DNA from: Bacillota bacterium
Lineage (GTDB): Bacteria; Bacillota; Desulfotomaculia; Desulfotomaculales; Nap2-2B
Direction: 5' to 3'
Assembly (NCBI GenBank): GCA_040755975.1
Contig: JBFLZY010000006.1
Location: forward strand, 10,078 to 74,077
DNA: 64,000 nt
How positions within the stretch are numbered: position 1 is the stretch's first letter; each line of letters opens with the position of its first letter. The notes under the pieces were generated by a model. It ran no database searches. It was not told where the DNA came from and saw only the letters and a program-made list of their open reading frames with translations. The translations under genes and the position numbers were made by a program. Of this stretch, positions 1 through 64,000 are shown piece after piece.

Positions 1-207
1 CGGAATGGCCGCCAGGGGATCGCAGCCGAAACGGGAAAATAAAAAGATGGCAAAGTAGGCGGCCAGCATTAAAAAATCGCCGTGGGCCAGGTTTAAGATC
101 CGGACCACGCCGAAGGCCAGGGCCATCCCCGTCGCCGCCAGGGCGTACAGTCCCGATTTCAAAATGCCGTTGAGCAGCGCCTGTCCAAATAACAACCACT
201 CGCTCAC
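1..207 (-). CDS. Branched-chain amino acid ABC transporter permease (LivH-like), N-terminal fragment; gene runs off the window
   Basis: Reverse translation from GTG at 207 gives VSEWLLFGQALLNGILKSGLYALAATGMALAFGVVRILNLAHGDFLMLAAY, a typical LivH/BraD N-terminus; GTGA start/stop overlap with the upstream gene. Confidence 0.6.
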   Translation of the reverse strand, partial: MSEWLLFGQALLNGILKSGLYALAATGMALAFGVVRILNLAHGDFLMLAAYFAIFLFSRFGCDPLAAIP

Positions 208-1271
208 TGCTCCCGGCCGCCCTTCGCCCCGGAACCGGTTTCGGCCGCCTCCGCGCCCCACCGCAGGCAGGTCGCCGACCAGGTGTAGCCCGTGCCGGCG
301 CCGGCCAGGACGACCAGGTCCCCATCCTTCAGCAGTCCCCTTTGCTCGGCCTCGGCCAGGGCGATCAACTGGTCCCCGGATTGAATGTGCCCGTGGTTTT
401 TCAGGTAGACGGAACTCTCCGGGGGCAGGCCCAGCGCGCTTAAGATCGCCTGGTGAACGGAGGGCTTCATGTGCGTGATCCCCAAAAAGGCAATCTGGGC
501 CGGGGTATACCCGCTGCGCGTGCAGGCGCGGGTGATCACGTCGAGAAAATTGGGGAGGGAAACGGGATCCAGGTTGATTTTCATCTTCTCCGGATCGCGT
601 ACGTCTAAAAAATGCATCCGCTTCCGGATGGTTTCCTCCGTCGGCCGGATTTTCGAACCGCCGGCGGGCACGTAAACGTCCAGGCTGAAGCGGCCGTCGG
701 TGTAAATAGCCGAACCCAGGACCTGGTTTAAGCGGTGCCCCCGCCGGAGGACGCAGGCGGCGGCCCCGTCGCCGAAATTAAACATGAACCGGGACCGCTG
801 GTTTTGAAAATCGATCAGGTCCCCTTCCTTCGTCCCCATCACCAGCAGGACGGTTTGCAGTCCGGGGTCGGCCAGGAGCATGTCCTTGGCCACTTTTACG
901 GCCACGGCAAAGCTGGCGCAAAGGGACATGATTTCAAAGGAGAAGGCCCGGTGCGCCCCCAGGCGCTCCTGGATGTGGGCGGCGATGGACCAGACGGAAT
1001 AATCCTTGTATTCGCTGCCGAAATAGATCAGCACGTCGATTTCCCCCGGGCTTAGGCCGCCCAGTGCCCTGCGGGCCGCCTGGACGGCCATGTCCGAAAT
1101 ATGCTCGTCCGGACCGGCCCGGTGCTTTTTGGCGATTCCCATCTTTCCGGCCACAATCTCCGGGGGGATGCCCGCCCTTTCTCCGATTTCTTCCGCCGTT
1201 AAATAACTGTCCGGCAGGTAAATGCCGTAGCTGACCAGTCCGACCGGTTCGCGGGCCGGAGTAACGTTCAC
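204..1271 (-). CDS. 3-oxoacyl-ACP synthase III-like condensing enzyme (thiolase fold, FabH family)
   Basis: 355-aa ORF; N-terminus VGLVSYGIYLP, active-site-like Cys in IMSLCASFAVA, C-terminal GAGTGYTWSA; translationally coupled to the acyl-CoA ligase upstream. Confidence 0.7.
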   Translation of the reverse strand: MNVTPAREPVGLVSYGIYLPDSYLTAEEIGERAGIPPEIVAGKMGIAKKHRAGPDEHISDMAVQAARRALGGLSPGEIDVLIYFGSEYKDYSVWSIAAHIQERLGAHRAFSFEIMSLCASFAVAVKVAKDMLLADPGLQTVLLVMGTKEGDLIDFQNQRSRFMFNFGDGAAACVLRRGHRLNQVLGSAIYTDGRFSLDVYVPAGGSKIRPTEETIRKRMHFLDVRDPEKMKINLDPVSLPNFLDVITRACTRSGYTPAQIAFLGITHMKPSVHQAILSALGLPPESSVYLKNHGHIQSGDQLIALAEAEQRGLLKDGDLVVLAGAGTGYTWSATCLRWGAEAAETGSGAKGGREQ

Positions 1272-2839
1272 GATTGACCGCCTCCCCGGGCAAGCTCTTT
1301 CAGCTCTACCTTGACTACCTTCCCGACCGAGCTTTTCGGCAGACTGTCCAGGATTTCCACGTATTTAGGCACCTTGTACCCGGCCAGCTGCGTCCGGCAA
1401 TACCGGATAATTTCCTCCGGCGGCAGGCCCGGCTCTTGCAAAACCACAAAAGCCTTGCCCACTTCCCCCCACTTCGGATCGGGAACCCCCACCACGGCCG
1501 CTTCCCGGATCTGGGGATGGGTGACCAGCACAGCCTCGATTTCAGCAGGGTAGACGTTTTCGCCGCCGGAAATAAACATGTCTTTCTTGCGGTCCACGAT
1601 GTAAACAAACCCGTCTTCGTCGACCCGGCCCAGGTCGCCGGTATGTACCCACCCGTCGATCAGAGTTTCTGCGGTAGCCTTCTCGTTCCGCCAGTAGCCG
1701 GTAAAAATCTGCGGGCCGGCAAAACAGATCTCCCCCACCGCGCCGGCGGGCACGTCCTCCCCCCGGTCGTCCAGCAGGCGAATAGGCGTATAAAGAAAGG
1801 GCACGCCCACCGAAGCCCACTTTTTCCTGACCATGTCCATCTGTTCCCAGAGCATGGAAACGTTGTTCGGGCCGGCTTCGGTCAGACCGTAGCCCTTGAC
1901 GAAGGGTACGCCCTTGTCCCAGTATAGTTCCATGATCTCCTTCGGGCAAGGGGCGGCTCCCGCCATGGCCATGCGCAGGGAGGAAAAATCCGTCTTTGGA
2001 AAAGCGGGGGTTTCGGCGAACATCAAAAACATGGTCGCCGCCCCGAACAGCAGGGTGGTCCGTTCCCGCGCCACGGTGGCCAGCACCCATTCCGGATCGA
2101 AAAGCCGGTCGATGAAAATCCGGCCGCCCGCAGCCAGAATGGGCAGCGTCAAGAGGTGCCACCCGCCGGTATGGAAAAGGGGCAGGATAATGACGGCGGA
2201 ATCTTGATTAGTGATATTCCAGCTCAGCACTTCATTGACGATATTCACGAAAACCATCCGGTGGGGGATCATGGCGGCCTTGGGCAGGCCGGTGGTTCCC
2301 CCGGTGGACAGCAGCAGGTGGGTCTCCTCCCAGGAAAAGGGCTCCGCCTGCGGCGGCCGCTCACTGGCCGGCGCCAGAACCGCGGAATAATCCGGCGCCT
2401 CCGGCAAAGCCGGCGCGGCCGGTTTTGCCCCCTCCAGCCGGATTTTCGCCGGAAAGGGAAAGCGCAAAGAAGCCGCTTTTTCTTCCAGTTCCGCTTCAAA
2501 GAAAAGGGCTTTCGGCTCGATCCGGGCCAGCATCTCGTCCATTTCCGCCGCCGACAGGCGGATGTTCAGGGGGAAATCGATCACGTTCAACTTTTGGGTG
2601 GCAAAGAACAGGTCAAAACATTCGATCCGGTTGCGGGCTAAAACCGCCACCCGGTCGCCCGGGGCCAGGTTTAAGCCGTCCTTTAAATAGTTGGCCAGCC
2701 TGTTCGCCCGCCGGTTTAATTCCCCGTAAGTGAACCACCGGTCCGCCACCCGGTCGTAAACGGCCTGTTTCTCCGGGGTTAAAGCGGCGCGCCGGGCGGC
2801 CAGGTCGCTGATCCAGGACCACGTTAAGCCCATGAGCAT
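1268..2839 (-). CDS. AMP-dependent acyl-CoA synthetase/ligase
   Basis: 523-aa ORF with AMP-binding signature LLSTGGTTGLPKAAMIPH, GYGLTE, TGDLGRVDEDGFVYIVDRKKD and C-terminal GKVVK motifs. Confidence 0.85.
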   Translation of the reverse strand: MLMGLTWSWISDLAARRAALTPEKQAVYDRVADRWFTYGELNRRANRLANYLKDGLNLAPGDRVAVLARNRIECFDLFFATQKLNVIDFPLNIRLSAAEMDEMLARIEPKALFFEAELEEKAASLRFPFPAKIRLEGAKPAAPALPEAPDYSAVLAPASERPPQAEPFSWEETHLLLSTGGTTGLPKAAMIPHRMVFVNIVNEVLSWNITNQDSAVIILPLFHTGGWHLLTLPILAAGGRIFIDRLFDPEWVLATVARERTTLLFGAATMFLMFAETPAFPKTDFSSLRMAMAGAAPCPKEIMELYWDKGVPFVKGYGLTEAGPNNVSMLWEQMDMVRKKWASVGVPFLYTPIRLLDDRGEDVPAGAVGEICFAGPQIFTGYWRNEKATAETLIDGWVHTGDLGRVDEDGFVYIVDRKKDMFISGGENVYPAEIEAVLVTHPQIREAAVVGVPDPKWGEVGKAFVVLQEPGLPPEEIIRYCRTQLAGYKVPKYVEILDSLPKSSVGKVVKVELKELARGGGQS

Positions 2840-3013
2840 CCCTCCCCAATGTGTAATATGAATCAGTTGTCATGTTTATTCTCTAAAGAATTCCAAAATC
2901 CTTCTCGAAAAAAAATTTTTTCTAAAAAAATTTCTCTGGTAATTATCATAATATTAAAAACCGCTTTAAAAAAGGAATCTAACGGGAAGAAGGCGAAAAT
3001 ATAAAAAGAAGAG

Positions 3014-3679
3014 GTGAATCGGGTGTCAGTTTTAAACGGCAATGCCCTGGAAGGAGTTAATAAACCCAAGACTTCCCGCGGGGAAGCCACTTTCCGCAAG
3101 CTTTTGGAGGCGGCGGAAGAGGTTTTCGGGGAAAAGGGATATTACGAAACTTCGGTTGTCGATATCATCACCCGGGCCGGAGTGGCCCAGGGCACTTTTT
3201 ATCTTTACTTCAAAACCAAAAAAGACATTTTCCGGCATCTCGTCGTCCACCTGCACCACGAGATTCGAAAACACGTCCAGCTGGCCGTCGCCCCCTTAAA
3301 CGGCCGGCTGGCCAAAGAGAAACGCGGCTTGCTGGCCTTTCACGAATTCATTTTGCAGCATCGGAATTTATACCGCCTGTTGAGGGACCTGGAGCTGGTG
3401 GACGAAGAGCTGTTTAAATGGTACTACGGCAGCTTTGCCAAAAACTACGCCCGGCGGCTGGCCAAAGCCATGGAAAAAGGGGAGATCCGACGGTCCGATC
3501 CCGAGGCGCTGGCCTACTGCTTAATGGGGCTCAACGTTTTCACCGGCATGCGCTGGCCCCTCTGGGAGAACAAACCGGCGCCCGCCGGCGCCGTGGAAAC
3601 GATTTTCACCTTTTTAGAAAAGGGGTTGGGCAACCCCGGGGACGGCCCTGCCGGACCGCCGCCAAAAGAACCCCCGTAA
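3014..3679 (+). CDS. TetR/AcrR family transcriptional regulator
   Basis: N-terminal HTH region RKLLEAAEEVFGEKGYYETSVVDIITRAGVAQGTFYLYFKTKKDIF; divergent from the acyl-CoA ligase operon; the real start is probably GTG at 3023, after the RBS GAAGAGG. Confidence 0.85.
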   Translation: MNRVSVLNGNALEGVNKPKTSRGEATFRKLLEAAEEVFGEKGYYETSVVDIITRAGVAQGTFYLYFKTKKDIFRHLVVHLHHEIRKHVQLAVAPLNGRLAKEKRGLLAFHEFILQHRNLYRLLRDLELVDEELFKWYYGSFAKNYARRLAKAMEKGEIRRSDPEALAYCLMGLNVFTGMRWPLWENKPAPAGAVETIFTFLEKGLGNPGDGPAGPPPKEPP

Positions 3680-3809
3680 GTATATACTTCCTTTTGGGGA
3701 ATCACGAGTTCTTTTGCCGGCATAAAGCATCTTCACCTTCTGCTTGCTTGCTGATATTTTATCACGTTCAGGCGCAACAAGGCAATAATCGGCAAAAACA
3801 AAAGCCTAT

Positions 3810-4913
3810 TTAAATTTTTTTCGGGCGCCCCGGAGAAATCTTTTGGAGACACCGAATAAACCATTTTTTCCCCGGCGCCGCCAGCAGGGCAAAAAGCAAA
3901 ACCAGTCCGGCATAGCCGAAAAGAGGGTACAGAATCTTCACTAAAAGGCTGAAGTCCAGCCCGGCGAAGGGAATGGCGGCCAAAGTAACACTTACGCCGA
4001 TTATTTTGTACCGCCGGCCTCCCTCAGGCGCAAGGCGGCTGGCCAGGCCGTGGGCGTCGGCGATGGCCGTGGTCAGGATGGCCACCCAGATGAGCAGCCC
4101 CAAAAACGATTGCAGGACAAAGCCCAGGTGACGGGCGATAAACAAAAGAGGGATCTCGTAGTTGCCGATCTCCGGGTAAAAAGCCAGTCCCGCCAGGGTA
4201 ATCAGCCCGGCGGTCGCCCCCAGCACCAGGCCCCCCAACGCTCCCCCCGCAATGCCCACGGAGGCCGGTACGACCCTGCCCAGCGAAGAAAGGACGGCTA
4301 CGGGGACAATGATATTGTATGAGACGTAAAGAATAGCCGCCCATTCCCAGGTACCGGCCGCCTTTTGCCCGGGCAAAGGGGCCGGGAATTCCCGGGCAAG
4401 CCCGCCTTCGTGAAAAAACCCGGATAAACACACCAGCGCCAGCGCGCAAATTTTCACCGGCACAAGAATCAAGTTGGCCGTCAGCACCCCCGGCAGCCCG
4501 CCCAGGATCACCAGACTGGTAACGGCGGCCGCCAAAACCGTCCCCAGCAAATGGGGCAGCCCGAGCTGCTGCGCAAAGACCGCCCCGCTCCCGGCCAGCA
4601 TTACCACCAGGCCGCCCGGCAACATGAGCAAATTTAAGAAATCCATCACTTTCCCCAATTTCTTCCCGAGCAGGTAGTCCAACATCACGTCGTAACTGGC
4701 CATGCTCAAACCGGTGGCCAGGGCCATAATCACCACGCCCAGGTAAACGAACAAACCGGTGGCCAGCAGCACCCCCCAAAGGCCGCCTTGACCGAAAACG
4801 ATAAAAAACTGCATGATTTCCTGGCCGGAAGCAAAACCGGCGCCGATAATTGTTCCCGCGTACAGGGTAACCACTTTGAACAGCAGAACAAGGTTTGCTT
4901 TCGGCAAGGACAT
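3810..4913 (-). CDS. YkvI-family polytopic membrane protein (transporter-like)
   Basis: Highly hydrophobic ORF with GAGFASGQEIMQFF motif near the N-terminus; start set at ATG 4913 preceded by AGGAGG. Confidence 0.55.
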   Translation of the reverse strand: MSLPKANLVLLFKVVTLYAGTIIGAGFASGQEIMQFFIVFGQGGLWGVLLATGLFVYLGVVIMALATGLSMASYDVMLDYLLGKKLGKVMDFLNLLMLPGGLVVMLAGSGAVFAQQLGLPHLLGTVLAAAVTSLVILGGLPGVLTANLILVPVKICALALVCLSGFFHEGGLAREFPAPLPGQKAAGTWEWAAILYVSYNIIVPVAVLSSLGRVVPASVGIAGGALGGLVLGATAGLITLAGLAFYPEIGNYEIPLLFIARHLGFVLQSFLGLLIWVAILTTAIADAHGLASRLAPEGGRRYKIIGVSVTLAAIPFAGLDFSLLVKILYPLFGYAGLVLLFALLAAPGKKWFIRCLQKISPGRPKKI

Positions 4914-5009
4914 CCCCCCTCCTAAATATTTATGCAACTCCCGGTTGGAATAATTGGAGGGCGGTCTGGAAATAAATATATAATAGTTGCGGAACGAAGG
5001 AGGAAAGGC

Positions 5010-5624
5010 ATGTCCAAAACGGAATTGAAGGAAGTTAACGCGGAAACCCGGCGCACCAAAATCAATATCGAGGACCCGCTGGCGGCGGTAAAATTCGGCT
5101 GGGATCTGGCCAGCCGTTTAAATAAAAACGGCTTTGCCCCTGATTGCCCGAAAATACTGCTTTGTATCGGCACAGATCGCTCCACCGGCGACTGCCTGGG
5201 GCCCCTGGTAGGCAGCAAACTTTCCGCCCTGGGCCAGGACTTCTTTCACGTCTACGGTACGCTGGAGCATCCTGTGCACGCCAGCAACTTAAAACAAAAA
5301 CTGGAAGAAATTTATCGCTGCTACGAAAACCCGCTGATTATCGCGGTGGACGCCTGCCTGGGCAGCCTGGAAAACGTCGGCTGCGTCAACATCGGCGACG
5401 GCTCTCTCCAGCCGGGCGCGGGGGTAAATAAAAACCTGCCTCCCGTAGGCCAGATCCACATCACCGGCATTGTAAACGTGGGCGGATTTATGGAATACCT
5501 GGTCCTGCAAAACACCCGGCTAAACCTGGTTATGCGGATGGCCGATCTGATCGTGGAGGGTCTGCTGAACGCCATCGGGTACTGCACCCAGGAAGAGATT
5601 CCCGAAAAGGTAGCGATTAATTAA
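5010..5624 (+). CDS. yyaC: Sporulation protein YyaC (putative spore protease family)
   Basis: LLCIGTDRSTGDCLGPLVGSKL motif characteristic of YyaC; start at ATG 5010 after AGGAGG. Confidence 0.75.
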   Translation: MSKTELKEVNAETRRTKINIEDPLAAVKFGWDLASRLNKNGFAPDCPKILLCIGTDRSTGDCLGPLVGSKLSALGQDFFHVYGTLEHPVHASNLKQKLEEIYRCYENPLIIAVDACLGSLENVGCVNIGDGSLQPGAGVNKNLPPVGQIHITGIVNVGGFMEYLVLQNTRLNLVMRMADLIVEGLLNAIGYCTQEEIPEKVAIN

Positions 5625-5640
5625 AAATTGTCCTTAAAAA

Positions 5641-5677
5641 AGGCCATAAAGCTTTCCCTTTATGGCCTTTGCGTTTT
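5641..5677. terminator. Bidirectional intrinsic terminator between yyaC and ykuS
   Basis: Perfect 11-bp stem AGGCCATAAAG / CTTTATGGCCT flanked by an A-run upstream and a T-rich run downstream. Confidence 0.7.
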
Positions 5678-5711
5678 GATTTTCTATTTACGTTCCCCGG
5701 GCTAACCTTCC

Positions 5712-5942
5712 CTACCTGTATTGACGCAGGCTGGCCAGGATTTCTTCCGGCGTTTTCCCGGCAGCGTCAATTACCGGGACCTTTGTACTGATATCCTGCA
5801 TATTCAGCACGTTATTATCCAGCCCGGTGACCACAACCGCGTCGGCGCCCCTCTGCCGGGACAGGCTGACCACTGCATAGCCGTTCTTTTCTAAAAGGTC
5901 GCGAACACCAGTTAAACTATCTTCCACGGCGATTGTTCTCAT
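5712..5942 (-). CDS. ykuS: UPF0180 family protein YkuS
   Basis: 76-aa ORF MRTIAVEDSLTGVRDLLEKNGYAVVSL...VVVTG, matching the YkuS family pattern. Confidence 0.65.
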   Translation of the reverse strand: MRTIAVEDSLTGVRDLLEKNGYAVVSLSRQRGADAVVVTGLDNNVLNMQDISTKVPVIDAAGKTPEEILASLRQYR

Positions 5943-6044
5943 GGCTGCTTACCTCCCCAGGGATCCTTAAACGTATTATTAGTATTCGGCGTGCAGGCGT
6001 TTTTTATGCCCGGCGAAAGGAGAAAGCATCCCCGGATTTTTTCC

Positions 6045-6716
6045 TTAGCCGCCAACCGCACCGGAGAGTTCCCGGAGCAGTTCAATCACCTCTTCGTCGG
6101 TAGTCTGCGCGAAATCTACGTAAAACTGTCCCACGGCATAAAAATTTTCCGGGGTATAGAGACAGATCACCCGGTCAACCTCGGCCGCCAGCATCGCCAG
6201 TGTATCGGAAGGAGCCACCGGAATGGCTAAAATTATTTCTTTGGGGGAAAACATGTTTTTAAGGGAACGAATGGCTGCTAAAACGGTATAGCCCGTCGCC
6301 ACGCCGTCATCCACGAGAATAATCCTTTTTCCCCCGTAGGGTGGATAATCTTCCCTGCCCCGGTATTTTTTCATCCGCCGGCGGATTTCCTTTACCTGCT
6401 GGTCGACTTTTTCCTGCAAATCTTTTTCCCTTAACCCCAAAATCTCCAGTAGATGCCGGTCAAAGAAGGTCGTCCCGTCCTGGGCCACCGCCCCGATCGC
6501 CGCTTCCGGGTTATGAGGGGCGCCAATCTTACGGGGAATAATCAAATCCAGGGGCAACCCCAGTTCCCTGGCTACCTGCGCCCCCACCACCACGCCGCCC
6601 CGGGGAACGGCCAGGACAACGCCGTCCCGGTAGGATTCGGGCTTTTTCTTAAGCGCTTCGGCCAGCCGCTTACCGGCATCCACGCGATCCCGGAAAAACA
6701 CTTTGCCCACCCCCAA
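6045..6716 (-). CDS. Phosphoribosyltransferase family protein
   Basis: VLAVPRGGVVVG and PRPP-binding loop RIILVDDGVATGYT. Confidence 0.75.
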   Translation of the reverse strand: MGVGKVFFRDRVDAGKRLAEALKKKPESYRDGVVLAVPRGGVVVGAQVARELGLPLDLIIPRKIGAPHNPEAAIGAVAQDGTTFFDRHLLEILGLREKDLQEKVDQQVKEIRRRMKKYRGREDYPPYGGKRIILVDDGVATGYTVLAAIRSLKNMFSPKEIILAIPVAPSDTLAMLAAEVDRVICLYTPENFYAVGQFYVDFAQTTDEEVIELLRELSGAVGG

Positions 6717-6722
6717 ATTCCT

Positions 6723-7877
6723 CTATCTAGACCCGGCACCGTCTACCAGCGAGGCAATCAGCCGGGCAGTATGGCGGGCCGCCAGGGGCTTCCCCAGCCG
6801 CCTGGCCTTATCCGCCATCTTTTGCAAGCGCTCCGGCCCGCGCAAGCAATCTTCGATTTTCTGGACCAGTTCGCGCACGTTATTTACCTGCACGGCCGCT
6901 CCCTGACCCGTTAAAAACTCGGCGTTGCGAACCTCCTGCCCCGGCAGGGGATCAACGATAAAAATAGGCAAACCCCTGGCCAGGGCCTCGGCGCAGGTTA
7001 ACCCCCCCGCCTTGCCGACCATAAAATCGGAAGCGGCCATCAACTCGTGGATATTATCCACAAAACCCAGAACTTTTACGGGGTTCCGCAAACTGGCCAG
7101 CATCCGCTCCAGCTTTGCCTTTAAAGAATTATTATTCCCGGTGACGACAATCATTTGCAGGCTCCAGGGGCTGTTTCCCAAAGCTTTTACGATATCGGCC
7201 AGCGGTCCCATGCCCAGGCCGCCGCCGATAATCAGGGCGGTGGGCAGGTCCGGATCTAAGCCCAGCCGGTTCTGCACGGCGCGCCGCTCCACTGGACGGG
7301 CGAAACAGGAATTGATGGGTATGCCGACGGCGTGCACCCGGCCCGGGTCAATTCCGTATCCCCGAAAAGAGCTTTGCAGTTCCGGCGCGGCCACCGTAAA
7401 CAAGTCCACCCTGGAAAAAACCCAAAAAGGATGCACGGTAAAATCGGTAAGCGTTGCCGCCACGGGAGAGGAAAAGTGTCCCCGCTGCTTTAAGTTGTCC
7501 AGAATCCCCACCGGAAAAGGATGGGTGCATACAACGGCCTGCGGCCGGAAATCATCCAAAAGGCGAATCAGTTTCGGCGCCGCCAGCCTGTTTAAAAGCC
7601 GGTTAAATTCTTCCTTTCCCGCTTCGGAAAGGGGTTGCCCTTTTTCGGCGAGATGGTATAAATACCCATATACAATGGGTGTTATCTTGAGCATCTCGAT
7701 ATAGGTGCCGAAAAGAACTTTATCCAGAAAAGGATTGATATAACGAAAAGTATCCAGGATCGCTACCTCTGCATCCGGCTTCATTTCATGCAAGGCTTTT
7801 TTAATCGCCAGCGCAGCCTGGAGGTGACCCATCCCTGCCGATACGGACAAAATCAGGACTCTTTGCAATTCTGTCAT
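6723..7877 (-). CDS. MGDG-synthase / UgtP-like diacylglycerol glycosyltransferase (GT28)
   Basis: N-terminal ILSVSAGMGHLQAA, C-terminal GKAGGLTCAEALARGLPIFIVDPLPGQEVRNAEFL; start at ATG 7877 after AAAGAGGG. Confidence 0.7.
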   Translation of the reverse strand: MTELQRVLILSVSAGMGHLQAALAIKKALHEMKPDAEVAILDTFRYINPFLDKVLFGTYIEMLKITPIVYGYLYHLAEKGQPLSEAGKEEFNRLLNRLAAPKLIRLLDDFRPQAVVCTHPFPVGILDNLKQRGHFSSPVAATLTDFTVHPFWVFSRVDLFTVAAPELQSSFRGYGIDPGRVHAVGIPINSCFARPVERRAVQNRLGLDPDLPTALIIGGGLGMGPLADIVKALGNSPWSLQMIVVTGNNNSLKAKLERMLASLRNPVKVLGFVDNIHELMAASDFMVGKAGGLTCAEALARGLPIFIVDPLPGQEVRNAEFLTGQGAAVQVNNVRELVQKIEDCLRGPERLQKMADKARRLGKPLAARHTARLIASLVDGAGSR

Positions 7878-7914
7878 AACGACCCTCTTTACCTTCTGAC
7901 GCCTCTTGCAATAA

Positions 7915-9621
7915 TTAAACCTCGCCAATAATTTTCTTTACATAAGCTACTATATTATCCACCGGCACAAAAGTTGTTTCGCCGGTGGCGCGCCGGCGCA
8001 CCTCCACCTCGCCGCTTTGAACGGCTTTATTGCCGACGGTTATGCGCAGGGGGTAGCCGATCAGGTCGGCGTCTTTAAACTTTACCCCCGGCCGCTCCGG
8101 ACGGTCGTCCAGAACAACTTCGACGCCCGCCCCCGCCAGCAGCTCATAAACCTGGTTGGCCATCGTCATTTGCTTTTCGTCCCGGTCGCTCACCGGCACC
8201 ACCACCACGTGGAAGGGGGCAATCGCCAAAGGCCAGACAATGCCGTTTTCATCGTGGTTTTGCTCAACGGCGGCGGCCATTGTCCGGGTGATCCCGATTC
8301 CGTAGCAACCCATAATCATCGGCCGGGGCTGCCCGTTTTCGTCCAGGAAAGTGGCTCCCAGGGCCTTGCTGTATTTATCCCCCAGCTTAAAAATCTGCCC
8401 CACTTCGATCCCCTGCGTTTCGGACAGTGGGCGGGCGCACCCGGGACAGGGATCCCCCGCTCTGACCAGGCGCAAATCAGCTACCATGTCGGGTTTAAAA
8501 TCACGCCCCGGGTTGACGTTCAGAAAATGTGTATCGTCCTTGTTTGCGCCGGTTACGGCATTAACCATCTGCATCACTTCCAGGTCGGCGGCGATCTTCA
8601 CTCCCGGCAAACCAACCGGGCCGGCATACCCCGGCGCGGCGCCGCTGATCCTGGCGACCGCCGGCGGGTCCGCCAGCTCGCACCGGAGCACGGCCAGCTC
8701 CTTTTGGAGCTTAACTTCGTTGATATCCCGGTCCCCGCGCACCAGAGCCGCCACGAAGCCCTGCTCCGTTTCAAAAAGAAGGGTTTTAATCAGGCGTTTG
8801 GCGTCCATTCCCAAAAAGGAGGTTACTTCGGCGACGGTGCGCCGGCCCGGAGTGGCCACTTCCCGCAGGGGGGCCGGCTCCTCGTTCGTCACCACCTGCC
8901 CGGAAGGAGAGGAGGCTCTCTCCACATTCGCCGCGTAATCGCAGTGGGGGCAAAAAACTACCGTTGATTCGCCCGCCGCGGCGAAAACGATAAATTCGTG
9001 CGTGTCCCTCCCCCCGATCGCCCCGGAATCGGCCTCCACCGGCCGAAAACGCAGGCCGCAGCGCTCAAAAACCCTGGTGTAGGCCGTGAACATCTTTTGG
9101 TAGCTGATCTCCAGCCCCTCGTGATCCCGGTCAAAGGAGTACAAATCTTTCATGATAAATTCCCGCCCGCGCAGCAAGCCGAAACGGGGCCGGCGCTCGT
9201 CCCGGTACTTGTTCTGGATCTGGTAGAGCAATAAAGGCAGTTGCCGGTACGATTTCACTTCGTTGCGCACCAGGTCGGTGATAATTTCCTCGTGGGTGGG
9301 GCCCAGGCAAAAGTCCCGCCCGTGGCGGTCTTTTAAACGAAACAGCTCCGGGCCGTATACATCCCACCGGCCGGATTCCTGCCACAATTCCGCCGGCTGG
9401 ATGATCGGCATCACCAGTTCCTGACCGCCCTGCCTGTCCATCTCTTCGCGGACGATCGTTTCGATCTTTTTGACGACCCGGAAAGCCAGGGGCAATAAAT
9501 TATATACTCCCGCCGCCGCTTTGCGGATGAAGCCCGCCCGCACCAGGAGCTGGTGGCTGACCACCTCCGCATCGGCGGGAACTTCCCGGAGCGTGGGAAT
9601 AAGCAATTGGGACGCCCGCAT
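7915..9621 (-). CDS. proS: Proline--tRNA ligase (bacterial type with editing domain)
   Basis: [34 protein letters not shown]... class II aaRS motifs; ATG at 9621 preceded by GAGGAGGA. Confidence 0.95.
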
Positions 9622-9639
9622 TACACCGGTTCCTCCTCT

Positions 9640-9955
9640 TTCGAAAATAGATCCCGTCTTGCCGTCCGTTTGCCGTCGCTCCGATGCTACGGGCCGACGA
9701 GACAGCGGCTTGGTTCGGAGCGAACCGTAGCAGCGCTGCAAAATGCGCGCGGAACATTACTTTTTTATTCTTCTGGCGCCAGGCAGCGATTACTGTTTAC
9801 TCTTTGCATAGTCGTATTGGCGCGTTTCGCGCTGCCGGTTCGCTTACCTCACCTACGCCGTGTCTCGTTACCGGCCCTTCGCATATGTCGCTCCCGGCAA
9901 ATCGGACGGCAAGCCGTTGGTTTTTCGTTCTTTATGTATGGAAACGTACGCTCCC
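9640..9955 (-). repeat. Copy A of a ~250-nt rod-like hairpin element (paralog at 31200-31535), located in the proS 5' leader
   Basis: About 90% identity of both arms to 31244-31499; closing stem 9661-9675 pairs with 9893-9910; the central ~70 nt are more diverged. Confidence 0.65.
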
Positions 9956-9975
9956 ATGGGCAACTCCCTTGAAAA

Positions 9976-11094
9976 TTAACTCGCCGGGCCGTTATCTTTA
10001 ACGCTTTCGGCCATTTTTCTAACCTCCCGGACGAGCTCATCCACCAGCTTTTCCTCCGGCACCCGGCGGATAATCTCGCCGCGGCGAAAAAGCAGCCCCA
10101 CCCCTTTGCCGCCGGCGATGCCCACGTCGGCGTGCCGGGCCTCGCCCGGTCCGTTCACCACGCACCCCATAACGGCCACTTTCAGCGGTGCGGCCACGTC
10201 CTGCAGTTCCTCTTCTACTTCGCCGGCGATCCTGATCAGGTCAATTTCGGTCCGCCCGCAGGTGGGGCAGGAAATTAACTCGATCCCGCGCTTGCGCAAA
10301 CCCAGGGCCTTTAATATTTCGTACCCCACCCGCACCTCTTCCAACGGGTTCCCCGTCAAAGACACCCTGATGGTATCCCCGATTCCCTCGGCCAGCAAAG
10401 CGCCGATGCCGACGGCCGACTTTACCACTCCCGAACGCAGGGTGCCCGCTTCCGTAACCCCCACGTGGAAGGGGTAGACGACTTTTTCCGCCAGCAGCCG
10501 GTACGCCGCGATCATCAGCCCGACGTCGGAAGCCTTCACGGAAACTTTTATTTCAAAAAAACCCAACTCTTCCAGGAGGCGGATGTGCTTAAGGGCGCTT
10601 TCCACCAGCGCCGGCGCGTTCGGCGAGCCGTATTTTTGGAGCAGTTCCTTTTCCAGGGAACCGGCGTTTACGCCGATGCGGATAGGCACTTTTTTCTTTT
10701 TCGCCGCTTCCACAACGGCCGCCACCCTTTCCGGCCCGCCGATATTGCCCGGATTAATCCGCAAGCCGTCGACACCCGCCGCCAGGGCGCGCAGGGCAAG
10801 GCGGTAGTCAAAATGAATATCGGCAACCAGGGGGATGTTGATTTGCTGCTTAATTAAAGGCAGGGCGTCCGCCGCCCGGCGATCGGGAACGGCCACGCGC
10901 ACGATCTCGCAGCCGGCGGCGGCCAGCTCGTTAATCTGGGCCACCGTCGCCGCTACGTTGCGGGTATCGGTATTGGTCATGGACTGCACGGAAACGGGGG
11001 CTTCCCCGCCCACCTGCACCGGTCCGACCCAGATCGGCCGGGTTTTTCTGCGCTTCACCAAAAGCCAGCCCCTATTTATAAATATTCGAAGCAT
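9976..11094 (-). CDS. ispG: 4-hydroxy-3-methylbut-2-en-1-yl diphosphate synthase (flavodoxin)
   Basis: [30 protein letters not shown]..., C-terminal CPTCGR and GCVVNGPGE Fe-S motifs; the true start may be GTG 11058 or TTG 11061. Confidence 0.95.
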
Positions 11095-11201
11095 CAGAGT
11101 GAGCCAAGGACAACCCCCAGGCCCTAGCGGGTTTGCTGAATATTTACCCCTATTTTTTGCTTGTGCCCTGTCCTATGCTCTAATTGTCCTCTAACCTTGC
11201 T

Positions 11202-12251
11202 CTATCTTTGGAGCAGTTGCAACAGATCGTTATAGGTAATGACCACAATCAACAAAATTAATAACCCGAAACCGATCATGTGAATAAAATTTTCTTTAAC
11301 CGGGTCCACGGGCCGGCCCCGGACCCATTCCACCGTCAGAAACATCAAACGGCTGCCGTCTAAGGCCGGGACGGGAAACAGGTTAAATAAACCCAGGTTT
11401 ATGCTCAGGAAGGCAGCCAGCTGAAGCAAATTGAACATACCGAATTCGGCCGCCCGGTTAATCTCCCAAACGATCCGCACCGGCCCGCCCAAATCGGCCG
11501 GGGCCCTGCCGGAAATCATCTGGCCGATAAAATTAATGATCACCGCGGTTACCCGGACGGTGTATTCCGTACCGGCGGCCAGGGCGCTGAATAAGTTCAG
11601 GCGCCGCAACTCTGGAGCCGGGTAAACGCCGATTTTCCCCTTGCCCTGTTCATCGCGCCGGGGGGTTACCAGGATCTCTTTAACCTCCCCGGCGCGCCGG
11701 ACGGTGAGGGTAAGATTCTGGTCGGGACGGGCGCCGATAATTTCCGTCATTTGCTCCCAGCTGGTGATCTCCCGGCCATCAATGGCGACTATTTTATCCT
11801 TCGGCAACAATCCGGCTTTTTCTGCCGGCCCCCCGGGCACCAGTTGCTCCACAACGGTGGTCACTTTGGGCAGCCCCTCGGGAGTCAGCGCGGGAACGCC
11901 CTGAATCATAAAAATCAAGGCCAGGATTAAAATCGCCAGCACAAAGTTCATCACCGAACCGGCCCCGATGACCAGCATCCGTTGCCAGACAGGTTTTTTG
12001 TTAAAACTCCTGGCTTCGTCCGTAATCTTTTCTTCCGGGTCCATACCCGCCATGCGGACAAAGCCGCCCAGGGGGAAAAGCCTTAAGTTGTAGGCCGTTT
12101 CCCCGCGCGGAATACTGAACAACCTGGGACCGAAGCCGATGCTGAACTCGTGGATCTGGATTCCCACGGCCCTGGCCAGGATAAAATGGCCCAATTCGTG
12201 AAAGATGATCAGCAGGCCGAAAACAAATACCGCGGCCCAAAAAGTCTGCAT
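11202..12251 (-). CDS. rseP: RIP metalloprotease RseP/YluC (site-2 protease)
   Basis: HELGHF zinc motif at the N-terminus, PDZ region, C-terminal NLFPVPALDGSRL. Confidence 0.9.
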   Translation of the reverse strand: MQTFWAAVFVFGLLIIFHELGHFILARAVGIQIHEFSIGFGPRLFSIPRGETAYNLRLFPLGGFVRMAGMDPEEKITDEARSFNKKPVWQRMLVIGAGSVMNFVLAILILALIFMIQGVPALTPEGLPKVTTVVEQLVPGGPAEKAGLLPKDKIVAIDGREITSWEQMTEIIGARPDQNLTLTVRRAGEVKEILVTPRRDEQGKGKIGVYPAPELRRLNLFSALAAGTEYTVRVTAVIINFIGQMISGRAPADLGGPVRIVWEINRAAEFGMFNLLQLAAFLSINLGLFNLFPVPALDGSRLMFLTVEWVRGRPVDPVKENFIHMIGFGLLILLIVVITYNDLLQLLQR

Positions 12252-12258
12252 TTTCTGT

Positions 12259-13419
12259 TCACACCTTACTTTTCACCAGCTTTTGCGCCAGGTCTTTCGC
12301 CCAGCGGTCGGCGGTCAGCACATCTTCGAGGTCTCTGCACTCCGAAACACTATGGGCGGCCATCACCCGTTCGACGATCTCCGGAACTGCCGCAAAAGAA
12401 ATTGCCCCGGCCAAAAAGGCCGCCACCGCCACTTCGTTGGCCGCGTTTAAAACCACCGGCATGGTGCCCCCTTCCCGCCCGGCGGCAAGGGCCAGGGCAA
12501 GGCAGCGAAAACGCTTCAAATCGGGCGGCTCAAAGGTCAGTTGCACCATTTCAGCCCAGTTTATCCTGGGCAGCTGGTTGGGCCGGCGGTCGGGGTAGGT
12601 CAGCGCAAACTGAATGGGCACGCGCATATCCGGAACCCCCAGCTGGGCCAGCGTGGAGCCGTCGACAAACTCCACCAGCGAATGGATGATACTTTGCGGG
12701 TGCACCACCACCTGGATCTGATCATAGTTTAACCCAAACAGCCACCTTGCTTCAATAACCTCCAGGCCCTTATTCATCAAAGTCGCCGAATCAATGGTCA
12801 CCTTGCGGCCCATTTGCCAGTTCGGGTGCGCTAAAGCCATCTCCACGGTGACCTTGTCCAGATCGGCGGGCCCTCTTAAAAAAGGACCCCCGGAGGCGGT
12901 GAGGATAATTTTCGCCACCTGCCGGCGCGGGGTATCCCCGAGACACTGCCAGATCGCGGAGTGCTCACTGTCCACGGGCAAAATCCGCGCTTTTTGCGCC
13001 GCGGCCAGTTTCATCACCAGCTCCCCGGCGGTGACCAGGGTCTCTTTATTGGCCAGGGCGATATTTTTTCCCGCCCGGATGGCCGCCACCGTGGGAAGCA
13101 GGCCCAGAATACCCGGGACGGCCGTTAACACCAGGTCGGCGCCGGGAAAGGAGGCCACTTCCTGCAGCCCGGCCTCCCCGTAAAAAATCGCCGGCCGCCC
13201 GGCAAAGGACAGCGCGGCGGACAACGCTTGCGCTTCCTTTCGGCCGGCCACAGCTACAACAGCCGGCCGAAATTCCTTTATTTGCCCGGCCAAAAGCCGC
13301 CAGTTCCTGCCGGCCGCCAGACCCGCCACAACAAAATCCTCCGGGAACCGGCGGATCACCTCCAGCGCCTGCCGGCCGATGGAACCGGTGCTGCCCAAAA
13401 TAACGATTCTTTTAGCCAT
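12259..13419 (-). CDS. dxr: 1-deoxy-D-xylulose 5-phosphate reductoisomerase
   Basis: MAKRIVILGSTGSIGRQALEV..., ANKETLV, PVDSEHSAIWQC motifs; start ATG 13419. Confidence 0.95.
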   Translation of the reverse strand: MAKRIVILGSTGSIGRQALEVIRRFPEDFVVAGLAAGRNWRLLAGQIKEFRPAVVAVAGRKEAQALSAALSFAGRPAIFYGEAGLQEVASFPGADLVLTAVPGILGLLPTVAAIRAGKNIALANKETLVTAGELVMKLAAAQKARILPVDSEHSAIWQCLGDTPRRQVAKIILTASGGPFLRGPADLDKVTVEMALAHPNWQMGRKVTIDSATLMNKGLEVIEARWLFGLNYDQIQVVVHPQSIIHSLVEFVDGSTLAQLGVPDMRVPIQFALTYPDRRPNQLPRINWAEMVQLTFEPPDLKRFRCLALALAAGREGGTMPVVLNAANEVAVAAFLAGAISFAAVPEIVERVMAAHSVSECRDLEDVLTADRWAKDLAQKLVKSKV

Positions 13420-13483
13420 CAACCCAACCCTCGACTTACCTGAAAAGGCTGCCGAAAAATCTCCGCATCGTCCATGGCGGCGG

Positions 13484-14560
13484 TTATCCCTGCTTTTTCG
13501 CAATCATACCGGCCTTGAGCGCGGCCAGCACAGTGATTAACAAAATCGGCCCCAAAACCAGCCCGGTCACCCCGATGGTTTTTAAACCCACGTACATGGC
13601 AATTAACACGGCCAGCGGGTGCAGGCCCAAATTGGCCGCCACCACCCTGGCTTCCAGGGTTTGCCGCACCGCCCAGACCAGCGCGTACAGGATGAGCAAC
13701 TTAATCCCAAAACCTACGTTGCCGCTCAATAAAGCCCAGGCGGCCCAGGGCAGGTACACGGTTGCCGGACCCAGCACGGGAATCAAATCGAAAAAGCCGA
13801 TGAGCAAACCCACCGTTAAAGCGTATTTTGCCCCGATGATCTGCAATCCCACAATGCTTTGCAAGGTGGTGAGCGAAATCAAAATAAGCTGGGCGCGCAG
13901 GTAAGCCAAAAAGGCCCCCACCACTTCCCGGCCCACGCCGGCGGTCCTCTCCCCCCACGGAGAAGGGACGTATTTCAACCAAAACTGGAGAATCTCCTTT
14001 CTATCCCGGCTGATAAAATAGGTGGCCAGCAAAGTCACAATCAAAATCATCACCGCGCCGGGCACGGCGGAAGCCAGGTGAAGCAAAGCATTTGCCGCCT
14101 GACCGGCCAGGCCCGACAGCCACTTTGTAACCACGCCTATGTTCTCCTGGATCCGGTCGGTGATTAACGGCGGCAATTGAAAATAAAAAACCCTTCCGCG
14201 CTCGACAAGCTGGCTGATATATTCCTGAACAGGCCAGATATATTTAGGAAGCTTGATCGATAAATCGGTTAATTCCGCAACCAGTCGAAAAATCAGCAGG
14301 CTCAAAAGGGACCCCAGGCCGCCGATGAGGATAACCATTGCCGCCGCTACCGCCAAAGGTCTCGTCAGCCTGGCGCGCTGATTGAAAAACTTGACCAGGG
14401 GTTCGATAAACACGGCCAGAATAACCGCCAGGATAAACGGGATCGTTATAACGAACAGATATTTAATGACCACCAGCACTTCCGGCACGATAAACTTCCA
14501 GGCCAGATACAACAGCAAAAGCGTTATCGTGATGGCTGCAATTTGAAGGTAACGGGGCAC
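13484..14560 (-). CDS. AI-2E family transporter / sporulation integral membrane protein YtvI-like
   Basis: 358-aa polytopic protein with the family layout (central FISRD, C-terminal FDLIPVLGP...GLHPL motifs). Confidence 0.65.
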   Translation of the reverse strand: MPRYLQIAAITITLLLLYLAWKFIVPEVLVVIKYLFVITIPFILAVILAVFIEPLVKFFNQRARLTRPLAVAAAMVILIGGLGSLLSLLIFRLVAELTDLSIKLPKYIWPVQEYISQLVERGRVFYFQLPPLITDRIQENIGVVTKWLSGLAGQAANALLHLASAVPGAVMILIVTLLATYFISRDRKEILQFWLKYVPSPWGERTAGVGREVVGAFLAYLRAQLILISLTTLQSIVGLQIIGAKYALTVGLLIGFFDLIPVLGPATVYLPWAAWALLSGNVGFGIKLLILYALVWAVRQTLEARVVAANLGLHPLAVLIAMYVGLKTIGVTGLVLGPILLITVLAALKAGMIAKKQG

Positions 14561-14579
14561 CTTAAAAAAACACCTCGGC

Positions 14580-15374
14580 TTAAATAATTAACTTCTGAAC
14601 GTAGTAATAAACCAGGGGAGCGGTAAACAACATACTGTCAAAGCGATCCAGCATACCCCCGTGCCCGGGAATAAGATCCCCGGCGTCTTTAACCCCGACC
14701 TGCCGCTTAAAGGCCGACTCCACCAGATCCCCGGCCTGCGCGGCAACCCCCAGCAAAAGACCCAGCACCAAAACGGGCGCCGGCGGCAAGAAAGGGTAGA
14801 TGTAAAGAAAAGCGGCGGCCGCCAGAAAACTTCCCGCCGCCCCGCCAATCGCCCCCTCGATGGTTTTGCCGGGGCTTAAAACGCGGGCCAGGCGACGTTT
14901 ACCAAAATATTTACCGATAAAAAAAGCGGTTGTATCGCTCAACCAGGTTCCGACCAACATAAAAACCACCCAGATCCAGCCGTCGGGCAAGGTGCGCAGG
15001 AGATAAACGTAGACAAAAAGGCCCACGTAAGAAGTGGCCAGCAAAGCCATGGCCATGTCGATTAAATTAAATTTCGGGTAAAAAAAGATAAACCATAGTA
15101 AAAATATAAAAAATATAATGGCGATTGCCCCCGCCAGGCCCGCGTCTTTATATAAATAAACGCTTCCCAAAAGCAAGGCCGCGCCTAAAATCATCAGCCC
15201 GAAAGGGATGTTTAAAGCCAGGCGGCGGAACATGCGCTGGATTTCCCGCAAAGACAGCAGCATGACCAGCGCGCTGAAGCCAAGCAGCGCAAAACCGCCC
15301 CACCAGACGGCCAGGATAATTAAGGGAACCCCCACTAAAGCGCTAAATACCCTGGGTACTAACAAACATTTCAC
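14580..15374 (-). CDS. cdsA: Phosphatidate cytidylyltransferase
   Basis: C-terminal SAFKRQVGVKDAGDLIPGHGGMLDRFDS signature. Confidence 0.9.
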   Translation of the reverse strand: MKCLLVPRVFSALVGVPLIILAVWWGGFALLGFSALVMLLSLREIQRMFRRLALNIPFGLMILGAALLLGSVYLYKDAGLAGAIAIIFFIFLLWFIFFYPKFNLIDMAMALLATSYVGLFVYVYLLRTLPDGWIWVVFMLVGTWLSDTTAFFIGKYFGKRRLARVLSPGKTIEGAIGGAAGSFLAAAAFLYIYPFLPPAPVLVLGLLLGVAAQAGDLVESAFKRQVGVKDAGDLIPGHGGMLDRFDSMLFTAPLVYYYVQKLII

Positions 15375-15379
15375 CAGCC

Positions 15380-16120
15380 TTAAACCAGCCCGCCGAAACG
15401 CCGCTCCCGGCTTTGAAAATCAACAATCGCCTGCAACAAATGGATCCGGCGAAAATCGGGCCAGAGGACCGGAGTTAACCAAAATTCCGTATACGCCAGC
15501 TGCCAGAGCAAAAAATTGCTCACCCGGTAGTCGCCGGAAGGCCTGATTAAAAGATCGGGATCCGGCTGCCCGGCGGTATATAAATGCTCGGCGATGATCT
15601 TTTCGTCGATCTCCCCCGGGGCCAATTGCCCCTGCCGCACTTTTTCGGCGACGGCGCGCACGGCGTCCACCAATTCACTCCGGCTGCCGTAATTTAACGC
15701 CACGTTCAAGGTCAATCCCTTCTTTTCGCGGGTCCGCTCGCTGGCCACGCGCACCGCCTGCCGAGCGGAAGGGGGCAAATCTTCCAGCTTCCCGATGGGG
15801 TTAATCCGGATGTCCTGCGCGGCCAATTCCTCAATTTCCTTTTGAAGATATTCTATTAGCAGATTCATTAAAGTATTTACTTCTTCCCGGGGCCTTTTCC
15901 AGTTTTCTGTCGAGAACGCATAAACGGTCAAATATTTAATCCCCAGCTCAACGCACAGCTTAACAATCTCCCGCAGGGATTCCACCCCCGCCCGGTGTCC
16001 GAAAGTGCGGGGCAACCCCCGGCGCTGCGCCCAGCGACCGTTTCCATCCATGATGATGGCAATATGCAACGGTAAACGGGACCGGTCCACCCGGGCAAGC
16101 AACTTTTTTTCTTCGGTCAT
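15380..16120 (-). CDS. uppS: Isoprenyl transferase (undecaprenyl diphosphate synthase)
   Basis: HIAIIMDGNGRWA, TVYAFSTENWKRP, LLIRPSGDYRVSNFLLWQLAYTEF motifs; start ATG 16120. Confidence 0.95.
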   Translation of the reverse strand: MTEEKKLLARVDRSRLPLHIAIIMDGNGRWAQRRGLPRTFGHRAGVESLREIVKLCVELGIKYLTVYAFSTENWKRPREEVNTLMNLLIEYLQKEIEELAAQDIRINPIGKLEDLPPSARQAVRVASERTREKKGLTLNVALNYGSRSELVDAVRAVAEKVRQGQLAPGEIDEKIIAEHLYTAGQPDPDLLIRPSGDYRVSNFLLWQLAYTEFWLTPVLWPDFRRIHLLQAIVDFQSRERRFGGLV

Positions 16121-16297
16121 TTTCTTGTCGCCTTCTAAATTTCTGAACACCACTCCCGGCCCCCTTACCAGAATCAGGCGTCGGACGTCCGAAAAATTAT
16201 AAACAACCCCCTCGGAAGAAGAGGTCGGTAGCCGAAAGGCCAGACGCCAGATTTATCCGTTTGCGGTCGCCAAGCAGCGCTCTTTCCCGACATAATT

Positions 16298-16327
16298 CTG
16301 ACGACTGACGACTGACGACTGACGACT
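16298..16327. repeat. Tandem heptamer repeat (CTGACGA)x4 in the frr-uppS intergenic region
   Basis: ctgacgactgacgactgacgactgacgact read directly. Confidence 0.9.
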
Positions 16328-16366
16328 ATTTTGAGGGGGTTCAGTCCCAAAGTTATTGAAAAGGCG

Positions 16367-18330
<1,964 letters not shown>

Positions 18331-18452
18331 ATTAATCCCACCCCTGTTTATTATTACCATTTAGCCTTTTCCGGATACCGACCCCTTCCAGCTAAAAAGG
18401 CGCCGCACAGAAAAACGCAGGAGTTTCCTCCTGCCTGCAAATCTTTTGCTTA

Positions 18453-19157
18453 TTACATTGCTTCGGCCAGCTGTTCTCCCTGCCTGCCTTCCAAAACGGC
18501 ATCGGCCATTTTGCTGGTCAGCAATCTTACGGCCCGGATGGCGTCGTCATTGCCCGGGATGACGTAGTCTATCTCTTCCGGATCGCAATTTGTATCCACA
18601 ATGGCAACGATCGGGATGCCCAATTTTCTCGCCTCGGCAACGGCAATCCGCTCTTTGCGCGGGTCAATTACAAAAAGAGCGTCCGGCAGCTTTTTCATCC
18701 CTTTAATTCCGCCGACGGACTTTTCCAGTTTCTCTTTTTCCCGCGTAAGTCCGGCTATTTCTTTTTTCGGCAAAACCGCGAGCGTGCCCTCGGCCGCCAT
18801 TTTTTCCAGCTCGAGAAGGCGCTCAATCCGGTGGCGGATGGTCTGAAAGTTGGTGAGCATGCCGCCCAGCCAGCGCTGGTTGACGTAAAACATGCCGCAC
18901 CTTTCGGCCTCTTCCCTAACCGCCTCTTGGGCCTGCTTTTTGGTCCCCACAAAAAGAACGGTCCCGCCAGCGGCGCTCAACTCCTTGACGAAATTATATG
19001 CTTCTTCGATTTTCCTGACCGTTTTCTGGAGGTCGATGATATAAATTCCGTTGCGGTCGGTAAAAATATAAGGAGCCATTTTCGGGTTCCACCGCCTGGT
19101 CTGGTGCCCGAAATGAACCCCCGCCTCCAAAAGCTGCTTCATTGAGATAATCGCCAC
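18453..19157 (-). CDS. rpsB: 30S ribosomal protein S2
   Basis: [24 protein letters not shown]...; GTG start 19157 after GGAAGGAGGTG. Confidence 0.95.
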
Positions 19158-19432
19158 TTTTACACCTCCTTCCGCCCTGGTTTTTCCCTCCGCCGCCTTC
19201 ATCCTTTTGCGCAAACCCGCCTGGGCAACCGGCAAAAATCAGGCCGGCGTGCGTATTTTTTACCGGATGTATTCTAACACAAACTTGCCGGGCGCGCAAG
19301 GGAGGATCGCAAAAGAGCCGTCCTTTACCGCCGGTTGATTTCATGTTAAAACGAGGGGGAAGAAGTGAAGAGGTGGTGGCAGGGATGCCGCCGGGATTTT
19401 CCCTGGATTTATAACGATATTTTCTAACCCTT

Positions 19433-19567
19433 TCAACTAAAACACCTGATTACCAGAACCCCCGTTAAGAACAGGATGGTGCTCAAGCCCAGGGTATCGA
19501 CCACCAGGGAAACAGTCTCTACCCACTCAGGGGTTTTCTCCTCGGGATAATAACGTTTGTTCGCCAT
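19433..19567 (-). CDS. Small (44-aa) single-TM membrane peptide, last gene of the first TauE module
   Basis: ATG 19567 preceded by GAGGTG; MANKRYYPEEKTPEWVETVSLVVDTLGLSTILFLTGVLVIRCFS; below the ORF-track size cutoff. Confidence 0.35.
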   Translation of the reverse strand: MANKRYYPEEKTPEWVETVSLVVDTLGLSTILFLTGVLVIRCFS

Positions 19568-19732
19568 TCCCAACACCTCGCTTTCAATTAAAAGAAGAGG
19601 GAGAGGGGGAGAGGGGGTCTTCTTCGGGGAATGACGCCCTCTCCACAGGGGAAGGGTCGTTTATTGACCAGCGCCTCTCCAAAAAGCATGAAAAGGGAGC
19701 AGGTTAAAAGCTTCGTAACTTTGGCAAACGCC

Positions 19733-19811
19733 CAAAACAAAAGGCCGGTTGCCTTGAACCAAGGCTAACCGGCCTATCGTTGTTCGATTTGGCCTAAACT
19801 CTTTTTACTTT
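19733..19811 (-). ncRNA. Candidate short transcript / attenuator (copy 1): conserved hairpin overlapping an intrinsic terminator
   Basis: Minus-strand RNA reads GGCCAAAUCGAACAACGAUAGGCC followed by AGGCCGGUU..AACCGGCCU UUUGUUUU; 25 of 26 nt of the core are identical to the copy at 28816-28841. Confidence 0.5.
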
Positions 19812-19817
19812 GTTAAA

Positions 19818-19846
19818 ATTATAACAAAGCAATCGGGTGCTGTCAA
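19818..19846 (-). promoter_or_regulatory. Consensus sigma-70-type promoter (TTGACA-17-TATAAT) driving the short transcript
   Basis: Minus strand has TTGACA (19846-19841), a 17-nt spacer and TATAAT (19823-19818). Confidence 0.7.
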
Positions 19847-19903
19847 GAAATTTATTAGCAAAAGTTTTGGCAAATGTTCAGAAAAACCGTAAAAGATCCT
19901 TCT

Positions 19904-20617
19904 TCAGGCTTCTGCTTTTTCCGCGGGCTTGCTGGCCGTGATCCCCAGCCCCTCAAAGATCAACATGATGGCAAAGCCGTACCAGATGGTGTAAACAACG
20001 TAAAAAACGAGGGAACCAACCGAAATTCCCGCCACTTCCCGGAACCGGGCCGGCGGAATGCCGTCATAATTGTACGCCGGCTCCAAAGCCTTCTTGCTTA
20101 CGTTTTCAACAAACACCGCCTCCGCCGGTTTGTTTTCCTGCAGGTAGTGACCTTTTAACTGCTTGAAGGCCGCCCACCAGTAATAAACGGCTTCCTTGCC
20201 GGAAAAACCGTATTGATTTGGGGCGGGCGTTTCCCCGCTCTGAAACAAGGCATCGGCGTCAGCCAGCGCGCGCCGGGCCACCAGGCCCAGGTCGCCCGTG
20301 ACCCGCAGGCTTTCTCCGCTGACCGCCGCTCCCGCGCCCGCGGCAAGGAAGAGAGTTTTCATTTTTTCCAGCTCTTCGGCACTTTTCACCTGGAAAGTAA
20401 CTTCCATTTTAGTTCCGGTAAATCGATCTGCTTTCCCGGCCAGGTCCGGAATAAAGTAGGACGATCCCTTAGCCAAAGAGTTAAAGATGCCGTCGACCAG
20501 ATGCAACCCGGTCGCACCTTGAAAAACCGGGCTGAGGATTACGGCCAGGGTCGCTCCGAAGCAAATCAGCAGCACCAGGCCGGCGATAAATGCCCTCCGG
20601 TTAATGATTACAGGCAT
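19904..20617 (-). CDS. Membrane-anchored hypothetical protein (N- and C-terminal TM segments), partner of the TauE-like permease
   Basis: 237-aa ORF 20 nt downstream of the 441-aa permease gene; no family recognised. Confidence 0.55.
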   Translation of the reverse strand: MPVIINRRAFIAGLVLLICFGATLAVILSPVFQGATGLHLVDGIFNSLAKGSSYFIPDLAGKADRFTGTKMEVTFQVKSAEELEKMKTLFLAAGAGAAVSGESLRVTGDLGLVARRALADADALFQSGETPAPNQYGFSGKEAVYYWWAAFKQLKGHYLQENKPAEAVFVENVSKKALEPAYNYDGIPPARFREVAGISVGSLVFYVVYTIWYGFAIMLIFEGLGITASKPAEKAEA

Positions 20618-20637
20618 CTGTACGCACCCCCTTCATC

Positions 20638-21963
20638 CTAACGAGAAGACTCCAAGGCCTGTTCCGTCCGCCCGGACGTTGCCGGCACACCGGCCAGAGC
20701 AGCGTGTTCCGCCCTGATTTTTCCCACGCTGCGCAGGAAAGAGGCCAGGACCCAGAAAGCAAACCCGCTGACCAAAGCAAAAAAGATGACCGTTCCGATG
20801 GTGCTCAGCAGTTTTCCGGCGGCCGGGGCCAGGCTAAGGTAACCGGCGCTGGAAAGCTTTTCCGGCAGAGCACAGGCCCGGTTGACAAAGCCGGCAAAAA
20901 TGGCCAGAGCGTAAAAACCGCGGATGACCGCCCCCTTGACCACCTTCGTCACCATGGCGCCGATTTGCACGCCGACCAGGGAGCCCAGCAAGAGGCCCAT
21001 GGTCAGGGAGTAAAAGACGAACCCGCTGATGGCGTATTGAATGGACGCATACCCGGCCGTAAAGATGATCTGCAAAATATCGGTGCCGACGGTCGTAAAC
21101 GTGGATACGCCAAGGCCGTAGACAAACATCGGGAAGGTCAGAAAACCTCCGCCGACACCCATAATGGCGGCGATAAAACCGACTATGAATCCGCACCCGA
21201 TAACCGGATAAACCGGCAACTGCCGGCCGCCCGGGACAATGTCCTGGTCGAATTTAACGTAGGGGGGAATCTTCAAGGACTGTAACGTCCGGGCAATCCT
21301 GGTCGTGGTTTGCACCTGCGCTTTTTGGGAAGCCTCGGCCCGGCGCAGGCTAAGATAATCGTAAAGGGCATAAGCCCCCAGAATGCCGAGCATGAAAACA
21401 TAGACTCCACTGATAAAGGCGTCGCTGAGCGCGGGGCTCTTTTCGTAAATGGACTTGTTCAAGCCCGTTCCCAACGTCACCCCAAGGGTTGAACCAACGA
21501 CAAACCAGACCGCCAGCCAGACGTTCACGTTGCCCAGCTTCCGGTGCAGGGCGGTGCCCATGATCGCTTTGGCAAAAATATGAAACTGGTCGGTCCCCAC
21601 CGTCATAATTCCCCTTACCCCGATACTCATCAACGCCGGGGTAATCACGAAACCCCCGCCGGCGCCGATACACCCGGTAATTAAACCCGCAACCAACCCC
21701 ACAAAAAGCGAACCCAAAAACATTTCCGTGGTAATAAAGGACGGCGCGTAAGCTTTGCCGCCGCCAATCAATTCGGTCGCCAAAGCTATTTCTACGCCCA
21801 TAAAAATGATTACCGGCAAAAGGGCGGCCAGCAATATTTTCCAGCGCCTGGCGAGGATAAACCTGCTGTTTTCAATTTCCCAGCGGGCGTAGGCGCTTTG
21901 CAGGTTCAGCAGCGTATTGTTGAACTGCCTTCCTTTGTGGCAAAGTTTAGACCACAAATGCAT
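20638..21963 (-). CDS. TauE/SafE (DUF81) family anion permease, long form
   Basis: 441 aa; duplicated GxGGG-type motifs (CIGAGGGFVITPAL and IMGVGGGFLTFPMF) with TVGTD motifs typical of TauE/SafE; ATG 21963 after GGGGGAG. Confidence 0.8.
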   Translation of the reverse strand: MHLWSKLCHKGRQFNNTLLNLQSAYARWEIENSRFILARRWKILLAALLPVIIFMGVEIALATELIGGGKAYAPSFITTEMFLGSLFVGLVAGLITGCIGAGGGFVITPALMSIGVRGIMTVGTDQFHIFAKAIMGTALHRKLGNVNVWLAVWFVVGSTLGVTLGTGLNKSIYEKSPALSDAFISGVYVFMLGILGAYALYDYLSLRRAEASQKAQVQTTTRIARTLQSLKIPPYVKFDQDIVPGGRQLPVYPVIGCGFIVGFIAAIMGVGGGFLTFPMFVYGLGVSTFTTVGTDILQIIFTAGYASIQYAISGFVFYSLTMGLLLGSLVGVQIGAMVTKVVKGAVIRGFYALAIFAGFVNRACALPEKLSSAGYLSLAPAAGKLLSTIGTVIFFALVSGFAFWVLASFLRSVGKIRAEHAALAGVPATSGRTEQALESSR

Positions 21964-22512
21964 CCACTTCTCCCCCTTTCAAAATCGAAAAGCCTGATGA
22001 AGCCGCCTGGTGATCTTTTCCATATTTCTTTTTCTAAATCAACCTGCTCCCTTTGCATGTTTTTTGAAGAAACCGGTCTCCAACAACCCTTTTTCTGCCA
22101 AAAATGTTCTTGATCTATCCGGATGGTCAACACCTCCTTCTTTTTTGCTAAATCTCCTGCCCATGTGAACTTATTCACTTCACTTGCCGGATAATACTCC
22201 CCGCACACAATCCGGCACCGGGGTCCTGCTTGAAATTTAACAGCCAATTTCCTCCGGACCGGAAACCCTCCCTCATCTGCGTAGCAGAGTAATCGCGACA
22301 ACTCCTTAATTGCCGATTGTGATATAATTAACTTTCTTTATGAGAAATTTATGTTTTTGTCACTACACCTGTCAAACCTGAATATTTCGATCTATTGGCT
22401 TACCAACTTAAATATTATTAACATTCCTGTTCTTGTTCTATTTACTCTTCATCAGCCAGTTTATCTCGTTTTTTTGAGTTATCGTGAAATCAAAAAATTC
22501 ACGGCGAAGGGA

Positions 22513-22563
22513 TTGACAGGAAGAGACTCTTCACGTATAATTGTGATTAGTTTAACAATCACA
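22513..22563 (+). promoter_or_regulatory. Consensus promoter (TTGACA-17-TATAAT) immediately followed by a 22-bp palindromic operator
   Basis: TTGACA 22513-22518, TATAAT 22536-22541, then TGTGATTAGTTTAACAATCACA at 22542-22563. Confidence 0.65.
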
Positions 22564-22880
22564 TTCCAAACAACGTAAAACCCTTAATTGCCTGAAAAGA
22601 AAGGGGGAAAATGAGCGGAGGGTTGACCAGCGGCAATGCAAAGGGGGAAGGTTGAAAACGCGATGAGATGTTGACGATATTGTTATAAAAAGGTTCGTGA
22701 AAACAATCACCGGGAGAAGAAAATGTGAAAAGTATTGTGATTAATGGCACATATTAAACTGCCGGCAACGCTCTTTAGCCCCTTGATCGTCCCAAAATAA
22801 AAAAAGGAAAGGAGTGAACACCGGCCGCCGGGGGCTGTCCGGCCGCTTAGTCGAGGGCCGGTCAAAAAGGCCGGAGGAAA

Positions 22881-23201
22881 ATGAAAACGGTAAGAGAATT
22901 CGTGGTGCCGGTAAACGATTACGACCCCAACCTTGAAAAAGAAAAGCGTTACGTTCCGGGCAGGGAGCGCGTTTTTCGCCCCGGGTTCTATCCTTACGTT
23001 CAGGAAGTCGTCCGTTTCAACCTGCTTTCCGTAAATGCCGGCGATCCCGTGGAGAAAGCCCTGCAGATCATGTTCCGGGAAAAGGTAAAGACTTTACCGG
23101 TGCTGGAAAAGGGCAAAATCGTCGGCGTGGTCAGGTCCCGTGATTTAATTGCCCTGTACGGGGAACTGTTCGAAGATAAGCGGATGAGCTTTTCGTCTTG
23201 A
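22881..23201 (+). CDS. Small CBS-domain protein
   Basis: 106 aa; KVKTLPVLEKGKIVGVVRSRDLI is a CBS-type beta-alpha-beta segment; RBS GGAGGAAA. Confidence 0.55.
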   Translation: MKTVREFVVPVNDYDPNLEKEKRYVPGRERVFRPGFYPYVQEVVRFNLLSVNAGDPVEKALQIMFREKVKTLPVLEKGKIVGVVRSRDLIALYGELFEDKRMSFSS

Positions 23202-23235
23202 TTATCAGTTGGTGCCTTGAATCCTCTCCCGTGAA

Positions 23236-23283
23236 ACGCTCATTTTAAGAACAAGCAGGTTCCCTAAAATGAGCGTCTTTTTA
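23236..23283 (+). terminator. Intrinsic terminator after the CBS gene
   Basis: 12-bp stem ACGCTCATTTTA / TAAAATGAGCGT followed by CTTTTTA. Confidence 0.75.
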
Positions 23284-23352
23284 TTTCATCGTTTTTACTG
23301 ATTAAGCAGCGGCGATAGGTAAACCACCTTTATTTACAAAGGGGTTGAAGTT

Positions 23353-24885
23353 ATGCCTCCTTTTACCCAAATGCCGGGTTTTAAACGCCAATTTTTACTA
23401 ATTGTGTTTATCCTTTTAATCGTCCCGGTGCTGGTGATGCTTTACGACGTCTATTTCGCCTCCAAAACCGACGACATTCTGGTCGTCAACCTCGAAAAAA
23501 AGCTTACCGGCATTGTCAATCAGACGGGCGAAAAAATCACCGCCCGGCTCGCACTGGAACCGGCCGGAAAACAGGCCGCTTCCCTGGAAGAGGCATTCAA
23601 TCAGGCGGCCGCTCCCCTGGCGGAAGCCAACCCGGGCGTCCGGCTGTGTATCTACCTGATCGAAAAAGACAAGATCGTCATCCACGGCTATCTTCACGAA
23701 TTCGGCAAGCGCCTGCCGGAAGAAAAATACGAACGGGAACGGCGCATTTACAACGAAGCGTTAAAAGGAATTTCCGCCGTGATGAAAAGCGGGGAACATA
23801 TCACCAGACTGGGCCGGACATGGGATGACCAGTTCTTGGAATACCTGGTCCCGGTGCGCGTTAACGGCCAGATCACCGCGGTGCTGTGGGCGGAGGAAAT
23901 GATGCACCCGCTTTTTGCCCGCAGCACGAAGCTGCGCCTGGTAATCCGCTACGTCACCCTCGTGGTCTTCAGCTTTGGCGTCATTGCTTCCCTGGTCGCC
24001 ATTGCCTCTTTGGTCCGGCAGGTAAGGGTAATCAAAAACGGCCTCTTGCAACTGGAGAACAATTTTTACTACCGGCTCCCGGCGCTGCCGGGCGAGATGG
24101 GCCAGATTACCGGGGCGATCAACACCTTGGCCGCCGGTCTTGCCGAAAGAGAACAAATGATTGAACAATTGCGGCGTTCGGAAAACCTGATCGCCCTCGG
24201 CAAACTGGTCACCAACATCGCCCACGAGCTACGCAACCCGGTTAGTATTATCCAGGCCGTCAGCGAAGTGCTGGCGTCCCGGTTGAAGAGTTCTCCGGAA
24301 TTAAAAGGGTATGCGGAATACGTAACAAAAATTCAGGAGCAAATCGAAAGACACAACCGGCTGGTGGGAGAACTGCTGGACTTTGGGCGACCAGACCCCG
24401 GCCTCATCGCGCCCCTGAGCTTAAATGAACTGATTTCCGTAATTCTAGGGGACTGCGCTTTGTTGCTCCAGCAAAAAAAGATCGCCCTCGAATTCGCTCC
24501 CAGCGCGGAACCGCTGCTCATAAAGGGCAACCAGGAAAAACTCAAGCAGGTACTGATCAACCTCCTGCTTAACGCCGTCCAGGCCATGCCCAGGGGGGGA
24601 AACCTGATCGTCCGGACGGAAGCAGTCAACCACACGGCCCGGGTGATGATCCGCGACACCGGGGTAGGCATCTCCAAAGAAGACCTGCCGCAAATTTTCA
24701 CCCCTTTCTATACCAAAAAAGCCGGCGGGGGCGGTCTGGGCCTGGCGATCAGCCGGCGCATCGTCCAGATTCACGGGGGGTCGATCAGCGCGGAAAGCGA
24801 ACCCGGGGCGGGTACCACTTTCATCCTCAGCTTTCCGCGTCTTCAAACGGACGAAGAAAACATAGCGTTATCCCCAGATACTTAG
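23353..24885 (+). CDS. Sensor histidine kinase (2 TM, extracytoplasmic sensor domain, HAMP, HisKA, HATPase_c), paralog 1
   Basis: H-box NIAHELRNPVS, N-box LLLNAVQAMP, G-boxes RDTGVGI and GGGGLGLAISRRIV; same architecture as the ORF at 35104-36669. Confidence 0.9.
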   Translation: MPPFTQMPGFKRQFLLIVFILLIVPVLVMLYDVYFASKTDDILVVNLEKKLTGIVNQTGEKITARLALEPAGKQAASLEEAFNQAAAPLAEANPGVRLCIYLIEKDKIVIHGYLHEFGKRLPEEKYERERRIYNEALKGISAVMKSGEHITRLGRTWDDQFLEYLVPVRVNGQITAVLWAEEMMHPLFARSTKLRLVIRYVTLVVFSFGVIASLVAIASLVRQVRVIKNGLLQLENNFYYRLPALPGEMGQITGAINTLAAGLAEREQMIEQLRRSENLIALGKLVTNIAHELRNPVSIIQAVSEVLASRLKSSPELKGYAEYVTKIQEQIERHNRLVGELLDFGRPDPGLIAPLSLNELISVILGDCALLLQQKKIALEFAPSAEPLLIKGNQEKLKQVLINLLLNAVQAMPRGGNLIVRTEAVNHTARVMIRDTGVGISKEDLPQIFTPFYTKKAGGGGLGLAISRRIVQIHGGSISAESEPGAGTTFILSFPRLQTDEENIALSPDT

Positions 24886-24916
24886 CCTCATCACATTTCA
24901 AATTTGATCGGCAGTA

Positions 24917-24968
24917 TTGACATCATTATGAAATTAATGTTACACTAAAATTGTGATAACTATCACAA
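24917..24968 (+). promoter_or_regulatory. Promoter (TTGACA-18-TACACT) followed by the perfect CRP/FNR-type palindrome TTGTGATAACTATCACAA
   Basis: TTGACA 24917-24922, TACACT 24941-24946, palindrome 24951-24968, 22 nt upstream of the receiver gene start. Confidence 0.65.
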
Positions 24969-24990
24969 ATCTCTTTAGGAGGGGATAATT

Positions 24991-25371
24991 GTGGCCAGGG
25001 TACTTGTTATTGACGATGAAGAGGGGATGTGCTGGGCGCTGGAAAAAGCCCTGGAGGAAGAAGGCCACCGGGTTTTTACCGCCACCTGCGGGCTGGCCGG
25101 TCTGGCTGTTTTCAAGGCGCAAGAAATCGACCTGGTCCTTTGCGACATCAAGATGCCCGACATCAGCGGGCTGGAAGTTTTGGAGCAAATCCGCAAGAAA
25201 AAACCGGACGTTCCGGTGGTGATCATGACCGGGTACAGCACTTTGTCCGTTGCTCTGGAAGCAATTAAAAAAGGGGCCGTCAGCTACCTCACCAAACCTT
25301 TTCACATCGGTCAGCTAAAGGAATTGATGCAGAAAATGATTAATCAGCAGCCTTGCCGATCAGTCCATTAA
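24991..25371 (+). CDS. Stand-alone response-regulator receiver domain (NtrC-type receiver without AAA+ or HTH domains)
   Basis: VLVIDDE...DLVLCDIKMPDISGLEVL...YLTKPF; aligns with residues 1-120 of the NtrC-type protein at 36644 but stops after 126 aa. Confidence 0.9.
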   Translation: MARVLVIDDEEGMCWALEKALEEEGHRVFTATCGLAGLAVFKAQEIDLVLCDIKMPDISGLEVLEQIRKKKPDVPVVIMTGYSTLSVALEAIKKGAVSYLTKPFHIGQLKELMQKMINQQPCRSVH

Positions 25372-25682
25372 ATTTGCCGTCGAAAAAAACACCAGCCGCC
25401 CGTTTTGATCGGGAAAAGCTTACGGAAAGCGTCCGGGAGAAAATCGCCATTGGTAAATCTATTCGTGAGTTCCACGAAAGAGAACAGCTGGTCAAGGCAA
25501 TCGAGTTGCTCAAAAAATTTCTTTACCGGGATGAAAAAGGTGTAGTTTTTTGCCGGGCAAATTTCTTTGCGGAACCCCCGCATACCGAAGACCGCCTGGA
25601 CGAAGCTATCCATACTTTGTTGCGAGGGAAAGTCAACATCCTGCGGTGCTGGGAAAAAAAGCCCACCCTACCGGCGCAATAG
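25353..25682 (+). CDS. Hypothetical protein (weakly supported ORF)
   Basis: 109-aa ORF with only a TTG start and no clear RBS; overlaps the 3' end of the receiver gene. Confidence 0.3.
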   Translation: MPISPLNLPSKKTPAARFDREKLTESVREKIAIGKSIREFHEREQLVKAIELLKKFLYRDEKGVVFCRANFFAEPPHTEDRLDEAIHTLLRGKVNILRCWEKKPTLPAQ

Positions 25683-25758
25683 CTCTTCCTTGCCCGGGGA
25701 AAAATCGGGAGCATTTAAACCTGTTACGCAACCGCAGTTAAATTCAACTGGAAAGTTT

Positions 25759-25914
25759 TCAGGGAATAATCGGGCCAAACAGGTAGGCTAAATAAACAAC
25801 CCACAGAGATGAAACAAGAAAGATCCCAATAACATGCACAACATCATTTAAAACGTCGCCGCTGTCGATTTCTTCTTCGTAACCCCTCCAGTTCCGATCC
25901 CACATTCTCATCAT
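25759..25914 (-). CDS. Small (51-aa) membrane peptide candidate
   Basis: ATG 25914 preceded by GAGGGGTAAGGGG; MMRMWDRNWRGYEEEIDSGDVLNDVVHVIGIFLVSSLWVVYLAYLFGPIIP. Confidence 0.3.
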   Translation of the reverse strand: MMRMWDRNWRGYEEEIDSGDVLNDVVHVIGIFLVSSLWVVYLAYLFGPIIP

Positions 25915-26209
25915 CCCCTTACCCCTCGCTAACATAATATTAGCAAAAAAAACAAATAAGGTAAATAGTTTTTTAAATAGTATATTATTTCACATATTTT
26001 TAGCCACCCTTGACTTTATTTTAGGAGCTTGAGATAATATAAGTCAATTAATATTTTTATTTCCTTACTACTCTTTCTTTACTGAATAAAGGACAGGGAC
26101 GTGTTATGGAAAAAATAGTGATATCGTTCACATACCAACTATGAAACAACCCCAAAGAAAAACTTAACATTTGCGCACCCATCACCAAAAAACTCAAGGA
26201 GAGGTGGCC

Positions 26210-26515
26210 ATGCGTTTACCTTTTTTGAAAATTATCACTCCCCCCTGCCCCGCCTGTGGGTCTAAAAATACCACCACCGGGCGGTTGATCAGGCTCGCGG
26301 CCGGTTTCGGCGTTGGTCTGGGCGGATCAATCTTGTGTTTTCTCCTGGCTTTTCTTTACCCCCCCGGCCTGATCTTAATCCCCATCGCCCTGGGTTGCGG
26401 CTTTTTGATCTGCGTCATCCCTCCGCTGGGCAAGTATTGCTGCCTCGACTGCGACGCTTACTGGAATCCCGATAACCCGCAGCTATACTGGAAACCAAAA
26501 CCACCCGGGATTTAG
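26210..26515 (+). CDS. Membrane protein with terminal Cys pairs (zinc-ribbon-like)
   Basis: ATG 26210 after AAGGAGAGGTGG; CPACG near the N-terminus and CCLDCD near the C-terminus flank two TM segments. Confidence 0.5.
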   Translation: MRLPFLKIITPPCPACGSKNTTTGRLIRLAAGFGVGLGGSILCFLLAFLYPPGLILIPIALGCGFLICVIPPLGKYCCLDCDAYWNPDNPQLYWKPKPPGI

Positions 26516-26695
26516 CGCTTCAAAATACCCGCAGGGAACCATCGGGCGAGCCACGAAAAAATGGCACAAAAAAATCCCGGGACATGAAAATACCTTGCCG
26601 GGGGAATATTTTGCCGGCCAACAGCCAGAGCCCCGGGATTGATTCCCGGGGCTCTGGCTGAGACGAGGTCGTCAGTTTTATGACTGACCCCGATG

Positions 26696-27886
26696 TTAAG
26701 CTTTGGCCCTGGCCGCCAGCTCTTTTTCCCGCTTTTCCCGGGCAATCCCTGCGAAAAGCTGGACGACAATGTAGATACATATTCCGGAAGCAGCGGCCAG
26801 CATCAGGTAACCGCCAACCATCGTCCAGAGATAATTTTTCATAAAGGCAACGTACCACTCCGGCCGGTTGGCCACTTCCACCATGTAGTGGTACATGGCA
26901 TCCTTCTTGTAGATCAGCGCGGAAATTTCCCCGGCGGAAAATCCTTCTTGTTTCAGCAGCGCTTCGATTCCTTTCTTGTAAACAGGTTCGTACTGGGAAG
27001 CAATCTGTTTTAAAATTACGGACGCACAGCACAGGAAGGTCGCCACGGCAAAAACCAGCCGGATCGTGATTCCGTAAACGTACTTGGTACAAATAGTGCC
27101 GAATTGGGCACCTACCGCTGCACCAAGGAGCATGATCGCCGCGCCAAGCACTTCCACGCCGCCTTTCAAACTATAGGTGAAGCACCCGTAAGCACCCGAG
27201 AACATCACCTCGAACAGGTCGGTGCCGACGGCTATTTTGGTGGGTACACCCATTAAGTAAATCAGGGCAGGCACCCGGATGATGCCGCCGCCGACCCCCA
27301 GAATGCCGGCGCAAAAACCGGTCACCACGCCCACGAAGAGGATGGCCCAGAGGGAAACTTTCATCCTGGCTACCGGACAGTAAAACGTGGGCCAGATGTT
27401 GAGCGTGTCCTGGATCCAGCGGGACCAGGCGGTGCCGACCACGTCCGCCACTTCTTTGCCGGTTTTCTTCTCCTGCCTTCTTACGCGCAGATATTCCGAT
27501 AACATAAACGTGCCGATAGTCAGGAGCAGGATCATGTACAGGTAGCGCACCACTGTCCCGGCCTGGCCGATTTTGGTCAGATACCGCAGGATTTGGGCGC
27601 CGGCCTCAATTCCCGAAAAGGTTCCGATCAACATGACCAAAGCAATGATGACGCTGACGTGACCAAATTTCCAGTGCCTGAAGGTGGCGATGATGGATTT
27701 GCCAACCAGGTGGGTCATGTCGGTACCTACGGCGTAAATCATCGGAAACCCGAAGATATTCAGCGTGGGGGTAACCAGCCACGCCCCGCCGATGCCGAAA
27801 AAGCCGCCCACCACCCCGACGGTGAAGCCGATTAGCAAAAGGGGCCACCAGGCCATTTCAACTCCACTTACCGGCATGTGGATCAT
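26696..27886 (-). CDS. TauE/SafE (DUF81) family anion permease with C-terminal extension
   Basis: 396 aa; FFGIGGAWLVTPTL and ILGVGGGIIRVPAL repeats, AVGTD motifs; same central insertion as the 441-aa paralog. Confidence 0.8.
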   Translation of the reverse strand: MIHMPVSGVEMAWWPLLLIGFTVGVVGGFFGIGGAWLVTPTLNIFGFPMIYAVGTDMTHLVGKSIIATFRHWKFGHVSVIIALVMLIGTFSGIEAGAQILRYLTKIGQAGTVVRYLYMILLLTIGTFMLSEYLRVRRQEKKTGKEVADVVGTAWSRWIQDTLNIWPTFYCPVARMKVSLWAILFVGVVTGFCAGILGVGGGIIRVPALIYLMGVPTKIAVGTDLFEVMFSGAYGCFTYSLKGGVEVLGAAIMLLGAAVGAQFGTICTKYVYGITIRLVFAVATFLCCASVILKQIASQYEPVYKKGIEALLKQEGFSAGEISALIYKKDAMYHYMVEVANRPEWYVAFMKNYLWTMVGGYLMLAAASGICIYIVVQLFAGIAREKREKELAARAKA

Positions 27887-27918
27887 GAATCTTCACCTCC
27901 ATTTTTTTAAAAAAATGA

Positions 27919-28122
27919 TTATTGCACTTTAATCACTTTATCTTCTTCTTCGTACTCTTTCTTGTACTTGCCCAGGTCAATCCGGAGGGCTTTAAAGATC
28001 AGATCAGCCAAAATGCCCAGGGCGCCCCCCAGGCAAACCATGGTCAGCACAGTCATCCCCGCGTAGGACAACGGGGAGGCCTTTTCTAAAGCGGCAAGCC
28101 ATTCAAAGTAACCCATGGTCAT
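27919..28122 (-). CDS. Small membrane protein (67 aa), upstream partner of the permease
   Basis: One TM segment (MTVLTMVCLGGALGILADLIF) and an acidic/basic tail; RBS GAGGAGGA. Confidence 0.5.
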   Translation of the reverse strand: MTMGYFEWLAALEKASPLSYAGMTVLTMVCLGGALGILADLIFKALRIDLGKYKKEYEEEDKVIKVQ

Positions 28123-28182
28123 TCCTCCTCTCGTTCTTTAGTTTTCTTTTTCCGGCGCTTCCCGGAACTGTAAATCCCCTGG

Positions 28183-28290
28183 CTAACCTGCCTTGCCGGC
28201 AACCTGCCCCGTGACGAGGAAATAAATCCAGGTTACAAAAGAACCGCAGCAGAACAAGATGATAAAAATTTGGATCAGTCTTTTGCCCAT
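28183..28290 (-). CDS. Small (35-aa) membrane peptide
   Basis: ATG 28290 lies 8 nt after GGAAAGGAGGT; MGKRLIQIFIILFCCGSFVTWIYFLVTGQVAGKAG; replaces the out-of-frame 65-aa track ORF. Confidence 0.45.
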   Translation of the reverse strand: MGKRLIQIFIILFCCGSFVTWIYFLVTGQVAGKAG

Positions 28291-28407
28291 TACGCGACAC
28301 CTCCTTTCCTTCTCTGTTTTTAACTGCCCGGAGGATGTCTTGCTCCGGGGGTTAAGTCAGGTTATAAGATGGTGACATAATTCACATATCCCCTGAAAAT
28401 AAAACTG

Positions 28408-28620
28408 CTAACGAATAACTTGCTTTGGTTTGTTTTTTCCAGGATAAAGGGTAACCGGCTGTTCTTCCAGCTTCACCGTCTTGATGGCTTCGTAAATCAA
28501 CACCGGCTGTCCGTTTTCCACGCGCACTCTGACTTCACCCCAACCTAATTCCCGCATGAAAAGAATGAGCTGTTTTTCCCTGTTCGTAAGGTTCTGGACG
28601 GCTCCTTTTTCATCGGCCAT
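28408..28620 (-). CDS. YezD-family (DUF2292) small protein
   Basis: 70 aa; LTNREKQLILFMRELGWGEVRVRVENGQPVLIYEAIKTVKL matches the YezD family pattern (my recollection). Confidence 0.65.
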   Translation of the reverse strand: MADEKGAVQNLTNREKQLILFMRELGWGEVRVRVENGQPVLIYEAIKTVKLEEQPVTLYPGKNKPKQVIR

Positions 28621-28642
28621 TACCTGCTCCCCTCCCCGATAA

Positions 28643-28699
28643 CGTGATTGTTTTCACTATCACATTTTAATTCTATTTTTTACTCGCCCAGCCTGTCAA
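28643..28699 (-). promoter_or_regulatory. Promoter (TTGACA-18-TAGAAT) followed by the 22-bp operator TGTGATAGTGAAAACAATCACG
   Basis: Minus strand has -35 at 28699-28694, -10 at 28675-28670 and the operator at 28664-28643; half-site AACAATCAC is shared with 22555-22563 and 22702-22710. Confidence 0.6.
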
Positions 28700-28775
28700 G
28701 AAAAACCGACCGATTTTTTGACCGATCTAAATTACCGGGCAACGTCAGCTTAAACTGTCCGAAGGGGCGGGGATG

Positions 28776-28889
28776 AAAAAAGGCCGGAAGGCTCTAACCG
28801 GGGCTAGAGACTGCCGGCCTATCGTTGTTCGATTCGGCCCTGCCTGTGAAGTTTGATCTAAAAATAACAAATTCCTGCTGCGCTGTCAA
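28776..28889 (-). ncRNA. Copy 2 of the promoter + conserved hairpin + terminator unit
   Basis: TTGACA at 28889-28884 with a weak -10 (TATTTT), GGCCGAAUCGAACAACGAUAGGCC, then the terminator AGGCCGG...CCGGCCU UUUUU. Confidence 0.45.
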
Positions 28890-28932
28890 CCCCTTTTTTG
28901 CATCTGAAAATTACGAAAATAGGCCTTCCGGA

Positions 28933-29193
28933 TTAACCTGTCCTTTTCTTTAAAAATTCAAGGATTATACCGGCCGTTTCCGGGTCAAAATCACTCTGAT
29001 AAAACCTCAGGAAGAGCGCCTGGCGCAACTCGGCCGGGGTGAGCCGGGGATTTTCCGCCCGGAGAGAAGCCAGCGCCAGGCGGCGGGCGGTATCAAACAT
29101 CGAGCAGCCCATCTTAAGACGTTTTTCGCCGGGCCGTCTCATGATCATCGCCCGGAACCGCCTGGCTGCCTCGGGGTTAGTATCGCCGGTCAT
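28933..29193 (-). CDS. Small helical hypothetical protein, partner of the nucleotidyltransferase remnant
   Basis: 86-aa ORF; its ATG overlaps the stop of the upstream fragment (ATGA). Confidence 0.5.
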   Translation of the reverse strand: MTGDTNPEAARRFRAMIMRRPGEKRLKMGCSMFDTARRLALASLRAENPRLTPAELRQALFLRFYQSDFDPETAGIILEFLKKRTG

Positions 29194-29391
29194 TTGGCTG
29201 CCTCCCTGTAAAGATCTTCAACCGCCAGCTCTTTTTTTATATCTACCGTCCGCAGTTCGACCACGATATCGATATCCCTGGTCATGCGGGGGACGTCATA
29301 AAAGTAGAATTGACCCGGTTGGCATGTACGGGATTTGCGCCTTGTTCAGCCGCCCGGTGACTATCTTTAATACTTCCAATTCATCGCTCAA
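29190..29391 (-). pseudogene. Frameshifted, truncated nucleotidyltransferase-like gene remnant
   Basis: Frame A reads LSDELEVLKIVTGRLNKAQIPYMPTGSILLL-stop; frame A+1 continues FYDVPRMTRDIDIVVELRTVDIKKELAVEDLYREAAK; together this resembles the N-terminal part of a MNT-type nucleotidyltransferase. Confidence 0.4.
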
Positions 29392-29666
29392 TTCAACTTC
29401 CCCTTTCCCCCAATTATAACAAAACTGATCAATTATGAACTCTTGAATTTATAAAAAGCACCCTGTTTTCTGGTGATGCCGGACCGGGACCGGAACCAAA
29501 CCAGGCCGGACCGAATAGCTTGAATATTTTTTATTGTGGAACTTAATATGTGACATATTGCACAAGTGTGTCTTAGGTGTTATAATGCCAGTTAAGTAAG
29601 TGAGAGACAAAAATAGTGACCAGACATGTGACAGATATCACAATTAACTAGAACAACAAATTCAAG

Positions 29667-31238
29667 GTGGAAAAGAACAAAAAACTGCGAAAATGTAATG
29701 ACAAGGAGGGGGGTTGGCCGGTGTTTTTCCGAAAAATCACCACCCGCAGCAACGACAAGGAATACACGTACGTCAAGCTCATTGAAAACTACCGAAAGGG
29801 AAATAAGATCAAGCAAAGGGTCATCGCCAACCTGGGAAACATCGAAGAACTGGACCCGGACCGGGTGCGCAACCTGATCGCCAGCCTGGCGAAAGTTTGC
29901 GGCGTGGAACCTCCCGGCAAACCAAAATTGAAAATAAAAAGAGTCTTGCGTTACGGCGACGCCCTGCTGATCCATAAAATCTGGGAACGGCTGGGCCTCA
30001 CCGGCGCGGCGGGCGCCTTCCCCGGCGCGACGCCGGACCTGGCCCTGGCGATAGAACTGCTGGTCATTGCCGAACTCCTCCCCCTCCCCGCGGGAGCGTT
30101 TCAGGAATGGCGCCGCCACCTCTATTTGCCCGCTCCGGAACAGGCGAATCCCCCGCCCCGGGAAGAAGTCCTGAACTATCTGGCCGAAAACGGGCGGCGC
30201 CTCCAGGAACGCATCTTTCACCGGTTGCAGGAATGGGGAAAAGTAACCTCGCCCATCTACCTTTTCGCCGTGAAGAGCCTGGTGGAAAACATCCCCCCGC
30301 AGCCGGCCCACTTTCTCAACCGGCGCGGCGAACGCCGTTTCTTCGACCTGGATTTATTTACGACGCCCGCGGGAATCCCGGCCGGGTACGCCGCAACGGC
30401 TCGAAACACTGCAGACGGGCAAAACCTGACCAAAAGGATGGCCCAGGCCGGCGAACGGTTTAAAAATTACCGGGTTATCCTGGTCGGCAATTTTCCCGCC
30501 CTTCCCGAAGAAAATCCGCCTGGTCTTGCCAGGTACGCCCGGGAATACATCACCGGTCTTTCCCTTTCCTCCCCCAAAGCCGGGGAGACCAGCCGGAAAG
30601 TCTTGCCGGCAGACCTTTTCCCCGCAGATCTCATCCCGGCAGCTCTTTTGGAGAACTTCCACCGGCTTGCCGACGACCTCTGGTACCGGGAAATCAAATC
30701 GGAACAAACGCGCTACCTGTTATGTTCGAATCCTTTTCAAAATCGCAATTTCATTATTCAAACAAATACCGAAGATCTCCCCGCCTCCGAAATTATCCGG
30801 ATCTATAACGATTTCGCCGCTGTTCAAGCCCGCTACCGGGTCATCGGATGCCCCGCCCGGCCGGATTGCACCGCCATGAGCCTGCCGGGGCGGATCTTTA
30901 TTTCCTGGCTGGCCCACCTGGTCGAGAGGCTCCTCGACTATATTTTCCAGGAACAGGGAATTAATATAAATGCGCTTGCCGCCCTGCAAACTTTGGAGCC
31001 GGTTAAGATAGTCATCAACGAAATGGGGGGTGAGATCGGCAGTTCGGTAATGGCGATGGATAAGGCGCAGAAAAAAATTCTATCCGCCCTGGAAGCGGGA
31101 GTGGCGCCTTCAGAAGCACCTGACGGGTTTCGTCCGACTTCCTGTCCCGCCGGGCAACACCGGCGACACCTTAGAAAACAGAGGTTGGGGATTAGACTCC
31201 CAGGCCATTTTCGCAGCACAAACAGAAAACGAAAATGA
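29667..31238 (+). CDS. IS1634/IS4-family transposase-like protein, probably degenerate
   Basis: N-terminus FFRKITTRSNDKEYTYVKLIENYRKGNKIKQRVIANLG is typical of IS1634 transposases. The expected second catalytic Asp region reads ILVGNFPALPEEN. The last ~15 codons run into the hairpin repeat. Confidence 0.55.
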   Translation: MEKNKKLRKCNDKEGGWPVFFRKITTRSNDKEYTYVKLIENYRKGNKIKQRVIANLGNIEELDPDRVRNLIASLAKVCGVEPPGKPKLKIKRVLRYGDALLIHKIWERLGLTGAAGAFPGATPDLALAIELLVIAELLPLPAGAFQEWRRHLYLPAPEQANPPPREEVLNYLAENGRRLQERIFHRLQEWGKVTSPIYLFAVKSLVENIPPQPAHFLNRRGERRFFDLDLFTTPAGIPAGYAATARNTADGQNLTKRMAQAGERFKNYRVILVGNFPALPEENPPGLARYAREYITGLSLSSPKAGETSRKVLPADLFPADLIPAALLENFHRLADDLWYREIKSEQTRYLLCSNPFQNRNFIIQTNTEDLPASEIIRIYNDFAAVQARYRVIGCPARPDCTAMSLPGRIFISWLAHLVERLLDYIFQEQGININALAALQTLEPVKIVINEMGGEIGSSVMAMDKAQKKILSALEAGVAPSEAPDGFRPTSCPAGQHRRHLRKQRLGIRLPGHFRSTNRKRK

Positions 31239-31535
31239 CCGGCCCGCCGTTCGATTTGCCGGGAGCGACATGTGCGTAGGGCCGGGTAACGAGACACGGC
31301 GCAGGTGAGGCAAGCGAACCGGCAGCGCGAAACGCGCAAATAACCCAATGATAGAAAACTGACAGCAATCGCCGGAAAACCGAGTAAGAAAAGAAAACTA
31401 ATGTACCGCGCGCATTTTGCAGCGCTGCCTGGTTCGCTCCGAACCAGGCCGATGTCTCGTCGGCCCGAAGCATCGGAGCGACGGCAAACGAACGGCGGGC
31501 GAAAGCCTGTTTTCAGGAGAGAATAACGAGAGTAC
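31200..31535 (+). repeat. Copy B of the ~250-nt rod-like hairpin element, upstream of a TauE-like gene
   Basis: Closing stem 31244-31254 pairs with 31489-31499; extended imperfect helix; two compensatory substitutions relative to copy A. Confidence 0.65.
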
Positions 31536-31628
31536 CGGTCGCCGCGGGCGGCTCCCGGGAAAACCCCGGCGGACCGGACGGGCAGTTCCGTCAAGATTAT
31601 TTTTGAAACCTGAAAGGGGTGCAGGCAA

Positions 31629-32621
31629 ATGATCGATCCCCTGACCACTGCGCCGGCAATCTTTTTTATCGGTCTTTACGCGGGTATTTTAAGGGTGTGT
31701 TACGGAACCGCCGCCCAGTTGCTGGCCGTTCCCCTGCTGAACATCTTCGGCCTTCCGACCGTTTTTGCCGCCGGCACCGCCATCGCCGGGAGCTTTTGCC
31801 AGACCGCCGCAACCCTCGTCCAGAAAGGCTCCCTTTCTTACGCGCACCGGCGGCTGGGGTTGGCCCTGGGTATCTTCGGTACCATCGGTATGTTTCTTGG
31901 TCATGCGCTGCTCGCCGGAATATCCGCTGTCAACCAGAATATTTTTACCGCCACCTGGACTGTTCTTCTTTTTGCTGCGGGAGCGGCAACCCTGGTGTAT
32001 TCCCTGGCCAAAGAAAAAAAATGCGGCCCCGGTCAAAATCCCCCTCCGTCCAATTGGCCGTTTTTATTCCGGCCCGGCCCGGGCAACACCCGGTTTATTG
32101 AATTTTTGTCTCTCCCGGCGGTTTTCCTGGTCGGGCTGGGAATCGGCTTCGCCACAGGGTTCTGGGGCCTGGGGGCGGGCCTGCCGGGGATCATTCTGCT
32201 GACCGGGGTTTTGCACGCACCCCCGCAGGTTGCCGCGGCCACCGACCTGGTTGCCTCCTCGATCATCAGTGCGGCGGCCCTGCTGAGCTACCTTCTCACC
32301 GGCCATTTGCATGCCTGGGCCCTGCTCCCCTTTGTCTGCGGACTGTTTGCCGGAAACTGGGCCGGCCATCTGGCGCCCCCGGAAATTAAGGCCGGAATGT
32401 TTCGTCCCGCCTTCGCCGGCGTATTGTTCCTGGGTGCGGCGGCGGCGGCCTTAAAAGTGGCCGGCCACGCCAAAATGGCGGGGCTCTTCTTGATGAGCGG
32501 CATGATTTTGCTCTGTGCGGCCCTCTTAGCCGGCCACCTGCTCATTAACTTGCTGCTGCAGCGCTCCGGCGAAAAAGAAACCGGCGGTAAGCAATCAGAG
32601 CATTCGCCAATTCACCCGTAA
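31629..32621 (+). CDS. TauE/SafE (DUF81) family anion permease
   Basis: 330-aa polytopic protein with AAGTA / AAATD pseudo-repeat motifs; RBS AAAGGGGTG. Confidence 0.75.
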   Translation: MIDPLTTAPAIFFIGLYAGILRVCYGTAAQLLAVPLLNIFGLPTVFAAGTAIAGSFCQTAATLVQKGSLSYAHRRLGLALGIFGTIGMFLGHALLAGISAVNQNIFTATWTVLLFAAGAATLVYSLAKEKKCGPGQNPPPSNWPFLFRPGPGNTRFIEFLSLPAVFLVGLGIGFATGFWGLGAGLPGIILLTGVLHAPPQVAAATDLVASSIISAAALLSYLLTGHLHAWALLPFVCGLFAGNWAGHLAPPEIKAGMFRPAFAGVLFLGAAAAALKVAGHAKMAGLFLMSGMILLCAALLAGHLLINLLLQRSGEKETGGKQSEHSPIHP

Positions 32622-32641
32622 AAGCAACCTGTTTATTTCGC

Positions 32642-33289
32642 TCAAACGACCCCCAGTCTGTTTAAAGCTTTTTTGGTCACCAGGATGAAGCTGGCCAGCT
32701 TTTTGGACGTCAGTTCCGTTTCCCAGCGCTCCGCCAAACGAAAAGGCAAAAATACTTTGAATCTATACTTGCCGGTAGCTTCTACTTTCGGCAGTTCCCG
32801 CTCCAAGGCCTCCCCTAATTCAAATTCTATTTCTTTTTTCTGGCCCAGGAGCGGCAAAAAAACCTGTTTTTTCCGGCCGTCCATAACCAGGTCCAAAACC
32901 AGCAGTTCGCGGCCCTGGTAGGTTCCTTTACGCGGCCTGGTTTTGCCGATGCGGTAATATACGTTTTTATTTTCCAAAACTTTAATGCACCGCCAGGACC
33001 CTTTCAGGCCCAGCCACTGGTCGGAGGAAGGATAGAACATTTTAATCCCCCAGCCGCGCAGTATTTCCTGGGTGCGGATAAGCACTTCATCCAGAAACTC
33101 GTCGAAATCGCCTGACCCGGTCGCTGCAGAATCTTCTTCGCTTTTTACTTTTTCTTCCTGAAGCCAGCGCTCGAACCAGTTGAGCACCTTTTTATAACTG
33201 CTTTGCTGGTACTCCTGGAGAAATGCTTCCTTCTGTCTTGTAAAATGCTTAACAAATTCTTGATTAGTCATTCCCTTCTCACTCCCCAC
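32642..33289 (-). CDS. Hypothetical soluble protein, last gene of the TauE-DUF1634 operon
   Basis: 215-aa ORF 21 nt downstream of the DUF1634 gene; no family recognised; the start may be ATG 33271. Confidence 0.5.
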   Translation of the reverse strand: MGSEKGMTNQEFVKHFTRQKEAFLQEYQQSSYKKVLNWFERWLQEEKVKSEEDSAATGSGDFDEFLDEVLIRTQEILRGWGIKMFYPSSDQWLGLKGSWRCIKVLENKNVYYRIGKTRPRKGTYQGRELLVLDLVMDGRKKQVFLPLLGQKKEIEFELGEALERELPKVEATGKYRFKVFLPFRLAERWETELTSKKLASFILVTKKALNRLGVV

Positions 33290-33310
33290 ACCGCAAGGAG
33301 GCCGCCTTGC

Positions 33311-33727
33311 CTAATGACCAACCCGAAGAACCCCGCTGGCCGCGAGCAGCAGAATAAGTATTTCCAGCCCGGCAATTGCTGCGTAGGCCATATCCTTGCT
33401 CTTGATATAAAAGGGGATTAAAACCAGGTAGCCTGCTATAGTCAGGAAAGCCAGAAAAGCAATGCCGATAAAATTTAGAAAATCGCCGTACATGAGCATC
33501 CCCACCCATCCCCAGCCGACGGGCAGGTTCAACTGTTCGTTAAAATCATGTACGTTCATCCCCCAGTAATTGGGAAGCATTGCGGAAGGTACATAGGGAG
33601 AAATTATCCCGCTGGCGTACAACAAAAACAGGATCCCGAGAATCAGGATTCCTCCCCAGGCCCCGTAAAACAGAATATTGGCGTATCTGATTTGTTCCGG
33701 CGCAATTTGCAGGTTCTGTTTCTCCAT
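33311..33727 (-). CDS. DUF1634-like small membrane protein
   Basis: 138 aa with 3-4 TM segments, immediately downstream of a DUF81 permease; this is the usual DUF81-DUF1634 pairing. Confidence 0.6.
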   Translation of the reverse strand: MEKQNLQIAPEQIRYANILFYGAWGGILILGILFLLYASGIISPYVPSAMLPNYWGMNVHDFNEQLNLPVGWGWVGMLMYGDFLNFIGIAFLAFLTIAGYLVLIPFYIKSKDMAYAAIAGLEILILLLAASGVLRVGH

Positions 33728-33734
33728 AGCATTT

Positions 33735-34682
33735 TCACCCCCAAATTCCCAGGCCTTTTAACAGTGCCCGCACCCCGGCGAAGAAAAGCATACCGATGAC
33801 GATGTACCGGACAATCGATGGTTTCGTGACGGCCAGGATTTTTACCCCCAAAAACGAGCCCAGCATGATCCCGATGATGGAAGGAACGGCGATTAAAGGG
33901 ATGATGCAGCCCTGGTTCAAATAAACCCAGGCCGCGGAAGTGTCCGTGATGGAAAGCAAAAACTTGCTGGTGCCCACGGCCACTTTCAACGGCGCCCCCA
34001 TCAGCAGGTTTAAAACCGGCACGTTCGCCCACCCAGCACCCAGACCGAACATTCCGGCAAGAACGCCGATGAAAACGAAAAGGAACATTCCCGAAGGAGT
34101 CCGCCACACCTGCCAGTTCACTATTTTCCCGGTTGATTCTTCCCGGTAAGAACCTTCTATTTTCAACATCCTGGCCAGGTTATCCGGAGCCTTGACTTCC
34201 GGATACTCCGTGTTTTTAGAAAAAATAAACAAAACGGCGATAAAAATTATGGTCAGGCCTAGAGCGGTCTGGACGATCCACGTCGGCGCCGCCAGACCCA
34301 CAAAAGCCCCGGCAATACTACACGTGGAAGCAATCAGAGCCAAAGGCAGGGTCAAGCGTAAGTTGGCCAGATTTTTCCTGAGCAGGCCCGGGCCTGCCGC
34401 CAGGGCGCCCGAGAGGGCCACCAGCAAACCCGCCCCCCTTACGAAGTCCAGGTGAAATGGAAAAAAGCTGCTCACTAAAGGGACGTATAACACTCCCCCG
34501 CCCACTCCGGCCAAAACGGCCAGGATGCCCAAGATGATCGTGGCGATAAATAGCGCCAGCGGCCATACCCACCACGGTGGCCCGAGGTGAGCGCTTGTTG
34601 CCACTGCCGCTGCGGAGCCCGTCGGCACCGTCGGACTGACGGTCGAAGCCAGGATCCACATGGAGGCTATTTTTTCCAGCAT
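33735..34682 (-). CDS. TauE/SafE (DUF81) family anion permease
   Basis: 315 aa; LAGVGGGVLYVPL and MFGLGAGWANVPVL repeats with AVGTS. Confidence 0.8.
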   Translation of the reverse strand: MLEKIASMWILASTVSPTVPTGSAAAVATSAHLGPPWWVWPLALFIATIILGILAVLAGVGGGVLYVPLVSSFFPFHLDFVRGAGLLVALSGALAAGPGLLRKNLANLRLTLPLALIASTCSIAGAFVGLAAPTWIVQTALGLTIIFIAVLFIFSKNTEYPEVKAPDNLARMLKIEGSYREESTGKIVNWQVWRTPSGMFLFVFIGVLAGMFGLGAGWANVPVLNLLMGAPLKVAVGTSKFLLSITDTSAAWVYLNQGCIIPLIAVPSIIGIMLGSFLGVKILAVTKPSIVRYIVIGMLFFAGVRALLKGLGIWG

Positions 34683-34903
34683 TCCTTCCCCTCCCCCGAA
34701 AAATTACGTATGGCAAAACTTTTTCCATCTGCATTTCTTCCTGAAAAATAAAGCGTTCGGCAAGCAATTCCGCCCCTGTCAAACACCCCCTCTCGCTGGT
34801 AAAAGTAAAAATAATTCTTCTTCCTCAACTTACCCTTTATCAAAACATACCCTTTGTGCTATAATAAACATGCGTGGAAAATAGAATGCACTTGCTCAAT
34901 AAA

Positions 34904-34918
34904 GCACAAACCGTGCCA
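34904..34918 (-). promoter_or_regulatory. Candidate sigma-54 (-24/-12) promoter for the TauE-DUF1634 operon
   Basis: Minus strand reads TGGCACGGTTTGTGC, with GG-N10-GC spacing; it lies about 220 nt upstream of ATG 34682 and 113-170 nt from inverted repeats. Confidence 0.55.
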
Positions 34919-35103
34919 GCGGACTAAATACAGGCATCTCAGAAGGGACAAAAGACTTAACCCGGCTGAGCCTTGCCGGCGATGTCTAAAAACAAACAGT
35001 TAATTACCGAGGGATAAAGTTAACGGGACTTGTGAACGTGATAACATTATTTTTCCGCTGTCTGTTATCAGACAAGGGTTGTTCACAATTCAACAGGAGT
35101 TAA

Positions 35104-36669
35104 ATGGCAATGAAATTCTTTCGAGGCAGGACCACTTTACGTTCCCAAATTATCTTAACCATTATTATTTTGCTGCTGATCCCCGTGCTGGTTGTTCTTT
35201 ACGATATCTTCTTCGCCACCAAAAGCGATGAAATAATGCTCACTGAAAAGGAGGAGCGCCTCCAGTCGATTATCCAAAATCAAATTGTCCCGGGGCTTAC
35301 CCTTGATTTAGAGAAAAAACTGGCCGGACAGGAAACTGCTGATCTGCCCCCGGAAATTCGCGACAGTCTCATCAGGGAATCTTTCGATGAAGTCGTCAAA
35401 CCGCTGGTGCCGAACTTTCCGGGAGTCCGGCTGGGGCTCTTTCTTCCCGAAAACCAGCAGATTTTCGTCCACGGCTTTTTGCACGGATACCGGTACCTGT
35501 CCCCGGAAGAAGCCAGGCAGAGGGAGAGGCGCATTCTGACGGAAGCCGATTCCGGGTTAATCGCCGTCAGCGCCAGCGGCCGTCCTCTGGCCAAGCTGAC
35601 GATGAGCTTGAACGACAAAACCATTGAATACTTCGCCCCCATCATAATCCAGGATAAGCTCGTGGCGGTAGTTTGGGCCGACGAGCGCCTGCACCCCATC
35701 TTTGCCTTAAGCCAGAGCTTTCGCCTGTTCATCCGCTACATCACCCTTTTCGTCCTCCTGGCCGGTGCCGCCGGGGTATTGATCGTCACCCACAACCTGG
35801 CCAAAGGAGTCAGCCTCATCAAGGAAGGTTTAGGCAAAATGGAAAAAGACCTGAACAAACTTCTTCCGGACTTACCCGGCGAAGCCGGCCAGATCGCCCG
35901 GGCCGTCAACAGGATGGCCGTCTCCCTGGCCGAAAAGGAAAAGTTGGAAGAGGAGCTGCGCCGCTCCGAACGCCTGGCCGCGCTGGGCCGGCTGGTAACG
36001 GGCGTGGCGCACGAGCTGCGCAACCCGATCAGCGTGGTCAAGGCCACCGTTCAATTGATGGAAACGGATTTTCAAGGCGTTGCAAACATCAACGAATATG
36101 TTAGTATAATTAAAGAACAGGTCGATCGCCAGAACAGGATCATCCAGGAATTGCTGGATTTCGGCCACCCGGGCAAAAACATTACCCAGCCGGTGGCTGT
36201 TAATTCTTTGCTGGAAAAAGTATTGACCTTTACTTCGTCGCTGTTGCGCCAAAATAATATCGAACTAAACCTGGAAACCAAAGAGCGCCTGCCGCTGATC
36301 GAAGCGGACGGGGAAAGAATCAAACAGGTTTTTGTAAATTTAATTCTGAACGCCGTTACGGCCATGCCTGAGGGGGGAACCCTGACCATTAAAACCTACC
36401 GGGAAAACAACAGCATCTGCTCGGAGTTCAGCGACACCGGTTCGGGCATCGCCCGCGAGCACCTGCCCAAAATCTTCGATCCTTTTTATACAACCAAGGA
36501 AAACGGCACCGGGCTGGGTCTGGCCATCAGCCACCAGATCGTCAAAAGCCACGGCGGCACCATCGAAGTGGCCAGCACCGGCCCGCAGGGAACCACTTTT
36601 AAAGTAAAGCTGCCGATGGTACAAACAACCAGGGGGTTGGACGATGGTACCCAAAATATTAATTATTGA
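35104..36669 (+). CDS. Sensor histidine kinase, paralog 2
   Basis: H-box GVAHELRNPIS, N-box LILNAVTAMP, G-boxes SDTGSGI and GTGLGLAISHQIV; N-terminal TM and sensor region alignable with 23353-24885. Confidence 0.9.
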   Translation: MAMKFFRGRTTLRSQIILTIIILLLIPVLVVLYDIFFATKSDEIMLTEKEERLQSIIQNQIVPGLTLDLEKKLAGQETADLPPEIRDSLIRESFDEVVKPLVPNFPGVRLGLFLPENQQIFVHGFLHGYRYLSPEEARQRERRILTEADSGLIAVSASGRPLAKLTMSLNDKTIEYFAPIIIQDKLVAVVWADERLHPIFALSQSFRLFIRYITLFVLLAGAAGVLIVTHNLAKGVSLIKEGLGKMEKDLNKLLPDLPGEAGQIARAVNRMAVSLAEKEKLEEELRRSERLAALGRLVTGVAHELRNPISVVKATVQLMETDFQGVANINEYVSIIKEQVDRQNRIIQELLDFGHPGKNITQPVAVNSLLEKVLTFTSSLLRQNNIELNLETKERLPLIEADGERIKQVFVNLILNAVTAMPEGGTLTIKTYRENNSICSEFSDTGSGIAREHLPKIFDPFYTTKENGTGLGLAISHQIVKSHGGTIEVASTGPQGTTFKVKLPMVQTTRGLDDGTQNINY

Positions 36670-37993
36670 CGACGAAAAACATCTTTGCTGGGCGCTGGAA
36701 AAAGCAATGCGCCAGGAAGGGTACAGCACTCTAAGCACCACGAGCGGCAAAAAGGGACTGGAGTTAATCAAGGAAGATCCTCCCTCGCTGGTTATTTTAG
36801 ATTTAAAAATGCCGGAGATGGACGGGCTGGAAGTACTCAAAAGGGCAAGGGAAATGCAGCCCAGGCTTCCCGTCATCATCCTGACCGCCCACGGAACCAT
36901 TGAAACGGCCATTGAAGCAATGAAAATCGGCGCGGTCGACTATCTCACCAAACCCTTCGACCTGGATGAATTAAAAATCGTCATCAAACAAAATCTCATG
37001 GTCAGCCAGCTGGTCACCGAAGTGAATTTCCTGCGCGCGGAACTGGCCAGAAAATACAGCTCCATAATCGGCGAAAGCAAAGCTATCCAGGAAGTAAAAA
37101 AACTGATCGAAAAAGTGGCGAAAAGCAACGCCACAGTGTTGATTACCGGCGAAAGCGGCACGGGCAAGGAAGTGGCTGCGCTGACCATCCACCAGCTAAG
37201 CCCGCGCCGGGACGGGCCCTTTGTGCCGGTAAACTGCGCCGCCCTGCCCGAACAACTGCTGGAAAGCGAGCTTTTCGGGCACGAAAAAGGGGCTTTTACG
37301 GGCGCGGTCGCCCGCAAGCTGGGCCGTTTTGAACTGGCCGACAAAGGAACGATCTTCCTGGATGAGATTACCGAGATGCCGCTGTCCATGCAGGTTAAGC
37401 TTTTGCGGGTGCTGCAGGAAAAATCCTTTGAGCGCGTCGGAGGGACCGAAACCCTGCGCGTGGATGTCCGGGTCATTGCCGCCACCAACCGGGATATCGC
37501 ATCAGCCATGCAACAGGGGCAGTTCCGGGAAGATCTCTACTACCGGTTAAACGTCTTCCAGATCCACATGCCCCCCTTAAGGGAAAGAAAAGAGGACATC
37601 CCTTTGCTGGCTCAACATTTTGTTGAAAAGTTCCGCCCTACCTACCTGGTGAACAAAATCTCCTCCACGGCCCTGGAACTGCTTGTTCGTTACCACTGGC
37701 CGGGAAACATCCGCGAACTCCAGAATGTTATCGAAAGGGCGGCGATTATTTGTCAAGGCAACGAAATATTACCCGAACATTTACCTAAAGAATTATTGTC
37801 CACGCAAAAAACAACGGCAAGTTCAATAATAAATTTTCCGGACCAGGGAATCTCCCTGGACGAGGTGGAAAAGGAACTGATTTTAAAAGCCCTGGAAAAA
37901 ACCGGCGGAAACCAGACCAGGGCCGCCCAACTATTGGGGATCACCCGCTCCGCTCTGCTTTACCGGAGCCAAAAATACGGCCTTAACATATAA
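36644..37993 (+). CDS. Sigma-54-dependent response regulator (NtrC/AtoC family: receiver + AAA+ + Fis HTH)
   Basis: Receiver DLKMPEMDG, Walker A GESGTGKE, GAFTGA loop (EKGAFTGAV), C-terminal HTH NQTRAAQLLGITRSALLYRSQKYGL. Confidence 0.95.
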   Translation: MVPKILIIDDEKHLCWALEKAMRQEGYSTLSTTSGKKGLELIKEDPPSLVILDLKMPEMDGLEVLKRAREMQPRLPVIILTAHGTIETAIEAMKIGAVDYLTKPFDLDELKIVIKQNLMVSQLVTEVNFLRAELARKYSSIIGESKAIQEVKKLIEKVAKSNATVLITGESGTGKEVAALTIHQLSPRRDGPFVPVNCAALPEQLLESELFGHEKGAFTGAVARKLGRFELADKGTIFLDEITEMPLSMQVKLLRVLQEKSFERVGGTETLRVDVRVIAATNRDIASAMQQGQFREDLYYRLNVFQIHMPPLRERKEDIPLLAQHFVEKFRPTYLVNKISSTALELLVRYHWPGNIRELQNVIERAAIICQGNEILPEHLPKELLSTQKTTASSIINFPDQGISLDEVEKELILKALEKTGGNQTRAAQLLGITRSALLYRSQKYGLNI

Positions 37994-38079
37994 AAATTTT
38001 TTCGAAAAAAGGAGGATTTGCCCACAACTCTTCAGAATATTTTCATTTGAAAAGAGGTTAAACTTTTACAAAAAGACTG

Positions 38080-38721
38080 GTGGTGATTACGATTTTAACC
38101 AACGAAAAGAACAATTTGAAAAAAGAAATAAACACTCCCCAGGGACAGGTGAACATTGAGGGGCCTGTGGAAAGGGATTATCTCGCTTCTCTACTAATTG
38201 ACCCGAACTTGAGCAACTTTCGCAACCCGTCGCGGCAAAAGGAGGCCTTGATGCTCGTGGCCGACTCCCCGGAAGGAATGGTCTATATAGCCAGGCACGG
38301 GAAGACCATTATCGGCTATCTGTCTTTTCACGCGCCCAGCCCCTATACGCGCTGGAGCAGGCACCCGCGCATCCTGGAGCTCGGCGCCATCGAAGTCAGC
38401 GCCCGGTGGCGCCGTTTTGGAATTGCCACCGCCCTGCTGAAAGAAGCTTTTCAAAACGATCACTTTGAGGAATATATTGTGATCGCCTGCGAGTTTCAGC
38501 AGCATTGGGATCTGCAGGGAACCAGGATGAACGCCTGGAATTACCAGCGGATGCTAAGCAGGCTGTACGGAAGCGTAGGCTTTAAGAAAAGGCGCACGGA
38601 CGATCCGGACATCCTGGAACACCCCGCCAATATGCTTTTGGTGCGCTTCGGCAGCAAGGTAAACAACGCCTACATCAAAGCCTTTGAAGAGCTAACCTAC
38701 CAGCAGTCGCTGGTGGAGTAG
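38080..38721 (+). CDS. acuA: Acetoin utilization protein AcuA (GNAT protein acetyltransferase)
   Basis: IEGPV, LELGAIEVSARWRRFGIA, HWDLQGT and EHPANMLLVRFG blocks align with B. subtilis AcuA as I remember it. Confidence 0.75.
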   Translation: MVITILTNEKNNLKKEINTPQGQVNIEGPVERDYLASLLIDPNLSNFRNPSRQKEALMLVADSPEGMVYIARHGKTIIGYLSFHAPSPYTRWSRHPRILELGAIEVSARWRRFGIATALLKEAFQNDHFEEYIVIACEFQQHWDLQGTRMNAWNYQRMLSRLYGSVGFKKRRTDDPDILEHPANMLLVRFGSKVNNAYIKAFEELTYQQSLVE

Positions 38722-38897
38722 GGACCGGAAAGGGGCATAAGCAAAGCGGCCGGAAATAAATTTCCATGGTGATTGGTTTGTTGACGCCTGAAAACCTCCT
38801 GGAGAGAAACAAAAAATCAAACCCGGGAGGTTTTTATATAGGGCAAAAGAACTTATTTTCTTAATAGAATTTACGAATAATTTAACGAGGTGATCCG

Positions 38898-39428
38898 ATG
38901 AATCGCCAGGGTTTATACAGGTATAAAAATTACTGGCCCCGGATAGCCGAGAACGTCTTTATCGCGCCCGGCGCGCGGATCATTGGACGCGTGGAAATCG
39001 GCGAGGCGGCAAGTGTATGGTTTAACACGGTCATCCGCGGCGACGTCAACGAAGTAAAAATCGGCCCGTACACAAATATTCAGGACGGCTGCACGCTGCA
39101 CGAAGAAGACGACGCTCCCCTGACTATCGGCGAACGCGTGACAATCGGCCATAACGCCATTATTCACGGCTGCACCATCGGCAAGGGAGCACTCATCGGG
39201 ATGGGCGCAATTATTTTAAATAAGGCCGTCGTAGGAGAAAACGCGGTTGTAGCCGCCGGCTCGCTGGTTGTCCAGGGGCAGGAAATTCCCCCGGGGCACC
39301 TGGCGATGGGTTCGCCGGCAAAAATTATTCGCGCTCTCACCCCGGAAGAAAGCAAAGAGTTCCAGCGCGCCGCGGAAAATTACCGGCGGCGCGCCAGGGA
39401 ATATTCAGAAAACACCCCGGAACCCTGA
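38898..39428 (+). CDS. Gamma-carbonic anhydrase family / hexapeptide-repeat protein (YrdA/PaaY-like)
   Basis: VFIAPGARIIGRVEIGEAASVWFNTVIRGD...GHNAIIHGCTIG hexapeptide pattern. Confidence 0.8.
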   Translation: MNRQGLYRYKNYWPRIAENVFIAPGARIIGRVEIGEAASVWFNTVIRGDVNEVKIGPYTNIQDGCTLHEEDDAPLTIGERVTIGHNAIIHGCTIGKGALIGMGAIILNKAVVGENAVVAAGSLVVQGQEIPPGHLAMGSPAKIIRALTPEESKEFQRAAENYRRRAREYSENTPEP

Positions 39429-39584
39429 CAAAACCGGTCCCAAAAGACACGTTCCGACATTGCTGACGAAACCTGTCACCTGAAGATTTTTCAGGCAATT
39501 TCCCTTTTTCAGGCTTACCAGGGTAAAAATAACGAAAAAAATAATTGTAAAAATTTTTGGGAAAAAGAAGGAGATTATCAAAAC

Positions 39585-39701
39585 ATGAAGAATAATATGG
39601 AAAGGGCGGTAAATTTTACTCTGGGAAATTTTGTGACAGGGAAGTTGGGACGTGTCGGAAAGCTTTTGGGCAGCCGCAAGCGAGGAAATAGTAATGGATA
39701 A
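39585..39701 (+). CDS. Small (38-aa) basic peptide candidate, translationally coupled to the membrane protein
   Basis: ATG 39585 lies 9 nt after AAGGAG; MKNNMERAVNFTLGNFVTGKLGRVGKLLGSRKRGNSNG; its stop overlaps the next start (ATGGATAA). Confidence 0.3.
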   Translation: MKNNMERAVNFTLGNFVTGKLGRVGKLLGSRKRGNSNG

Positions 39702-40176
39702 AATGCCCCTAACCGCTTTAGTGTTCCAATCTATCCCGGAAAGCATAATTCTTTTCGCCCTGGGCCTCACCCTGATGGGTGTTCCCTTACGCTGGAAAAG
39801 GATTGTTCCGGCAGCTTTAATTTTATCAGCGACTTCCTATTTAGTACGAAGCATGCCGCTACCTTACGGAATACATACTATAGCCAGTTTGCTGGCCTTG
39901 TATTTGTTGTTTATTATCCTTTTTCGCACCCCCATCTTGCTTTCGGCAATAGCTGCTCTTTCAAGTTTAATTGCGTTATTAAGTTTAGAGCTCTTATTAT
40001 GGCCGTTCATTTTCTTTGTAACTAATATATCAATTAAAGATATCTGGCATCAACCCATTTTACGCATTGTAATACCCTTACCGGAGTTAGCTTTATTGAG
40101 CATAATAACCTGGTGGTGTAAAAAGAACAAAATTACACTTTCTACCTTTTGGCCTTTCCATAAAAAACAAAAATAG
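39694..40176 (+). CDS. Polytopic membrane protein (about 5 TM), candidate sensor module of a split AgrC-like kinase
   Basis: 160-aa hydrophobic ORF ending 11 nt before the kinase ORF, in a different frame. Confidence 0.55.
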   Translation: MDKMPLTALVFQSIPESIILFALGLTLMGVPLRWKRIVPAALILSATSYLVRSMPLPYGIHTIASLLALYLLFIILFRTPILLSAIAALSSLIALLSLELLLWPFIFFVTNISIKDIWHQPILRIVIPLPELALLSIITWWCKKNKITLSTFWPFHKKQK

Positions 40177-40187
40177 GAGCATGAATC

Positions 40188-41039
40188 ATGAGCGTAATAT
40201 CATCCAATTACGCATTAATTATCTTCCTGCTATGCCAATCCTTTATTCTCTGCCTGGTTACACAGTATATCATCATCAATAACTTGACAATTTACATGGG
40301 TATAATCGTGGTTGTCACTCTAATTGTAATAGGCAATGCCATCATGAGTTTTTTAATTCTCAAAAGGTTGGTACAAAGCGAATATCAAAGTATCTTACTG
40401 GAACAACAAGCCCGGAGCATAGAAGACATTCAGGAGTTAATCTGTAACATTCGCGCCCAGCGCCACGATTTTCTCAATCACCTGCAGACCGTTTACGGCC
40501 TTTTGCAAATGAACAAGGCGGAAAGCGCCCAGAGCTACCTGGCCGAAGTAGTCAGAGAAGCGCGGACGTCCGCCCAGCTCATTAATCTCAAGCAACCGGA
40601 GGTGGGGGCGCTAATCCAAAGAAAGGTAAACCAGGCCGCGGCCCAGGAAATCAGCTTTAACCTGACCATCCAGAGCGATTTGCACGCCGTACCGGTCCGT
40701 CCCTACCAGTTGAACCGGGTTCTGGGCAACCTGATTGACAACGCCTTTGAAGCCGTTATGGGGCTGGAACCGAAAGAGCGCTTCGTTAAGGTTGAAATCA
40801 GCGAAAACGAAGAAAATTACATCATCAAAGTTCTCAACTCGGGACCGGGTTTAAAGCCCGAAATTCTTGATCATATCTTTGCGCCCGGGTTCTCCACCAA
40901 AGGTTCAAACCGGGGTATGGGCCTCTCCATTGTTCGCGAAATAGTGGAGGAGCACGGGGGAACAATTTCGGTGTCTTCTCCGCCGACGATCTTTACGGTA
41001 AAATTTTCCCGGCCGGGAGGGAAAGGCAATGATTCATAA
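40188..41039 (+). CDS. GHKL/HPK10-type sensor histidine kinase (AgrC-like catalytic part with 2 TM)
   Basis: H-box IRAQRHDFLNHLQTVYGLL, N-box LGNLIDNAFEA, G-box GFSTKGSNRGMGLSIV. Confidence 0.8.
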   Translation: MSVISSNYALIIFLLCQSFILCLVTQYIIINNLTIYMGIIVVVTLIVIGNAIMSFLILKRLVQSEYQSILLEQQARSIEDIQELICNIRAQRHDFLNHLQTVYGLLQMNKAESAQSYLAEVVREARTSAQLINLKQPEVGALIQRKVNQAAAQEISFNLTIQSDLHAVPVRPYQLNRVLGNLIDNAFEAVMGLEPKERFVKVEISENEENYIIKVLNSGPGLKPEILDHIFAPGFSTKGSNRGMGLSIVREIVEEHGGTISVSSPPTIFTVKFSRPGGKGNDS

Positions 41040-41649
41040 CTTTGCCGTGAGGCTGGCCGCTATTATCGCTGGAGAATTGAAGATGAACGAGCGGCAGGGA
41101 ATCATTGCTTATGGTCTGGAAGTAATTATTGGCGCCTTGATAAAGTTAATTCTATTTGTCACGCTCCCGGTTGCCTTGGGAATCTTTCCCCAGGTAGCCG
41201 CCGCCGCGCTGGCCAGCATCATTTTTCGCCTGGCTGCCGGGGGGGCTCACTGTACGGCTTATTACCGCTGCCTGGTCAGTTCCCTGGTCACTTTTTTAGC
41301 TATTGGAGCACTGGCCCGCTATCTGGCTGCCTATTCTCTCCCGCTGCAAACGATAGTCATTTGCGTCACCGCCTGGTCGCTGGTCATTGTGTGGCGCTGG
41401 GCGCCGGCAGACACACCGGCAAAACCGATTGTTAACTTACTCCACCATAAGGGCCTACGAATTGCATCTCTAATAATAGTAGCTTTCTATCTTGTTACAG
41501 GGTTGTATACTCCTTTAAAACCAGACCTTGTTCTGGCGGCATCATTAGGTTTTTTCATTCAGGCTTTTACGATCACTCCGGCGGGATACCGCTTTATAGA
41601 AGCAGTAGACAGGCTCCTTTCCCGGCAAATAACTCCCTGCAGGGATTAA
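41029..41649 (+). CDS. agrB: Accessory gene regulator protein B (AgrB-family peptide-processing membrane protease)
   Basis: 206-aa membrane protein with FRLAAGGAHC motif and AgrB-like topology; overlaps the kinase stop. Confidence 0.8.
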   Translation: MIHNFAVRLAAIIAGELKMNERQGIIAYGLEVIIGALIKLILFVTLPVALGIFPQVAAAALASIIFRLAAGGAHCTAYYRCLVSSLVTFLAIGALARYLAAYSLPLQTIVICVTAWSLVIVWRWAPADTPAKPIVNLLHHKGLRIASLIIVAFYLVTGLYTPLKPDLVLAASLGFFIQAFTITPAGYRFIEAVDRLLSRQITPCRD

Positions 41650-41667
41650 AAAAAGGAGGTGAAAAAG

Positions 41668-41796
41668 GTGAGGTTCAAACACTGGCTGATGAGCATTATA
41701 GCTGCCGTAGCCATGGTTGTTGCTTCAACGGGCGTCTACCCTGCCAGCGCGGGTTTCTGGTACCAACCGGAAATACCCCCGGAACTGCGCAAATAG
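41668..41796 (+). CDS. agrD: AgrD-like cyclic autoinducing peptide precursor
   Basis: GTG 41668 lies 6 nt after AAAGGAGGTG; MRFKHWLMSIIAAVAMVVASTGVYPASAGFWYQPEIPPELRK has an amphipathic leader and the conserved YQPE-x-P recognition tail. Confidence 0.7.
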   Translation: MRFKHWLMSIIAAVAMVVASTGVYPASAGFWYQPEIPPELRK

Positions 41797-41804
41797 CCTT
41801 TTCA

Positions 41805-41836
41805 GGGGATAGAAACCGCGGTCTATCCCCTTTTCT
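41805..41836. terminator. Intrinsic terminator after agrD (convergent with the helicase gene)
   Basis: GGGGATAG / CTATCCCC stem followed by TTTT. Confidence 0.7.
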
Positions 41837-41863
41837 TTCTCTCAACCAGCGTTCCCTCACCTT

Positions 41864-43414
41864 TTACACCCCGACCAGGGCTACTTCCTCCCTGTCCAGC
41901 GTCTGGCGAATTGCGCGCACGAAGTCCGCCATATAAGCGTCCTTTCCCGCCGCCCGTTCGATCTGCCGTAACAGGTCGATTTCCCGGCGCAAGATGGAGA
42001 AGATATCCCCCTCTTCAAGGTTGCATTTTTGCATGAGCCCCTCAAAAGAGGCGCCGCGGTACCAGGCAGCGGCCAGCGTCGCCGGCAGGTGGCTCCAGAC
42101 GCACATATGCTCGGGAACCCCGCTCCTTAAAAGGAACTTCCGGAGGTCCACGACGTGTTCTAAGGAAAAGGGGCACCTTTCCACCCATTCATCGCGGCCG
42201 GGCTGGTAGTCGACGCCAGCCAAAATGGCCGCCGCCTCTTCCGGGGAGGCTTCCAAAAGAATCCCCGAGAAAACCAGTTCGGTCACCAGGACTTCCTGAA
42301 CGTGCAGCTCCAGCGCAAATTTCCCGCGGGCAAGCAATTCCCTGCCCCGCACGTAACCCAATTCTTCCAGCAGACGCCAGACGTTTTCAAACTCCAAAAC
42401 AAAATCCCGCGAGTTCTTTTGTAAATTCTCGATGCGAGCGGTTAAATAAGTTTTTCGTTCGGCAAAACCTTTTAGCTTTTTCTCGGCTTCCGCGCAGCTG
42501 TTATAGTTGCAATCTTTTCGGCCTTCCTGAAGCAACTTCCTCAGCTCCTCCCGGCGCTCCCGGGCGCCGGGGCGATGGCGGTATTTACGCCGCTTGAGAT
42601 GATTGAGCTCCCGTTTTAAAGCCAGGCGGTGCAGCTGGCAGGCGGGCGTATCCTTCTCCGGGCAAAAACAAGCCGCCAGCCGTTTTTCCTTTTCCGTAAG
42701 AGTATTTAGCTCCCGCCGCAGCTGCCAGATTTCCCGGTTATTCTGGTAAACGGCCAGGTTTTGCTCCAAAAACCGCTTAATCTCTTCGTCAGTTTTCCAG
42801 TACAGCAGGCTCAAGACCGTGTTCGGCGAAATCGCCAGGCGCCCCCTGACCGGCTCTACATCCAGCTCGTTATAAAAACCTGTTTGTTCCGGATATTTCT
42901 CGTCAATTCGGACGTAAACGTGCCCCACCCGGTCGTACCCGCGGCGCCCGGCCCGGCCGGCCATTTGAAAAAATTCCCGGTTCATTAAACCGCGAAATTC
43001 CCGCCCGTCCCACTTGCGGCAGGAATCAAACACCGTGCTGGCGGCGGGAAAATTAACCCCCAGCGCAAAGGTTTCCGTACAAAACAGCACGTAAAGCAAC
43101 CGTTCTTCGTAAAGCCTTTCCACCAGCTCTTTAAGCACCGGGGGCAGCCCCGCGTGGTGGTACCCGATTCCCTGCAAAAGCAGGCGGCGCAGGTTTTGCC
43201 GCCGGAGGGTGAATAAGCCGGGGTAACTCTCTTCCGCCTGCCTGATCGCTCTCCTTACCGCCTGTCTTTCCCGGCCGGTTAAAAAATCAAAAGCGCGGCC
43301 CAGTTCCTCGGCCAGCATTTCCGTCCGGCCCCGGCCGAAGGCAAAATACAAAGCGGGTAAATGATCTTGAATTGTTTCGATCACTTCTACGCAGTTAGAA
43401 TTGTTCTCGGCCAT
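41864..43414 (-). CDS. Ski2/HelY-like DExH helicase, C-terminal part (RecA2 domain plus helical C-terminal domains)
   Basis: GIGYHHAGL, TETFALGVNFPA and QMAGRAGRRG (motif VI) present; no Walker A or DExH motif in this ORF. Confidence 0.8.
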   Translation of the reverse strand: MAENNSNCVEVIETIQDHLPALYFAFGRGRTEMLAEELGRAFDFLTGRERQAVRRAIRQAEESYPGLFTLRRQNLRRLLLQGIGYHHAGLPPVLKELVERLYEERLLYVLFCTETFALGVNFPAASTVFDSCRKWDGREFRGLMNREFFQMAGRAGRRGYDRVGHVYVRIDEKYPEQTGFYNELDVEPVRGRLAISPNTVLSLLYWKTDEEIKRFLEQNLAVYQNNREIWQLRRELNTLTEKEKRLAACFCPEKDTPACQLHRLALKRELNHLKRRKYRHRPGARERREELRKLLQEGRKDCNYNSCAEAEKKLKGFAERKTYLTARIENLQKNSRDFVLEFENVWRLLEELGYVRGRELLARGKFALELHVQEVLVTELVFSGILLEASPEEAAAILAGVDYQPGRDEWVERCPFSLEHVVDLRKFLLRSGVPEHMCVWSHLPATLAAAWYRGASFEGLMQKCNLEEGDIFSILRREIDLLRQIERAAGKDAYMADFVRAIRQTLDREEVALVGV

Positions 43415-43464
43415 TCGCCATTCCCCTGAAATAGATTCGCTGCCAGACGAATCAAGGTAACTCC

Positions 43465-44226
43465 CTACGCCTTATGAAAAGGCTGCCTGTCCTCGTCGTA
43501 CCGGTAGCGGCCTCCGCCCGTCACGCGCCGCATGCGCCGGGCTTCCTGGCGCTTTGCCACTTCGGCGCGCGCTTCCGCCTCGTCCAAAATATCGCCGCCA
43601 GGCGAAAGCCAGTTGATTTTTAAGGGGACGGCGCGTCTTTTTTCCTCAATCACCTTAATCGGGGAGCCCCTTATTTCCCCCATCCAGACGGCTATTTCGC
43701 GGATATTGGGCACTGTTGCAGACAAGCCCAAAATCTTAATGTGCCCGGGAGCGAAAATAATGCTCTCTTCCCAGGTAGTGCCCCTTTCCAGATCGTCTAA
43801 ATAATGCATCTCGTCGAAAATAACGTGGGAGGTGTTGGCCAACATTTCCGGGTTGGCGAAACACCAGTTCCGAAAAATTTCGGTCGTCATGACCAGTATA
43901 GGGGCTGTTTCGTTAATGGAGAGGTCGCCGGTGATTAAACCAACTTTCTCCCGCCCGAACAGGCGGCAAAAATCCCTGTACTTCTGGTTGGAAAGCGCCT
44001 TTAAGGGCGAAGTGTAGACGGCGCCCTTGCCTTCGGCCAGCACTTTCTCCAAAAGCTTCTCGGCAATCAGGGTTTTTCCCGTGCCCGTAGGGGCGGCCAC
44101 CAGAACAGAATTACCGGCCAGCAAGGCGGCAATGGCTTTTTCCTGAAAGGGGTCCAATTGAAAGGGGACCGGCCCGGAAACCGCGCCCGGATTCCGCCGG
44201 CGACTGCCTTTTTTCAAATCAACCAA
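43465..44226 (-). CDS. Ski2/HelY-like DExH helicase, N-terminal part (RecA1 domain)
   Basis: Q-motif FQLDPFQ, Walker A APTGTGKT, DEMH box (FDEMHYL), LSAT motif III. Confidence 0.8.
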   Translation of the reverse strand: MVDLKKGSRRRNPGAVSGPVPFQLDPFQEKAIAALLAGNSVLVAAPTGTGKTLIAEKLLEKVLAEGKGAVYTSPLKALSNQKYRDFCRLFGREKVGLITGDLSINETAPILVMTTEIFRNWCFANPEMLANTSHVIFDEMHYLDDLERGTTWEESIIFAPGHIKILGLSATVPNIREIAVWMGEIRGSPIKVIEEKRRAVPLKINWLSPGGDILDEAEARAEVAKRQEARRMRRVTGGGRYRYDEDRQPFHKA

Positions 44227-44401
44227 CGCCTTTCCGCGGATCTACAGGTCTGCAGGATAAAAACTTACCCCCTACATTATACACCATACCGGCAACCAGG
44301 CAATGCGTTAACAAAAAGTTAACGCAAGGTAAAATAGTGTTCTCTCCTGGCAAAAATTAAGGTATAATAGGAGTAATAAGATCTTAAAGGGGTGGGGTCC
44401 C

Positions 44402-44623
44402 GTGCCTCAAAAATACCCGGTCGACTACCGGGTAAATATGCAAAACGGACAGATTTTGAGCGTTGAAGTAACCTGTTGCCAGCGCCGCATCGGGGAAATC
44501 CGCTTTAAGGACGGACAGAGCATCAAATGTCCCGGCTGCGGCACAATTCATCTTGTGCGTTTGCAGCACAACCATTTTCATTTGAGCCAGGAAAACCCGC
44601 GCGTTTCAAGCACCAAAACATAA
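44402..44623 (+). CDS. Small hypothetical protein with a CPGCG motif
   Basis: GTG start after AAAGGGGTGGGG; 73 aa; its end overlaps the convergent speB. Confidence 0.35.
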   Translation: MPQKYPVDYRVNMQNGQILSVEVTCCQRRIGEIRFKDGQSIKCPGCGTIHLVRLQHNHFHLSQENPRVSSTKT

Positions 44624-45484
44624 AATGGCTTCCCGCACCAGCTTGGCCGCCAAAAAAGAGGTGCGCTCGGACGGGTCGTAAACCGGGCTGACTTCGACTA
44701 TATCCATGCCCACCACCTGCAGGCCGCTCTTCTGCAAATAATGCAGCACCCGGATTATTTCCTGCGGGGAGCAGCCTCCGGGTTCAGGCGTGCCCGTCCC
44801 CGGAGCATAAGCGGGATCCAGCACGTCTATGTCCAGCGTCACGTAAAGCGGCCTGTTGGCAAGAGCGCCGGCTATTTCTTGCAAAGGAGACAACACCTCG
44901 TTGCAGAACAGGTTGGTATGCTCGCGGGCATAATGAAATTCTTCCCGGTCGCCGGAACGAACCCCCAATTGATAAATGCTTGGCCCCCCCACTATCTCGG
45001 CCACCCGCCTCATTACCGTGGCGTGGGATAATTTTTCGCCGCCGTAGGTGTCCCGCAAATCCAGGTGGGCGTCCAGTTGCAGAACGGCCAGTTCCGGGTA
45101 AAAACGGGCGGCTGCGGCTATCGCCGGCAGGCTGATTAAATGTTCCCCGCCCAGCAGGAGGGGGAACTTTGCCCGGGCAAGCAAACTTTCGACGGCAAAA
45201 GCGATGCGCCGAACGCTTTCCTGGACGTTTCCGGGGGGAAGGACGAGATCGCCCCCGTCAAAATATTTATAATCCCTTAAATCGCGGTCCAGATCGGGGC
45301 TGTACTCTTCCAGCCCCTGGCTCACCCGGCGGATGTGCAGGGGGCCCAGGCGCGCTCCCGGACGAAAAGTAACGGTAAAATCCATGGGGGCGCCGCAAAT
45401 AATCACCCTGGCTTCGGCAAAATCGGCAGTGGCGCCCATATACCCGCTATTCTTTTCTACGAAATCCCACATGCTCCTCGTCAT
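44606..45484 (-). CDS. speB: Agmatinase
   Basis: Ureohydrolase motifs LLGGEHLISL, QLDAHLDLRD, VTLDIDVLDPAYAPGTGTPEPGG. Confidence 0.9.
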   Translation of the reverse strand: MTRSMWDFVEKNSGYMGATADFAEARVIICGAPMDFTVTFRPGARLGPLHIRRVSQGLEEYSPDLDRDLRDYKYFDGGDLVLPPGNVQESVRRIAFAVESLLARAKFPLLLGGEHLISLPAIAAAARFYPELAVLQLDAHLDLRDTYGGEKLSHATVMRRVAEIVGGPSIYQLGVRSGDREEFHYAREHTNLFCNEVLSPLQEIAGALANRPLYVTLDIDVLDPAYAPGTGTPEPGGCSPQEIIRVLHYLQKSGLQVVGMDIVEVSPVYDPSERTSFLAAKLVREAILCFGA

Positions 45485-45520
45485 CCCCCCTGGTCTTCAC
45501 CGGCGAACCATCCTTCCCGG

Positions 45521-46357
45521 TCAACTTCCCGTTTTCAGCAGATCCGCCACGAAAGGCGGCAGGACAAAAGCGCTTTTGTGCACTGCCGGGCTGTAATAAC
45601 GCGTGCCCAGCTCGGGAAGGCCGGCCACCTCCACCTGCAAGGGATCGTATTTTTTGCTGCCCAGCGTAAAAGTCCACAATCCGCCCGGATAAGTGGGAAC
45701 GCAGGCAAGGTAAAGCCTGGTAACCGGGAAGATCCCGGAGATATCCTGAAAAACGCGCGAAATCAGCTCGCCGTTAAAAAACGGGGACTCCGTTTGGGCC
45801 ACAAAAAGCCCGTCGTCGGTCAAAGCCCGAAAGACGTCCCGGTAAAAGGCGGCGCTGAACAACCCTTCCGCCGGCCCGACAGGATCGGTAGAATCAATGA
45901 CGATCATATCGTAAACGCCCTGGTGCTCCCGCACGTGCCTGATCCCGTCAGCAATAATTATTTCTACCCGCGGGTCGTCCAGGCCGGAGCTGATCTCCGG
46001 CAAAAACCGTTTTGCCGCCTCACATACCCGGCCGTCAATTTCCACCAGGGTCGCCTTTTCCACCCGGCGGTGCTTCAAAATTTCCCTGATCGACCCCCCG
46101 TCCCCGCCGCCGATGACCAGAACGCGCCGCGGCAGCGGGTGGGTGTTCAAACCAACGTGCGTGATCATCTCGTGGTAAACAAATTCGTCAGTTACGGTGG
46201 TTTGAATTACGTCGTCCAGAACCAGCATCCGGCCGAATTGAACAGTATCGTAAACGGCCAGTTCCTGGAAGGGCGTTTGCTCATAATGCAGCAGCTTTTT
46301 CGTCCGGCAGCTTAAGGCCATATCCGGAGTCTGGAGTTCCGTAAACCAGCAATTCAT
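45521..46357 (-). CDS. speE: Spermidine synthase (polyamine aminopropyltransferase)
   Basis: WFTE, LVLDDVIQTT..DEF.YHEM, VLVIGGGDGG, DMIVIDSTDPVGPA. Confidence 0.9.
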   Translation of the reverse strand: MNCWFTELQTPDMALSCRTKKLLHYEQTPFQELAVYDTVQFGRMLVLDDVIQTTVTDEFVYHEMITHVGLNTHPLPRRVLVIGGGDGGSIREILKHRRVEKATLVEIDGRVCEAAKRFLPEISSGLDDPRVEIIIADGIRHVREHQGVYDMIVIDSTDPVGPAEGLFSAAFYRDVFRALTDDGLFVAQTESPFFNGELISRVFQDISGIFPVTRLYLACVPTYPGGLWTFTLGSKKYDPLQVEVAGLPELGTRYYSPAVHKSAFVLPPFVADLLKTGS

Positions 46358-46393
46358 TCTTCATCTCCCTACCTTAACATGATCAGCCCAAAG

Positions 46394-46852
46394 CTAATAC
46401 CACATGGGCACGGCGGCCAGGGCGCAGCCAATTTTTTCTACTTTATGCTCCACCGAAGCTATTTTTATATCAACCAGCTGAATCTTCCGGACAGCAAAGG
46501 CTTCTTGAAGCATTTCTTGAATCCTGTTCCGCGCCTCCATTTGCGCACAGCGGCCGGCAAATTCCATGATCACGCCAAAAGAATTTAACCCCACGCCGAC
46601 GCCTACCGCCGCGGAAATCAACTCGCCGGGAACCTCGCTAATAATGTACCCGTAAGCAACCGGCACCAATGCACCTACCGGAATAACCGGTTCCGGGCAG
46701 TACTGGGCACCGGGCGGAAGAATACTGCTTACCCGGATCAGGTTGATGTTGCCGATTCCCCCCGCCAGCAGGGCTTGATCAAAGGCGGTGAGAGGAGTAG
46801 CGCCCTCCGCACTGGCAGCGGTAAGAAAATATTTCCGGGGGGTGGGCAGCAT
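46394..46852 (-). CDS. pdaD: Pyruvoyl-dependent arginine decarboxylase
   Basis: 152 aa; TPLTAFDQALLAGGIGNINLIRVSSILPPGA contains the Ser-Ser self-cleavage site typical of PvlArgDC. Confidence 0.8.
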   Translation of the reverse strand: MLPTPRKYFLTAASAEGATPLTAFDQALLAGGIGNINLIRVSSILPPGAQYCPEPVIPVGALVPVAYGYIISEVPGELISAAVGVGVGLNSFGVIMEFAGRCAQMEARNRIQEMLQEAFAVRKIQLVDIKIASVEHKVEKIGCALAAVPMWY

Positions 46853-47026
46853 TAATCATCCCTCCTTAGCATTTTTATGCCAAAGCAACAAATTAATTAT
46901 AGCAGAAGAATTTAAAAAGGGAAGTATTAAATTGATTTCCCAGATTTTACTAGTATAGGTAATTGCCCCTGGTGAGATTCTATAAAAGAATGTTTTTAAA
47001 TTAACAACAATTTAGGAGGTATATCT

Positions 47027-47515
47027 ATGGCAAAAACCGTAATCAGTACATTTAACTCGCGGGATTCAGCCGAACGGGCGGTGAGCGACTTAAGGAGCAA
47101 GGGGTTCGATCGCGAAATCTCCATTGTGGCAAAAGACGACCAGCGCGCTCAGGCACGCAGAAGAGATGACAACGCCCTCAACATGGGCGGCGATCCCGTC
47201 TTTGAAGGCACCACCACCGGCGGGGTGCTGGGCGGGCTGGCCGGGCTGGCGGCCGGCGCGGGCGCCCTGGCCATTCCCGGGATCGGCCCGATCATTGCCG
47301 CCGGCCCGATCGCCGGTTTGCTTTCCGGGGCCGCCACCGGCGGAATCGCCGGCGGCCTGCTGGACTGGGGCATTCCCGCCGAGCGGGGCCGTTATTACGA
47401 AGAGCGGGTGAAGCAGGGGAACATCCTGGTCTCTGTGCGCACGGCCGACAACAAGGCCAGCGACGCCGCCAGCGTACTGCGCAGATATGGCTCCCGGGAC
47501 GTAGAAATCCACTGA
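47027..47515 (+). CDS. YflT-like general stress protein with glycine-zipper region
   Basis: N-terminal FNSRDSAERAVSDLRSKGFDREISIV, then a G/A-rich zipper, then GIPAERGRYYEERVKQGNILVSV. Confidence 0.5.
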   Translation: MAKTVISTFNSRDSAERAVSDLRSKGFDREISIVAKDDQRAQARRRDDNALNMGGDPVFEGTTTGGVLGGLAGLAAGAGALAIPGIGPIIAAGPIAGLLSGAATGGIAGGLLDWGIPAERGRYYEERVKQGNILVSVRTADNKASDAASVLRRYGSRDVEIH

Positions 47516-47552
47516 ACCACCCCACGGTTAATTTTGGATAAATCGCCTGGCG

Positions 47553-47591
47553 GCAGGGTGTCTCACCACCAGTGGGACACCCTGCTTTTTT
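47553..47591 (+). terminator. Intrinsic terminator
   Basis: GCAGGGTGTC / GACACCCTGC stem followed by TTTTTT. Confidence 0.8.
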
Positions 47592-47734
47592 ATTTTGGCG
47601 CGGCGCCGGGCCAACTAAACGCAAAGCAAAAGGCGCCTAAGGGACAGGAAAAACCATCGGCACTTTTTTAAAGGGCAGAAAGGAAACAGTTAACTAACTG
47701 TCGTATTATATCCATATAATAGCAAAACAGGTAG

Positions 47735-49318
47735 GTGTTAGCAAACGTGAAGAAGGGGTTTTTTATCCTGGCCTTCTTCTTTTCGCTCTACCTTTTTTAT
47801 CTGCAAGGCTCCTCCTGGCCATTTCAGCAAAATAAAACCGACCAGTTGATCTATTTATGCCAGGAGGAGTTCCAGACGCTGGACCCTGCCCGGGCGCAAG
47901 ATTACTCTTCGCTTAAAGTCATCGCCAATATATACGAAGGTCTGGTTAGATTTAAACCGGGTTCATTTGAGGTGGAGCCCTGTCTGGCCACCGGCTGGAA
48001 GGCTTCTCAAGACAAGCTCAACTGGACATTCAAACTTCGACCGGGGGTAACCTTCCACGACGGGACGCCCTTTGACGCCGCTGCCGTCAAATATAGCTTC
48101 GACCGGCAAATAAACAATTTGACGGCAAATACTTCCATGGTCTTTGGCATGGTTGAATCGATCCAGGTTCTTGACCGGCTTACCGTTCGTTTTAAGCTTA
48201 AATTTCCTTACGCGCCCTTTTTAAACAATCTGGCCCTGCCTTTCGTCACCCCCATCGTCAGCCCGGCGGCCCAAAAAGACGGGGGCGATCCAGCGCTGCA
48301 GCCCGCGGGCACCGGGCCGTACATGCTGGAAAAACGGGAGCAGGAACGGGAAATCATTTTAAAGGAAAATCCGCTTTACTGGGGTGAAAAACCGGCCCTG
48401 AAGAAAATTATCTTCCGGACGGAAAGCGACGCAGCCAAAAGAAAGCGGCTCATTTTAAGCGGGAGGGCGGACGTGATCGATGCCGCTCCGGAAGACATTC
48501 CTGCTCTCGAAAACAAGGGCATCAAGATCTGGCGCGTTCCCGGCGCAGATATAAGCTACCTCGGCTTTTACACAAATAAAAAACCCTTTCAGGACCCCGG
48601 GGTGAGGCAGGCCGCCTGCCGCGCCATCGACCAGCCGCGCTTGCTTCAGGAACTGTTCGGGGAAAATGCAATTCCGGCCAAAGGCCCGCTGCCTCCGGGA
48701 ATCCTTGGGCACGCGCAAGAACTCCGGCAGCTTCCCTATGACCCGCAGGAGAGCCGCCGCCTGCTGGCCGCCGCCGGCTATCCCCGGGGTCTGCCGATAA
48801 CCATTATCACCTACGCCGGGGAGCGCCCCTATAATCCGGCGGGAGGGGAAAAACTGGCCCGGGCGCTGGCAAAACAACTCGCCGGAGCCGGTTTTAAAAC
48901 CAGAGTTGTTGTCCACCCGTGGGAAAAATTTAAAAAAGCCCTTCTCGATCAGGAAGGCGACGCCTTCTTATACGGCTGGATCAGCGATAACGGCGACCCC
49001 GACAACTTTCTCTACACTTTATTTTCCTCCGCCCAGATCACCACCGGACTAAACGCCACCCGTTACCACAACCAGAGGATCGATACGCTGCTCATTACGG
49101 CCCAAAGAACTCCGGACCCCATTTTACGCGCCCGCCTGTACCAGGATATTCAAAAGCAACTTTTGCAAGAAACGCCCGCCTTCTTTATCAACCACAGTCT
49201 TCTGGCCGTCGCCGCATCCCCGGCGGTTTCCGATTTGACGCTTCACCCGGGCGGCTTCATTTATTTCCAGAACGCAAAAAAGCAAAACCGCAATAAATTT
49301 TCCCCAAACAACGAATAA
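47735..49318 (+). CDS. ABC transporter substrate-binding protein, family 5 (peptide/nickel type)
   Basis: 527 aa with N-terminal signal/TM segment; family-5 SBP pattern (LVRF..G...P.LA..W, TF.LR.GV.FHDG.PF). Confidence 0.8.
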   Translation: MLANVKKGFFILAFFFSLYLFYLQGSSWPFQQNKTDQLIYLCQEEFQTLDPARAQDYSSLKVIANIYEGLVRFKPGSFEVEPCLATGWKASQDKLNWTFKLRPGVTFHDGTPFDAAAVKYSFDRQINNLTANTSMVFGMVESIQVLDRLTVRFKLKFPYAPFLNNLALPFVTPIVSPAAQKDGGDPALQPAGTGPYMLEKREQEREIILKENPLYWGEKPALKKIIFRTESDAAKRKRLILSGRADVIDAAPEDIPALENKGIKIWRVPGADISYLGFYTNKKPFQDPGVRQAACRAIDQPRLLQELFGENAIPAKGPLPPGILGHAQELRQLPYDPQESRRLLAAAGYPRGLPITIITYAGERPYNPAGGEKLARALAKQLAGAGFKTRVVVHPWEKFKKALLDQEGDAFLYGWISDNGDPDNFLYTLFSSAQITTGLNATRYHNQRIDTLLITAQRTPDPILRARLYQDIQKQLLQETPAFFINHSLLAVAASPAVSDLTLHPGGFIYFQNAKKQNRNKFSPNNE

Positions 49319-49374
49319 TTACCCGTTTTGTGGATATGCTAAAAAAAGCAAAAATATGGCAAGGAGGAAAAAGT

Positions 49375-50265
49375 ATGGTTAACCAACTCCAGCAACAACT
49401 CCAACGTTTGCGCGACGAAGTTAACTCTATCTCGCAACTGGCCGCCCAGCTGCAACAGGCCGAGCAAAACAACTCGGCGCAACTGCAGCAACTCCAGCAA
49501 AAAGAAGTTTTTGCCGCCCAAAACCTGCAGCGCATCCAGTACCTGGCCAGCCGGCTCCACCAGGACATCACGCAGGCCAGCAACATGGCGCAACAGTTAA
49601 CCGGCGCGTCCACCTTCCCGCAGGCCCAGGCGACTTACCAGTACGCCGCGCCTACCGGCTATGCACCGTTCCAGTACCAGCCGGCAACCGCCCAAACTGG
49701 TTGGGGCGCGCAGCCTTTCGCGGGGCAAACCGCCTGGGGAGGACAACAAACCGGTACCTTTCAAAGAGGCTTCGGAGCTCAATACGGTTACGGCGCCGGG
49801 CAGCTGGAAACCGGCGCCCAATACGGCGCTCCCGTTACGGGATGGTCCGCCCAGTATAGCCCGCACCAGGTCAGCCCGACGACTCAGTACACGGCCGGCC
49901 AGATCAGTCCCGCTGCGCAATACGGCACAGCCCGGCAGGGCGGCTGGACGACCCAATATACGACCACACCCGGACAGTGGAGCGCGACCCAGAGAAGCGA
50001 AGCGCAAATCGGCCAGGGCACGGAAAATCAATTAATCTGGTCCGGTCAGGCGCAGGCAGGCTGGGGCGGCGGTCAGGCGCAGCCCGGTTGGACCGCTCAG
50101 GGGGGCGGCCAGACCCAGACGGGTTGGAGTGGCCAGTGGGGCACCCAGACCGGCCAGCTTACCCAGTACGGCGCTACTGGAGCAGAAATGGGCTACGGGC
50201 AGGGTTTAGGCCGGACCGGCTTTGAAAGCGCCCAGTACGGCGGCCAGTTCTTGGGGCAGCGCTAG
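49375..50265 (+). CDS. Low-complexity protein: Q-rich coiled-coil N-terminus plus Q/G/T/W/Y-rich repeat region
   Basis: ATG 49375 after AAGGAGG; QLQQQLQRLRDEV...QLQQLQQ followed by GW/QY-type degenerate repeats. Confidence 0.55.
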   Translation: MVNQLQQQLQRLRDEVNSISQLAAQLQQAEQNNSAQLQQLQQKEVFAAQNLQRIQYLASRLHQDITQASNMAQQLTGASTFPQAQATYQYAAPTGYAPFQYQPATAQTGWGAQPFAGQTAWGGQQTGTFQRGFGAQYGYGAGQLETGAQYGAPVTGWSAQYSPHQVSPTTQYTAGQISPAAQYGTARQGGWTTQYTTTPGQWSATQRSEAQIGQGTENQLIWSGQAQAGWGGGQAQPGWTAQGGGQTQTGWSGQWGTQTGQLTQYGATGAEMGYGQGLGRTGFESAQYGGQFLGQR

Positions 50266-50358
50266 GAAGCCGCCTGCCCCTCTCCCGCCGTCGCCGCCCT
50301 TATACTCCCGGAAAACAGCAAGGGCAACTTGCCGGACAAGGCGATAGGGCATAAGTTA

Positions 50359-50395
50359 ATGAGGACCGCGGTTATGCCGCCGGCCCTCATTTTTT
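50359..50395 (+). terminator. Intrinsic terminator
   Basis: ATGAGG..CCTCAT stem with a GC-rich interior, followed by TTTTT. Confidence 0.6.
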
Positions 50396-50482
50396 CGGCC
50401 AGCAAAAAAAGACAACATTCACCTCTTAACATATTATACCAATTATAGTATAATTAAACAAAATCATGCGAGGTGGTCTGCT

Positions 50483-50725
50483 TTGGCAAAGGTTTTGCGG
50501 GAAGGGGCTTCCTACAACCAGCGCGAAGTCCTTGATTTGCTGGTAGAATTCTCCGGGTTCAAAGACCGGGTGCAAAAGAAATTCAAAGATTTATCGCGGG
50601 AACTGGAAGGCAAGCCGAACGAACACGAATTGTGGGTTAACCTTTACCTGGTGTCCGCTGATTACGCCGAGGAGCTGGCCATCAAAAAACAAAAGCAGGA
50701 GGCCCTGATGCAAAAGGCATCTTAA
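50483..50725 (+). CDS. Small hypothetical protein
   Basis: 80-aa ORF with a TTG start after GAGGTGG. Confidence 0.35.
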   Translation: MAKVLREGASYNQREVLDLLVEFSGFKDRVQKKFKDLSRELEGKPNEHELWVNLYLVSADYAEELAIKKQKQEALMQKAS

Positions 50726-50829
50726 AAACCTGACGCGCGAAACCATTACCCACGTGGAACCACTATCTACCCTTGCCACTGAGCTGCCCATGTGATATAA
50801 TTAATGGCGTGATAGATTTGAATTGGTAC

Positions 50830-50905
50830 GGGGGCATAGCTCAGCTGGGAGAGCGCTAGAATCGCACTCTAGAGGTCGGGGGTTCGAGTCCCCTTGCCTC
50901 CACCA
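50830..50905 (+). tRNA. tRNA-Ala (anticodon CGC)
   Basis: Hand-folded cloverleaf: acceptor GGGGGCA/TGCCTCC with the G3:U70 Ala identity pair, anticodon loop ATCGCAC, T-loop TTCGAGT, encoded CCA. Confidence 0.95.
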
Positions 50906-50952
50906 GGAATGACAAGGGTTTGCGGGATCGGAGATTTACACTTAAAAGAAAA

Positions 50953-50974
50953 TTTACCCTTATTTTACCCTTAT
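50953..50974 (+). repeat. Tandem 11-mer TTTACCCTTAT x2 between the tRNA and the integrase gene (candidate arm-type sites)
   Basis: tttacccttattttacccttat read directly. Confidence 0.6.
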
Positions 50975-50981
50975 CGGATTC

Positions 50982-52202
50982 TCAGGCTTCCGTTGCGGAA
51001 GCTCCTTTTTTTCTCCTGAAAAGTTCGTTCAGCCTAGCCGCTGCTTTCTTCTTCAGTTCTGGGTCAACGTGGCTGTAGGTGTCAATCGTGGTGGTAATCT
51101 TTGCGTGACCTAAAAGTTCCTGCACTACCTTTGGGTGTTCGTTCAGCTCCAAAAGCCGGGTGGCGAAGGTATGACGCAAATCGTGGAATCTGGTTTTTGG
51201 TATTCCCGCCCGCCTTAAAAGCCTTTCAAATTTGCGGGTGAAATTCCGGGGGTCAAGGGGTTTGCCGTCCTCCAGGCAAAACACCAGGTTTTCATTGTGG
51301 TAATTCTGGCCGAAAAACAACCGTCCCTCGTTCTGTCGGGTCTTGTGGGCCTTTAGTTCTTTTAGAATGTCCTCCGGGATTGGGATTATACGCTTTGAAG
51401 ATTTTGTTTTTGGATCAAGGTAATCAAGCCTGGTTTTCCTCCCGCCGTTTTTGGAAGGGTCGTCAACCTTAACCCTGGCAAGCGATTCTTTCACGGCAAG
51501 GACGCCGTTCTTTAAGTCTACGTTGTCCCACTTTAAGGCCAGCAGCTCCCCGCGCCTTAAGCCTGTTCCTAATTCCAAAAGAAAGGCAGCATATAACCTG
51601 TCTTGTTCGGCCAGACTTAAAAACTTGTCCATCTCCTCCGGCTTTAAGGGCCGCATTTCCCTTTCCTCTTTTTCCGGTAAATTAACTGCCTCAGCTACAT
51701 TGCGGTAAATAAGCTGCTCTTTAACGGCTTGCTTCAACGCTTCATGGATTACCGCATGCATATAGCGAACGTAATCTGGAGATAGGCCGCCTTTGCCGTC
51801 CACCCTGCCTTTCTCCAGCTTTTCTTTGTACAGTTTTTGGAGTTCGCCCGTCTGTAGCTTGTTCAGGGGAATATTACCAATCGCCGGCTTAATATGGCAG
51901 CGAATTAGCGTTTCATATCCCGCCCAGGTGGTGGGCTTTAGCTTCAGCTTTTTATAATCGGCAAGCCATTTATCCAGCCACTGGCCTACCGTCACCTTGT
52001 GGGGTTCAATGAAGGCGCCCGTGGCCTGTTCGTTAACCGCCTTCGCCAGCCAGTCCCTGGCGTCCTCCCGCTTCTTGAAATACTTGCTGATTTGCTTTTG
52101 CCTGCCCGTGGCCGGATCATAACCTACCGTAATCCGGGCCTCCCATAAACCGTCTTTCTTGCGCTTGCGAATGGTTCCCTCCCCGTGGCCGCGTTTAGCC
52201 AT
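50982..52202 (-). CDS. Tyrosine-type site-specific integrase (phage integrase family)
   Basis: N-terminal MAKRGHGEGTIRKRKKDGLWEARI (SAM-like/arm-binding), catalytic region RFHDLRHTFATRLL...LGHAKITTTIDTYSH. Confidence 0.9.
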   Translation of the reverse strand: MAKRGHGEGTIRKRKKDGLWEARITVGYDPATGRQKQISKYFKKREDARDWLAKAVNEQATGAFIEPHKVTVGQWLDKWLADYKKLKLKPTTWAGYETLIRCHIKPAIGNIPLNKLQTGELQKLYKEKLEKGRVDGKGGLSPDYVRYMHAVIHEALKQAVKEQLIYRNVAEAVNLPEKEEREMRPLKPEEMDKFLSLAEQDRLYAAFLLELGTGLRRGELLALKWDNVDLKNGVLAVKESLARVKVDDPSKNGGRKTRLDYLDPKTKSSKRIIPIPEDILKELKAHKTRQNEGRLFFGQNYHNENLVFCLEDGKPLDPRNFTRKFERLLRRAGIPKTRFHDLRHTFATRLLELNEHPKVVQELLGHAKITTTIDTYSHVDPELKKKAAARLNELFRRKKGASATEA

Positions 52203-52362
52203 CCCTCTTGCCCCCCTTCCTGGCCTTTTCCCTCTCAATATACTCATTCACCGCGATGACCACCAATTTCCCCAAGGACAAACCCATCAGCGCCGCTTCC
52301 GCCTTGGCCTTCCTGTGCCATTCAATTGGCACCCGGACGCAAAACTTGTGTTCCTCGGCCAT
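52195..52362 (-). CDS. Small ribbon-helix-helix-like protein (possible excisionase/regulator)
   Basis: ATG 52362 after GGCAGGAGGTG; MAEEHKFCVRVPIEWHRKAKAEAALMGLSLGKLVVIAVNEYIERE; overlaps the integrase start by 8 nt. Confidence 0.5.
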   Translation of the reverse strand: MAEEHKFCVRVPIEWHRKAKAEAALMGLSLGKLVVIAVNEYIEREKARKGGKRDG

Positions 52363-52550
52363 AAAAAAACACCTCCTGCCAATATTGTATGAAAAGCTAG
52401 ATTGTATGTCAAGCATTATTTTCTTCCGGAGGAAATATATTGCCGTCCATCATTTCCCTCCTAATTTTCTAAAACTAAGACGAATCAAAAAAAATCGATG
52501 TTCCATTATCTTAGAAGAAAAATTCGATATATCGAAATTCTATTTTGATA

Positions 52551-52583
52551 GAAAAAACCTTCCTGGAAAACTCCAGGAAGGTT
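52551..52583 (-). terminator. Intrinsic terminator downstream of the signal-peptidase fusion gene
   Basis: ACCTTCCTGG / CCAGGAAGGT stem with a T-run on the minus strand. Confidence 0.75.
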
Positions 52584-52598
52584 TGTGAGTCACTTACA

Positions 52599-55001
52599 TT
52601 AACGACTTTCAACTCTAATGCTCTGGGTTTTATCATCCCATTCTACATAAAAACCCAACGCTTCCCCTATAAACCGCAAGGGCACCATTGTTGTTCCGTG
52701 AATAATGAAAGGTTCTGTGTCCATGAATCGTTCTTCCCCATTTAAAAGTAAGCGTTTCTGTCCCATTCTAAGAGCAACAGCGCGTTCGCCACGCAAATAG
52801 GTTATTTTATAATCAACCGGGTCCCAATCAATAGTGGCGCCCATTGCTTCACCGATAAAGCGAAGAGGTACCATCGTCCGGCCATCTTTAATAAGCGGGG
52901 CCACAATGAGCGTCTTCGTTTCCCCGTTAACCACCGCTTGCTGTTTGCCGATGGTGAGGGTAATTATAACCCGCATTTCTGTTGGCGTGGCAGAAACTTC
53001 ATTGGAAGGCGGGCTAAGTGTTCCGTCCGTGTAAAGGGCACGGATGACATAATAATAGGTCTGGCCGTTTTTAACTGCGTAATCAGTGAATTTTGTTTCT
53101 AACAAGGGAAAGTCGTTGATTCGGTCCGTATTTGTTGCTTTGCCCGGCTCGGTAGCACGATAAACATAGTACCCCTTTAGCGCCTTGCCGGAAGGCGGAG
53201 TATGAAGTTGCCAGCTAAGAGATACGTAGCCGATACCGGCAGTTGCAGATAAACCCGTGGGCGGGGATATGATTTCAGCCGATTGCCGAGGCAAGGTCGG
53301 AAGTGTTACCTCTATAGGCTTCGGTAGATGAATCTCTTGAGTTGACTGTGATCTGACCACTACCTGGATTGGTTCACTTGTAGCTCCATGATAACCAGCC
53401 GTTATATTGGCGGTACCAGGCTTTAAGGCGCGAAATGAAGCGGTTAATCCGGTTGTTTTGTTTTCTTTTACGGAATCAAATACTACGATAGCCGGGTCAC
53501 AATTGAGAATAAGACTGCCACTGTCAAATGTTATTGATCCCCTCATTCCCGGAACATAAAAAGCACCAATTTCTAAAGTACCGGTTTCCCCAACATCAAG
53601 CTCTATTCTTTTTGGATAAAGGTTGACTTCTCTTTTTAACCCTGCTGTTTCTACCCAAATAAACATCCTATCGCGGGCGTGGGGGTATTGCTTATGAATT
53701 ACCTCGATCTTGGCAGTACCGGTCTTAAGTGCCTTTATCCCTTTAACACTGGGATGACCTGGCAAACCAGAATCAGTATATATTACTTGTACTACCTCAG
53801 GATCATCAACTAACCAATCACATTCCTCAGTAAAGCATGGATAGCCATGTTCCCCAAGATAAAGAGTCCCTGCACTTACACTGTAAACCTCCCCCGGATA
53901 TAAACTACAAGAATCTACCATTTCCAAATCGGCGTGCTCTGGTAAGTCACCACTATTTTGAAGCCCATCTCTTGGTGATTCTCCCCTTTCAGTTGAATTC
54001 CTGCCGGGTAAAGGTTGCTCTGAACTGCCCCTTCGCACGGGAACAGAAATAGAGACTTCCTGAGATGAAGGCGTAAAACTGCCATCTTTGTAAATCGCTC
54101 TCACAGCGTAATAGTATGTTACGCCCGGTTCAACGTTATAATCATCATATACAACAATGTTTCCGTAGATTTGATAAATACCATCGGACGATCCGATGAT
54201 TTCTCCATTTGCTGCCTTGCCAGGCTCTTTGCTTCTCTGAACTATATAAGTTTTAACATTCTCGTCGCGTTTCCACCTCAGCATAACATAATCGGCAGCA
54301 CCATTGACAATATCTGCGGTAAGCCCTTGAGGAGCAAGTAAAGCCTGGTCAATTAGGCGTCGGGCGCGGGAAAGAGGAGAGTAGATGGCAATCGCCTTTC
54401 CAATAACATTACTTACCGGTAGGGGGCCCCAATATCGACTATCCTCACTGTTATTACGGTTATCCCCAAGCACAAAAAGATAACCGTTTGGTACTTTAAC
54501 AGGGCCAAAATTTCCTGTATTATGCTTGATGTAAGGTTCCTCGAGACAATTACCATCAATATATACTTTTCCGTTCCGTATTTGGACGGTTTCCCCACCG
54601 ATTGCAATAACCCGCTTAACGAAGGTTTTCTTTGGATCACGCGGATATTTAAATGCTATAATATCCCCTCTTGACGGAGAAGTATTAAGATAGGAAAGCT
54701 TGCTTACCAATATCCGGTCTCCCTGGAGTAGAGTTGGTTCCATAGAACCACTCGGAACATAGAAAGGTTCGATTATTCCTTCTCTGATAAGCCAGGCAGC
54801 AACTACTCCAGTGATAACGTCACCGATAAAAGCATAGGCAGGTTGAATTTCGTATCTGTCTTCCGTTAAGTAAACATCCAAGCTATTTTCAGAAGAAGAA
54901 TCTCCTACGTAGCTTGCCGATGCTGAGGCAGCAGGCGGCATGGTTGTTAGAAAAAGCGCCAATAACAAAACTAAAGCCATTATCTTCCGGAAGATAAACA
55001 T
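52599..55001 (-). CDS. Signal peptidase I (S26) fused to FN3-like, Big-like and copper-amine-oxidase-N-terminal-like domains
   Basis: S26 motifs VPSGSMEPTL and VLGDNRNNSEDSRYWGP in the N-terminal third. FN3-like YYYAVRA / YYYVIRA segments follow. C-terminal MVPLRFIGEA(M/L)G repeats. Start ATG 55001 after AAGGGGG. Confidence 0.8.
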   Translation of the reverse strand: MFIFRKIMALVLLLALFLTTMPPAASASASYVGDSSSENSLDVYLTEDRYEIQPAYAFIGDVITGVVAAWLIREGIIEPFYVPSGSMEPTLLQGDRILVSKLSYLNTSPSRGDIIAFKYPRDPKKTFVKRVIAIGGETVQIRNGKVYIDGNCLEEPYIKHNTGNFGPVKVPNGYLFVLGDNRNNSEDSRYWGPLPVSNVIGKAIAIYSPLSRARRLIDQALLAPQGLTADIVNGAADYVMLRWKRDENVKTYIVQRSKEPGKAANGEIIGSSDGIYQIYGNIVVYDDYNVEPGVTYYYAVRAIYKDGSFTPSSQEVSISVPVRRGSSEQPLPGRNSTERGESPRDGLQNSGDLPEHADLEMVDSCSLYPGEVYSVSAGTLYLGEHGYPCFTEECDWLVDDPEVVQVIYTDSGLPGHPSVKGIKALKTGTAKIEVIHKQYPHARDRMFIWVETAGLKREVNLYPKRIELDVGETGTLEIGAFYVPGMRGSITFDSGSLILNCDPAIVVFDSVKENKTTGLTASFRALKPGTANITAGYHGATSEPIQVVVRSQSTQEIHLPKPIEVTLPTLPRQSAEIISPPTGLSATAGIGYVSLSWQLHTPPSGKALKGYYVYRATEPGKATNTDRINDFPLLETKFTDYAVKNGQTYYYVIRALYTDGTLSPPSNEVSATPTEMRVIITLTIGKQQAVVNGETKTLIVAPLIKDGRTMVPLRFIGEAMGATIDWDPVDYKITYLRGERAVALRMGQKRLLLNGEERFMDTEPFIIHGTTMVPLRFIGEALGFYVEWDDKTQSIRVESR

Positions 55002-55105
55002 AAATTTTTGTAACCCCCTTGTTTTAGATTTCGGCTTACTGCCCCTGCAACAGATACCTTCTCTTGACTGACGTAACATATATTCTCTTTTAATCTTCTG
55101 GTTAT

Positions 55106-55363
55106 TTATTTAAGAAGGCTTAATTTCATTTCGCACAATAAATCAAAGTGAATCTCAAATATCCTGTCCAATGGTAAATTCACCCCCGTTATAGTGACAT
55201 TGGGAATTCCATGCCCCCTAAGAAAAGCGTTTAGCCTTTTTTGGATAAGCTGGGCGGCTACCCTCTTTTCTTCTCCTTTTAAGTCGTAGGGGTCTAACCC
55301 CAACTCTAGTTTAAAATTTTTTGCCAATTCTACCTCGGTTAAATGATAATGAATAATACTCAT
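55106..55363 (-). CDS. Hypothetical protein
   Basis: 85-aa ORF divergent from the XRE regulator. Confidence 0.4.
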   Translation of the reverse strand: MSIIHYHLTEVELAKNFKLELGLDPYDLKGEEKRVAAQLIQKRLNAFLRGHGIPNVTITGVNLPLDRIFEIHFDLLCEMKLSLLK

Positions 55364-55426
55364 ACTGTCAAGTTATAATATGAATGAATTTCATAAATTG
55401 TCTTGTGGTATGGAAAAGATTAAGAT

Positions 55427-55771
55427 ATGAATATGAGTAATACAGACTTGAGTAAAATTGGTAGGCAGATAAAGTTCTGGAGAGAACAGAAAGGAATTTC
55501 GGCTAGGTCTCTAGCTGCAAAAGTTAATCTTACCCAATCGGCAATCTCCAAAATCGAAACAGGGGCCAGTGTGCCGTCACTTGCTACGCTAAAACGTATT
55601 TGTGACGTTCTGGATATAAGCCTATCTGATTTTTTTGCTACCACAACTGGCTTTATGGCTTTTCCCGAACACCTCTTCCCTCTCTTGCAGGAAGCTAAAC
55701 ATCTGACACCATTTCAGGCTGAACAATTAGCAAAATTCATCGCTGCTATGAGAGAAGCCCAAACTACCTGA
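55427..55771 (+). CDS. XRE-family helix-turn-helix regulator
   Basis: IGRQIKFWREQKGISARSLAAKVNLTQSAISKIETGASVPSLATLKRICDVLDISLSDFF. Confidence 0.85.
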   Translation: MNMSNTDLSKIGRQIKFWREQKGISARSLAAKVNLTQSAISKIETGASVPSLATLKRICDVLDISLSDFFATTTGFMAFPEHLFPLLQEAKHLTPFQAEQLAKFIAAMREAQTT

Positions 55772-56258
55772 GCCTCAACCTTTTCAGCGATTTGGCAAGC
55801 AGAATGTCGAAGCCCAACTCCTCGGCGTGTTCCATGTAGAAAGTGTAAATGGTCTCGGCCACCCAGAAAGCGAAACTCTCGGGCGTGTCGTCGTAGTCGT
55901 CCGGCCACTTCAGCCGGGCCAAGTCGAAGAGAATCCATAAGCTTGGGTCCAGTTCCACGTCCTGGAAGCGCATTTTGGCCCGGATGGTGGAGCTAACCTT
56001 CGCTCCGGCGGTATTTCCCCCGCTTCCAGGCGTTTTTCCCCCACTCCCAGGCGTTTTCCGGCCGGAAACAGGCTCAAGCAAGCCCAAGGCCCGCGCTTCA
56101 TTAATAGACCCGGCCACTCTTTGGCCTTCACCGTCGAATAACCCCTTGATTGGTGGACACGCGTTGCCTTCAGCTTTGCGCTTCCGCCGGTGAGTTAATA
56201 ACCGCCCATAAAAGCCGTCCACAGGGAACTGTTCACCGCAGCCACAGAGCCAATACAA
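55764..56258 (-). CDS. Hypothetical protein with an internal KTPGSGG tandem repeat
   Basis: 164-aa ORF directly downstream of the AACAGG iteron array; N-terminal Cys cluster CGCG. Confidence 0.45.
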   Translation of the reverse strand: MYWLCGCGEQFPVDGFYGRLLTHRRKRKAEGNACPPIKGLFDGEGQRVAGSINEARALGLLEPVSGRKTPGSGGKTPGSGGNTAGAKVSSTIRAKMRFQDVELDPSLWILFDLARLKWPDDYDDTPESFAFWVAETIYTFYMEHAEELGFDILLAKSLKRLRLR

Positions 56259-56261
56259 TAA

Positions 56262-56520
56262 TTATCCCCCCTGTTAATTTTAACAGGACGTTAGTAAAAA
56301 CAACAGGCGTTTACAACAGGAAAGTTATTGAGTGACTCAACAGGCCTGTCAACAGGATTCACTTACTGAGTCAGCAACAAGACCTGTCAACAGGAAAACT
56401 GCTGAGCGGGCTTGAGTGTTTTAACAGGGGTTGTTGACAAGGGCCTGTTTTGGAACACTCAAGGCACTCAGTCACTCAGTTGCTAAAGCACTCAAGGGCA
56501 CTCACAAGGCCGCCGCTTCC
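56262..56520. repeat. Iteron array 1: at least 8 copies of AACAGG/CCTGTT plus at least 6 copies of CACTCA(A/G)
   Basis: Includes CCTGTTAATTTTAACAGG, CAACAGGCCTGTCAACAGG, CCTGTCAACAGG and ACACTCAAGGCACTCAGTCACTCAG. Confidence 0.8.
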
Positions 56521-56676
56521 ACGTGGGGGTTGTCGGTGAAAAGGGCGTAGCGGGATTCGGACAGGCGCCAGGTTTGGAGCATGGGGGGTCGCCTGCTTAT
56601 GAAAAAATTTTTAAAAAGAAAAATACCGACCAGGTTTTTCCCCAATCGGTACTTTTTAGTTTATTTATTAAATAAT

Positions 56677-57417
56677 TTAGAGCGGGGGACTAACAGGCCT
56701 GTCAACGGGGAATTGCTTTAATGGTCTTTGCGTCATTGCCTCGAACTGCCAGTGGTAGGGATGCACAGATAGCATCAAACGTACCCCATCGCCCGCTGGT
56801 TCGCGGACGAGGACACCTACATCGGGAAAGGGCCTAACAACGGCAGTTCCACTCAACCTTCTCTCCACCTTGGGGAGACCCATGAGAACCTGGAACCGCT
56901 TGACCAAGTTGTCCTTTTGGCGCCACATCAAGCGAGAAATGGTGAACGTCATCGGGTGTGCATCCCAGGGACCCCGGACGATTCCGCGCGGGTCAAACTT
57001 TCCTTCTTCCTCAAAAAGATACCCTTGCTGACTAAAGAAAGTGGCGAAAACGAATGCGGCCACTTGCACGTTCTTGCCTTCCACTCGGTACTCCGCTCCC
57101 CACAAGTAATCTGCGTAATACTCCAGCACGGCGTCAAACCCGTCCAGGATATCGGTGTGCTTGTAGCCGCGCTTGATCTCAACCGCAACGTAGCATTCCT
57201 GTCTGGTAGTGCGGGCAGCGGACAGGTTCCCGCACACCAAGAGATCCGGCCTCTTCCCTGGAGCGATGCTTCTCACTTTAAACATCCCCCAGTCAGGGCG
57301 GTTCTTGTTCTGCCTTTCGTCATAAACGCGGAAACCGGCCCGCGTGAGCCAGTCTCCCACGGCAAGCTTCACTTCCGCCTCGCTGAGGCGATCCGATTTT
57401 CGGATCCGGGTCGTCAT
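56677..57417 (-). CDS. PD-(D/E)xK-like nuclease-fold protein (tentative)
   Basis: 246 aa; KRPDLLV...YVAVEIKRG resembles a D...ExK restriction-endonuclease-like core; flanked by iteron arrays on both sides. Confidence 0.4.
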   Translation of the reverse strand: MTTRIRKSDRLSEAEVKLAVGDWLTRAGFRVYDERQNKNRPDWGMFKVRSIAPGKRPDLLVCGNLSAARTTRQECYVAVEIKRGYKHTDILDGFDAVLEYYADYLWGAEYRVEGKNVQVAAFVFATFFSQQGYLFEEEGKFDPRGIVRGPWDAHPMTFTISRLMWRQKDNLVKRFQVLMGLPKVERRLSGTAVVRPFPDVGVLVREPAGDGVRLMLSVHPYHWQFEAMTQRPLKQFPVDRPVSPPL

Positions 57418-57439
57418 CTTTGCACTCCTTGCGGTTCTT

Positions 57440-57640
57440 TTGGGTGGTCGCCTGTCATACCCCTGGTCAGGGGGATAGGGCCTCTATCCAGCCCCTATCC
57501 ACCGGTGAATAGAGTGCCTATCCACTGCCCCTTATCAACCCCTTGTCACGTTGAATAGGGGTTTGATAAGGTCCCTATCCATACCCCTTATCAACCCCTA
57601 TTCACTGTGGAGAGGATATCCATCACGCCTTCTCATAAAG
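57440..57640. repeat. Iteron array 2: CCTATCCA-type, CCCCTTATCAACCCCT-type and TGAATAG-type repeats
   Basis: CTCTATCCA, CCCTATCCA (twice), GCCTATCCA, GATATCCA; CCCCTTATCAACCCCT twice plus one inverted AGGGGTTTGATAAGG; TGAATAG three times. Confidence 0.8.
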
Positions 57641-57644
57641 GTGT

Positions 57645-58004
57645 TTAAACGTTCTTGTTAACCGGGGGCTCTTTGGGTTTACGGGCAGCAAACCAATTCA
57701 TTGCGGTCAAAATTAATGCGAAAATGCCCCATATAGTCATATCCTTGAATACCGTTGTTGTTCCTGCTACTATACCTAATATTCCCGCTATTCCAGTAAT
57801 GATCATGGCAACTTTGGGAAGCCCAAAAGCAAAGGCACCGGCTACAACGAAGAGTAAAGCCACAAAAATTCCAACACTACCGCCTTCTTGGGCTGACTTT
57901 TCGCCAAATGCGATTCCTCCTACATTGACCGCACAAGACTGCAATATAACTATTAGCCCTAAAAATAGAGAGATAATGCCTGAAGCTATCCTCATATTTT
58001 CCAC
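57645..58004 (-). CDS. Small polytopic membrane protein
   Basis: 119 aa with 4 predicted TM segments; stop lies 3 nt... start follows the lipoprotein gene by 3 nt. Confidence 0.5.
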   Translation of the reverse strand: MENMRIASGIISLFLGLIVILQSCAVNVGGIAFGEKSAQEGGSVGIFVALLFVVAGAFAFGLPKVAMIITGIAGILGIVAGTTTVFKDMTIWGIFALILTAMNWFAARKPKEPPVNKNV

Positions 58005-58007
58005 CTC

Positions 58008-58511
58008 CTACTTTAGTGAAACAATAGCCTGCCCGAAGCCCAGTACATTAGGCTCAAATAAGAGCTGAAGTCCGGTTGCTTTGGTAGGAACCTCAAATAC
58101 TAGCTCACCGCGCATTTTTTGCCCTGGATGTAATTCACCATCTACGTTTCCCTTTTTCTCTGGGCCTATGGTTACATTGTACCTGTAACCTTCTGAATCA
58201 GTCAGAGAGAACATCATTAAGGAACTAATGGCAGCAGGTTTTTCTCCAATGTTTTCCAACGTGACATCTACTATTTTGTAAATATGACCTTCTTTCGGCT
58301 GGATAAATTGATTACCCTTGCTTTCCCGTACCCCGTTAACAGTAAGAACCAGGCCTCCCATTTTGATTTGCTCGCCTATGGAAAATGTTTTTGGTGGTTG
58401 TGGCTTGGGTGCAGCTGTGTCCGCTTTTTCCGGCGTAACGGTTCCCCCGCATCCGACCATGGTTATCAATAAAACCAGACCAACAAAAAACATGAACCAA
58501 AGTTTTTTCAT
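58008..58511 (-). CDS. DUF4352-like secreted lipoprotein
   Basis: Lipoprotein signal MKKLWFMFFVGLVLLITMVGCGG; beta-rich body with VTLENIG...GELVFEVP, a pattern reminiscent of DUF4352. Confidence 0.6.
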   Translation of the reverse strand: MKKLWFMFFVGLVLLITMVGCGGTVTPEKADTAAPKPQPPKTFSIGEQIKMGGLVLTVNGVRESKGNQFIQPKEGHIYKIVDVTLENIGEKPAAISSLMMFSLTDSEGYRYNVTIGPEKKGNVDGELHPGQKMRGELVFEVPTKATGLQLLFEPNVLGFGQAIVSLK

Positions 58512-59037
58512 GGGCAAAATAGCCACCTTTCAATGGTTTATTAAATCAGTTCGGTCTTTTTGCTTGCATTGCCTCTATGCCCCCTTTCTTTAACCTCGAT
58601 AAGCTTCCCGCCTGTGCCTTATCCGCAGGACATAAAGTACTCCTCGCTCCCAAAATCCCTTCCCCTACTCCCATGCAATCTTCTCCACCACCGCCTCCAG
58701 GTCGGCCCTGCCGGGCCTGGTGTACCTGTCTGTTCAGTTATATTCGCCAACTAATGGCCGATTCCTACCTGAGATTATTTCTTTTTGTTTTCGGGTATTG
58801 ACCATAAAACCTTTGGAATACCATAAGGGTAATTGTATTATGCCGACGTTTCGCCCAAATGCCGCTAAAGCCGGGAACGTCACCAGACGCATTTTAAAGT
58901 GATTTGAGACGGGTCAAGCAACGGGCAGGGTAAAGAAACATCGACCGGTAGCTTTAAGCGGCCAAATTCGGCCTCCAGGCAAGCCGCCAAGGCCGCCCGT
59001 ACCTATATACCGCACCTATATCCCGCACCTGTCCGGG

Positions 59038-59067
59038 TAAAAAGCCCCCTGCGCTCGAACGGGGGGC
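59038..59067 (-). terminator. Intrinsic terminator downstream of the surface-protein pseudogene
   Basis: GCCCCC / GGGGGC stem followed by a T-run on the minus strand. Confidence 0.7.
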
Positions 59068-59091
59068 AAATGGTCTAAGAGGGCAAGGAAA

Positions 59092-60824
59092 TTACTGTTG
59101 GATTATGATGTTCTGTGTATTTTCGTACCAGTCTACTCTAAATCCGAGTGCCTCGGTTACAAATCTTACAGGTACTAAAGTCACGCCATTGGTTAGGACA
59201 GGAGCAACATCCAGAGTACGAGATTGCCCATTTACAATGGCTTCGGTCCGGCCTATCCACAAGGTAACGTTGCGACTACCTAAAGTGTAAGTTATCCGCT
59301 GTTCAGTAGGATCCCAGTCCAGATTAGCTCCGATAGCTTCGCCAATAAACCTCAAAGGCAGAAACGCTCGGTCGCTCAGAAGTTTAGGCGGGATAATTAA
59401 CTCCTTGGTCTGCCCGTTAACGTAAGCAGTGCGGCTGCCTATGGTAAGCTGAATTGTGACGTTTCGTTTTGTCTGTGGCATAGCCGAAACTTCTTCGGAT
59501 GCTGGGCCTGTAGTTCCGTCATTATAAACCGGCCTGACGACATAATAATACTCCTGGCCATTTTGAACTGTGCGGTCCGTCCAAGTTGGTTGGAGCGAGG
59601 GAAAATCATTGATCCGATCCGCCGTCACTGCCTGCCCCGGCGCAGTAGAACGGTATATCCAATAGCCTCGAAGTGTTTTGCCAAAGGGGGGCTGCTGAGC
59701 CTGCCATGTAAGTATCACTTGATTATCGCCTGCAAAAGCGCTAAGTCCCCAAGGGTGAGCTTGTGGCGTCGGGGGAGTCTGTGAAGGAATGTTTACTGTT
59801 ATTTCCTGACTGGGCGGGCTTTCTTCTCCTGCCTGATTGATTGCTGTCACGTAAAATTTGCACGGAGTATCAATGGCAATCCCAAAACTGCTGCCGAAGC
59901 ATTTAATATGCTGATCCAGTTCCCATGGAGTCCACGAACCATTTAGGTAAGATGAACTGTATATCCTATACCCAGTCGCTCCGCTTACCGGATTCCAGGA
60001 GACGTTCACCAAATAATGCGTTTCGCTTACCCGTGTAGTACTTACGCGAAACCCGGTTGGGGCCTCCAGCTTAACTGAAGCAGAAGGAACATTCAACGTT
60101 ATTATATTGCTGGGCGGGCTTTCCCCGGCCGAATTTACGGCAGTTACATAAAACTCCCAATTGCCAGGATTTCCTAAATTGCCCGCAAAGGTGCCGGTAT
60201 AACTGTTTGTTTTCGTTTCAACAGAACTAAAACTGCCGTTTGGTACCACGAAGCTGTGCTATATATTCTGTATGCGGTTGCGCTATTTACTGGGTCCCAT
60301 GATAGGGTTATACGGTAGTGATTGGAAACACTGTCTGGAACAATGCTTTCGACGGATAACCTGGTCGGACCTTCCGGTATTTGGGTATTGTTTCCATCCT
60401 GATTACTAGATTCATGGTTAGTTGGTTGATTATTGACTAGGCCATCGGAAGAAGAAAAAACTACCTGCTGTCTTTCAGAATCCCAGCTCGCCTCGCTAAT
60501 ACCCAGCGCATAGGCAATCCAGTCAAAGGACAGCATAGGTTGTCCGTTGACATTTTCCGGGGCCACATCCATGTTGATAGTGATGCCGTTAATCAGCATG
60601 ACGTTGCTGCCGATGGTGAGCTGGACAACCTTGTCACCCTTGATCAGGGTAACCTTGCCGTCAGCATATATAATGTTGTCTGAAGACACGCCGCAGGCCT
60701 TAGCCGCGTACCGAACGGGAACGAAGGCCCGGCCGTTCTTAATGTACGGGGCAAGGCCGTATAAAATTTTAGTAGGCACCCAGAAGGGATCACCACCCCA
60801 AAAAAAGAAGTGAGACCTCACCAA
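59092..60824 (-). pseudogene. Cell-surface protein (copper-amine-oxidase-N-like + FN3 repeats), 5'-truncated by an IS and internally frameshifted
   Basis: Track ORFs 60174-60824 and 59092-60249 are consecutive parts of one FN3-repeat protein, joined by a 1-nt frameshift near 60245-60252. The 5' ORF begins inside the IS inverted repeat and has no signal peptide. Confidence 0.75.
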
Positions 60825-62445
60825 ACCAAAACACCAAATTACCTACCAAAGGAGTGAGGTCCCGTGTTAGATATTCGCCACATAATAGGAGCAGTCCTTC
60901 TTTTCGTATCTGGTTTGGTTAAGCTGATCAGAGAATACAAAAACTTTTGCGAGCTCGAAAAAGGCATCCACGAACTGTGCCAGAAAGTATGCAACCAGAT
61001 ATTCACCTGGGCGCTTGCCCAAATCGACACCCGTCTGATGAACGAGCGGGATAAAACCACCTGGGAAGTGGTCGGATTTCGGCCGAAAACAGCCGTCAGC
61101 ACCTTCGGGGAGTTTCTCTTTCAAAGACGCCTGTACAAAAACAAAAAAACCGGGGAAACCAGGTTCTTTTTGGACGAACTCCTGGGGTGGCCGGCTGGAA
61201 AGAGACTCACCCCCCGGATAAAAGAACTGGCCGTCAAATTAAGCGCAGAAATTCCCTTTGCCCGGGCTGCTGAAATTTTGGGTTACCTTGTTCCGGGGGT
61301 AAGCGCCATGACCGTCTGGCGGGCCACTCAAGAAGTGGGGGAAATCCTCCAGCAAGAAGGAGAAGAAAAAAGAGAAGCGGTCTTTGCCTACGGAGAAGCA
61401 CCCGCTGGAAAAGAGGTTGCTTTTGAACTTTGCCTCGAAGCCGACGGGGTGGTAATTCGCCTGCAAAGGGAAGAAGAGAAAAAGGGGGAGATAAAGCATA
61501 TTGTCGCCTACGAGGGAAAAGAAAAAGTTGCCCCCAACCGGTATGCGCTTAAAAACAAGCTTGTCCTGGGCGCTTTAAAAGATGGCGAAGCAGCCTGGGA
61601 AGAAGCCTATGCGGTCATTGGCGGGAAATGGGACTTAAGCCGAACAAAAAGAATCTTCATCGGTGGCGACGGGGCGGACTGGCCCAAGCAGGGAGTGGAG
61701 TACTTCCCTGGTGCCGAATATCGTTTGGACCCGTACCACTTAAGCAGGCACCTAACGGAGGCCCTCTGGCATGACGAAGAAGCCTTCCGGGAGGTATCCA
61801 CAGCTATTTCCCGGAATGACTGGCACCAAACCCAGAAGATTTTAACGACCGCGGCGAAAAAAAACAGAGGCAACCGGAAGAAGAGGATCACCAGACTTTT
61901 GCGCTATCTTGAAGAAAACTGGGCGGGGATCGTCGCCTCGCCGGGAGCAAAACGCCTGGGCGCCATTGAGGGGCAGATTCAGCACAACGTGGCCCGGCGG
62001 ATGAAACGCTTAGGAGCCCGGTGGACAATCTCCGGTGGAGACCGGATGGCCAGGATTTTAGCGGTCAGGGCAAACGGAGAACTGGCCAGTTATGCATCCC
62101 GCTGGCCGGTTAAAAACGAGAGTTTGCAAAAGATGGCCCGGGTGGAAAAAAACCGCGAGGTGAAAATGGAGGATGTGGAAGAGTGGCTAAGGGCGTCCAT
62201 CCCTGCACTCAAAGGGCCGTTTGCCGACCGGCCGTGGATAAAGTATATTTTACGGGAACTTTCCCGGCCGGATTTTGCTGCCCTTATTGGCTGACCTGTT
62301 TAAAAAGGACTTTAAAAAGGACATAAAAAGCGGCGCCGTTTAGTAACCTCTGGAGAGCCGCCCTGTCGTTAGTTTTTTAACCACCTACGGGGTTGGTTTT
62401 CAGGCTGCTTTTTGATGCTAATGTTTTAAAGCGGTGAGGTTTCAC
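60810..62445 (+). mobile_element. ISLre2-family-like insertion sequence (about 1.64 kb)
   Basis: Imperfect terminal inverted repeats GTGAGACCTCACC..AAAACA (60810-) and the complement of GGTGAGGTTTCAC (-62445), enclosing a single 476-aa transposase ORF. Confidence 0.7.
60864..62294 (+). CDS. ISLre2 / UPF0236-family transposase
   Basis: 476 aa; family assignment is from overall resemblance (FLFQRRLYKNKKTGETRFFLDELLG, GDGADW) and is from memory, not searched. Confidence 0.6.
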   Translation: MLDIRHIIGAVLLFVSGLVKLIREYKNFCELEKGIHELCQKVCNQIFTWALAQIDTRLMNERDKTTWEVVGFRPKTAVSTFGEFLFQRRLYKNKKTGETRFFLDELLGWPAGKRLTPRIKELAVKLSAEIPFARAAEILGYLVPGVSAMTVWRATQEVGEILQQEGEEKREAVFAYGEAPAGKEVAFELCLEADGVVIRLQREEEKKGEIKHIVAYEGKEKVAPNRYALKNKLVLGALKDGEAAWEEAYAVIGGKWDLSRTKRIFIGGDGADWPKQGVEYFPGAEYRLDPYHLSRHLTEALWHDEEAFREVSTAISRNDWHQTQKILTTAAKKNRGNRKKRITRLLRYLEENWAGIVASPGAKRLGAIEGQIQHNVARRMKRLGARWTISGGDRMARILAVRANGELASYASRWPVKNESLQKMARVEKNREVKMEDVEEWLRASIPALKGPFADRPWIKYILRELSRPDFAALIG

Positions 62446-62541
62446 AACGGAAAAAATTTTGTGGGGATACCTACTGGATCTTGACACGGACAGATTGACA
62501 GTTCCCCTTTAAACATGCTAAAATGAACTTGCATTTTCCGG

Positions 62542-62630
62542 GCCGGAGTGGCGGAACAGGCAGACGCAAGGGACTTAAAATCCCTCGGAGGGTTTCCTCC
62601 GTACCGGTTCAAGTCCGGTCTCCGGCACCA
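62542..62630 (+). tRNA. tRNA-Leu (anticodon UAA), class II with long variable arm
   Basis: Acceptor GCCGGAG/CTCCGGC, anticodon stem-loop AGGGA-CTTAAAA-TCCCT, variable arm CGGAGGGTTTCCTCCG, T-loop TTCAAGT, encoded CCA; TTGACA-18-TAAAAT promoter upstream. Confidence 0.9.
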
Positions 62631-63120
62631 ATTAAAAAAACGATTCCGAAGTAGTGGAAAAAATCCCATATCCCATAAGGAATAAATTAGTTTTGTGCCA
62701 TATACTGGCGAAAAGCCTGACAACGCAAGTGGTTTTACCTTGCCTCTAAAAGATTCTTTATAAAAAGATATATTTATATTGCCCGTTAATCAATTTGTCC
62801 TTAAAAATTTCAGAAAAACCGTATGATTAGTGTGTATGCCAGCACCTACTCGGGTAGGTATTCTGAAGTTAAAAAACGAATTCTTTAGCATAATAGATGT
62901 TTTCAGCATCTTCATACTTTTTATAGAAGTTCTGCTACTCCTCGAGCATAGAGATTTATGTTTTCTATTGGAACTCCAGAAAACCATTCCTGCTGTATTC
63001 AGTCAAGTAGTTCCTATCCATTTTTCTCAACTTCCCAAAAAAGAATTAGGTTTCCGTCGAAGTTTCTCAGGTATTTATAATTTCTGACTTTTTGCCCAGA
63101 TAAATACAGGGGGGAAGTTG

Positions 63121-64000
63121 ATGCTAAGTCAAGTTGTATGGAAGAATTTTATCGAAACAGGGAATCTCGCAATAGATCTTCCACCTTTCATTCTTGCCTC
63201 TTGGAAAAGGTGTAAAAAGATTGGTGTAAACCCTTTTAAAGAAAAAGTTGAGCTATCTGTAAGTCCTCAGGAACTAATTAATTATCAAAAAAAATCTATA
63301 TTGTACATGAGTCTAAATGAAGAAATTAAAAAAAATATAAAGTTTTTATTGGTACAAAACAAAGCTGTTATCACCCTGGCAAACAGCGATGGCCTTATAC
63401 TCTACCTGGACGGGGATGAAAGAGGAGTAAAGATTTCTCACGAAAACGGTTTCGTTCCAGGGGCTTATTGGTTAGAAGACTCTGCTGGAAACAATACAAT
63501 AGCAACTTGTCTTCGACTTAAAAAACCGGTTATTATTAAAAACTATGAGCATTACTGTAAAGCATGGCATCGTTATGATGCTGCTTCATTTCCTTTATTC
63601 TCTTTTGATAAAAAGCTCTTAGGAGTTATTACAATTGCATGTGAAAGCGAACAAAACTCAAACATTGAAGCTGTGGGCAGGATAATAGCTAATATATTCG
63701 AAAGGTTAATAAAAGAATATGAATTAAAAGATCAGCTATTTTGGTACAAATGTTTAACGGAATACTTCTTTTCCGAAATTCAACGGCCTGGACTAATTGT
63801 TGATGAAAATAAGTCCATCATTTTAGCCAATTCCAGTGCGCAGGCTTTTTTTGGGAAAAAACTTTTGAATCTAAACGAACTTGAACGTTACTGGAATAGA
63901 AAGATAGATATTGATAACAATATAAAAACTTTGCGTTTTTTAGTGGGGAAAAAGGAGGAAATCATACTTACATCTAAGTCGTTTGGTGAAAAAAAAGTAC
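63121..64000 (+). CDS. GAF-domain regulator N-terminus (AcoR-like sigma-54 activator type), partial, runs off the window
   Basis: ATG 63121 after GGGGGGAAG; open to the window end; MLSQVVWKNFIETGNL...WKRCKKIGVNP...SAGNNTIATCL resembles the N-terminal GAF region of AcoR-type activators; AT-rich codon usage. Confidence 0.55.
   Translation, partial: MLSQVVWKNFIETGNLAIDLPPFILASWKRCKKIGVNPFKEKVELSVSPQELINYQKKSILYMSLNEEIKKNIKFLLVQNKAVITLANSDGLILYLDGDERGVKISHENGFVPGAYWLEDSAGNNTIATCLRLKKPVIIKNYEHYCKAWHRYDAASFPLFSFDKKLLGVITIACESEQNSNIEAVGRIIANIFERLIKEYELKDQLFWYKCLTEYFFSEIQRPGLIVDENKSIILANSSAQAFFGKKLLNLNELERYWNRKIDIDNNIKTLRFLVGKKEEIILTSKSFGEKKV

Follow-up and report, generated by a model that had tools for sequence, protein, structure and literature searches.

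The stretch of DNA analysed here, below called the window, is 64,000 nucleotides long and comes from a MAG of the Bacillota (G000), an assembly of 3.24 Mb in 220 contigs which is 92% complete. On the minus strand of the window proS is the distal gene in an operon-like run of co-directional ORFs ending with ispG and proS; upstream of proS the run covers 9976-16153, with short spacers between its ORFs. By gene order it resembles what we take to be the usual uppS-cdsA-dxr-rseP-ispG-proS cluster, the identities of ispG and proS having the support of Pfam. The proS product has the class II core, the editing and the anticodon-binding domains. The spacer between the two genes is 354 nt on the minus strand, and not 330 nt as given in an earlier note on this DNA. 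The features which the following argument builds on are:

9976-11094, minus strand: ispG (GcpE), the upstream gene of the operon (PF04551, E = 2.4e-157), with its stop codon TAA at 9976-9978.

9964-9975, minus strand: the left target segment TTTTCAAGGGAG, the original Shine-Dalgarno-like site, which ends in the AG of the presumed exchange.

9633-9963, minus strand: copy A, an inserted, apparently non-autonomous element of 331 nt, which is the net difference between the spacer in G000 (354 nt) and in the closest relative genome, G005 (23 nt).

9917-9963, minus strand: the 5' module or left end of copy A, in which TTGCCCATG is joined by a small hairpin (9938-9957) and a linker rich in A.

9655-9916, minus strand: a rod-like imperfect hairpin of ~260 nt, the passenger, in which ~85 apical alignment columns vary between subfamilies.

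9633-9654, minus strand: the 3' end or right end of copy A, GGGATCTATTTTCGAAAGAGGAG, which supplies the GGAG now serving as the Shine-Dalgarno sequence of proS.

7915-9621, minus strand: proS, coding for a class II prolyl-tRNA synthetase (PF00587, PF04073 and PF03129), with its start codon ATG at 9619-9621.

31197-31522, plus strand: copy B, a lineage-specific insertion from the subfamily with the ACTCCC-type 5' module.

The large imperfect hairpin which the earlier note saw filling the spacer is real and has an extent of 9655-9916, compared with the ~250 nt (9661-9910) given there; its outer arms are 9655-9671 and 9900-9916. The minimum free energy is -149.7 kcal/mol (z = -7.2 compared to shuffled sequences, 0 of 100 shuffles folding equally well), and the predicted fold also contains the small hairpin of the 5' module. 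On its 3' side the rod is followed by CUAUUUUC, with a U-tract and then a Shine-Dalgarno sequence. A T-box leader (RF00230) would occupy the same place in a Bacillota genome, upstream of a gene for an aminoacyl-tRNA synthetase, but the rod neither matches the model nor contains a T-box sequence, and a close relative lacks it at the orthologous site. The statement in the earlier note that proS has no T-box was correct: an Rfam covariance search of 9300-10300 with E values up to 10 gave neither a T-box nor any other family, and at the gathering score the whole 64-kb window contains two tRNAs only. A simple scan found no promoter and no canonical terminator on the strand of the element. The earlier note left two readings of the hairpin, a cis-acting leader RNA and a palindromic mobile element. 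The first one supposes a dedicated leader (a riboswitch, an attenuator or a substitute for the T-box) which controls proS and the other genes found downstream of such elements. The U-tract after the rod and the Shine-Dalgarno sequence next to it are what could be expected of a leader; the missing Rfam match and the missing canonical terminator and promoter are not.

In G005 the 3' end of ispG is 98% identical to that of G000, and proS begins 23 nt after ispG. The spacer reads TAA-TTTTCGAAGGAG-GAACCGGTGTA-ATG, i.e. ...GAGTTAA-TTTTCGAAGGAGGAACCGGTGTA-ATG. The comparison of this spacer between related genomes, which had been proposed as a check, thereby gave a spacer with near-identical flanks and without the element. 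The leader reading fails because such a near-identical relative does without the element, and copy A is a recent insertion which took place after the split between G000 and G005. Copy B is missing too, both in G005, where its flanks abut (...GTGGATTAGA directly followed by ATGATGAGGG), and in G002, which has another spacer of 85 nt there. With empty sites at both loci in the window and a high number of copies in the genome, it was the mobile palindromic element, the second reading of the earlier note, which turned out to be right.

The ispG-proS spacers in G007, G010 and G009 are ~20 nt, as estimated from the ends of the alignments, and in G001, G002 and G003 unrelated repeats are found in the spacer. 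A heptamer-like repeat, GGCACAR/GAGGCAC, fills it in G002 (L045) and G003 (L047); the same repeat adjoins, on the upstream side, an insertion sequence (IS) described below (C71; L042:1090-1180). The ispG-proS spacer, and TATTTTC-GGAGG sites in general, are apparent hot spots for several repeat families. In the reverse direction G000 lacks several elements of other MAGs at the corresponding sites or has these sites rearranged, and the further pairs of filled and empty sites that were sought turned out mostly to be rearranged sites or other hairpin families. At C38:12313-12502 in G000 there is a simple hairpin, GTGGCCGGGC-AAGC-GCCCGGCCAC; in MAG158 (L071:1021-1266) the loop of this hairpin contains ~220 nt of extra palindromic sequence between flanks which are 96-98% identical. 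This is a hairpin-in-hairpin insertion or a palindrome expansion in a family other than the rods.

The earlier note described an element with two copies, the second at 31244-31499 with arms ~90% identical to those of the first. Both copies exist, copy B extending over 31197-31522 with a mean column identity to copy A of 88%, nearly identical arms and a central ~60 nt which diverge, but they are only two among ~54 full copies and many fragments in G000. A DNA search of this genome gave 41 matches to the element, whereas a profile made from full copies gave 139 hits, ~54 of them full or nearly full. The conserved unit exceeds the hairpin and consists of a 5' module of ~47-57 nt, the rod and a 3' tail. 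The module has the form ...CCCATG, small hairpin, A-rich ...ATGAAAAT, and the tail the form ...CTATTTTC-RRGGGAG, with CTATTTTC-N-GGAG present in most copies. Two subfamilies can be told apart by their 5' module, TTGCCCATG and ACCCCCATGC, copy B belonging to the latter, and the modules form a mosaic in which outer stems and apical parts have been exchanged between subfamilies. The sequence identity is 75-90% between copies and 75-80% between genera. No ORF is conserved (a stop-free frame of any kind is seen in 13 of 59 copies at most, and not consistently in one frame), and no transposase gene is found inside the 331-nt element.

Matches to the family were obtained in each of the five other genomes of the genus that were searched, those in G001 being few and partial, and also in one more genus of the same taxonomic family; four further genomes have 1-3 weak or partial matches each, and in most of the order searched the element was not found. 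A scan with exact patterns through one genome each from 185,579 species gave four MAGs only, three labelled 'Bacillota bacterium' and one 'Armatimonadota bacterium'. The MAG JAIMBK01, 'Armatimonadota bacterium HOT.MB2.58' (L083, L084, L087, L092, L097), carries the rod family, and some of its flanks are ~85-90% identical to G000; its 'Armatimonadota' label is probably wrong. Incomplete forms are also seen. There are ~45 solo hits to the 3' end in G000, and at C40:5606-5821 a 3' rod fragment is found together with a right end, a solo 5' module between two TATTTTC and a second right end, where the orthologous site in MAG158 (L075) contains a full element. A comparison of these two arrangements means that mini-elements and deletion derivatives of the rod family exist.

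The earlier note observed that both copies in the window have the orientation of the next gene, and this is so: each is sense to its downstream gene, which for copy B is the ORF starting at 31629. Between co-directional genes the family as a whole has 30 sense and 7 antisense copies, and other copies lie between convergent genes. After about half of the full copies a sense ORF of 100 aa or more follows at a distance of 60 nt or less. The sense bias could be taken as a sign of a leader, as could the presence of two aminoacyl-tRNA synthetase genes, proS and glyQ, among the downstream genes and the strongly conserved pairing with compensatory changes treated below. The downstream genes, however, also code for phosphofructokinase, a family-4 glycosyltransferase, CtsR, an alpha-amylase-family protein, an MBL-fold hydrolase, an AsnC/NirDL-like regulator, IspF and an HMA-domain protein, and these unrelated functions argue against a shared leader sensing a ligand or a tRNA. 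Seven antisense copies and the copies between convergent genes speak against such a scheme, and an identity of 75-90% between copies is unlike a regulon of leaders. The sense bias arises because the insertions adjoin Shine-Dalgarno-like ...GGAG sites, not from a shared regulatory role. Considering also the empty sites we find a dedicated leader RNA very improbable.

In the copies of G000 with readable junctions the left flank is variable but ends with AG, and the right end also ends with AG. No target duplication is seen beyond this AG, or AGA at copy B; here the left flank retains ...GGGGATTAGA, the right end of the element is ...TTTTCAGGAGAGA, and the junctions have AGA in common. There are no terminal inverted repeats, TTGCCCATG... 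and ...TTTTCGAAAGAGGAG not being inverted copies of each other. The asymmetric ends and the junctions sharing only AG (AGA at copy B) argue against a classical DDE-derived MITE. A first model for the exchange, which placed it immediately behind TTTTC and let the element begin with RAGGGAG, was rejected, since the empty site of copy B contains no TTTTC; it is at variance, too, with left flanks which vary between copies yet always end with AG. It should be noted that at copy A the left target TTTTCGAAGGAG and the usual right end TTTTCRAGGGAG are alike, which leaves an uncertainty of up to ~10 nt in the exchange point. The right end of copy A is GAAAGAGGAG and its left flank TTTTCAAGGGAG compared to TTTTCGAAGGAG in G005, each being 2-3 nt off a simple AG exchange; from the left flank TTTTCAAGGGAG and the right end TTTTCGAAAGAGGAG one would think that 7-mers had changed places.

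Three DEDD/IS110 transposase genes are found in G000. The insertion sequences C71 and C127, which are 78% identical in DNA and whose protein contains PF01548 and PF02371, start with a 5' module of the rod type and finish with ...CTATTTTC-RAGGGAG. At least six rods have, immediately upstream, DNA which the C71 module matches with 81-87% identity; the module of the rod C62 is identical to the IS at 52 of 63 positions, and for the copy A module and the left ends of C71/C127 the number is 42 of 64, ~6.5 sd above shuffles. No similarity was found between the interior of the IS and the rod. The left end of C127 itself carries the 5' module, and on the right side there is only CTATTTTCGAGGGAG, followed by unrelated sequence. 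Because C127 carries the module itself, the module belongs to the IS and not merely to its target. C71, for its part, directly adjoins a solo 5' module. The number of IS copies assembled in G000 is only 2-3; the MAGs are fragmented, and IS copies are often lost in assembly. In G005, G003 and G004 no matching IS was found at E <= 1e-60, though the rods are many there, and in the assemblies examined there was no IS with ends matching the ACCCCCATGC subfamily. The IS on C25 (L040 = G000 C25:2757-6191) was considered as a partner of the rods and rejected: its amino-acid identity to C71 is 60%, it has no relation to the rods and it is flanked by a different repeat, a 64-nt direct repeat ...GAAATTATAGCAYAATTTTCATGCCC..., to which a stretch on C46 is related with 89% identity. 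C25 and its repeat is a separate pair of IS and target.

A search of metagenomes for a closer autonomous partner gave only relatives of at most 63% identity. Transposase relatives with 48-63% amino-acid identity are common in soil and sediment metagenomes (L111-L190), and 45 of 80 such loci have at least one of the end motifs, mostly TTTTC-NNN-GGAG or CTATTTTC directly after the ORF. In several of them (L112, L115, L137) the same 12-mer is also found ~250 nt upstream of the ORF. These motifs suggest that a Shine-Dalgarno-like junction is a property of an IS clade and not of G000 alone; judged from the sequences, this appears to be a widespread IS110 clade.

Other bacterial repeats are well known to have a comparable appearance. 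The Correia/NEMIS, ERIC, RUP and BOX elements are dispersed imperfect palindromes of 100-300 nt composed of mosaic modules, and they are located in transcribed intergenic regions, often co-transcribed with their neighbours. The rod family is like them in being dispersed imperfect palindromes from mosaic modules. Correia and RUP elements, however, have terminal inverted repeats, target duplications and ties to DDE transposases, whereas the rods have neither the repeats nor the duplications, and their asymmetric ends match IS110.

The leaders of the two IS contain words which read like guides. In the non-coding leader of C71 (~210 nt) one finds CTGAGGAGTT, which is its own left flank ending with AG, and CAAGGGAG, which is its own right end. 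The corresponding positions in the C127 leader have CTGCGGAGTT and CGAGGGAGA, matching the different junctions of C127. The words are 8-10 nt long and vary between the two IS as the junctions vary (n = 2 IS copies). In IS621 each bridge-RNA loop has a 5' side which is same-sense as the left target or the left donor with the core added, along 8-9 nt (PMC11208160). The leader words behave as bridge-RNA guides would, and their geometry is that of the LTG and LDG guides in IS621. The likeness to IS621 consists in the DEDD recombinase (PF01548, PF02371) encoded by the partner IS and in the two same-sense leader words, one for left target plus core and one for right end plus core; the differences are that the core is AG here and CT in IS621, and that the leader of the partner IS opens with a conserved module common to the passengers and has no Rfam match. 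After the shared module an extended -10 motif, TGCTATACT, was read by eye. RNAalifold of the putative bridge RNA, with two sequences only, gave a closed domain of ~150 nt in which the two internal loops were not resolved, and Rfam on the IS loci gave no match for it. The ends of the rods, when joined (right CGAGGGAG, left TT(G/C)...CATG), fit the donor junction specified by the guides within a few bases in four rods at least.

From these sequence comparisons we consider it probable that the rod element resembles MITEPpu9 in being a non-autonomous passenger, one which an IS110 recombinase mobilises in trans. The DEDD recombinase encoded by the IS, together with the putative bridge RNA of its leader, would recognise the joined right end-AG-left end of the element as donor. 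The element would be excised or copied as a circle, and the circle would integrate at a target whose left side ends with ...AG, the ~260-nt hairpin being cargo. Many targets are Shine-Dalgarno sequences (TTTTC-RAGGGAG), TAATTTTCGAAGGAGGAACC being a candidate target. Such targets explain the position of the copies just 5' of start codons and their sense direction, and since the right end of the element brings a new GGAG the gene downstream still has a ribosome-binding site.

MITEPpu9/ssr9 has A' and B' boxes on its two sides and forms minicircles which depend on the transposase, and ISPpu9 has an A box of 43 bp, a B box of 16 bp and AG at the junctions (PMC12288879). The 5' module of copy A is comparable to the A box and its 3' end to the B box. 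Like MITEPpu9, the rod family has a passenger placed between near-copies of the end boxes of an IS (~47-57 nt on the left and ~15-35 nt on the right), an invariant AG at each junction without terminal inverted repeats, site-specific intergenic insertion, and both IS-linked and solo arrangements. The two differ in copy number (~54 full copies here and 8 there), in cargo (a ~260-nt rod here, there a small RNA gene complementary to an antisense RNA of the IS), in targets (Shine-Dalgarno-like here, REP/BIME there) and in host, which here is an uncultured Bacillota lineage where mobilisation is deduced from sequence. In the literature searched MITEPpu9 is the only IS110-associated non-autonomous element described, and the kind has been described very recently.

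It might be argued that the repeats spread in another way, as a DDE-type MITE, like REP/RAYT or by hairpin-driven template switching or recombination, and that IS110 elements merely target them. Repeats, REP and BIME among them, are indeed known targets of IS110-family elements (PMC12288879), and C71 is placed next to a solo 5' module. The recombination of modules as mosaics between subfamilies, the insertion of other hairpin families of these genomes into hairpin loops and the few IS copies assembled can be added to this. An IS which merely targets the repeats is, however, difficult to reconcile with C127, where the module is at the IS's own left end, or with the joined ends of the rods which fit the donor junction of the IS guides, and a DDE-type route should have left inverted repeats or a target duplication longer than AG. 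We regard the other routes as unlikely.

The pairing of the rod requires a separate discussion. RNAalifold of 59 distinct full copies from several MAGs gave 61 pairs, in 20 of which both partners have changed in one or more of the sequences. In our own count on the 59 copies 98.5% of the cells are paired, and 18 of the 61 pairs have double changes in at least two sequences; in a control with the partners slid by 1-3 columns, 31-39% of the cells pair and 0-5 pairs have double changes. Many of the compensatory changes are block swaps, such as the outer stem CCGGCCCGCCGTTCG... versus GAGGGCTGGAATTTG... and GGTGAGG/CCGAACC versus GCCGCGG/CCGCGGC, and because these are inherited by subfamilies the changes represent few events. 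On this alignment the pairing is clearly maintained. The maintenance may be an upkeep of the palindrome at the DNA level, a role in recombination or a role at the RNA level, and hitchhiking alone does not explain the compensatory upkeep.

An extension compatible with the IS110 passenger is that a mobile rod has been co-opted in operons, as an RNase III site, a stabiliser or a partial terminator or insulator; insertions would then be tolerable or even useful. Correia and ERIC elements are comparable precedents for co-opted hairpin repeats. The extent of pairing and the compensatory double changes are consistent with co-option, as are the 75-80% identity still seen between copies in different genera and the CUAUUUUC directly after the rod. 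The pairing could equally be required at the DNA level, however, by palindrome correction or for recombination, the double changes are in many cases inherited block swaps and not independent events, and the simple scan gave no terminator-like site on the strand of the element. We regard co-option in this sense as unlikely.

After the insertion the sequence in front of proS is GAGGAG-GAACCGGTGTA-ATG, with a Shine-Dalgarno sequence retained. The old Shine-Dalgarno-like segment is now located before the ATG of the module (9955-9957), from which a 29-codon ORF runs into the rod; the length of this ORF is not conserved among copies. A landing next to a Shine-Dalgarno sequence combined with a replacement Shine-Dalgarno sequence would be how these elements can sit in essential operons such as ispG-proS without killing the host. 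For the annotation of these MAGs it means that ~100 structured intergenic hairpins which look 'RNA-like' are one mobile repeat family, and the rods should not be annotated as leaders or as genes for non-coding RNA.

A stronger version of the model, which we put forward as a doubtful one, is a high-copy cargo element, carried by a whole lineage of uncultured Bacillota, with bridge-RNA guides aimed at Shine-Dalgarno sequences and with a rod kept under selection. If it were true, each insertion would split an operon junction, rebuild the ribosome-binding site and leave the old Shine-Dalgarno sequence before the conserved ATG of the module, and the selected rod, as RNA or as a DNA cruciform, would be of use to the element or the host, for instance by insulating, by being processed or by controlling recombination. 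An IS110 hitchhiker which rewires translation-start regions on a large scale would be the first such example from nature. In each copy the left target, the AG core and the right end can be read off, and guide words which match are found in the resident IS; with its dozens of polymorphic copies the family would in this way be a natural data set on how bridge RNAs choose donor and target, how much mismatch they accept and how cargo spreads.

What the first reader, a model, noticed from the sequence alone, without database searches (positions are those of the whole stretch)
19433..34682. Four paralogous TauE/SafE (DUF81) permease modules clustered in 15 kb, each with different small partners
There are four modules. 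Module 1: 441-aa TauE + 237-aa bitopic protein + 44-aa peptide (21963-19433, minus). Module 2: YezD/DUF2292 + 35-aa peptide + 67-aa membrane protein + 396-aa TauE (28620-26696, minus). Module 3: 330-aa TauE alone (31629-32621). Module 4: 315-aa TauE + DUF1634 + 215-aa soluble protein (34682-32642, minus). The modules are interleaved with two paralogous sensor kinases, a sigma-54 activator, a CBS protein and shared operator motifs. The two long permeases share a central insertion not seen in the short ones. TauE/SafE proteins are associated with sulfite/sulfonate-type anion transport. YezD genes, as I recall, often sit near sulfur-assimilation transporters, so a dedicated and separately regulated sulfur-oxyanion trafficking island is plausible. 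None of the substrates or partner functions can be read from the sequence.
Basis: partly seen in the sequence, partly recalled or inferred. Interest (0 to 1): 0.6.

Follow-up and report, generated by a model that had tools for sequence, protein, structure and literature searches.

The report
Sulfate-reducer anion permease island with partner subunits
A sulfate-reducing bacterium carries a conserved 18-kb island of four different TauE-type anion permeases, each with its own small membrane partners and regulators. They are good but untested candidates for the poorly known sulfate, sulfite or thiosulfate carriers of sulfate reducers.

Summary
Four ORFs at the stated coordinates match Pfam TauE (PF01925) at 92-143 bits. 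All the small neighbouring ORFs have Shine-Dalgarno sites and dN/dS of 0.04-0.23.

The four permeases are old paralogs, only 21-32% identical. The whole island is syntenic in three same-genus genomes.

The host is a Desulfovirgula-like Desulfotomaculia bacterium with sat, aprA and dsrAB.

Module 1 pairs a 10-TM TauE with a 237-aa bitopic protein. That partner has no Pfam family, and its confident model has no PDB fold match. The pair is adjacent in 79 of 80 loci from several phyla. In a class sample it occurs in 61 of 97 dsrA-positive genomes and 0 of 42 dsrA-negative ones.

The DUF1634 and YezD labels hold only at family level. The 67-aa protein resembles DVU0150, whose neighbour DVU0149 is a TSUP.

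Module 4 has a conserved sigma-54 promoter and upstream activator site. Most other promoters share a TGTGA-N6-TCACA operator: 9 sites against 0.6 expected, and 9 of only 30 in the genome.

The "central insertion" claim is weak. The "IS1634" ORF looks domesticated.

Substrates remain inferred; sulfur oxyanions are most likely. This scan has flagged similar TSUP modules in at least 14 other genomes.

The parts
20638..21963 (-). Module 1 permease, TauE441. It has a TSUP core plus an extra N-terminal TM and an extra C-terminal TM.
   Evidence: PF01925 at 126 bits. Hydropathy. Orthologs are 50-67% identical across Bacillota, Thermodesulfobacteriota, Nitrospirota and one archaeal MAG.
19904..20617 (-). 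Module 1 partner, p237. It is bitopic (TM at both ends) with a domain of about 165 aa that is probably extracytoplasmic.
   Evidence: No Pfam or NCBIfam hit. At least 420 homologs, all named hypothetical. AlphaFold model at pLDDT 87.3 with no PDB fold match, best E 0.4. It lies directly after an M1-type TauE in 79 of 80 loci.
19433..19576 (-). Small membrane ORF of 44 aa from the ATG at 19567 (47 aa from the GTG). It is genus-specific and lies behind its own promoter and terminator-like unit.
   Evidence: Conserved in G002, G001 and G005 at 59-96% identity. dN/dS 0.12-0.23. SD site present. Found in only 2 of 80 wider loci.
22881..23201 (+). Single-CBS protein of 106 aa, the first gene of the CBS-kinase-receiver unit.
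   Evidence: PF00571, E 1.3e-10. Operator sites lie 145-339 nt upstream.
23353..24885 (+). Sensor histidine kinase HK510, with a sensor domain bracketed by two TM helices.
   Evidence: HisKA plus HATPase_c. 42% identical to HK521.
24991..25371 (+). Receiver-only response regulator, RR126.
   Evidence: PF00072 at 110 bits with no output domain. 45% identical to the receiver of EBP449. A perfect operator lies 39 nt upstream. Lone receivers also precede M1-type modules in Thermodesulfobacteriota.
26171..26515 (+). Cys-rich two-TM protein, p114, with CPxC and CCxxC motifs. Its likely start is the ATG at 26210. It is divergent from module 2.
   Evidence: It sits next to the M2-type TauE in G002, G001, G005, G025, G019 and G040. 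dN/dS 0.14. SD site at the ATG at 26210.
26696..27886 (-). Module 2 permease, TauE396. It has a TSUP core plus a C-terminal extension with one more TM.
   Evidence: PF01925 at 143 bits. Orthologs are 55-95% identical in 7 genomes of the order.
27919..28122 (-). Module 2 single-TM protein, p67, which is DVU0150-like.
   Evidence: NF040783 at 25.6 bits, below its cut-off of 70. 6 of 7 orthologs hit the same model. The DLGxYKKEYEEE motif is conserved. dN/dS 0.11-0.18.
28183..28290 (-). Module 2 membrane peptide of 35 aa, p35.
   Evidence: 100%, 89% and 55% identical in G002, G001 and G025. dN/dS 0.04. SD site AGGAGG.
28408..28620 (-). Soluble 70-aa protein, p70, which is YezD/DUF2292-like. It has its own promoter and operator.
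   Evidence: 87 homologs in Desulfotomaculia with an invariant GQPV...E..T..L core. 22 of 30 homologs hit PF10055, best E 7.8e-5, but p70 itself does not. It also occurs next to kinase-receiver pairs and M1-type TauE genes in other genomes.
29667..31238 (+). IS1634-like ORF that is probably domesticated rather than an active transposase.
   Evidence: NF033559 at 81 bits, below its cut-off of 100. No Pfam DDE domain in 4 orthologs. No flanking terminal inverted repeats. It holds the same position in G002 (81% identity) and G001 (48% identity), with dN/dS 0.23-0.35. Two operator sites lie in its promoter.
31629..32621 (+). Module 3 permease, TauE330, with no partner gene and one extra C-terminal TM.
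   Evidence: PF01925 at 92 bits. Syntenic in G002 (78% identity) and G001 (61% identity), with dN/dS 0.23.
33735..34682 (-). Module 4 permease, TauE315.
   Evidence: PF01925 at 128 bits. dN/dS 0.04.
33311..33727 (-). Module 4 membrane partner, p138, which is DUF1634-like.
   Evidence: PF07843 at only 12.8 bits, below its cut-off of 27.5. 239 homologs, many named DUF1634 domain-containing by NCBI at 50-55% identity. Present in 54 of 139 class genomes.
32642..33289 (-). Module 4 soluble protein, p215. Its likely start is the ATG at 33271.
   Evidence: No family hit. Conserved in G002, G001 and G031 at 48-84% identity. dN/dS 0.07. The structure model was too poor to use, pLDDT 47.6.
34903..34918 (-). 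Sigma-54 promoter (-24/-12), TGGCACGGTTTGTGCT, upstream of module 4.
   Evidence: It is the only match in the window. It is conserved in G002 and G001. rpoN is present in the genome.
35030..35090 (.). Upstream activator region with the invariant palindrome TGTCTGATAACAGACA and one TGTGA..TCACA-type site.
   Evidence: Alignment of three genomes. Sequence read directly.
35104..36669 (+). Sensor kinase HK521, a paralog of HK510.
   Evidence: HisKA, HATPase_c and a weak HAMP match. Comparison with HK510.
36644..37993 (+). Sigma-54 enhancer-binding response regulator, EBP449.
   Evidence: Response_reg, Sigma54_activat (256 bits) and HTH_8. Orthologs sit next to TauE genes in several families.
22164..29642 (.). 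Span holding eight of the nine operator sites (TGTGA-N6-TCACA, at most 1 mismatch), at 22164, 22542, 22736, 24952, 26117, 28371, 29549 and 29627. The ninth is at 35031.
   Evidence: 9 sites against 0.59 expected, and 0 of 100 shuffles reach 9. All are intergenic. They make up 9 of the 30 sites in the 3.24-Mb genome. Their positions are conserved in G002, G001 and G005 while the spacers vary.

Best explanation
This is a conserved chromosomal island of a Desulfovirgula-like dissimilatory sulfate reducer. It encodes four anciently diverged TSUP (TauE/SafE) secondary anion carriers.

Three of the four work as permease-plus-small-membrane-partner units:
- M1: TauE441 with p237.
- M2: p35 and p67 with TauE396. 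The p114 gene lies beside them on the opposite strand, and a YezD-like p70 gene lies just upstream behind its own promoter.
- M4: TauE315 with a DUF1634-like p138 and the soluble p215.

The most likely job is regulated movement of inorganic sulfur oxyanions (sulfate, sulfite, thiosulfate) across the membrane for dissimilatory sulfur metabolism. Different carriers would be switched on under different conditions.

M4 is switched on by the extracytoplasmic sensor kinase HK521 through the sigma-54 activator EBP449, at a conserved -24/-12 promoter with an upstream activator site. M1, M2, the CBS-HK510-RR126 unit and the transposase-derived gene have sigma-70-type promoters carrying a shared TGTGA-N6-TCACA operator. 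A Rex- or Crp/Fnr-type protein encoded elsewhere in the genome probably binds it. The lone receiver RR126 and the CBS protein may act on the carriers directly.

Shown: gene reality, family membership of the permeases, obligate pairing, promoter and operator conservation, and restriction to dsrA-bearing genomes. Inferred: substrates, direction of transport, the physical permease-partner complexes, and the identity of the operator-binding protein.
For: - Family and genes: PF01925 matches. Purifying selection on every ORF. SD sites.
- Synteny: the whole island is syntenic in G002, G001 and G005. TauE clusters with kinase and activator pairs recur across the order.
- Host metabolism: sat, aprA and dsrA are present.
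- Pairing: the M1 pair is adjacent in 79 of 80 loci across phyla.
- Phyletic pattern: p237 occurs in 61 of 97 dsrA-positive and 0 of 42 dsrA-negative class genomes. p138 occurs in 52 of 97 and 2 of 42. Sister genera in the same family lack dsrA, lack p237 and have few or no TauE matches.
- Regulation: sigma-54 promoter and activator site conserved. Activator and rpoN present. Operator statistics and positional conservation.
- Literature: TSUPs are abundant in sulfate reducers, and one conserved clade is proposed as a sulfate carrier (PMC5840216). DvH TSUP operons are sigma-54 dependent (PMC4641369). DVU0149 is a TSUP next to DVU0150, and that cluster is up-regulated in sulfate-free syntrophic growth (PMC4265775). 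The DVU0251 TauE cluster affects nitrate sensitivity and was proposed as a leaky thiosulfate carrier (PMC4001038). A TauE and its co-occurring membrane protein rise under thiosulfate disproportionation (PMC13490349).
Against: - No substrate can be read from the sequence, and no TSUP has a solved structure.
- The genome also has two PiT-type and one DASS-type carrier that could import sulfate, so the TSUPs are not the only candidates.
- 36 of 97 dsrA-positive genomes lack p237, so M1 is not essential for sulfate reduction.
- The island is not next to sat, apr or dsr; it lies beside rpsB-tsf-pyrH-frr.
- Characterised TSUPs carry varied substrates, including sulfonates and sulfite.
- Related genomes are not independent, so the Fisher P value of 3e-14 overstates the association.
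Confidence: 0.55

Rival explanations
1. The permeases carry something other than inorganic sulfur oxyanions. Candidates are organosulfonates (taurine, isethionate, sulfoacetate, toluenesulfonate), other anions (nitrate, selenite) or metal ions. On this view the link to sulfate reducers reflects ecology rather than the dsr pathway.
For: Named TSUP members are linked to sulfonates and sulfite, and the MamO TauE domain gave a weak match to TauE396. Loss of the DVU0251 cluster changes nitrate sensitivity (PMC4001038). The authors of PMC5840216 state that function cannot be predicted.
Against: p237 is strictly restricted to dsrA-bearing genomes. No sulfonate-degrading or other catabolic genes lie in or beside the island. 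Four different subfamilies all travel with sulfate reducers.
Confidence: 0.2
2. The modules are efflux or detoxification valves that export sulfite, sulfide-derived species or sulfate, as the name TauE suggests, rather than uptake systems.
For: The Pfam family name is sulfite exporter. PMC13490349 proposes export during disproportionation. Operators placed just after the -10 boxes imply derepression under an internal signal such as redox state, if Rex is the binding protein.
Against: HK510 and HK521 have extracytoplasmic sensor domains, which fits sensing an external substrate. By the positive-inside rule p237 places its large domain outside the cell, like a tethered binding or gating domain. 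DVU0145-0150 are induced when sulfate is absent.
Confidence: 0.15
3. The cluster is cargo of a recent mobile element (IS1634), or a chance pile-up of unrelated paralogs with no functional unity.
For: GC is lower (0.475-0.52) than in the flanking housekeeping genes (0.55-0.6). A transposase-like ORF sits in the middle.
Against: The same gene order holds in three same-genus genomes with dS above 1. The transposase-like ORF has no terminal repeats and no detectable DDE domain, and it is under purifying selection. A shared operator found almost nowhere else in the genome ties the units together.
Confidence: 0.03

Closest known systems
TSUP / TauE-SafE permeases (TC 2.A.102, Pfam PF01925), including the TSUP-type CysZ of Corynebacterium glutamicum and TauE of Cupriavidus necator as cited in PMC5840216
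   Same: All four permeases match PF01925 above its cut-off. Their hydropathy fits two four-helix halves joined by a central loop.
   Different: M1 and M2 carry extra terminal TM helices. Each module has dedicated small partners. No substrate is known. None of the four was compared directly with a characterised member.
Sigma-54-dependent TSUP operons of Desulfovibrio vulgaris Hildenborough, DVU0150-DVU0146 and DVU2957-DVU2964 (Kazakov 2015, PMC4641369; TSUP list in the Marietou 2018 supplement)
   Same: A TSUP lies next to a small DVU0150-family membrane protein, as p67 does with TauE396. There is sigma-54 and activator control, as for M4. The host is a sulfate reducer.
   Different: p67 scores 25.6 bits against a cut-off of 70, so it is only a distant relative. 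Here M2 has a sigma-70-type promoter with an operator rather than a sigma-54 promoter. The activator here is a two-component response regulator, whereas DVU0151 and DVU2956 are one-component.
TSUP 'clade B' of sulfate reducers (Adeg_0175, Dret_2118, DVU2958; Marietou 2018, PMC5840216), proposed as a possible primary sulfate carrier
   Same: M1-type TauE is likewise highly conserved (50-67% identity) across sulfate reducers of several phyla and is restricted to dsrA-bearing genomes.
   Different: Identity with clade B was not tested, because no reference sequence was at hand. The obligate p237 partner is not mentioned in the text passages and supplement entries of that paper that I searched.
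Desulfovibrio 'nitrate cluster' DVU0251-DVU0245 (Korte 2014, PMC4001038)
   Same: A TauE permease of about 320 aa is followed by a conserved hypothetical protein, with a histidine kinase and a lone receiver nearby. A thiosulfate-related role was proposed.
   Different: That cluster has a PtxB-like binding protein and a PEP-synthase-like gene, which are absent here. Orthology to M3 or M4 was not tested.
DASS-type sulfate-uptake gene cluster of Desulfosarcina variabilis 3be13 (Sci Adv 2025, PMC11887813)
   Same: Anion carriers are embedded among many two-component systems and CBS-domain proteins in a sulfate reducer, with a proposed two-level control of uptake.
   Different: The carriers there are DASS and SulP types, not TSUP. 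Searches of that paper's text for TauE and TSUP found nothing.

Membership tests
TSUP / TauE-SafE (PF01925) | Match to the Pfam model above its gathering score | tested here: met
   126, 143, 92 and 128 bits against a cut-off of 32.6.
TSUP / TauE-SafE (PF01925) | Eight-TM core built from two four-TM halves joined by a loop | tested here: inconclusive
   A Kyte-Doolittle scan shows hydrophobic segments on both sides of a central loop of 27-46 aa, plus extra terminal TMs. No dedicated topology predictor or structure was available.
TSUP / TauE-SafE (PF01925) | Transport of sulfite, sulfonates or sulfate | not testable with these tools
   This needs transport assays.
DUF1634 (PF07843), for p138 | Match above the gathering score | tested here: not met
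   12.8 bits against 27.5, E 0.14. Homologs at 50-55% identity are named DUF1634 by NCBI.
DUF1634 (PF07843), for p138 | Small multi-TM protein encoded directly after a TauE gene | tested here: met
   Its start codon lies 8 nt after the TauE315 stop. Three hydrophobic segments.
YezD / DUF2292 (PF10055), for p70 | Match to the Pfam model | tested here: inconclusive
   p70 itself gives no hit at E up to 10. 22 of 30 close homologs hit weakly, best E 7.8e-5. Some homologs are named DUF2292 by NCBI or UniRef.
DVU0150 family (NF040783), for p67 | Match above the curated cut-off | tested here: not met
   25.6 bits against 70, covering model positions 45-93 of 99. 6 of 7 orthologs hit the same model.
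DVU0150 family (NF040783), for p67 | Encoded next to a TSUP permease | tested here: met
   p67 lies directly upstream of TauE396. DVU0149 is listed as a TSUP in the PMC5840216 supplement.
IS1634-family transposase (NF033559) | Match above the cut-off, a DDE catalytic domain and terminal inverted repeats | tested here: not met
   81 bits against 100, with only the N-terminal 288 of 483 model positions matched. No Pfam DDE domain in 4 orthologs. No flanking inverted repeats.
Sigma-54 / NtrC-type two-component control (module 4) | GG-N10-GC -24/-12 promoter, an activator with AAA+ and HTH_8 domains, rpoN, and an upstream activator site | tested here: met
   Promoter TGGCACGGTTTGTGCT is conserved in 3 genomes along with the palindrome TGTCTGATAACAGACA. 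Activator domains. rpoN at 466 bits.
Rex or Crp/Fnr operator | TTGTGA-N6-TCACAA palindromes at promoters, with the regulator gene present | tested here: inconclusive
   The motif is enriched and positionally conserved. A rex gene lies on C40. There are six Crp-type HTH hits, the best of them next to a TauE gene on C11. Which protein binds was not determined.
Marietou TSUP clade B (DVU2958 / Adeg_0175) | Sequence clustering with the clade B reference proteins | not tested
Only the shared phyletic pattern was seen.

The most novel reading that the evidence does not exclude
TauE441 with p237 is a dedicated two-subunit sulfur-oxyanion carrier specific to dissimilatory sulfate or sulfite reducers, possibly the unidentified sulfate importer of lineages that lack SulP. 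On this reading p237 is an obligate new-fold subunit whose outward-facing domain captures or gates the substrate, and lone receivers and CBS proteins tune the carrier after translation. A second, bolder element: the transposase-derived protein, which keeps only the N-terminal DNA-binding part of an IS1634 transposase and sits behind two operator sites, is the island's own operator-binding regulator.
Probability: 0.2. Interest if true: 0.8.

Novelty: new variant of a known kind. Interest (0 to 1): 0.5.

Why it matters
How sulfate, sulfite and thiosulfate cross the membrane of sulfate reducers is still poorly resolved, especially in thermophilic Firmicutes that lack SulP carriers. TSUP proteins are abundant there but uncharacterised (PMC5840216).

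This island gives concrete, separable test objects. The strongest is a permease-partner pair that is adjacent in 79 of 80 loci and was found only in dsrA-bearing genomes in the class sample. The partner has no Pfam family, and its confident model found no PDB match. The island also provides two defined regulatory inputs: a sigma-54 two-component switch, and an operator that is almost specific to the island.

If the substrates are confirmed, these genes would improve metabolic models and marker-gene sets for the sulfur cycle.

Tried and rejected
- Structure of p215: the AlphaFold model from a 4-sequence alignment reached only pLDDT 47.6, so no fold search was run on it. A PDB sequence search gave only spurious designed TIM barrels.
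- Fold search for p237: nothing below E 0.4.
- PDB sequence search with the TauE alignment: no hits.
- Rfam scan of the island: no family at E up to 1.
- Literature search for YezD and DUF2292: nothing useful. A search for TauE together with DUF1634 found no papers.
- Sigma-54 promoters for M1, M2 and M3: none found.
- Regulator hunt: I scanned the genome for the operator and ran Pfam on the neighbours of sites outside the island. These were a Usp protein, a ferredoxin, an ArsR-type protein, a LuxR-type response regulator and a 246-aa protein with a weak wHTH match. No convincing autoregulated regulator emerged. Only 2-mismatch sites lie upstream of rex and sat.
- Active-IS reading of 29667-31238: rejected.
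- Recent tandem duplication of the permeases: rejected, since they are only 21-32% identical.

Full report
**Observation**

Four ORFs at the coordinates given match Pfam TauE (PF01925) far above its 32.6-bit cut-off:
- 20638-21963(-), 441 aa, 126 bits
- 26696-27886(-), 396 aa, 143 bits
- 31629-32621(+), 330 aa, 92 bits
- 33735-34682(-), 315 aa, 128 bits

The assembly holding the window is 3.24 Mb in 220 contigs and 92% complete. It has nine TauE loci, and four of them lie in this stretch.

The four proteins are only 21-32% identical to each other. They are old subfamilies, not recent duplicates.

The Pfam-covered cores are 273, 273, 261 and 262 residues long. The central loops are about 46, 42, 27 and 36 residues. 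Most of the extra length in the long proteins is terminal: an extra N-terminal TM and C-terminal TM in M1, and a C-terminal extension with one TM in M2.

**Are the small ORFs genes?**

Every partner ORF has a Shine-Dalgarno site 5-10 nt before its ATG. Every one is conserved in same-genus genomes. All show dN/dS of 0.04-0.23, the same range as the permeases.

Likely start corrections are ATG 26210 for p114 and ATG 33271 for p215.

The 44/47-aa ORF at 19433-19576 is found only within the genus and in just 2 of 80 wider loci. It lies behind a separate promoter and terminator-like unit. Its membership in module 1 is therefore uncertain.

**Host and setting**

Close relatives are deposited as "Armatimonadota", "Bacillota" and "Desulfovirgula sp." MAGs. 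Desulfovirgula thermocuniculi carries an M1 pair at 48% identity.

The genome has sat, aprA and dsrA with dsrB beside it, and it has rpoN. It has no SulP carrier, one DASS-like carrier and two PiT-type carriers.

The island follows the housekeeping block ispG-rseP-dxr-cdsA-uppS-frr-pyrH-tsf-rpsB. Its GC content is lower than that of this flank.

The whole gene order is kept in G002, G001 and G005, with synonymous divergence above 1 against G001. The order runs from EBP449 and HK521 through M4, M3, the transposase-like ORF, M2, p114, RR126 and HK510 to M1. Other families of the order also cluster several TauE genes with kinase-activator pairs.

**Module 1**

p237 has no Pfam or NCBIfam match. 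It has at least 420 homologs, all named hypothetical.

Its alignment shows a TM helix at each end and strongly conserved motifs. The AlphaFold model is confident, with pLDDT 87.3, but finds nothing in the PDB; the best Foldseek E-value is 0.4. Arg-Arg before TM1 and Lys residues after TM2 suggest that the middle domain faces outward. This is an inference from the positive-inside rule.

A scan of one genome per species found at least 575 loci. The best 80 come from Desulfotomaculia, Thermodesulfobacteriota, Nitrospirota/Thermodesulfovibrionales and one archaeal MAG. In 79 of these 80 loci an M1-type TauE at 50-67% identity lies directly upstream on the same strand. The one remaining locus has no room upstream. 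In Thermodesulfobacteriota the pair usually follows a kinase and one to three lone receivers.

In a sample of 139 genomes of the class, p237 is present in 61, and all 61 have dsrA. In total 97 genomes have dsrA, and none of the 42 without it has p237. Fisher P is 3e-14, but this is overstated because related genomes are not independent.

There is a contrast within the window's own family. Only this genus has dsrA, p237 and many TauE genes. The two sister genera have neither dsrA nor p237, and only 0-3 weak TauE matches.

This pattern resembles the conserved TSUP "clade B" (Adeg_0175, Dret_2118, DVU2958) that Marietou et al. proposed as a possible sulfate carrier (PMC5840216). I could not compare the sequences directly.

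**Module 2**

The p35-p67-TauE396 unit, with the divergent Cys-rich p114, recurs in G002, G001, G025, G019, G005 and G040.

p67 and five of its six orthologs tested (6 of 7 sequences) weakly match the NCBIfam DVU0150 family, at 25.6 bits against a cut-off of 70. In Desulfovibrio vulgaris the neighbouring gene DVU0149 is listed as a TSUP (supplement of PMC5840216). The operon DVU0150-0146 is sigma-54 dependent (PMC4641369). That cluster is up-regulated in sulfate-free syntrophic growth (PMC4265775).

p70 itself does not hit DUF2292. However, 22 of 30 homologs do so weakly, with best E 7.8e-5, and some are named DUF2292 by their sources. The YezD label therefore holds at family level only.

p70 has its own promoter and operator. 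In other genomes it sits beside kinase-receiver pairs or M1-type permeases. It may be a regulatory component rather than a transporter subunit.

**Modules 3 and 4**

M3 is a lone permease, syntenic in G002 and G001.

In M4, p138 scores below the DUF1634 cut-off. Its 239 homologs include many that NCBI names DUF1634, at 50-55% identity, in Desulfohalobiaceae, Thermodesulforhabdus, Dissulfurispira and Humidesulfovibrio.

p138 is present in 54 of the 139 class genomes. Of these, 52 have dsrA. The other two are 85-88% complete genomes from genera that otherwise carry dsrA.

A 2026 proteomics paper reports a TauE and its co-occurring transmembrane protein as more abundant under thiosulfate disproportionation (PMC13490349).

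p215 has no family match and could not be modelled.

**Regulation**

HK510 and HK521 are 42% identical over 479 residues, including the sensor part. RR126 is a bare receiver, 45% identical to the receiver of EBP449. EBP449 is a complete sigma-54 activator.

The only -24/-12 element in the window is TGGCACGGTTTGTGCT at 34918-34903(-), upstream of M4. It is conserved in G002 and G001 together with an invariant palindrome, TGTCTGATAACAGACA.

The palindrome TGTGA-N6-TCACA occurs 9 times with at most one mismatch, against 0.59 expected. All 9 sites are intergenic and lie before M1, CBS106, RR126, p114, p35, the transposase-like ORF and HK521. The sites before p70 carry two mismatches.

Genome-wide there are only 30 such sites. 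Nine of them, including both perfect ones, are in this island, which is the only cluster. A tenth lies about 70 nt upstream of a fifth TauE gene on contig C1.

The site positions are conserved in G002, G001 and G005 while the spacers differ. A site also lies about 170-460 nt upstream of M1-type permeases in other Desulfotomaculia genera.

The binding protein is unknown. A rex gene exists on C40. Six Crp-type HTH matches exist, and the best is beside a TauE gene on C11. Two weak sites precede sat.

**Transposase-like ORF**

The ORF at 29667-31238 matches the IS1634 model only in its N-terminal part and below the cut-off. No Pfam DDE domain is detected in four orthologs, and there are no terminal inverted repeats.

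It keeps its position in G002 (81% identity) and G001 (48% identity) under purifying selection. Relatives or N-terminal fragments lie in TauE islands of other genera. It is best read as a domesticated gene. A role as a DNA-binding regulator is speculation.

**Interpretation**

The island is a regulated set of TSUP anion carriers with dedicated partner subunits, tied to dissimilatory sulfur metabolism. Sulfur oxyanions are the most likely substrates, and uptake is somewhat more likely than export. The reasons for favouring uptake are the outward-facing sensor domains, the probable outward-facing p237 domain, and the induction of the Desulfovibrio counterpart when sulfate is absent.

None of this is biochemically shown. 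The genome also has PiT- and DASS-type alternatives, and 36 of the 97 dsrA-bearing genomes lack p237.

**Comparison and novelty**

Sigma-54-controlled TSUP operons in sulfate reducers are already described (PMC4641369), as is the abundance of TSUPs in these organisms (PMC5840216). Earlier notes of this scan flagged related modules in at least 14 genomes, including what looks like the same CBS-TauE-bitopic partner unit.

New here are four things:
- the count of M1 pairing (79 of 80 loci);
- the co-occurrence of p237 with dsrA;
- the finding that the p237 model matches no PDB structure;
- the nearly island-specific operator and the conserved M4 promoter architecture.

I rate this a new variant of a known kind, of moderate interest.

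Noticed in passing
window 29667-31238 (+); L011:12545-14032; L013:12707-14221; L017:648-2075: An IS1634-like ORF without a detectable DDE domain or terminal repeats is kept in synteny across the genus. Relatives, or N-terminal-only fragments, sit in TauE islands of other genera. Its promoter carries two of the island's operator sites. It may be a domesticated transposase.
   Followed up: partly
G000:C11:46859-48614: The genome's best Crp/Fnr-type HTH match (239-aa frame) lies directly beside another TauE gene (413-aa frame). That protein is a candidate binder of the TGTGA-N6-TCACA operator.
   Followed up: partly
G000:C28:4139-5625: The dsrA match in the own genome is split. Model positions 1-80 and 39-401 fall in separate frames or pieces. 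This could be a frameshift, an assembly error or an insertion.
   Followed up: no
window 40188-41649 (+): An Agr-like pair lies just beyond the island: an AgrB-family protein (206 aa) preceded by a GHKL/SpoOB-type kinase (283 aa). This suggests peptide quorum sensing.
   Followed up: no
window 41864-44226 (-): A Ski2-like helicase appears split into two adjacent ORFs, one with DEAD/ResIII (253 aa) and one with Helicase_C plus DSHCT (516 aa). It could be a frameshift or a true split gene.
   Followed up: no
G000:C36:17431 (L106:1132): An operator-like site, AGTGATAATAATCACA, lies 35 nt upstream of a universal stress protein gene. It is one of the few intergenic sites outside the island.
   Followed up: partly
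G000:C22:723-792: Two operator-like sites with 2 mismatches each lie about 400 nt upstream of sat (C22:1209-2351). This would fit a Rex-type regulator shared with the sulfate-activation genes.
   Followed up: partly
window 19733-19846 and 28776-28889 (-): Consensus sigma-70 promoters are followed by hairpin and terminator-like units, between p237 and the 44-aa ORF and upstream of module 2. No Rfam family matches either.
   Followed up: partly
relatives G036, G017, G029, G100, G098: The dsrA matches in several relatives are reported with one in-frame TAA. Probably the match runs past a shorter protein's stop codon, but I did not check.
   Followed up: no

Follow-up and report, generated by a model that had tools for sequence, protein, structure and literature searches.

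We identified a large, previously undescribed family of predicted cis-regulatory RNAs that is associated with genes for TauE/TSUP, DASS and FNT transporters, for sulfur assimilation, for a kinase-receiver pair and for DUF2292/YezD-like proteins. Two copies of this RNA occur on the minus strand of the window, the 64,000-nt stretch of Bacillota DNA that was analyzed. Judging from sequence comparisons, we consider it likely that the unit is a cis-acting transcription attenuator, in which a factor would gate the choice between a small hairpin and an intrinsic terminator.

Copy 1 is preceded by a promoter (19846-19818, minus strand) with a TTGACA box at 19846-19841, a 17-nt spacer and a TATAAT box at 19823-19818 that has a TG extension. 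It scored 12/12, in agreement with the TTGACA-17-TATAAT promoter of the original prediction. The same layout is kept in other genomes of the genus, and we infer a start site near 19811. A 23-nt A-rich stretch separates the TATAAT box from the antiterminator hairpin (19794-19771, minus strand), a 24-nt element that reads GGCC-AA-AUCG-AACAA-CGAU-A-GGCC and is composed of an outer stem (P1, GGCC/GGCC), an internal loop (AA/A), an inner stem (P2, AUCG/CGAU) and an AACAA loop; folded alone, it gave -8.3 kcal/mol. As had also been predicted, an intrinsic terminator follows directly (19774-19734, minus strand), with a G+C-rich stem at 19774-19743 and a U-tract at 19742-19734, and UUUUGUUUU lies directly 3' of this stem. 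Bases 19774-19771 (GGCC) are common to both structures, forming the 3' arm of P1 in the hairpin and the base of the terminator. Folded alone, the full terminator gave -23.5 kcal/mol, and -11.1 kcal/mol once the four shared bases were removed.

Copy 2 has an equivalent organization. Its promoter (28889-28861, minus strand; TTGACA, 17 nt, TATTTT, TG extension) scored 10/12 and is weaker than that of copy 1. The antiterminator hairpin (28839-28816, minus strand) gave -9.4 kcal/mol, and the intrinsic terminator (28819-28776, minus strand) is formed by a stem at 28819-28782 (-22.5 kcal/mol) and a U-tract; this terminator is unlike that of copy 1 in sequence and equivalent in structure. The whole unit (about 28839-28777) scored 67.7 bits with a covariance model. 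A 26-nt core is thus found twice in the window, at 19794-19769 and 28839-28814, with one substitution between the copies, and no second match arose in 100 shuffles. The recurrence had been noted in the original prediction, which placed the second core at 28816-28841, two bases off. Pattern and covariance-model searches of the 3.24-Mb assembly detected no copies beyond these two.

The original prediction had also placed both copies in the same position relative to a TauE module, which proved incorrect: copy 1 lies downstream of its TauE gene and copy 2 upstream. Upstream of copy 1 are the genes for a 441-aa TauE/TSUP permease (20638-21963, minus strand) and a 237-aa bitopic protein (19904-20617, minus strand). 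Downstream, the first gene is a 44-aa membrane-peptide ORF (19433-19567, minus strand), followed by rpsB (18453-19235, minus strand), and an ORF of 44-49 aa is present at equal distance in loci of the same genus. The segment 19600-19720 (minus strand), 3' of the copy 1 terminator and ahead of the 44-aa ORF, contains AACCTGCTCCCTTTTCATG...GGAGAGG, a sequence that other genomes of the genus have kept and that can fold into an additional hairpin. Copy 2 precedes the gene for a 70-aa YezD-like protein, a diverged member of DUF2292 (28408-28620, minus strand), and the distal genes of this operon encode a 67-aa membrane protein (27919-28122, minus strand) and a 396-aa TauE/TSUP permease with a Pfam match (26696-27886, minus strand). 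A second promoter-like site (28699-28670, minus strand; TTGACA, 18 nt, TAGAAT; 11/12) lies 3' of the copy 2 terminator and ahead of the YezD-like gene. Read-through may therefore contribute little to the expression of this operon in the window. The plus strand carries a histidine kinase gene (23353-24885) paired with a gene for a receiver-only response regulator (24991-25371), which consists of a bare receiver domain; in other genera this kinase-receiver pair is itself preceded by the RNA.

An operator-like palindrome (19810-19827, minus strand), an imperfect TTGTTA-N6-TAACAA, covers the -10 box of copy 1. Sites of the form TTGTTA-N6-(TAACAA/GATCAA/TCTCAA) were also observed at promoters driving RNA copies in several genera (loci L005, L019, L030, L032, L040 and L042). 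The spacing resembles that of CRP/FNR-type sites, and the palindrome may go with the TGTGA..TCACA operators that the original prediction had listed. If it is an operator, the regulon would be controlled at the DNA level as well as at the RNA level. We considered a Rex operator and dropped it, because the palindrome is partly just the extended -10 box (TRTGnTATAAT) and its spacing fits CRP/FNR-type sites better.

The strongest evidence for two competing structures came from covariation in an alignment of 105 distinct copies (A4). The hairpin was 97.4% paired, and five of its eight pairs had changed on both sides (26 cells). These values were not reached in any of 500 column shuffles, and pairing collapsed when the partner strand was slid. 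In P2, C9-G17 was replaced by G-C in 8 copies and by U-A in 2. In P1, G1-C24 was replaced by A-U in 12 copies, C4-G21 by U-A in 2 and C3-G22 by U-A in one. The alignment was built with a model that lacked P1, and its core contains no gaps, so these P1 counts do not stem from the fitting of the model. For the terminator, counted together with P2, pairing was 97.1%, and two-sided changes were seen in 141 cells. Positions 21-24 belong to both hairpin and terminator, and position 24 covaries with both of its partners: it formed GC in 72 copies, AU in 12 and GU in 4 with position 1 of the hairpin, and CG in 88, UA in 11 and UG in 6 with the 3' arm of the terminator. Compensatory changes in both structures, together with the double covariation of position 24, indicate that the two are mutually exclusive, as the shared GGCC arm had led the original prediction to propose, and that both are under selection. 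Selection for an intrinsic terminator together with a second structure that excludes it is what characterizes an attenuator.

We examined the distribution of the RNA at several levels. Each of the five other genomes of the same genus contained 1-3 copies (5/5). A scan with an exact 21-nt core pattern over 185,579 species, each represented by one genome, detected 42 stretches in Pelotomaculum, Desulfofundulus, Desulfoscipio, Desulfotruncus, Desulforudis, Ammonifex, Desulfovirgula and related uncultured Bacillota. Three further matches occurred in unrelated phyla, all without a terminator; about two were expected by chance, so these matches serve as an internal negative control. A covariance-model search of the genome and its relatives had been suggested with the original prediction, and such a model (R1, built from 38 copies) indeed found further homologues, matching 59 of the 151 genomes sampled from the class (Desulfotomaculia-type Bacillota), with carriers in 36 of 64 genera; these counts overstate independence because the genomes are related. 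Positive genomes had 1-8 copies, mostly clustered within ~10 kb, and a single weak match was obtained in the ~146 genomes of the phylum sample outside the class. A third paralog type was observed in two same-genus loci (L012 1476-1524 and L010 1476-1524); it has an AAAAA loop, a short terminator, a convergent trpS gene (tryptophanyl-tRNA synthetase) and no co-oriented downstream gene, and was not present in the window's own genome.

The genes behind the RNA were mapped in 15 loci of 14 genomes against reference proteins. A recognizable conserved gene followed 53 of the 61 copies within 1.2 kb; the median gap was 145 nt, and RNA and gene were co-oriented in all 53 cases. Thus, the copies occupy leader or intergenic positions on the strand of the downstream gene, which is the location expected of an attenuator. 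The downstream gene coded for a YezD-like small protein (17 copies), the 441-aa TauE accompanied by the 237-aa protein (10 copies, all in other genomes and with the pair directly behind the RNA), a 150-aa protein to which no function was assigned (7 copies), the 67-aa membrane protein together with the 396-aa TauE (6 copies, in 6 mapped loci), a member of the DASS/Na-sulfate symporter family (4 copies), a histidine kinase (3 copies), an HTH protein (3 copies), a receiver-only response regulator (2 copies) or a protein similar to the 523-aa ORF of the window (29667-31238; 1 copy). FNT channel genes were found downstream of the Pelotomaculum copies. CBS-domain proteins recur beside DASS genes in other loci, and one is also present in the window at 22881-23201. 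One genome contained four copies within 630 nt, two of which are 9 nt apart and followed directly by a ribosome-binding site and a YezD-like gene, and a third of which lies between the YezD-like gene and a TauE gene. Such tandem copies leave no room for promoters and can therefore work only as conditional terminators within a transcript.

The original prediction had matched the element to no riboswitch or leader family, and this held in database searches. Rfam 15 detected only two tRNAs in the window and, around the element, nothing better than E 1.6 at a permissive threshold. In 12 related loci, the gathering and permissive Rfam 15 scans returned only tRNAs and one S-box, and the canonical variants described below were not covered. 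No description of the RNA was found in the literature on TauE riboswitches, on DUF2292/YezD or on antitermination and sRNAs of Desulfotomaculum.

Several known antitermination systems share parts of the proposed logic. In the hut operon of Bacillus subtilis, controlled by HutP (PMC12591593), a small regulator gene comes first and a terminator precedes the distal genes, an arrangement comparable to DUF2292, hairpin-terminator and sat/cysH/cysK in the loci discussed below. However, HutP binds spaced UAG/NAG triplet repeats, which are lacking in the leader here, and the candidate protein in our case has ~55-75 residues and an unrelated sequence, with RNA binding only proposed. The RAT hairpins recognized by the CAT domain of BglG, SacY and LicT (PMC12591593) are similar: they are conserved, imperfect, 24-29 nt long and interrupted by an internal loop, they share bases with the 5' arm of a terminator, and their stabilization permits read-through. 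These hairpins differ in sequence and are associated with sugar PTS genes, unlike the sulfur-anion transporters here, and CAT_RBD (PF03123) had no match in the window's genome (92% complete), whereas control genomes did match. ANTAR regulators (AmiR, NasR and EutV; PMC12591593) offer a two-component system beside terminator-overlapping hairpins that precede several operons of a locus, including the regulator's own. However, their targets are two tandem hexaloop hairpins rather than one hairpin with a 4-5 nt A-rich loop, the local response regulator here is a bare receiver domain, and the single ANTAR gene in the window's genome is located on an unlinked contig.

We then considered the small protein as a partner of the RNA. 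The 70-aa protein of the window had no PF10055 (DUF2292) match at the Pfam gathering score, and its relatives gave E values of 0.027-0.1, short of the cut-off. A profile-profile comparison of the YezD-like family with canonical DUF2292 returned a probability of 84.6% (E 6.9e-6, 27 columns), which supports remote homology between the 70-aa protein and DUF2292. The RNA was present in all 43 class genomes that carry a YezD-like protein (43/43), a co-occurrence in which the relatedness of the genomes overstates independence and which is also expected of a gene that is simply regulated or co-transcribed, and which by itself does not separate a regulator from a co-regulated gene.

Two weak R1 matches outside the core group had the same architecture with a different P2 and loop, and were located directly 3' of a small DUF2292-type ORF. 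We considered a false positive for the weak match in genome G024 and dropped this explanation, since the match shows the shared architecture and lies behind a DUF2292 ORF of a prophage. In this prophage (contig 9, L106 3901-4140), a gene for a 57-aa DUF2292-type protein is followed immediately by the diverged hairpin-terminator and then by a sigma-70-region-4-like gene, genes for terminase subunits and a portal gene. The module seems to gate phage late genes; a tblastn search of phage records with the prophage DUF2292 protein gave no match.

Canonical DUF2292 genes had a related RNA. Among 30 canonical (PF10055) loci that represent other classes of the phylum, we found at least 16 distinct sites with the arrangement GGYU, GA, 4 bp, 4-5 nt A-rich loop, 4 bp, A and GGCY fused to a terminator, and in several of them the terminator overlaps the 3' strand of P2 as well. 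These sites are usually 0-130 nt 3' of the DUF2292 stop codon. The genes after them have N-termini that, assigned by eye, we take to be typical of ATP sulfurylase (sat), APS/PAPS reductase (cysH), CysD, cysteine synthase (cysK) and sulfonate-binding proteins. A strict pattern for the canonical hairpin was found in 26 of 301 phylum genomes, compared to 2 matches for a reversed-pattern control, and PF10055 was present in 24 of these 26 genomes versus 45 of 301 overall. Bacillus subtilis 168, from the control set, also had a PF10055 match. In both subfamilies, A6 and A20 are invariant and G2, G5, G10, A11, A15, C16 and G21-C23 nearly so, loop length varies, and P2 varies freely between the subfamilies with full compensation, in an alignment whose canonical rows were chosen with a pairing filter. 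One canonical locus (L115 1290-1700) contains an S-box (SAM) riboswitch (RF00162), a canonical DUF2292 gene, the hairpin-terminator and a CysH-like gene, that is, two RNA checkpoints in series.

The DUF2292/YezD-like proteins have variable basic C-terminal tails. In two canonical loci (L143 1384-1638 and L144 1468-1635), the C-termini read ...GLYGDGI and ...GLDGEGI, and these ends resemble the C-terminal tail of serine acetyltransferase that docks into cysteine synthase. An AlphaFold model of the YezD-like protein was poor (pLDDT 60) and had no recognizable RNA-binding fold, and a PDB sequence search with the YezD-like profile returned nothing meaningful. The receiver-only gene abuts or overlaps YezD-like genes in three loci (L100 5470-6141, L101 4367-5082 and L103 10669-11521), an arrangement which hints that the receiver and the small protein work together, perhaps as a split response regulator. 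A similar position is known for OscA of Pseudomonas corrugata, a small protein with no assigned function: oscA is the first gene of the sulfate-uptake transcription unit oscA-sbp, and OscA is induced by, and needed under, sulfur starvation or chromate stress (Viti et al. 2009, via PMC2996968 and PMC3596284). OscA is comparable in being a small protein that is first in a sulfur-uptake unit, but unlike the system described here, no RNA element is reported for it in the available parts of PMC2996968 and PMC3596284.

We propose the following mechanism. Polymerase would start ~17 nt upstream of the 24-nt hairpin with its P1, purine-A/A internal loop, P2 and A-rich pentaloop. The hairpin would form first during transcription and would be displaced once the 3' arm of the terminator emerges, the terminator state being favored by an estimated ~5 kcal/mol. 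With no factor bound, the terminator would win on energy, so that an RNA of ~75 nt is released and the downstream genes stay off. A trans factor could lock the hairpin, which would leave a truncated terminator stem four bases from the U-tract and allow polymerase to read through; we thus assume that binding turns the genes on, not off. The signal probably concerns sulfur-anion supply. Three other mechanisms were rejected. Pairing of the loop with the U-tract (AACAA with UUGUU) fails because the G is missing from many copies and variation in the loop does not follow it. An upstream DUF2292 ORF could in principle cause ribosome-mediated attenuation, and its stop codon is often immediately next to P1; however, no ORF precedes many of the copies, among them the two in the window. 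A K-turn in the internal loop is incompatible with a 3' strand that consists of a single A and so provides no tandem G-A pairs.

The DUF2292/YezD-like protein (28408-28620 in the window) could quite possibly be the direct binder of the hairpin; it is favored as the factor because its gene comes first in canonical operons, before the terminator, and because of its basic tails and the contact with the receiver gene. Somewhat more tentatively, DUF2292/YezD, possibly including OscA, might represent a new family of RNA-binding antitermination proteins of ~55-75 residues, whose hairpin (GGYY-RA-[4 bp]-A-rich loop-[4 bp]-A-GGYY) would gate sulfur uptake and assimilation. In Desulfotomaculia, this would amount to a regulon with up to 8 leaders per locus that includes TSUP/TauE, DASS and FNT transporters and is wired to the kinase and bare receiver, maybe as a split response regulator. 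Good copies of the RNA also occur in G032 (100% complete) and G101 (90%), two genomes in which no DUF2292/YezD-like gene was detected even at E <= 1, so this protein is not an obligatory partner everywhere. The RNA copies of G032 (L109 4087-4386 and L107 3341-3403) and G101 (L108 3030-3094) were observed ahead of DASS and CBS-domain genes.

These two genomes fit the main rival explanation, in which the hairpin is a very small riboswitch aptamer whose internal loop or pentaloop binds a sulfur-status ligand, a metabolite or an ion such as O-acetylserine, APS, sulfite or thiosulfate, that stabilizes P1 without any protein. The architecture also matches that of small riboswitches embedded in terminators, such as the HMP-PP class (thiS motif), in which, as described in the available part of PMC6478431, a conserved element of very small size is joined to an intrinsic terminator; the element here is still smaller and simpler, and is absent from Rfam 15. 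The invariance of the unpaired A6 and A20 and near-invariance of G5, A11 and A15 would suit a ligand-binding site, tandem copies occur, and the regulon is metabolically coherent. However, a selective pocket, especially one for an anion, would be hard to build from a 24-nt hairpin with a 2x1 internal loop. A freely varying P2 and a variable loop length suit the footprint of a protein better than the core of an aptamer, and the tight, position-specific linkage to DUF2292 genes just upstream would be left unexplained. Thus, we regard a riboswitch as unlikely.

The original prediction had offered a candidate sRNA and an attenuator as alternatives, and the comparative evidence supports the latter. 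If the window copies were independent sibling sRNA genes of ~75-85 nt, acting in trans by base pairing or by titration of an RNA-binding protein, their own sigma-70-type promoters and strong terminators, the further promoter between copy 2 and the next gene, and the third paralog type that faces trpS with no co-oriented gene behind it would all be accounted for. This explanation is nevertheless very doubtful, since every one of the 53 mapped copies with a downstream gene is co-oriented with it, some copies have no room for a promoter, no conserved single-stranded seed was present outside the hairpin, and covariation conserves a P1 pairing that competes with the terminator and that a plain sRNA does not need. 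In the window, the copies' own promoters imply that abundant terminated leaders would be made, and these may have a secondary role in trans, for example by titrating the factor. It is extremely improbable that no RNA switch exists and that the unit is an ordinary terminator beside a chance repeat or a conserved DNA site: the terminator alone would be unremarkable and supplies much of the covariance-model score, but conservation of the core is confined to one strand, the core is always 5' of the terminator, the three chance core matches have no terminator, and this explanation is contradicted by the co-orientation and by covariation in both hairpin and terminator, in which compensatory changes keep the RNA pairing and not the DNA sequence.

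If the attenuator model is true, a phylogenetically broad and previously undescribed cis-regulatory RNA joins the known bacterial attenuators, and DUF2292/YezD proteins, which are widespread, tiny and without a known role, acquire a concrete and testable function. With a hairpin of only 24 nt and a candidate protein of ~70 aa, the system would be easy to test in vitro, and it could possibly be used as a compact part for gene regulation. According to Marietou et al. (PMC5840216), sulfate reducers have abundant TSUP-family proteins, and these are the only candidate sulfate carriers in Ammonifex; this genus was among those in which the exact-core scan detected the RNA. For Gram-positive sulfate reducers and their syntrophic relatives, the same comparative study (PMC5840216) did not settle which proteins carry sulfate and sulfite. 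In these organisms, the RNA marks a set of transporters, TSUP/TauE, DASS and FNT, that would be co-regulated.

Follow-up and report, generated by a model that had tools for sequence, protein, structure and literature searches.

Introduction

Rex is a repressor that senses NADH/NAD+, and its published operator, TTGTGAANNNNTTCACAA or TTGTGAA-N4-TTCACAA, has the same core as the palindromes described here (PMC6391272, PMC2883068); an operator variant built on TTGTTAA (TTGTTAA-N4-TTAACAA) is found in Clostridiaceae (PMC8457756), and autoregulation by Rex is common, as is its control of kinases and of other regulators (PMC6391272, PMC2883068, PMC8457756). In Desulfovibrio vulgaris, sat is an experimentally known target of Rex, which represses it (PMC7531388). 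The sites of the CRP/FNR family (E. coli CRP, Bacillus Fnr and HcpR of sulfate reducers) have the identical 5-6-5 core.

The window analysed here is a stretch of 64,000 nucleotides from a Desulfotomaculia-like bacterium, in which TGTGA..TCACA palindromes recur at a transporter locus (Table 1). As in the Rex regulons of Gram-positives, Thermus/Thermotoga and Desulfovibrio, the sites have the core GTGA-N6-TCAC with TAACA half-sites tolerated, overlap the promoter or start, and include the rex promoter, nuo and sat among their putative targets, in a genome that encodes a canonical Rex; histidine kinase and regulator genes are likewise putative targets, as in Caldicellulosiruptor (PMC6391272). They differ from known Rex operators in the base after TGTGA, which is T, A or C here versus a dominant A, and from known Rex regulons in that 13 sites fall in one 13-kb transporter locus, that several are composites with a third half-site (22 bp), and that the content is new: four to five TauE/TSUP modules, and yezD-like, CBS, Usp, Na/Pi-type carrier and IS1634-like genes. 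From CRP/FNR sites they differ in their repressor positions, in that both Crp/Fnr paralogs lie beside other palindromes, and in that none lies at hcp. The Rex-sat link of D. vulgaris Hildenborough (Christensen 2015, via PMC7531388) is similar in that a redox repressor gates the entry of oxidised sulfur into dissimilatory reduction, with sat here having a conserved site and the genome having dsrAB; it is different in that the organism here is Gram-positive and Desulfotomaculia-like, with the sat site 400-530 bp upstream, and in that control here appears to reach putative sulfur-oxyanion permeases and sensor systems. Judged from sequence, these operators most likely define a Rex regulon, unusual in both content and density, in an uncultured sulfite/sulfate reducer that is Desulfotomaculia-like.

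Operator motif and its distribution

In the window, the pattern TGTGA-N6-TCACA with at most one mismatch gave 9 matches versus 0.59 expected (0 of 100 shuffles reached 9), all 9 confined to 22164-35046, and TGTGAT-N10-ATCACA gave 2 matches versus 0.03 expected. The whole genome (G000; 3.24 Mb, 220 contigs, 92% complete) held 30 matches to the first pattern at the same tolerance, 10 of them on the window's contig, and only two perfect ones, at 24952 and 29627, both in the window. A preliminary description of this DNA had proposed that a genome scan without intergenic or promoter-proximal enrichment would speak against an operator family; the matches were enriched in intergenic DNA, so that objection does not hold. 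Under a crude ORF rule by which 18.7% of positions count as intergenic, 17 of the 30 matches were intergenic (p = 4e-6), as were 10 of the 21 outside the window locus (p = 0.002), and the use of the plain pattern with at most one mismatch kept this test free of spacer bias. With a position weight matrix (PWM) built from 43 distinct sites of the window's genome and five sister genomes, 23 of the 29 top genome matches were intergenic.

Pattern and PWM together gave 13 window sites with the core TGTGA-N6-TCACA, in a 13-kb transporter locus. All sequences quoted in the preliminary description were found where it had placed them, and its three strong promoters (P1, P2 and P5) scored 12/12, 10/12 and 11/12 in a consensus scan; sites beyond its list are those at 22164, 22318, 22736 and 26117, and a weak one at 25979.

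Table 1. Predicted promoters, operators and putative regulated genes in the window
Feature	Coordinates	Strand	Sequence or content	Position or associated genes	Basis or conservation
Promoter P0	22346..22375	-	TTGACA-18-TAAATT	TauE module 1 (gene 20638-21963)	Consensus scan
Operator O0a	22318..22333		TGTGATATAATTAACT	12 nt past P0 -10 box	PWM 21.6 (C6:32395); block kept in G002, G005, G001
Operator O0b	22164..22179		TGTGAACTTATTCACT	Module 1 leader	Kept in G001, G002, G004, G005; flanks differ
Promoter P1	22513..22541	+	TTGACA-17-TATAAT	Operon of small ORF, CBS protein, histidine kinase
Operator O1	22542..22563		TGTGATTAGTTTAACAATCACA, composite, 22 bp	Begins at base directly after P1 -10 box
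Operator O1b	22696..22711		CGTGAAAACAATCACC	P1 leader	CGTGAAAACTATCACG at same place in G005
Operator O1c	22736..22751		TGTGATTAATGGCACA	40 bp centre-to-centre from O1b	Conserved in G005
Promoter P2	24917..24946	+	TTGACA-18-TACACT, with TG extension	Receiver-only response regulator gene
Operator O2	24952..24967		TGTGATAACTATCACA, perfect	5 nt past P2 -10 box	Genome's top PWM score; conserved in G001, G002, G003, G005 (alignment A3)
Operator O3	26117..26132		AGTGATATCGTTCACA	Upstream of 114-aa membrane/zinc-ribbon ORF 26171-26515	Conserved in G002; equivalent sites in G001 and G025
Operator O4	28371..28386		GGTGACATAATTCACA	Directly past yezD-like gene, within TauE module 2	Conserved in G002
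Promoter P5	28670..28699	-	TTGACA-18-TAGAAT	Operon of yezD-like gene, small membrane protein, TauE (26696-27886)
Operator O5	28643..28664		TGTGATAGTGAAAACAATCACG (gene strand), composite; core 16-mer AGTGAAAACAATCACG	5 nt past P5 -10 box
Operator O6a	29549..29564		TGTGACATATTGCACA	Right half is -35 box of promoter 29559-29586
Operator O6b	29627..29642		TGTGACAGATATCACA, perfect	5' leader of IS1634-like ORF	Conserved in G002, G003, G005
Weak site	35031..35046		TGTGAACGTGATAACA	Inside nested inverted repeats upstream of sigma-54 promoter 34903-34918 (-)
Putative regulated genes	22881..25371	+	CBS protein 22881-23201, histidine kinase 23353-24885, receiver-only regulator 24991-25371		Pfam
Putative regulated operon	26696..28620	-	yezD-like 70-aa gene, 67-aa membrane protein, TauE/TSUP permease
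Putative regulated gene	29667..31238	+	Single-copy IS1634-like ORF, 523 aa	Followed by TauE gene 31629-32621

Conservation in related genomes

In five genomes of the same genus (G001-G005) the sites were kept at the same promoters, with half-sites retained while spacers and flanks drift; the P5 block GATAGTGAAAACAATCAC was almost invariant in G000, G001, G002 and G005 (alignment A1). The layout at O6a precedes homologous genes in G001, G002, G003, G005, G025, G022, a Peptococcaceae MAG and the cultured relative Desulfoscipio gibsoniae, and in other families of the order (G025, G022, G027) sites lie before yezD, kinase, 114-aa ORF and TauE genes. The proposal of one shared operator family is supported, and the repeated TGTGA..TCACA palindromes are real, conserved, predicted repressor-binding sites.

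Promoter-promoter similarity inside the window ends at the palindrome of about 24 nt. Duplication of promoters as the source of the repeats was rejected on this ground, with the exception of a paralog of P1 on another contig (C167). This bears on a reading in which no DNA-binding protein is involved and the palindromes act as RNA (5'-terminal hairpins, stabilising or attenuating) or are leftovers of duplicated promoters. The P1, P2 and P5 sites would form the first 16-22 nt of the mRNA, and P1 does have its paralogous copy; yet the half-site letters are common to all sites without covariation, the sites at -35 (29549 and C22:21555) are not transcribed, the stems would be 5 bp only, promoter similarity stops at the palindrome, and an Rfam search of 19000-38500 at E up to 1 gave no match. 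This reading is considered extremely improbable.

Between G000 and G005, protein identity was 98-99% for Rex, nuoA, sat, Na/Pi and housekeeping genes and 56-96% for the genes of the TauE locus (window 19000-35200), where dS was 0.3-2; given the low identity there against 98-99% elsewhere, the locus stands out within the genus as a place where divergence or allele exchange is concentrated. Window 31186-31518 holds a repeat of roughly 330 bp that has many copies, at 82-96% identity, in the genome and its relatives; in G002 and G005, copies are inserted at the equivalent of window position 29232.

Placement at predicted promoters

With promoters predicted by consensus alone, sites began 0 nt (P1), 5 nt (P2 and P5) or 12 nt (P0) past the -10 box, or lay over a -35 box, in agreement with the repressor-type placement suggested in the preliminary description. 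The site at 29549 ends 16 nt ahead of its -10 box, which puts its centre near -36.5. Sites at 22164, 22696, 22736 and 29627 are in leaders, and that at 28371 is between genes. The repressor geometry was repeated at the Na/Pi promoter, at the fifth TauE gene (on C1) and, as seen in G002 and G004, at the Usp promoter.

The small ORF that follows P1 (window 22612-22656; C167:183-311; L019 ~6180-6320, minus strand) is 42-45 aa long in G005 and in its C167 counterpart but has only 14 codons in the window copy, and two operators lie at or just past its end.

The weaker site that had been listed at 35031 is present in sequence, with the counterpart TGTGAACGTTATTACA in G001, G002, G004 and G005, but its membership of the family is uncertain, because it is weak and is embedded in nested inverted repeats that lie upstream of a sigma-54 promoter. 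That promoter, TGGCACGGTTTGTGC (window 34903-35090 region, minus strand), serves a TauE-DUF1634 operon; the repeats, TTGTGAAC..GTTCACAA and TGATAACA..TGTTATCA, are 110-170 nt upstream of it. The NtrC-type activator encoded next to them probably binds these repeats, and a Rex-type half-site could lie partly within them. Sigma-54 promoters beside the sites were rejected as a general feature, with a single good match (34903-34918) that is unrelated to most sites.

The 22-bp form

Two spacing classes, of 16 and 22 bp, had been distinguished in the preliminary description; the 22-bp form is better read as a 16-bp site with an added half-site. Its four cases in the genome (22542, 28643, C167:104 and C22:777, the last upstream of sat) align as TGTGAT-N5-nnACn-ATCACA. 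At 28643 the conserved core is the 16-mer AGTGAAAACAATCACG (alignment A1), and the counterpart of O1 in G002 and G005 is a plain 16-bp TGTGATTA(C/G)AATCACA (alignment A2), with the paralogous copy of O1 at C167:104; because of the conserved 16-mer at 28643 and the plain 16-mer at 22542 in G002 and G005, the 22-bp form makes no separate class. As read from the alignments, it is a composite of TGTGA-N6-xxACx directly followed by an extra TCACA half-site, with no second dimer spacing.

Genes under the sites

Pfam assigned four genes of the window to the TauE/SafE (TSUP) permeases and two to the histidine kinases, and it recognised one gene each for a CBS protein, a receiver-only regulator and a sigma-54 activator, along with a small yezD-like gene; NCBIfam identified an IS1634-like ORF. 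Outside the window, the motif was found at or before a fifth TauE gene (C1:101454), a DUF4912 gene, a universal stress protein (Usp) gene with two sites on C36, a Na/Pi-cotransporter/PhoU gene (C6:3094) and the C167 paralog of the module of P1, small ORF and CBS gene. A search for a local regulator with Pfam and NCBIfam on all larger ORFs of 19-38 kb returned no HTH protein except the sigma-54 activator, and ORFs of 109, 114, 86, 131 and 215 aa in that interval had no family match.

A leader motif, AATCGAACAACGATAGGCCGG, followed by a GC hairpin, is conserved before yezD/TauE modules in several families (G000, G018, G019 and G030; window 28786-28840, minus strand; L062 ~3990-4110; L063 ~3690-3730 and ~4290-4330). 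It had no Rfam match and is a candidate cis-regulatory RNA for yezD/TauE transporters.

Candidate regulators: Crp/Fnr proteins

The cognate factor had been expected to be a CRP/FNR-family protein encoded outside the window. As no Crp/Fnr gene lies on the window's contig, such a factor must be encoded elsewhere, and that part stands; the genome has two true Crp/Fnr proteins (cNMP-binding-like domain and HTH_Crp_2; 92% completeness), neither on this contig. A dimer of one of these, P0002 (C11:48382-49050) or P0003 (C16), would then bind the sites and act here as a repressor. TGTGA-N6-TCACA is the classical CRP core, and P0002 is directly upstream of a sixth TauE gene, by which adjacency a Crp-type protein is linked to the TauE family. 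In one relative (G030), perfect sites stand upstream of hcp and of a small gene resembling sulfite reductase, a pattern reminiscent of the HcpR regulons reportedly described by Rodionov (2004/2005); Desulfovibrio HcpR regulons include sulfate-reduction genes. However, the spacer between P0002 and its TauE gene has two TGTCG-N6-(C/T)GACA palindromes and no TGTGA site, the genome's only perfect TGTAA-N6-TTACA adjoins P0003, and the recognition helices, SRQTVTS and CRVTVTK, are not the RE..R of CRP. The sites are off the activator positions -41.5 and -61.5, no site scoring at least 7 lies upstream of the genome's three Prismane-family (hcp) genes, and a site of autoregulation, looked for at both Crp genes, was absent.

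With both Crp/Fnr genes adjoining different palindromes, the Rex core matching, and rex, nuoA and sat carrying family sites, the assignment to CRP/FNR is not upheld; binding by P0002 or P0003 is judged quite unlikely, and Rex most likely fits the sites better. The two TGTCG palindromes, 46 bp apart (C11:48100-48400; L045 4018-4381), probably mark a separate small P0002 regulon. Fur, LexA, cre, ArsR and Rrf2 boxes were also considered, and none fits the 5-6-5 layout.

Candidate regulators: Rex

The palindromes are probably, though by no means certainly, the operators (ROP sites) of Rex, as suggested by motif, gene content and promoter comparison. The genome has a single, canonical rex gene (P0004, C40:166-825), whose product matches PF06971 (71.6 bits) and PF02629 (64.3 bits) and solved Rex structures (E = 1.5e-49 to PDB 5zz5, 1e-43 to 3ikt), with recognition helix and wing conserved; Bacillus subtilis Rex shares this recognition helix. 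The TAACA half-sites seen are accounted for by the existence of the TTGTTAA operator variant. Of the half-sites in the count matrix, about 55% carry the outer T/A and about 41% have A at the seventh position, and therefore the fit is to the Rex core and not to the full 18-mer.

The preliminary description had asked which regulator gene carries an autoregulatory site; a family site lies at the rex promoter and none at either Crp/Fnr gene. In 10 of the 12 rex loci compared across the order, TTGACA-17-TATAAA is followed about 10 nt downstream by TGTGAA-N5-(G/A)TA(A)CA, the loci without a call being G003, where the contig is cut, and G030, where a similar box is under the scan threshold. This layout is that of P1, P2 and P5, with a degenerate right half (PWM 14-22), and in G026 the rex-promoter site is present in a genome without the IS1634-like gene. 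A conserved GGTTATTTAATTCACA precedes nuoA in 6 of 6 genomes of the genus, with related sites in G025 and G027; nuo is reportedly an experimentally established Rex target in Streptomyces (Brekasis and Paget 2003). Upstream of sat, at 400-530 bp, lies a conserved composite, AGTGATAGCCTTCACCATCACA, which the genus shares with G025 and, in part, with G026, and the window's genome has dsrAB. Two weaker observations point the same way: in genus g2 and genome G021 no rex was found and no clustered AT-rich sites were seen, and G004 and G005 have Rex paralogs, absent from G000, whose loci are rich in such sites.

Several observations count against Rex. The strongest sites are TGTGAT or TGTGAC versus the TGTGAA preferred by the published Rex consensus; the classical targets rex and nuoA have weaker hybrid sites only, with the best sites packed in one locus; and G018 has Rex and the same modules, yet no strong sites there. 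Hit counts over the whole genomes of 31 relatives were too noisy to separate Rex from other candidates. It is unusual for the best sites of a global regulator to be concentrated in one locus, and this pattern would be equally compatible with a second, dedicated factor of overlapping specificity; such a factor is possible because the strongest sites are TGTGAT/TGTGAC and the perfect ones lie in the transporter locus. With 92% completeness, the genome may also lack the gene of another regulator.

Two further features concern sat and dsrA. More than 400 nt of leader separate the conserved operator pair from the sat start codon (C22:720-1185), with a block, …GAAGGAAGTTTCG.TTTTGTGTCGAA.AG.AC…, that is strongly conserved in the genus, G025 and G001. 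The dissimilatory sulfite reductase gene dsrA (C28:3007-5625) gave two matches, one to model positions 1-80 and one to 39-401, that lie in different frames or stretches, which may reflect a frameshift or an assembly error.

The IS1634-like gene and a dedicated factor

The IS1634-like ORF (29667-31238) is single-copy and syntenic in the genus, and its dN/dS of 0.23-0.32 denotes purifying selection, versus 0.09-0.18 for most neighbours. Homologs occur across Desulfotomaculia, including the Peptococcaceae MAG and Desulfoscipio gibsoniae (further loci at L109, L105 and L066-L069), beside TauE or Na/sulfate symporter genes; in their promoters, which have 1-3 sites each, the TTGCACA half of a TGTGA..GCACA site serves as the -35 box. 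In G027 the first 105 residues of the protein alone remain, and a large internal deletion is seen in the protein of the present genus (alignment A4). No Pfam model matched the IS1634-like family, even for full-length homologs. From these features, the ORF looks like a domesticated transposase gene.

A dedicated, unrecognised factor could read the strong TGTGAY sites, with Rex confined to the weaker, hybrid sites of rex and nuoA. The gene for this factor might lie within the locus or close to it; a candidate is the conserved N-terminal DNA-binding part of the IS1634-like protein, which would then be autoregulated. The IS1634-like gene always has 1-3 sites at its own promoter (G000-G005, G025, G022, G027, G028, the Peptococcaceae MAG and D. 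gibsoniae), it is single-copy, syntenic with TauE or Na/sulfate symporter genes and under purifying selection, the strongest site clusters fall in genomes that have it, and the strong sites favour T or C after TGTGA, unlike those at rex and nuoA. On the other hand, G026 and G030 both lack the gene, yet G026 retains family sites at rex and sat, and in G030 a comparable sub-threshold box stands before rex; G024 has the Na/Pi site and only a distant IS copy; and Pfam and NCBIfam found no other DNA-binding domain in the locus. Conservation of the N-terminal part is no sign of a new function by itself, because all homologs of the IS clade share it. To our knowledge, there is no bacterial precedent for such a transposase-derived regulator, which also weighs against this reading.

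A dedicated factor is considered unlikely. The narrower proposal, that a lineage-specific factor of IS1634 transposase origin, and not Rex, reads the strong TGTGAY-N4-RTCACA sites and the three-half-site composites, would be a long shot; if true, a domesticated transposase would be a regulator of sulfur-anion transport in Gram-positive sulfate/sulfite reducers.

Discussion

With Rex as the preferred reader of the sites, the advance lies in the content of the regulon and not in mechanism, because the regulator and the operator type are already well known. What would be new is the targets (TauE/TSUP modules, two-component genes and a seemingly domesticated IS1634-like gene).

In the proposed mechanism, a Rex dimer would block RNA polymerase by occupying GTGA-N6-TCAC, either over the -35 box or at or just past the -10 box. 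When NADH rises relative to NAD+, under excess reductant and too little electron acceptor, Rex would leave the DNA, and the TauE/TSUP modules and the genes for the CBS protein, histidine kinase and receiver would be derepressed, as would the universal stress protein, Na/Pi-cotransporter-like and IS1634-like genes, together with nuo, sat and rex. The TauE/TSUP permeases would presumably carry sulfur compounds.

Should Rex bind these sites, then in this uncultured Firmicute with dsrAB the uptake or export of sulfur compounds would be coupled to the NADH/NAD+ balance, through at least five TauE/TSUP modules, their sensor kinases, sat and complex I. The Desulfovibrio Rex-sat link would then hold in Gram-positive sulfate/sulfite reducers as well and would take in the transport step. 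A handle would also be gained on the TauE/TSUP paralogs and yezD-like genes, so far poorly understood, which would be jointly derepressed when electron acceptor is limiting.
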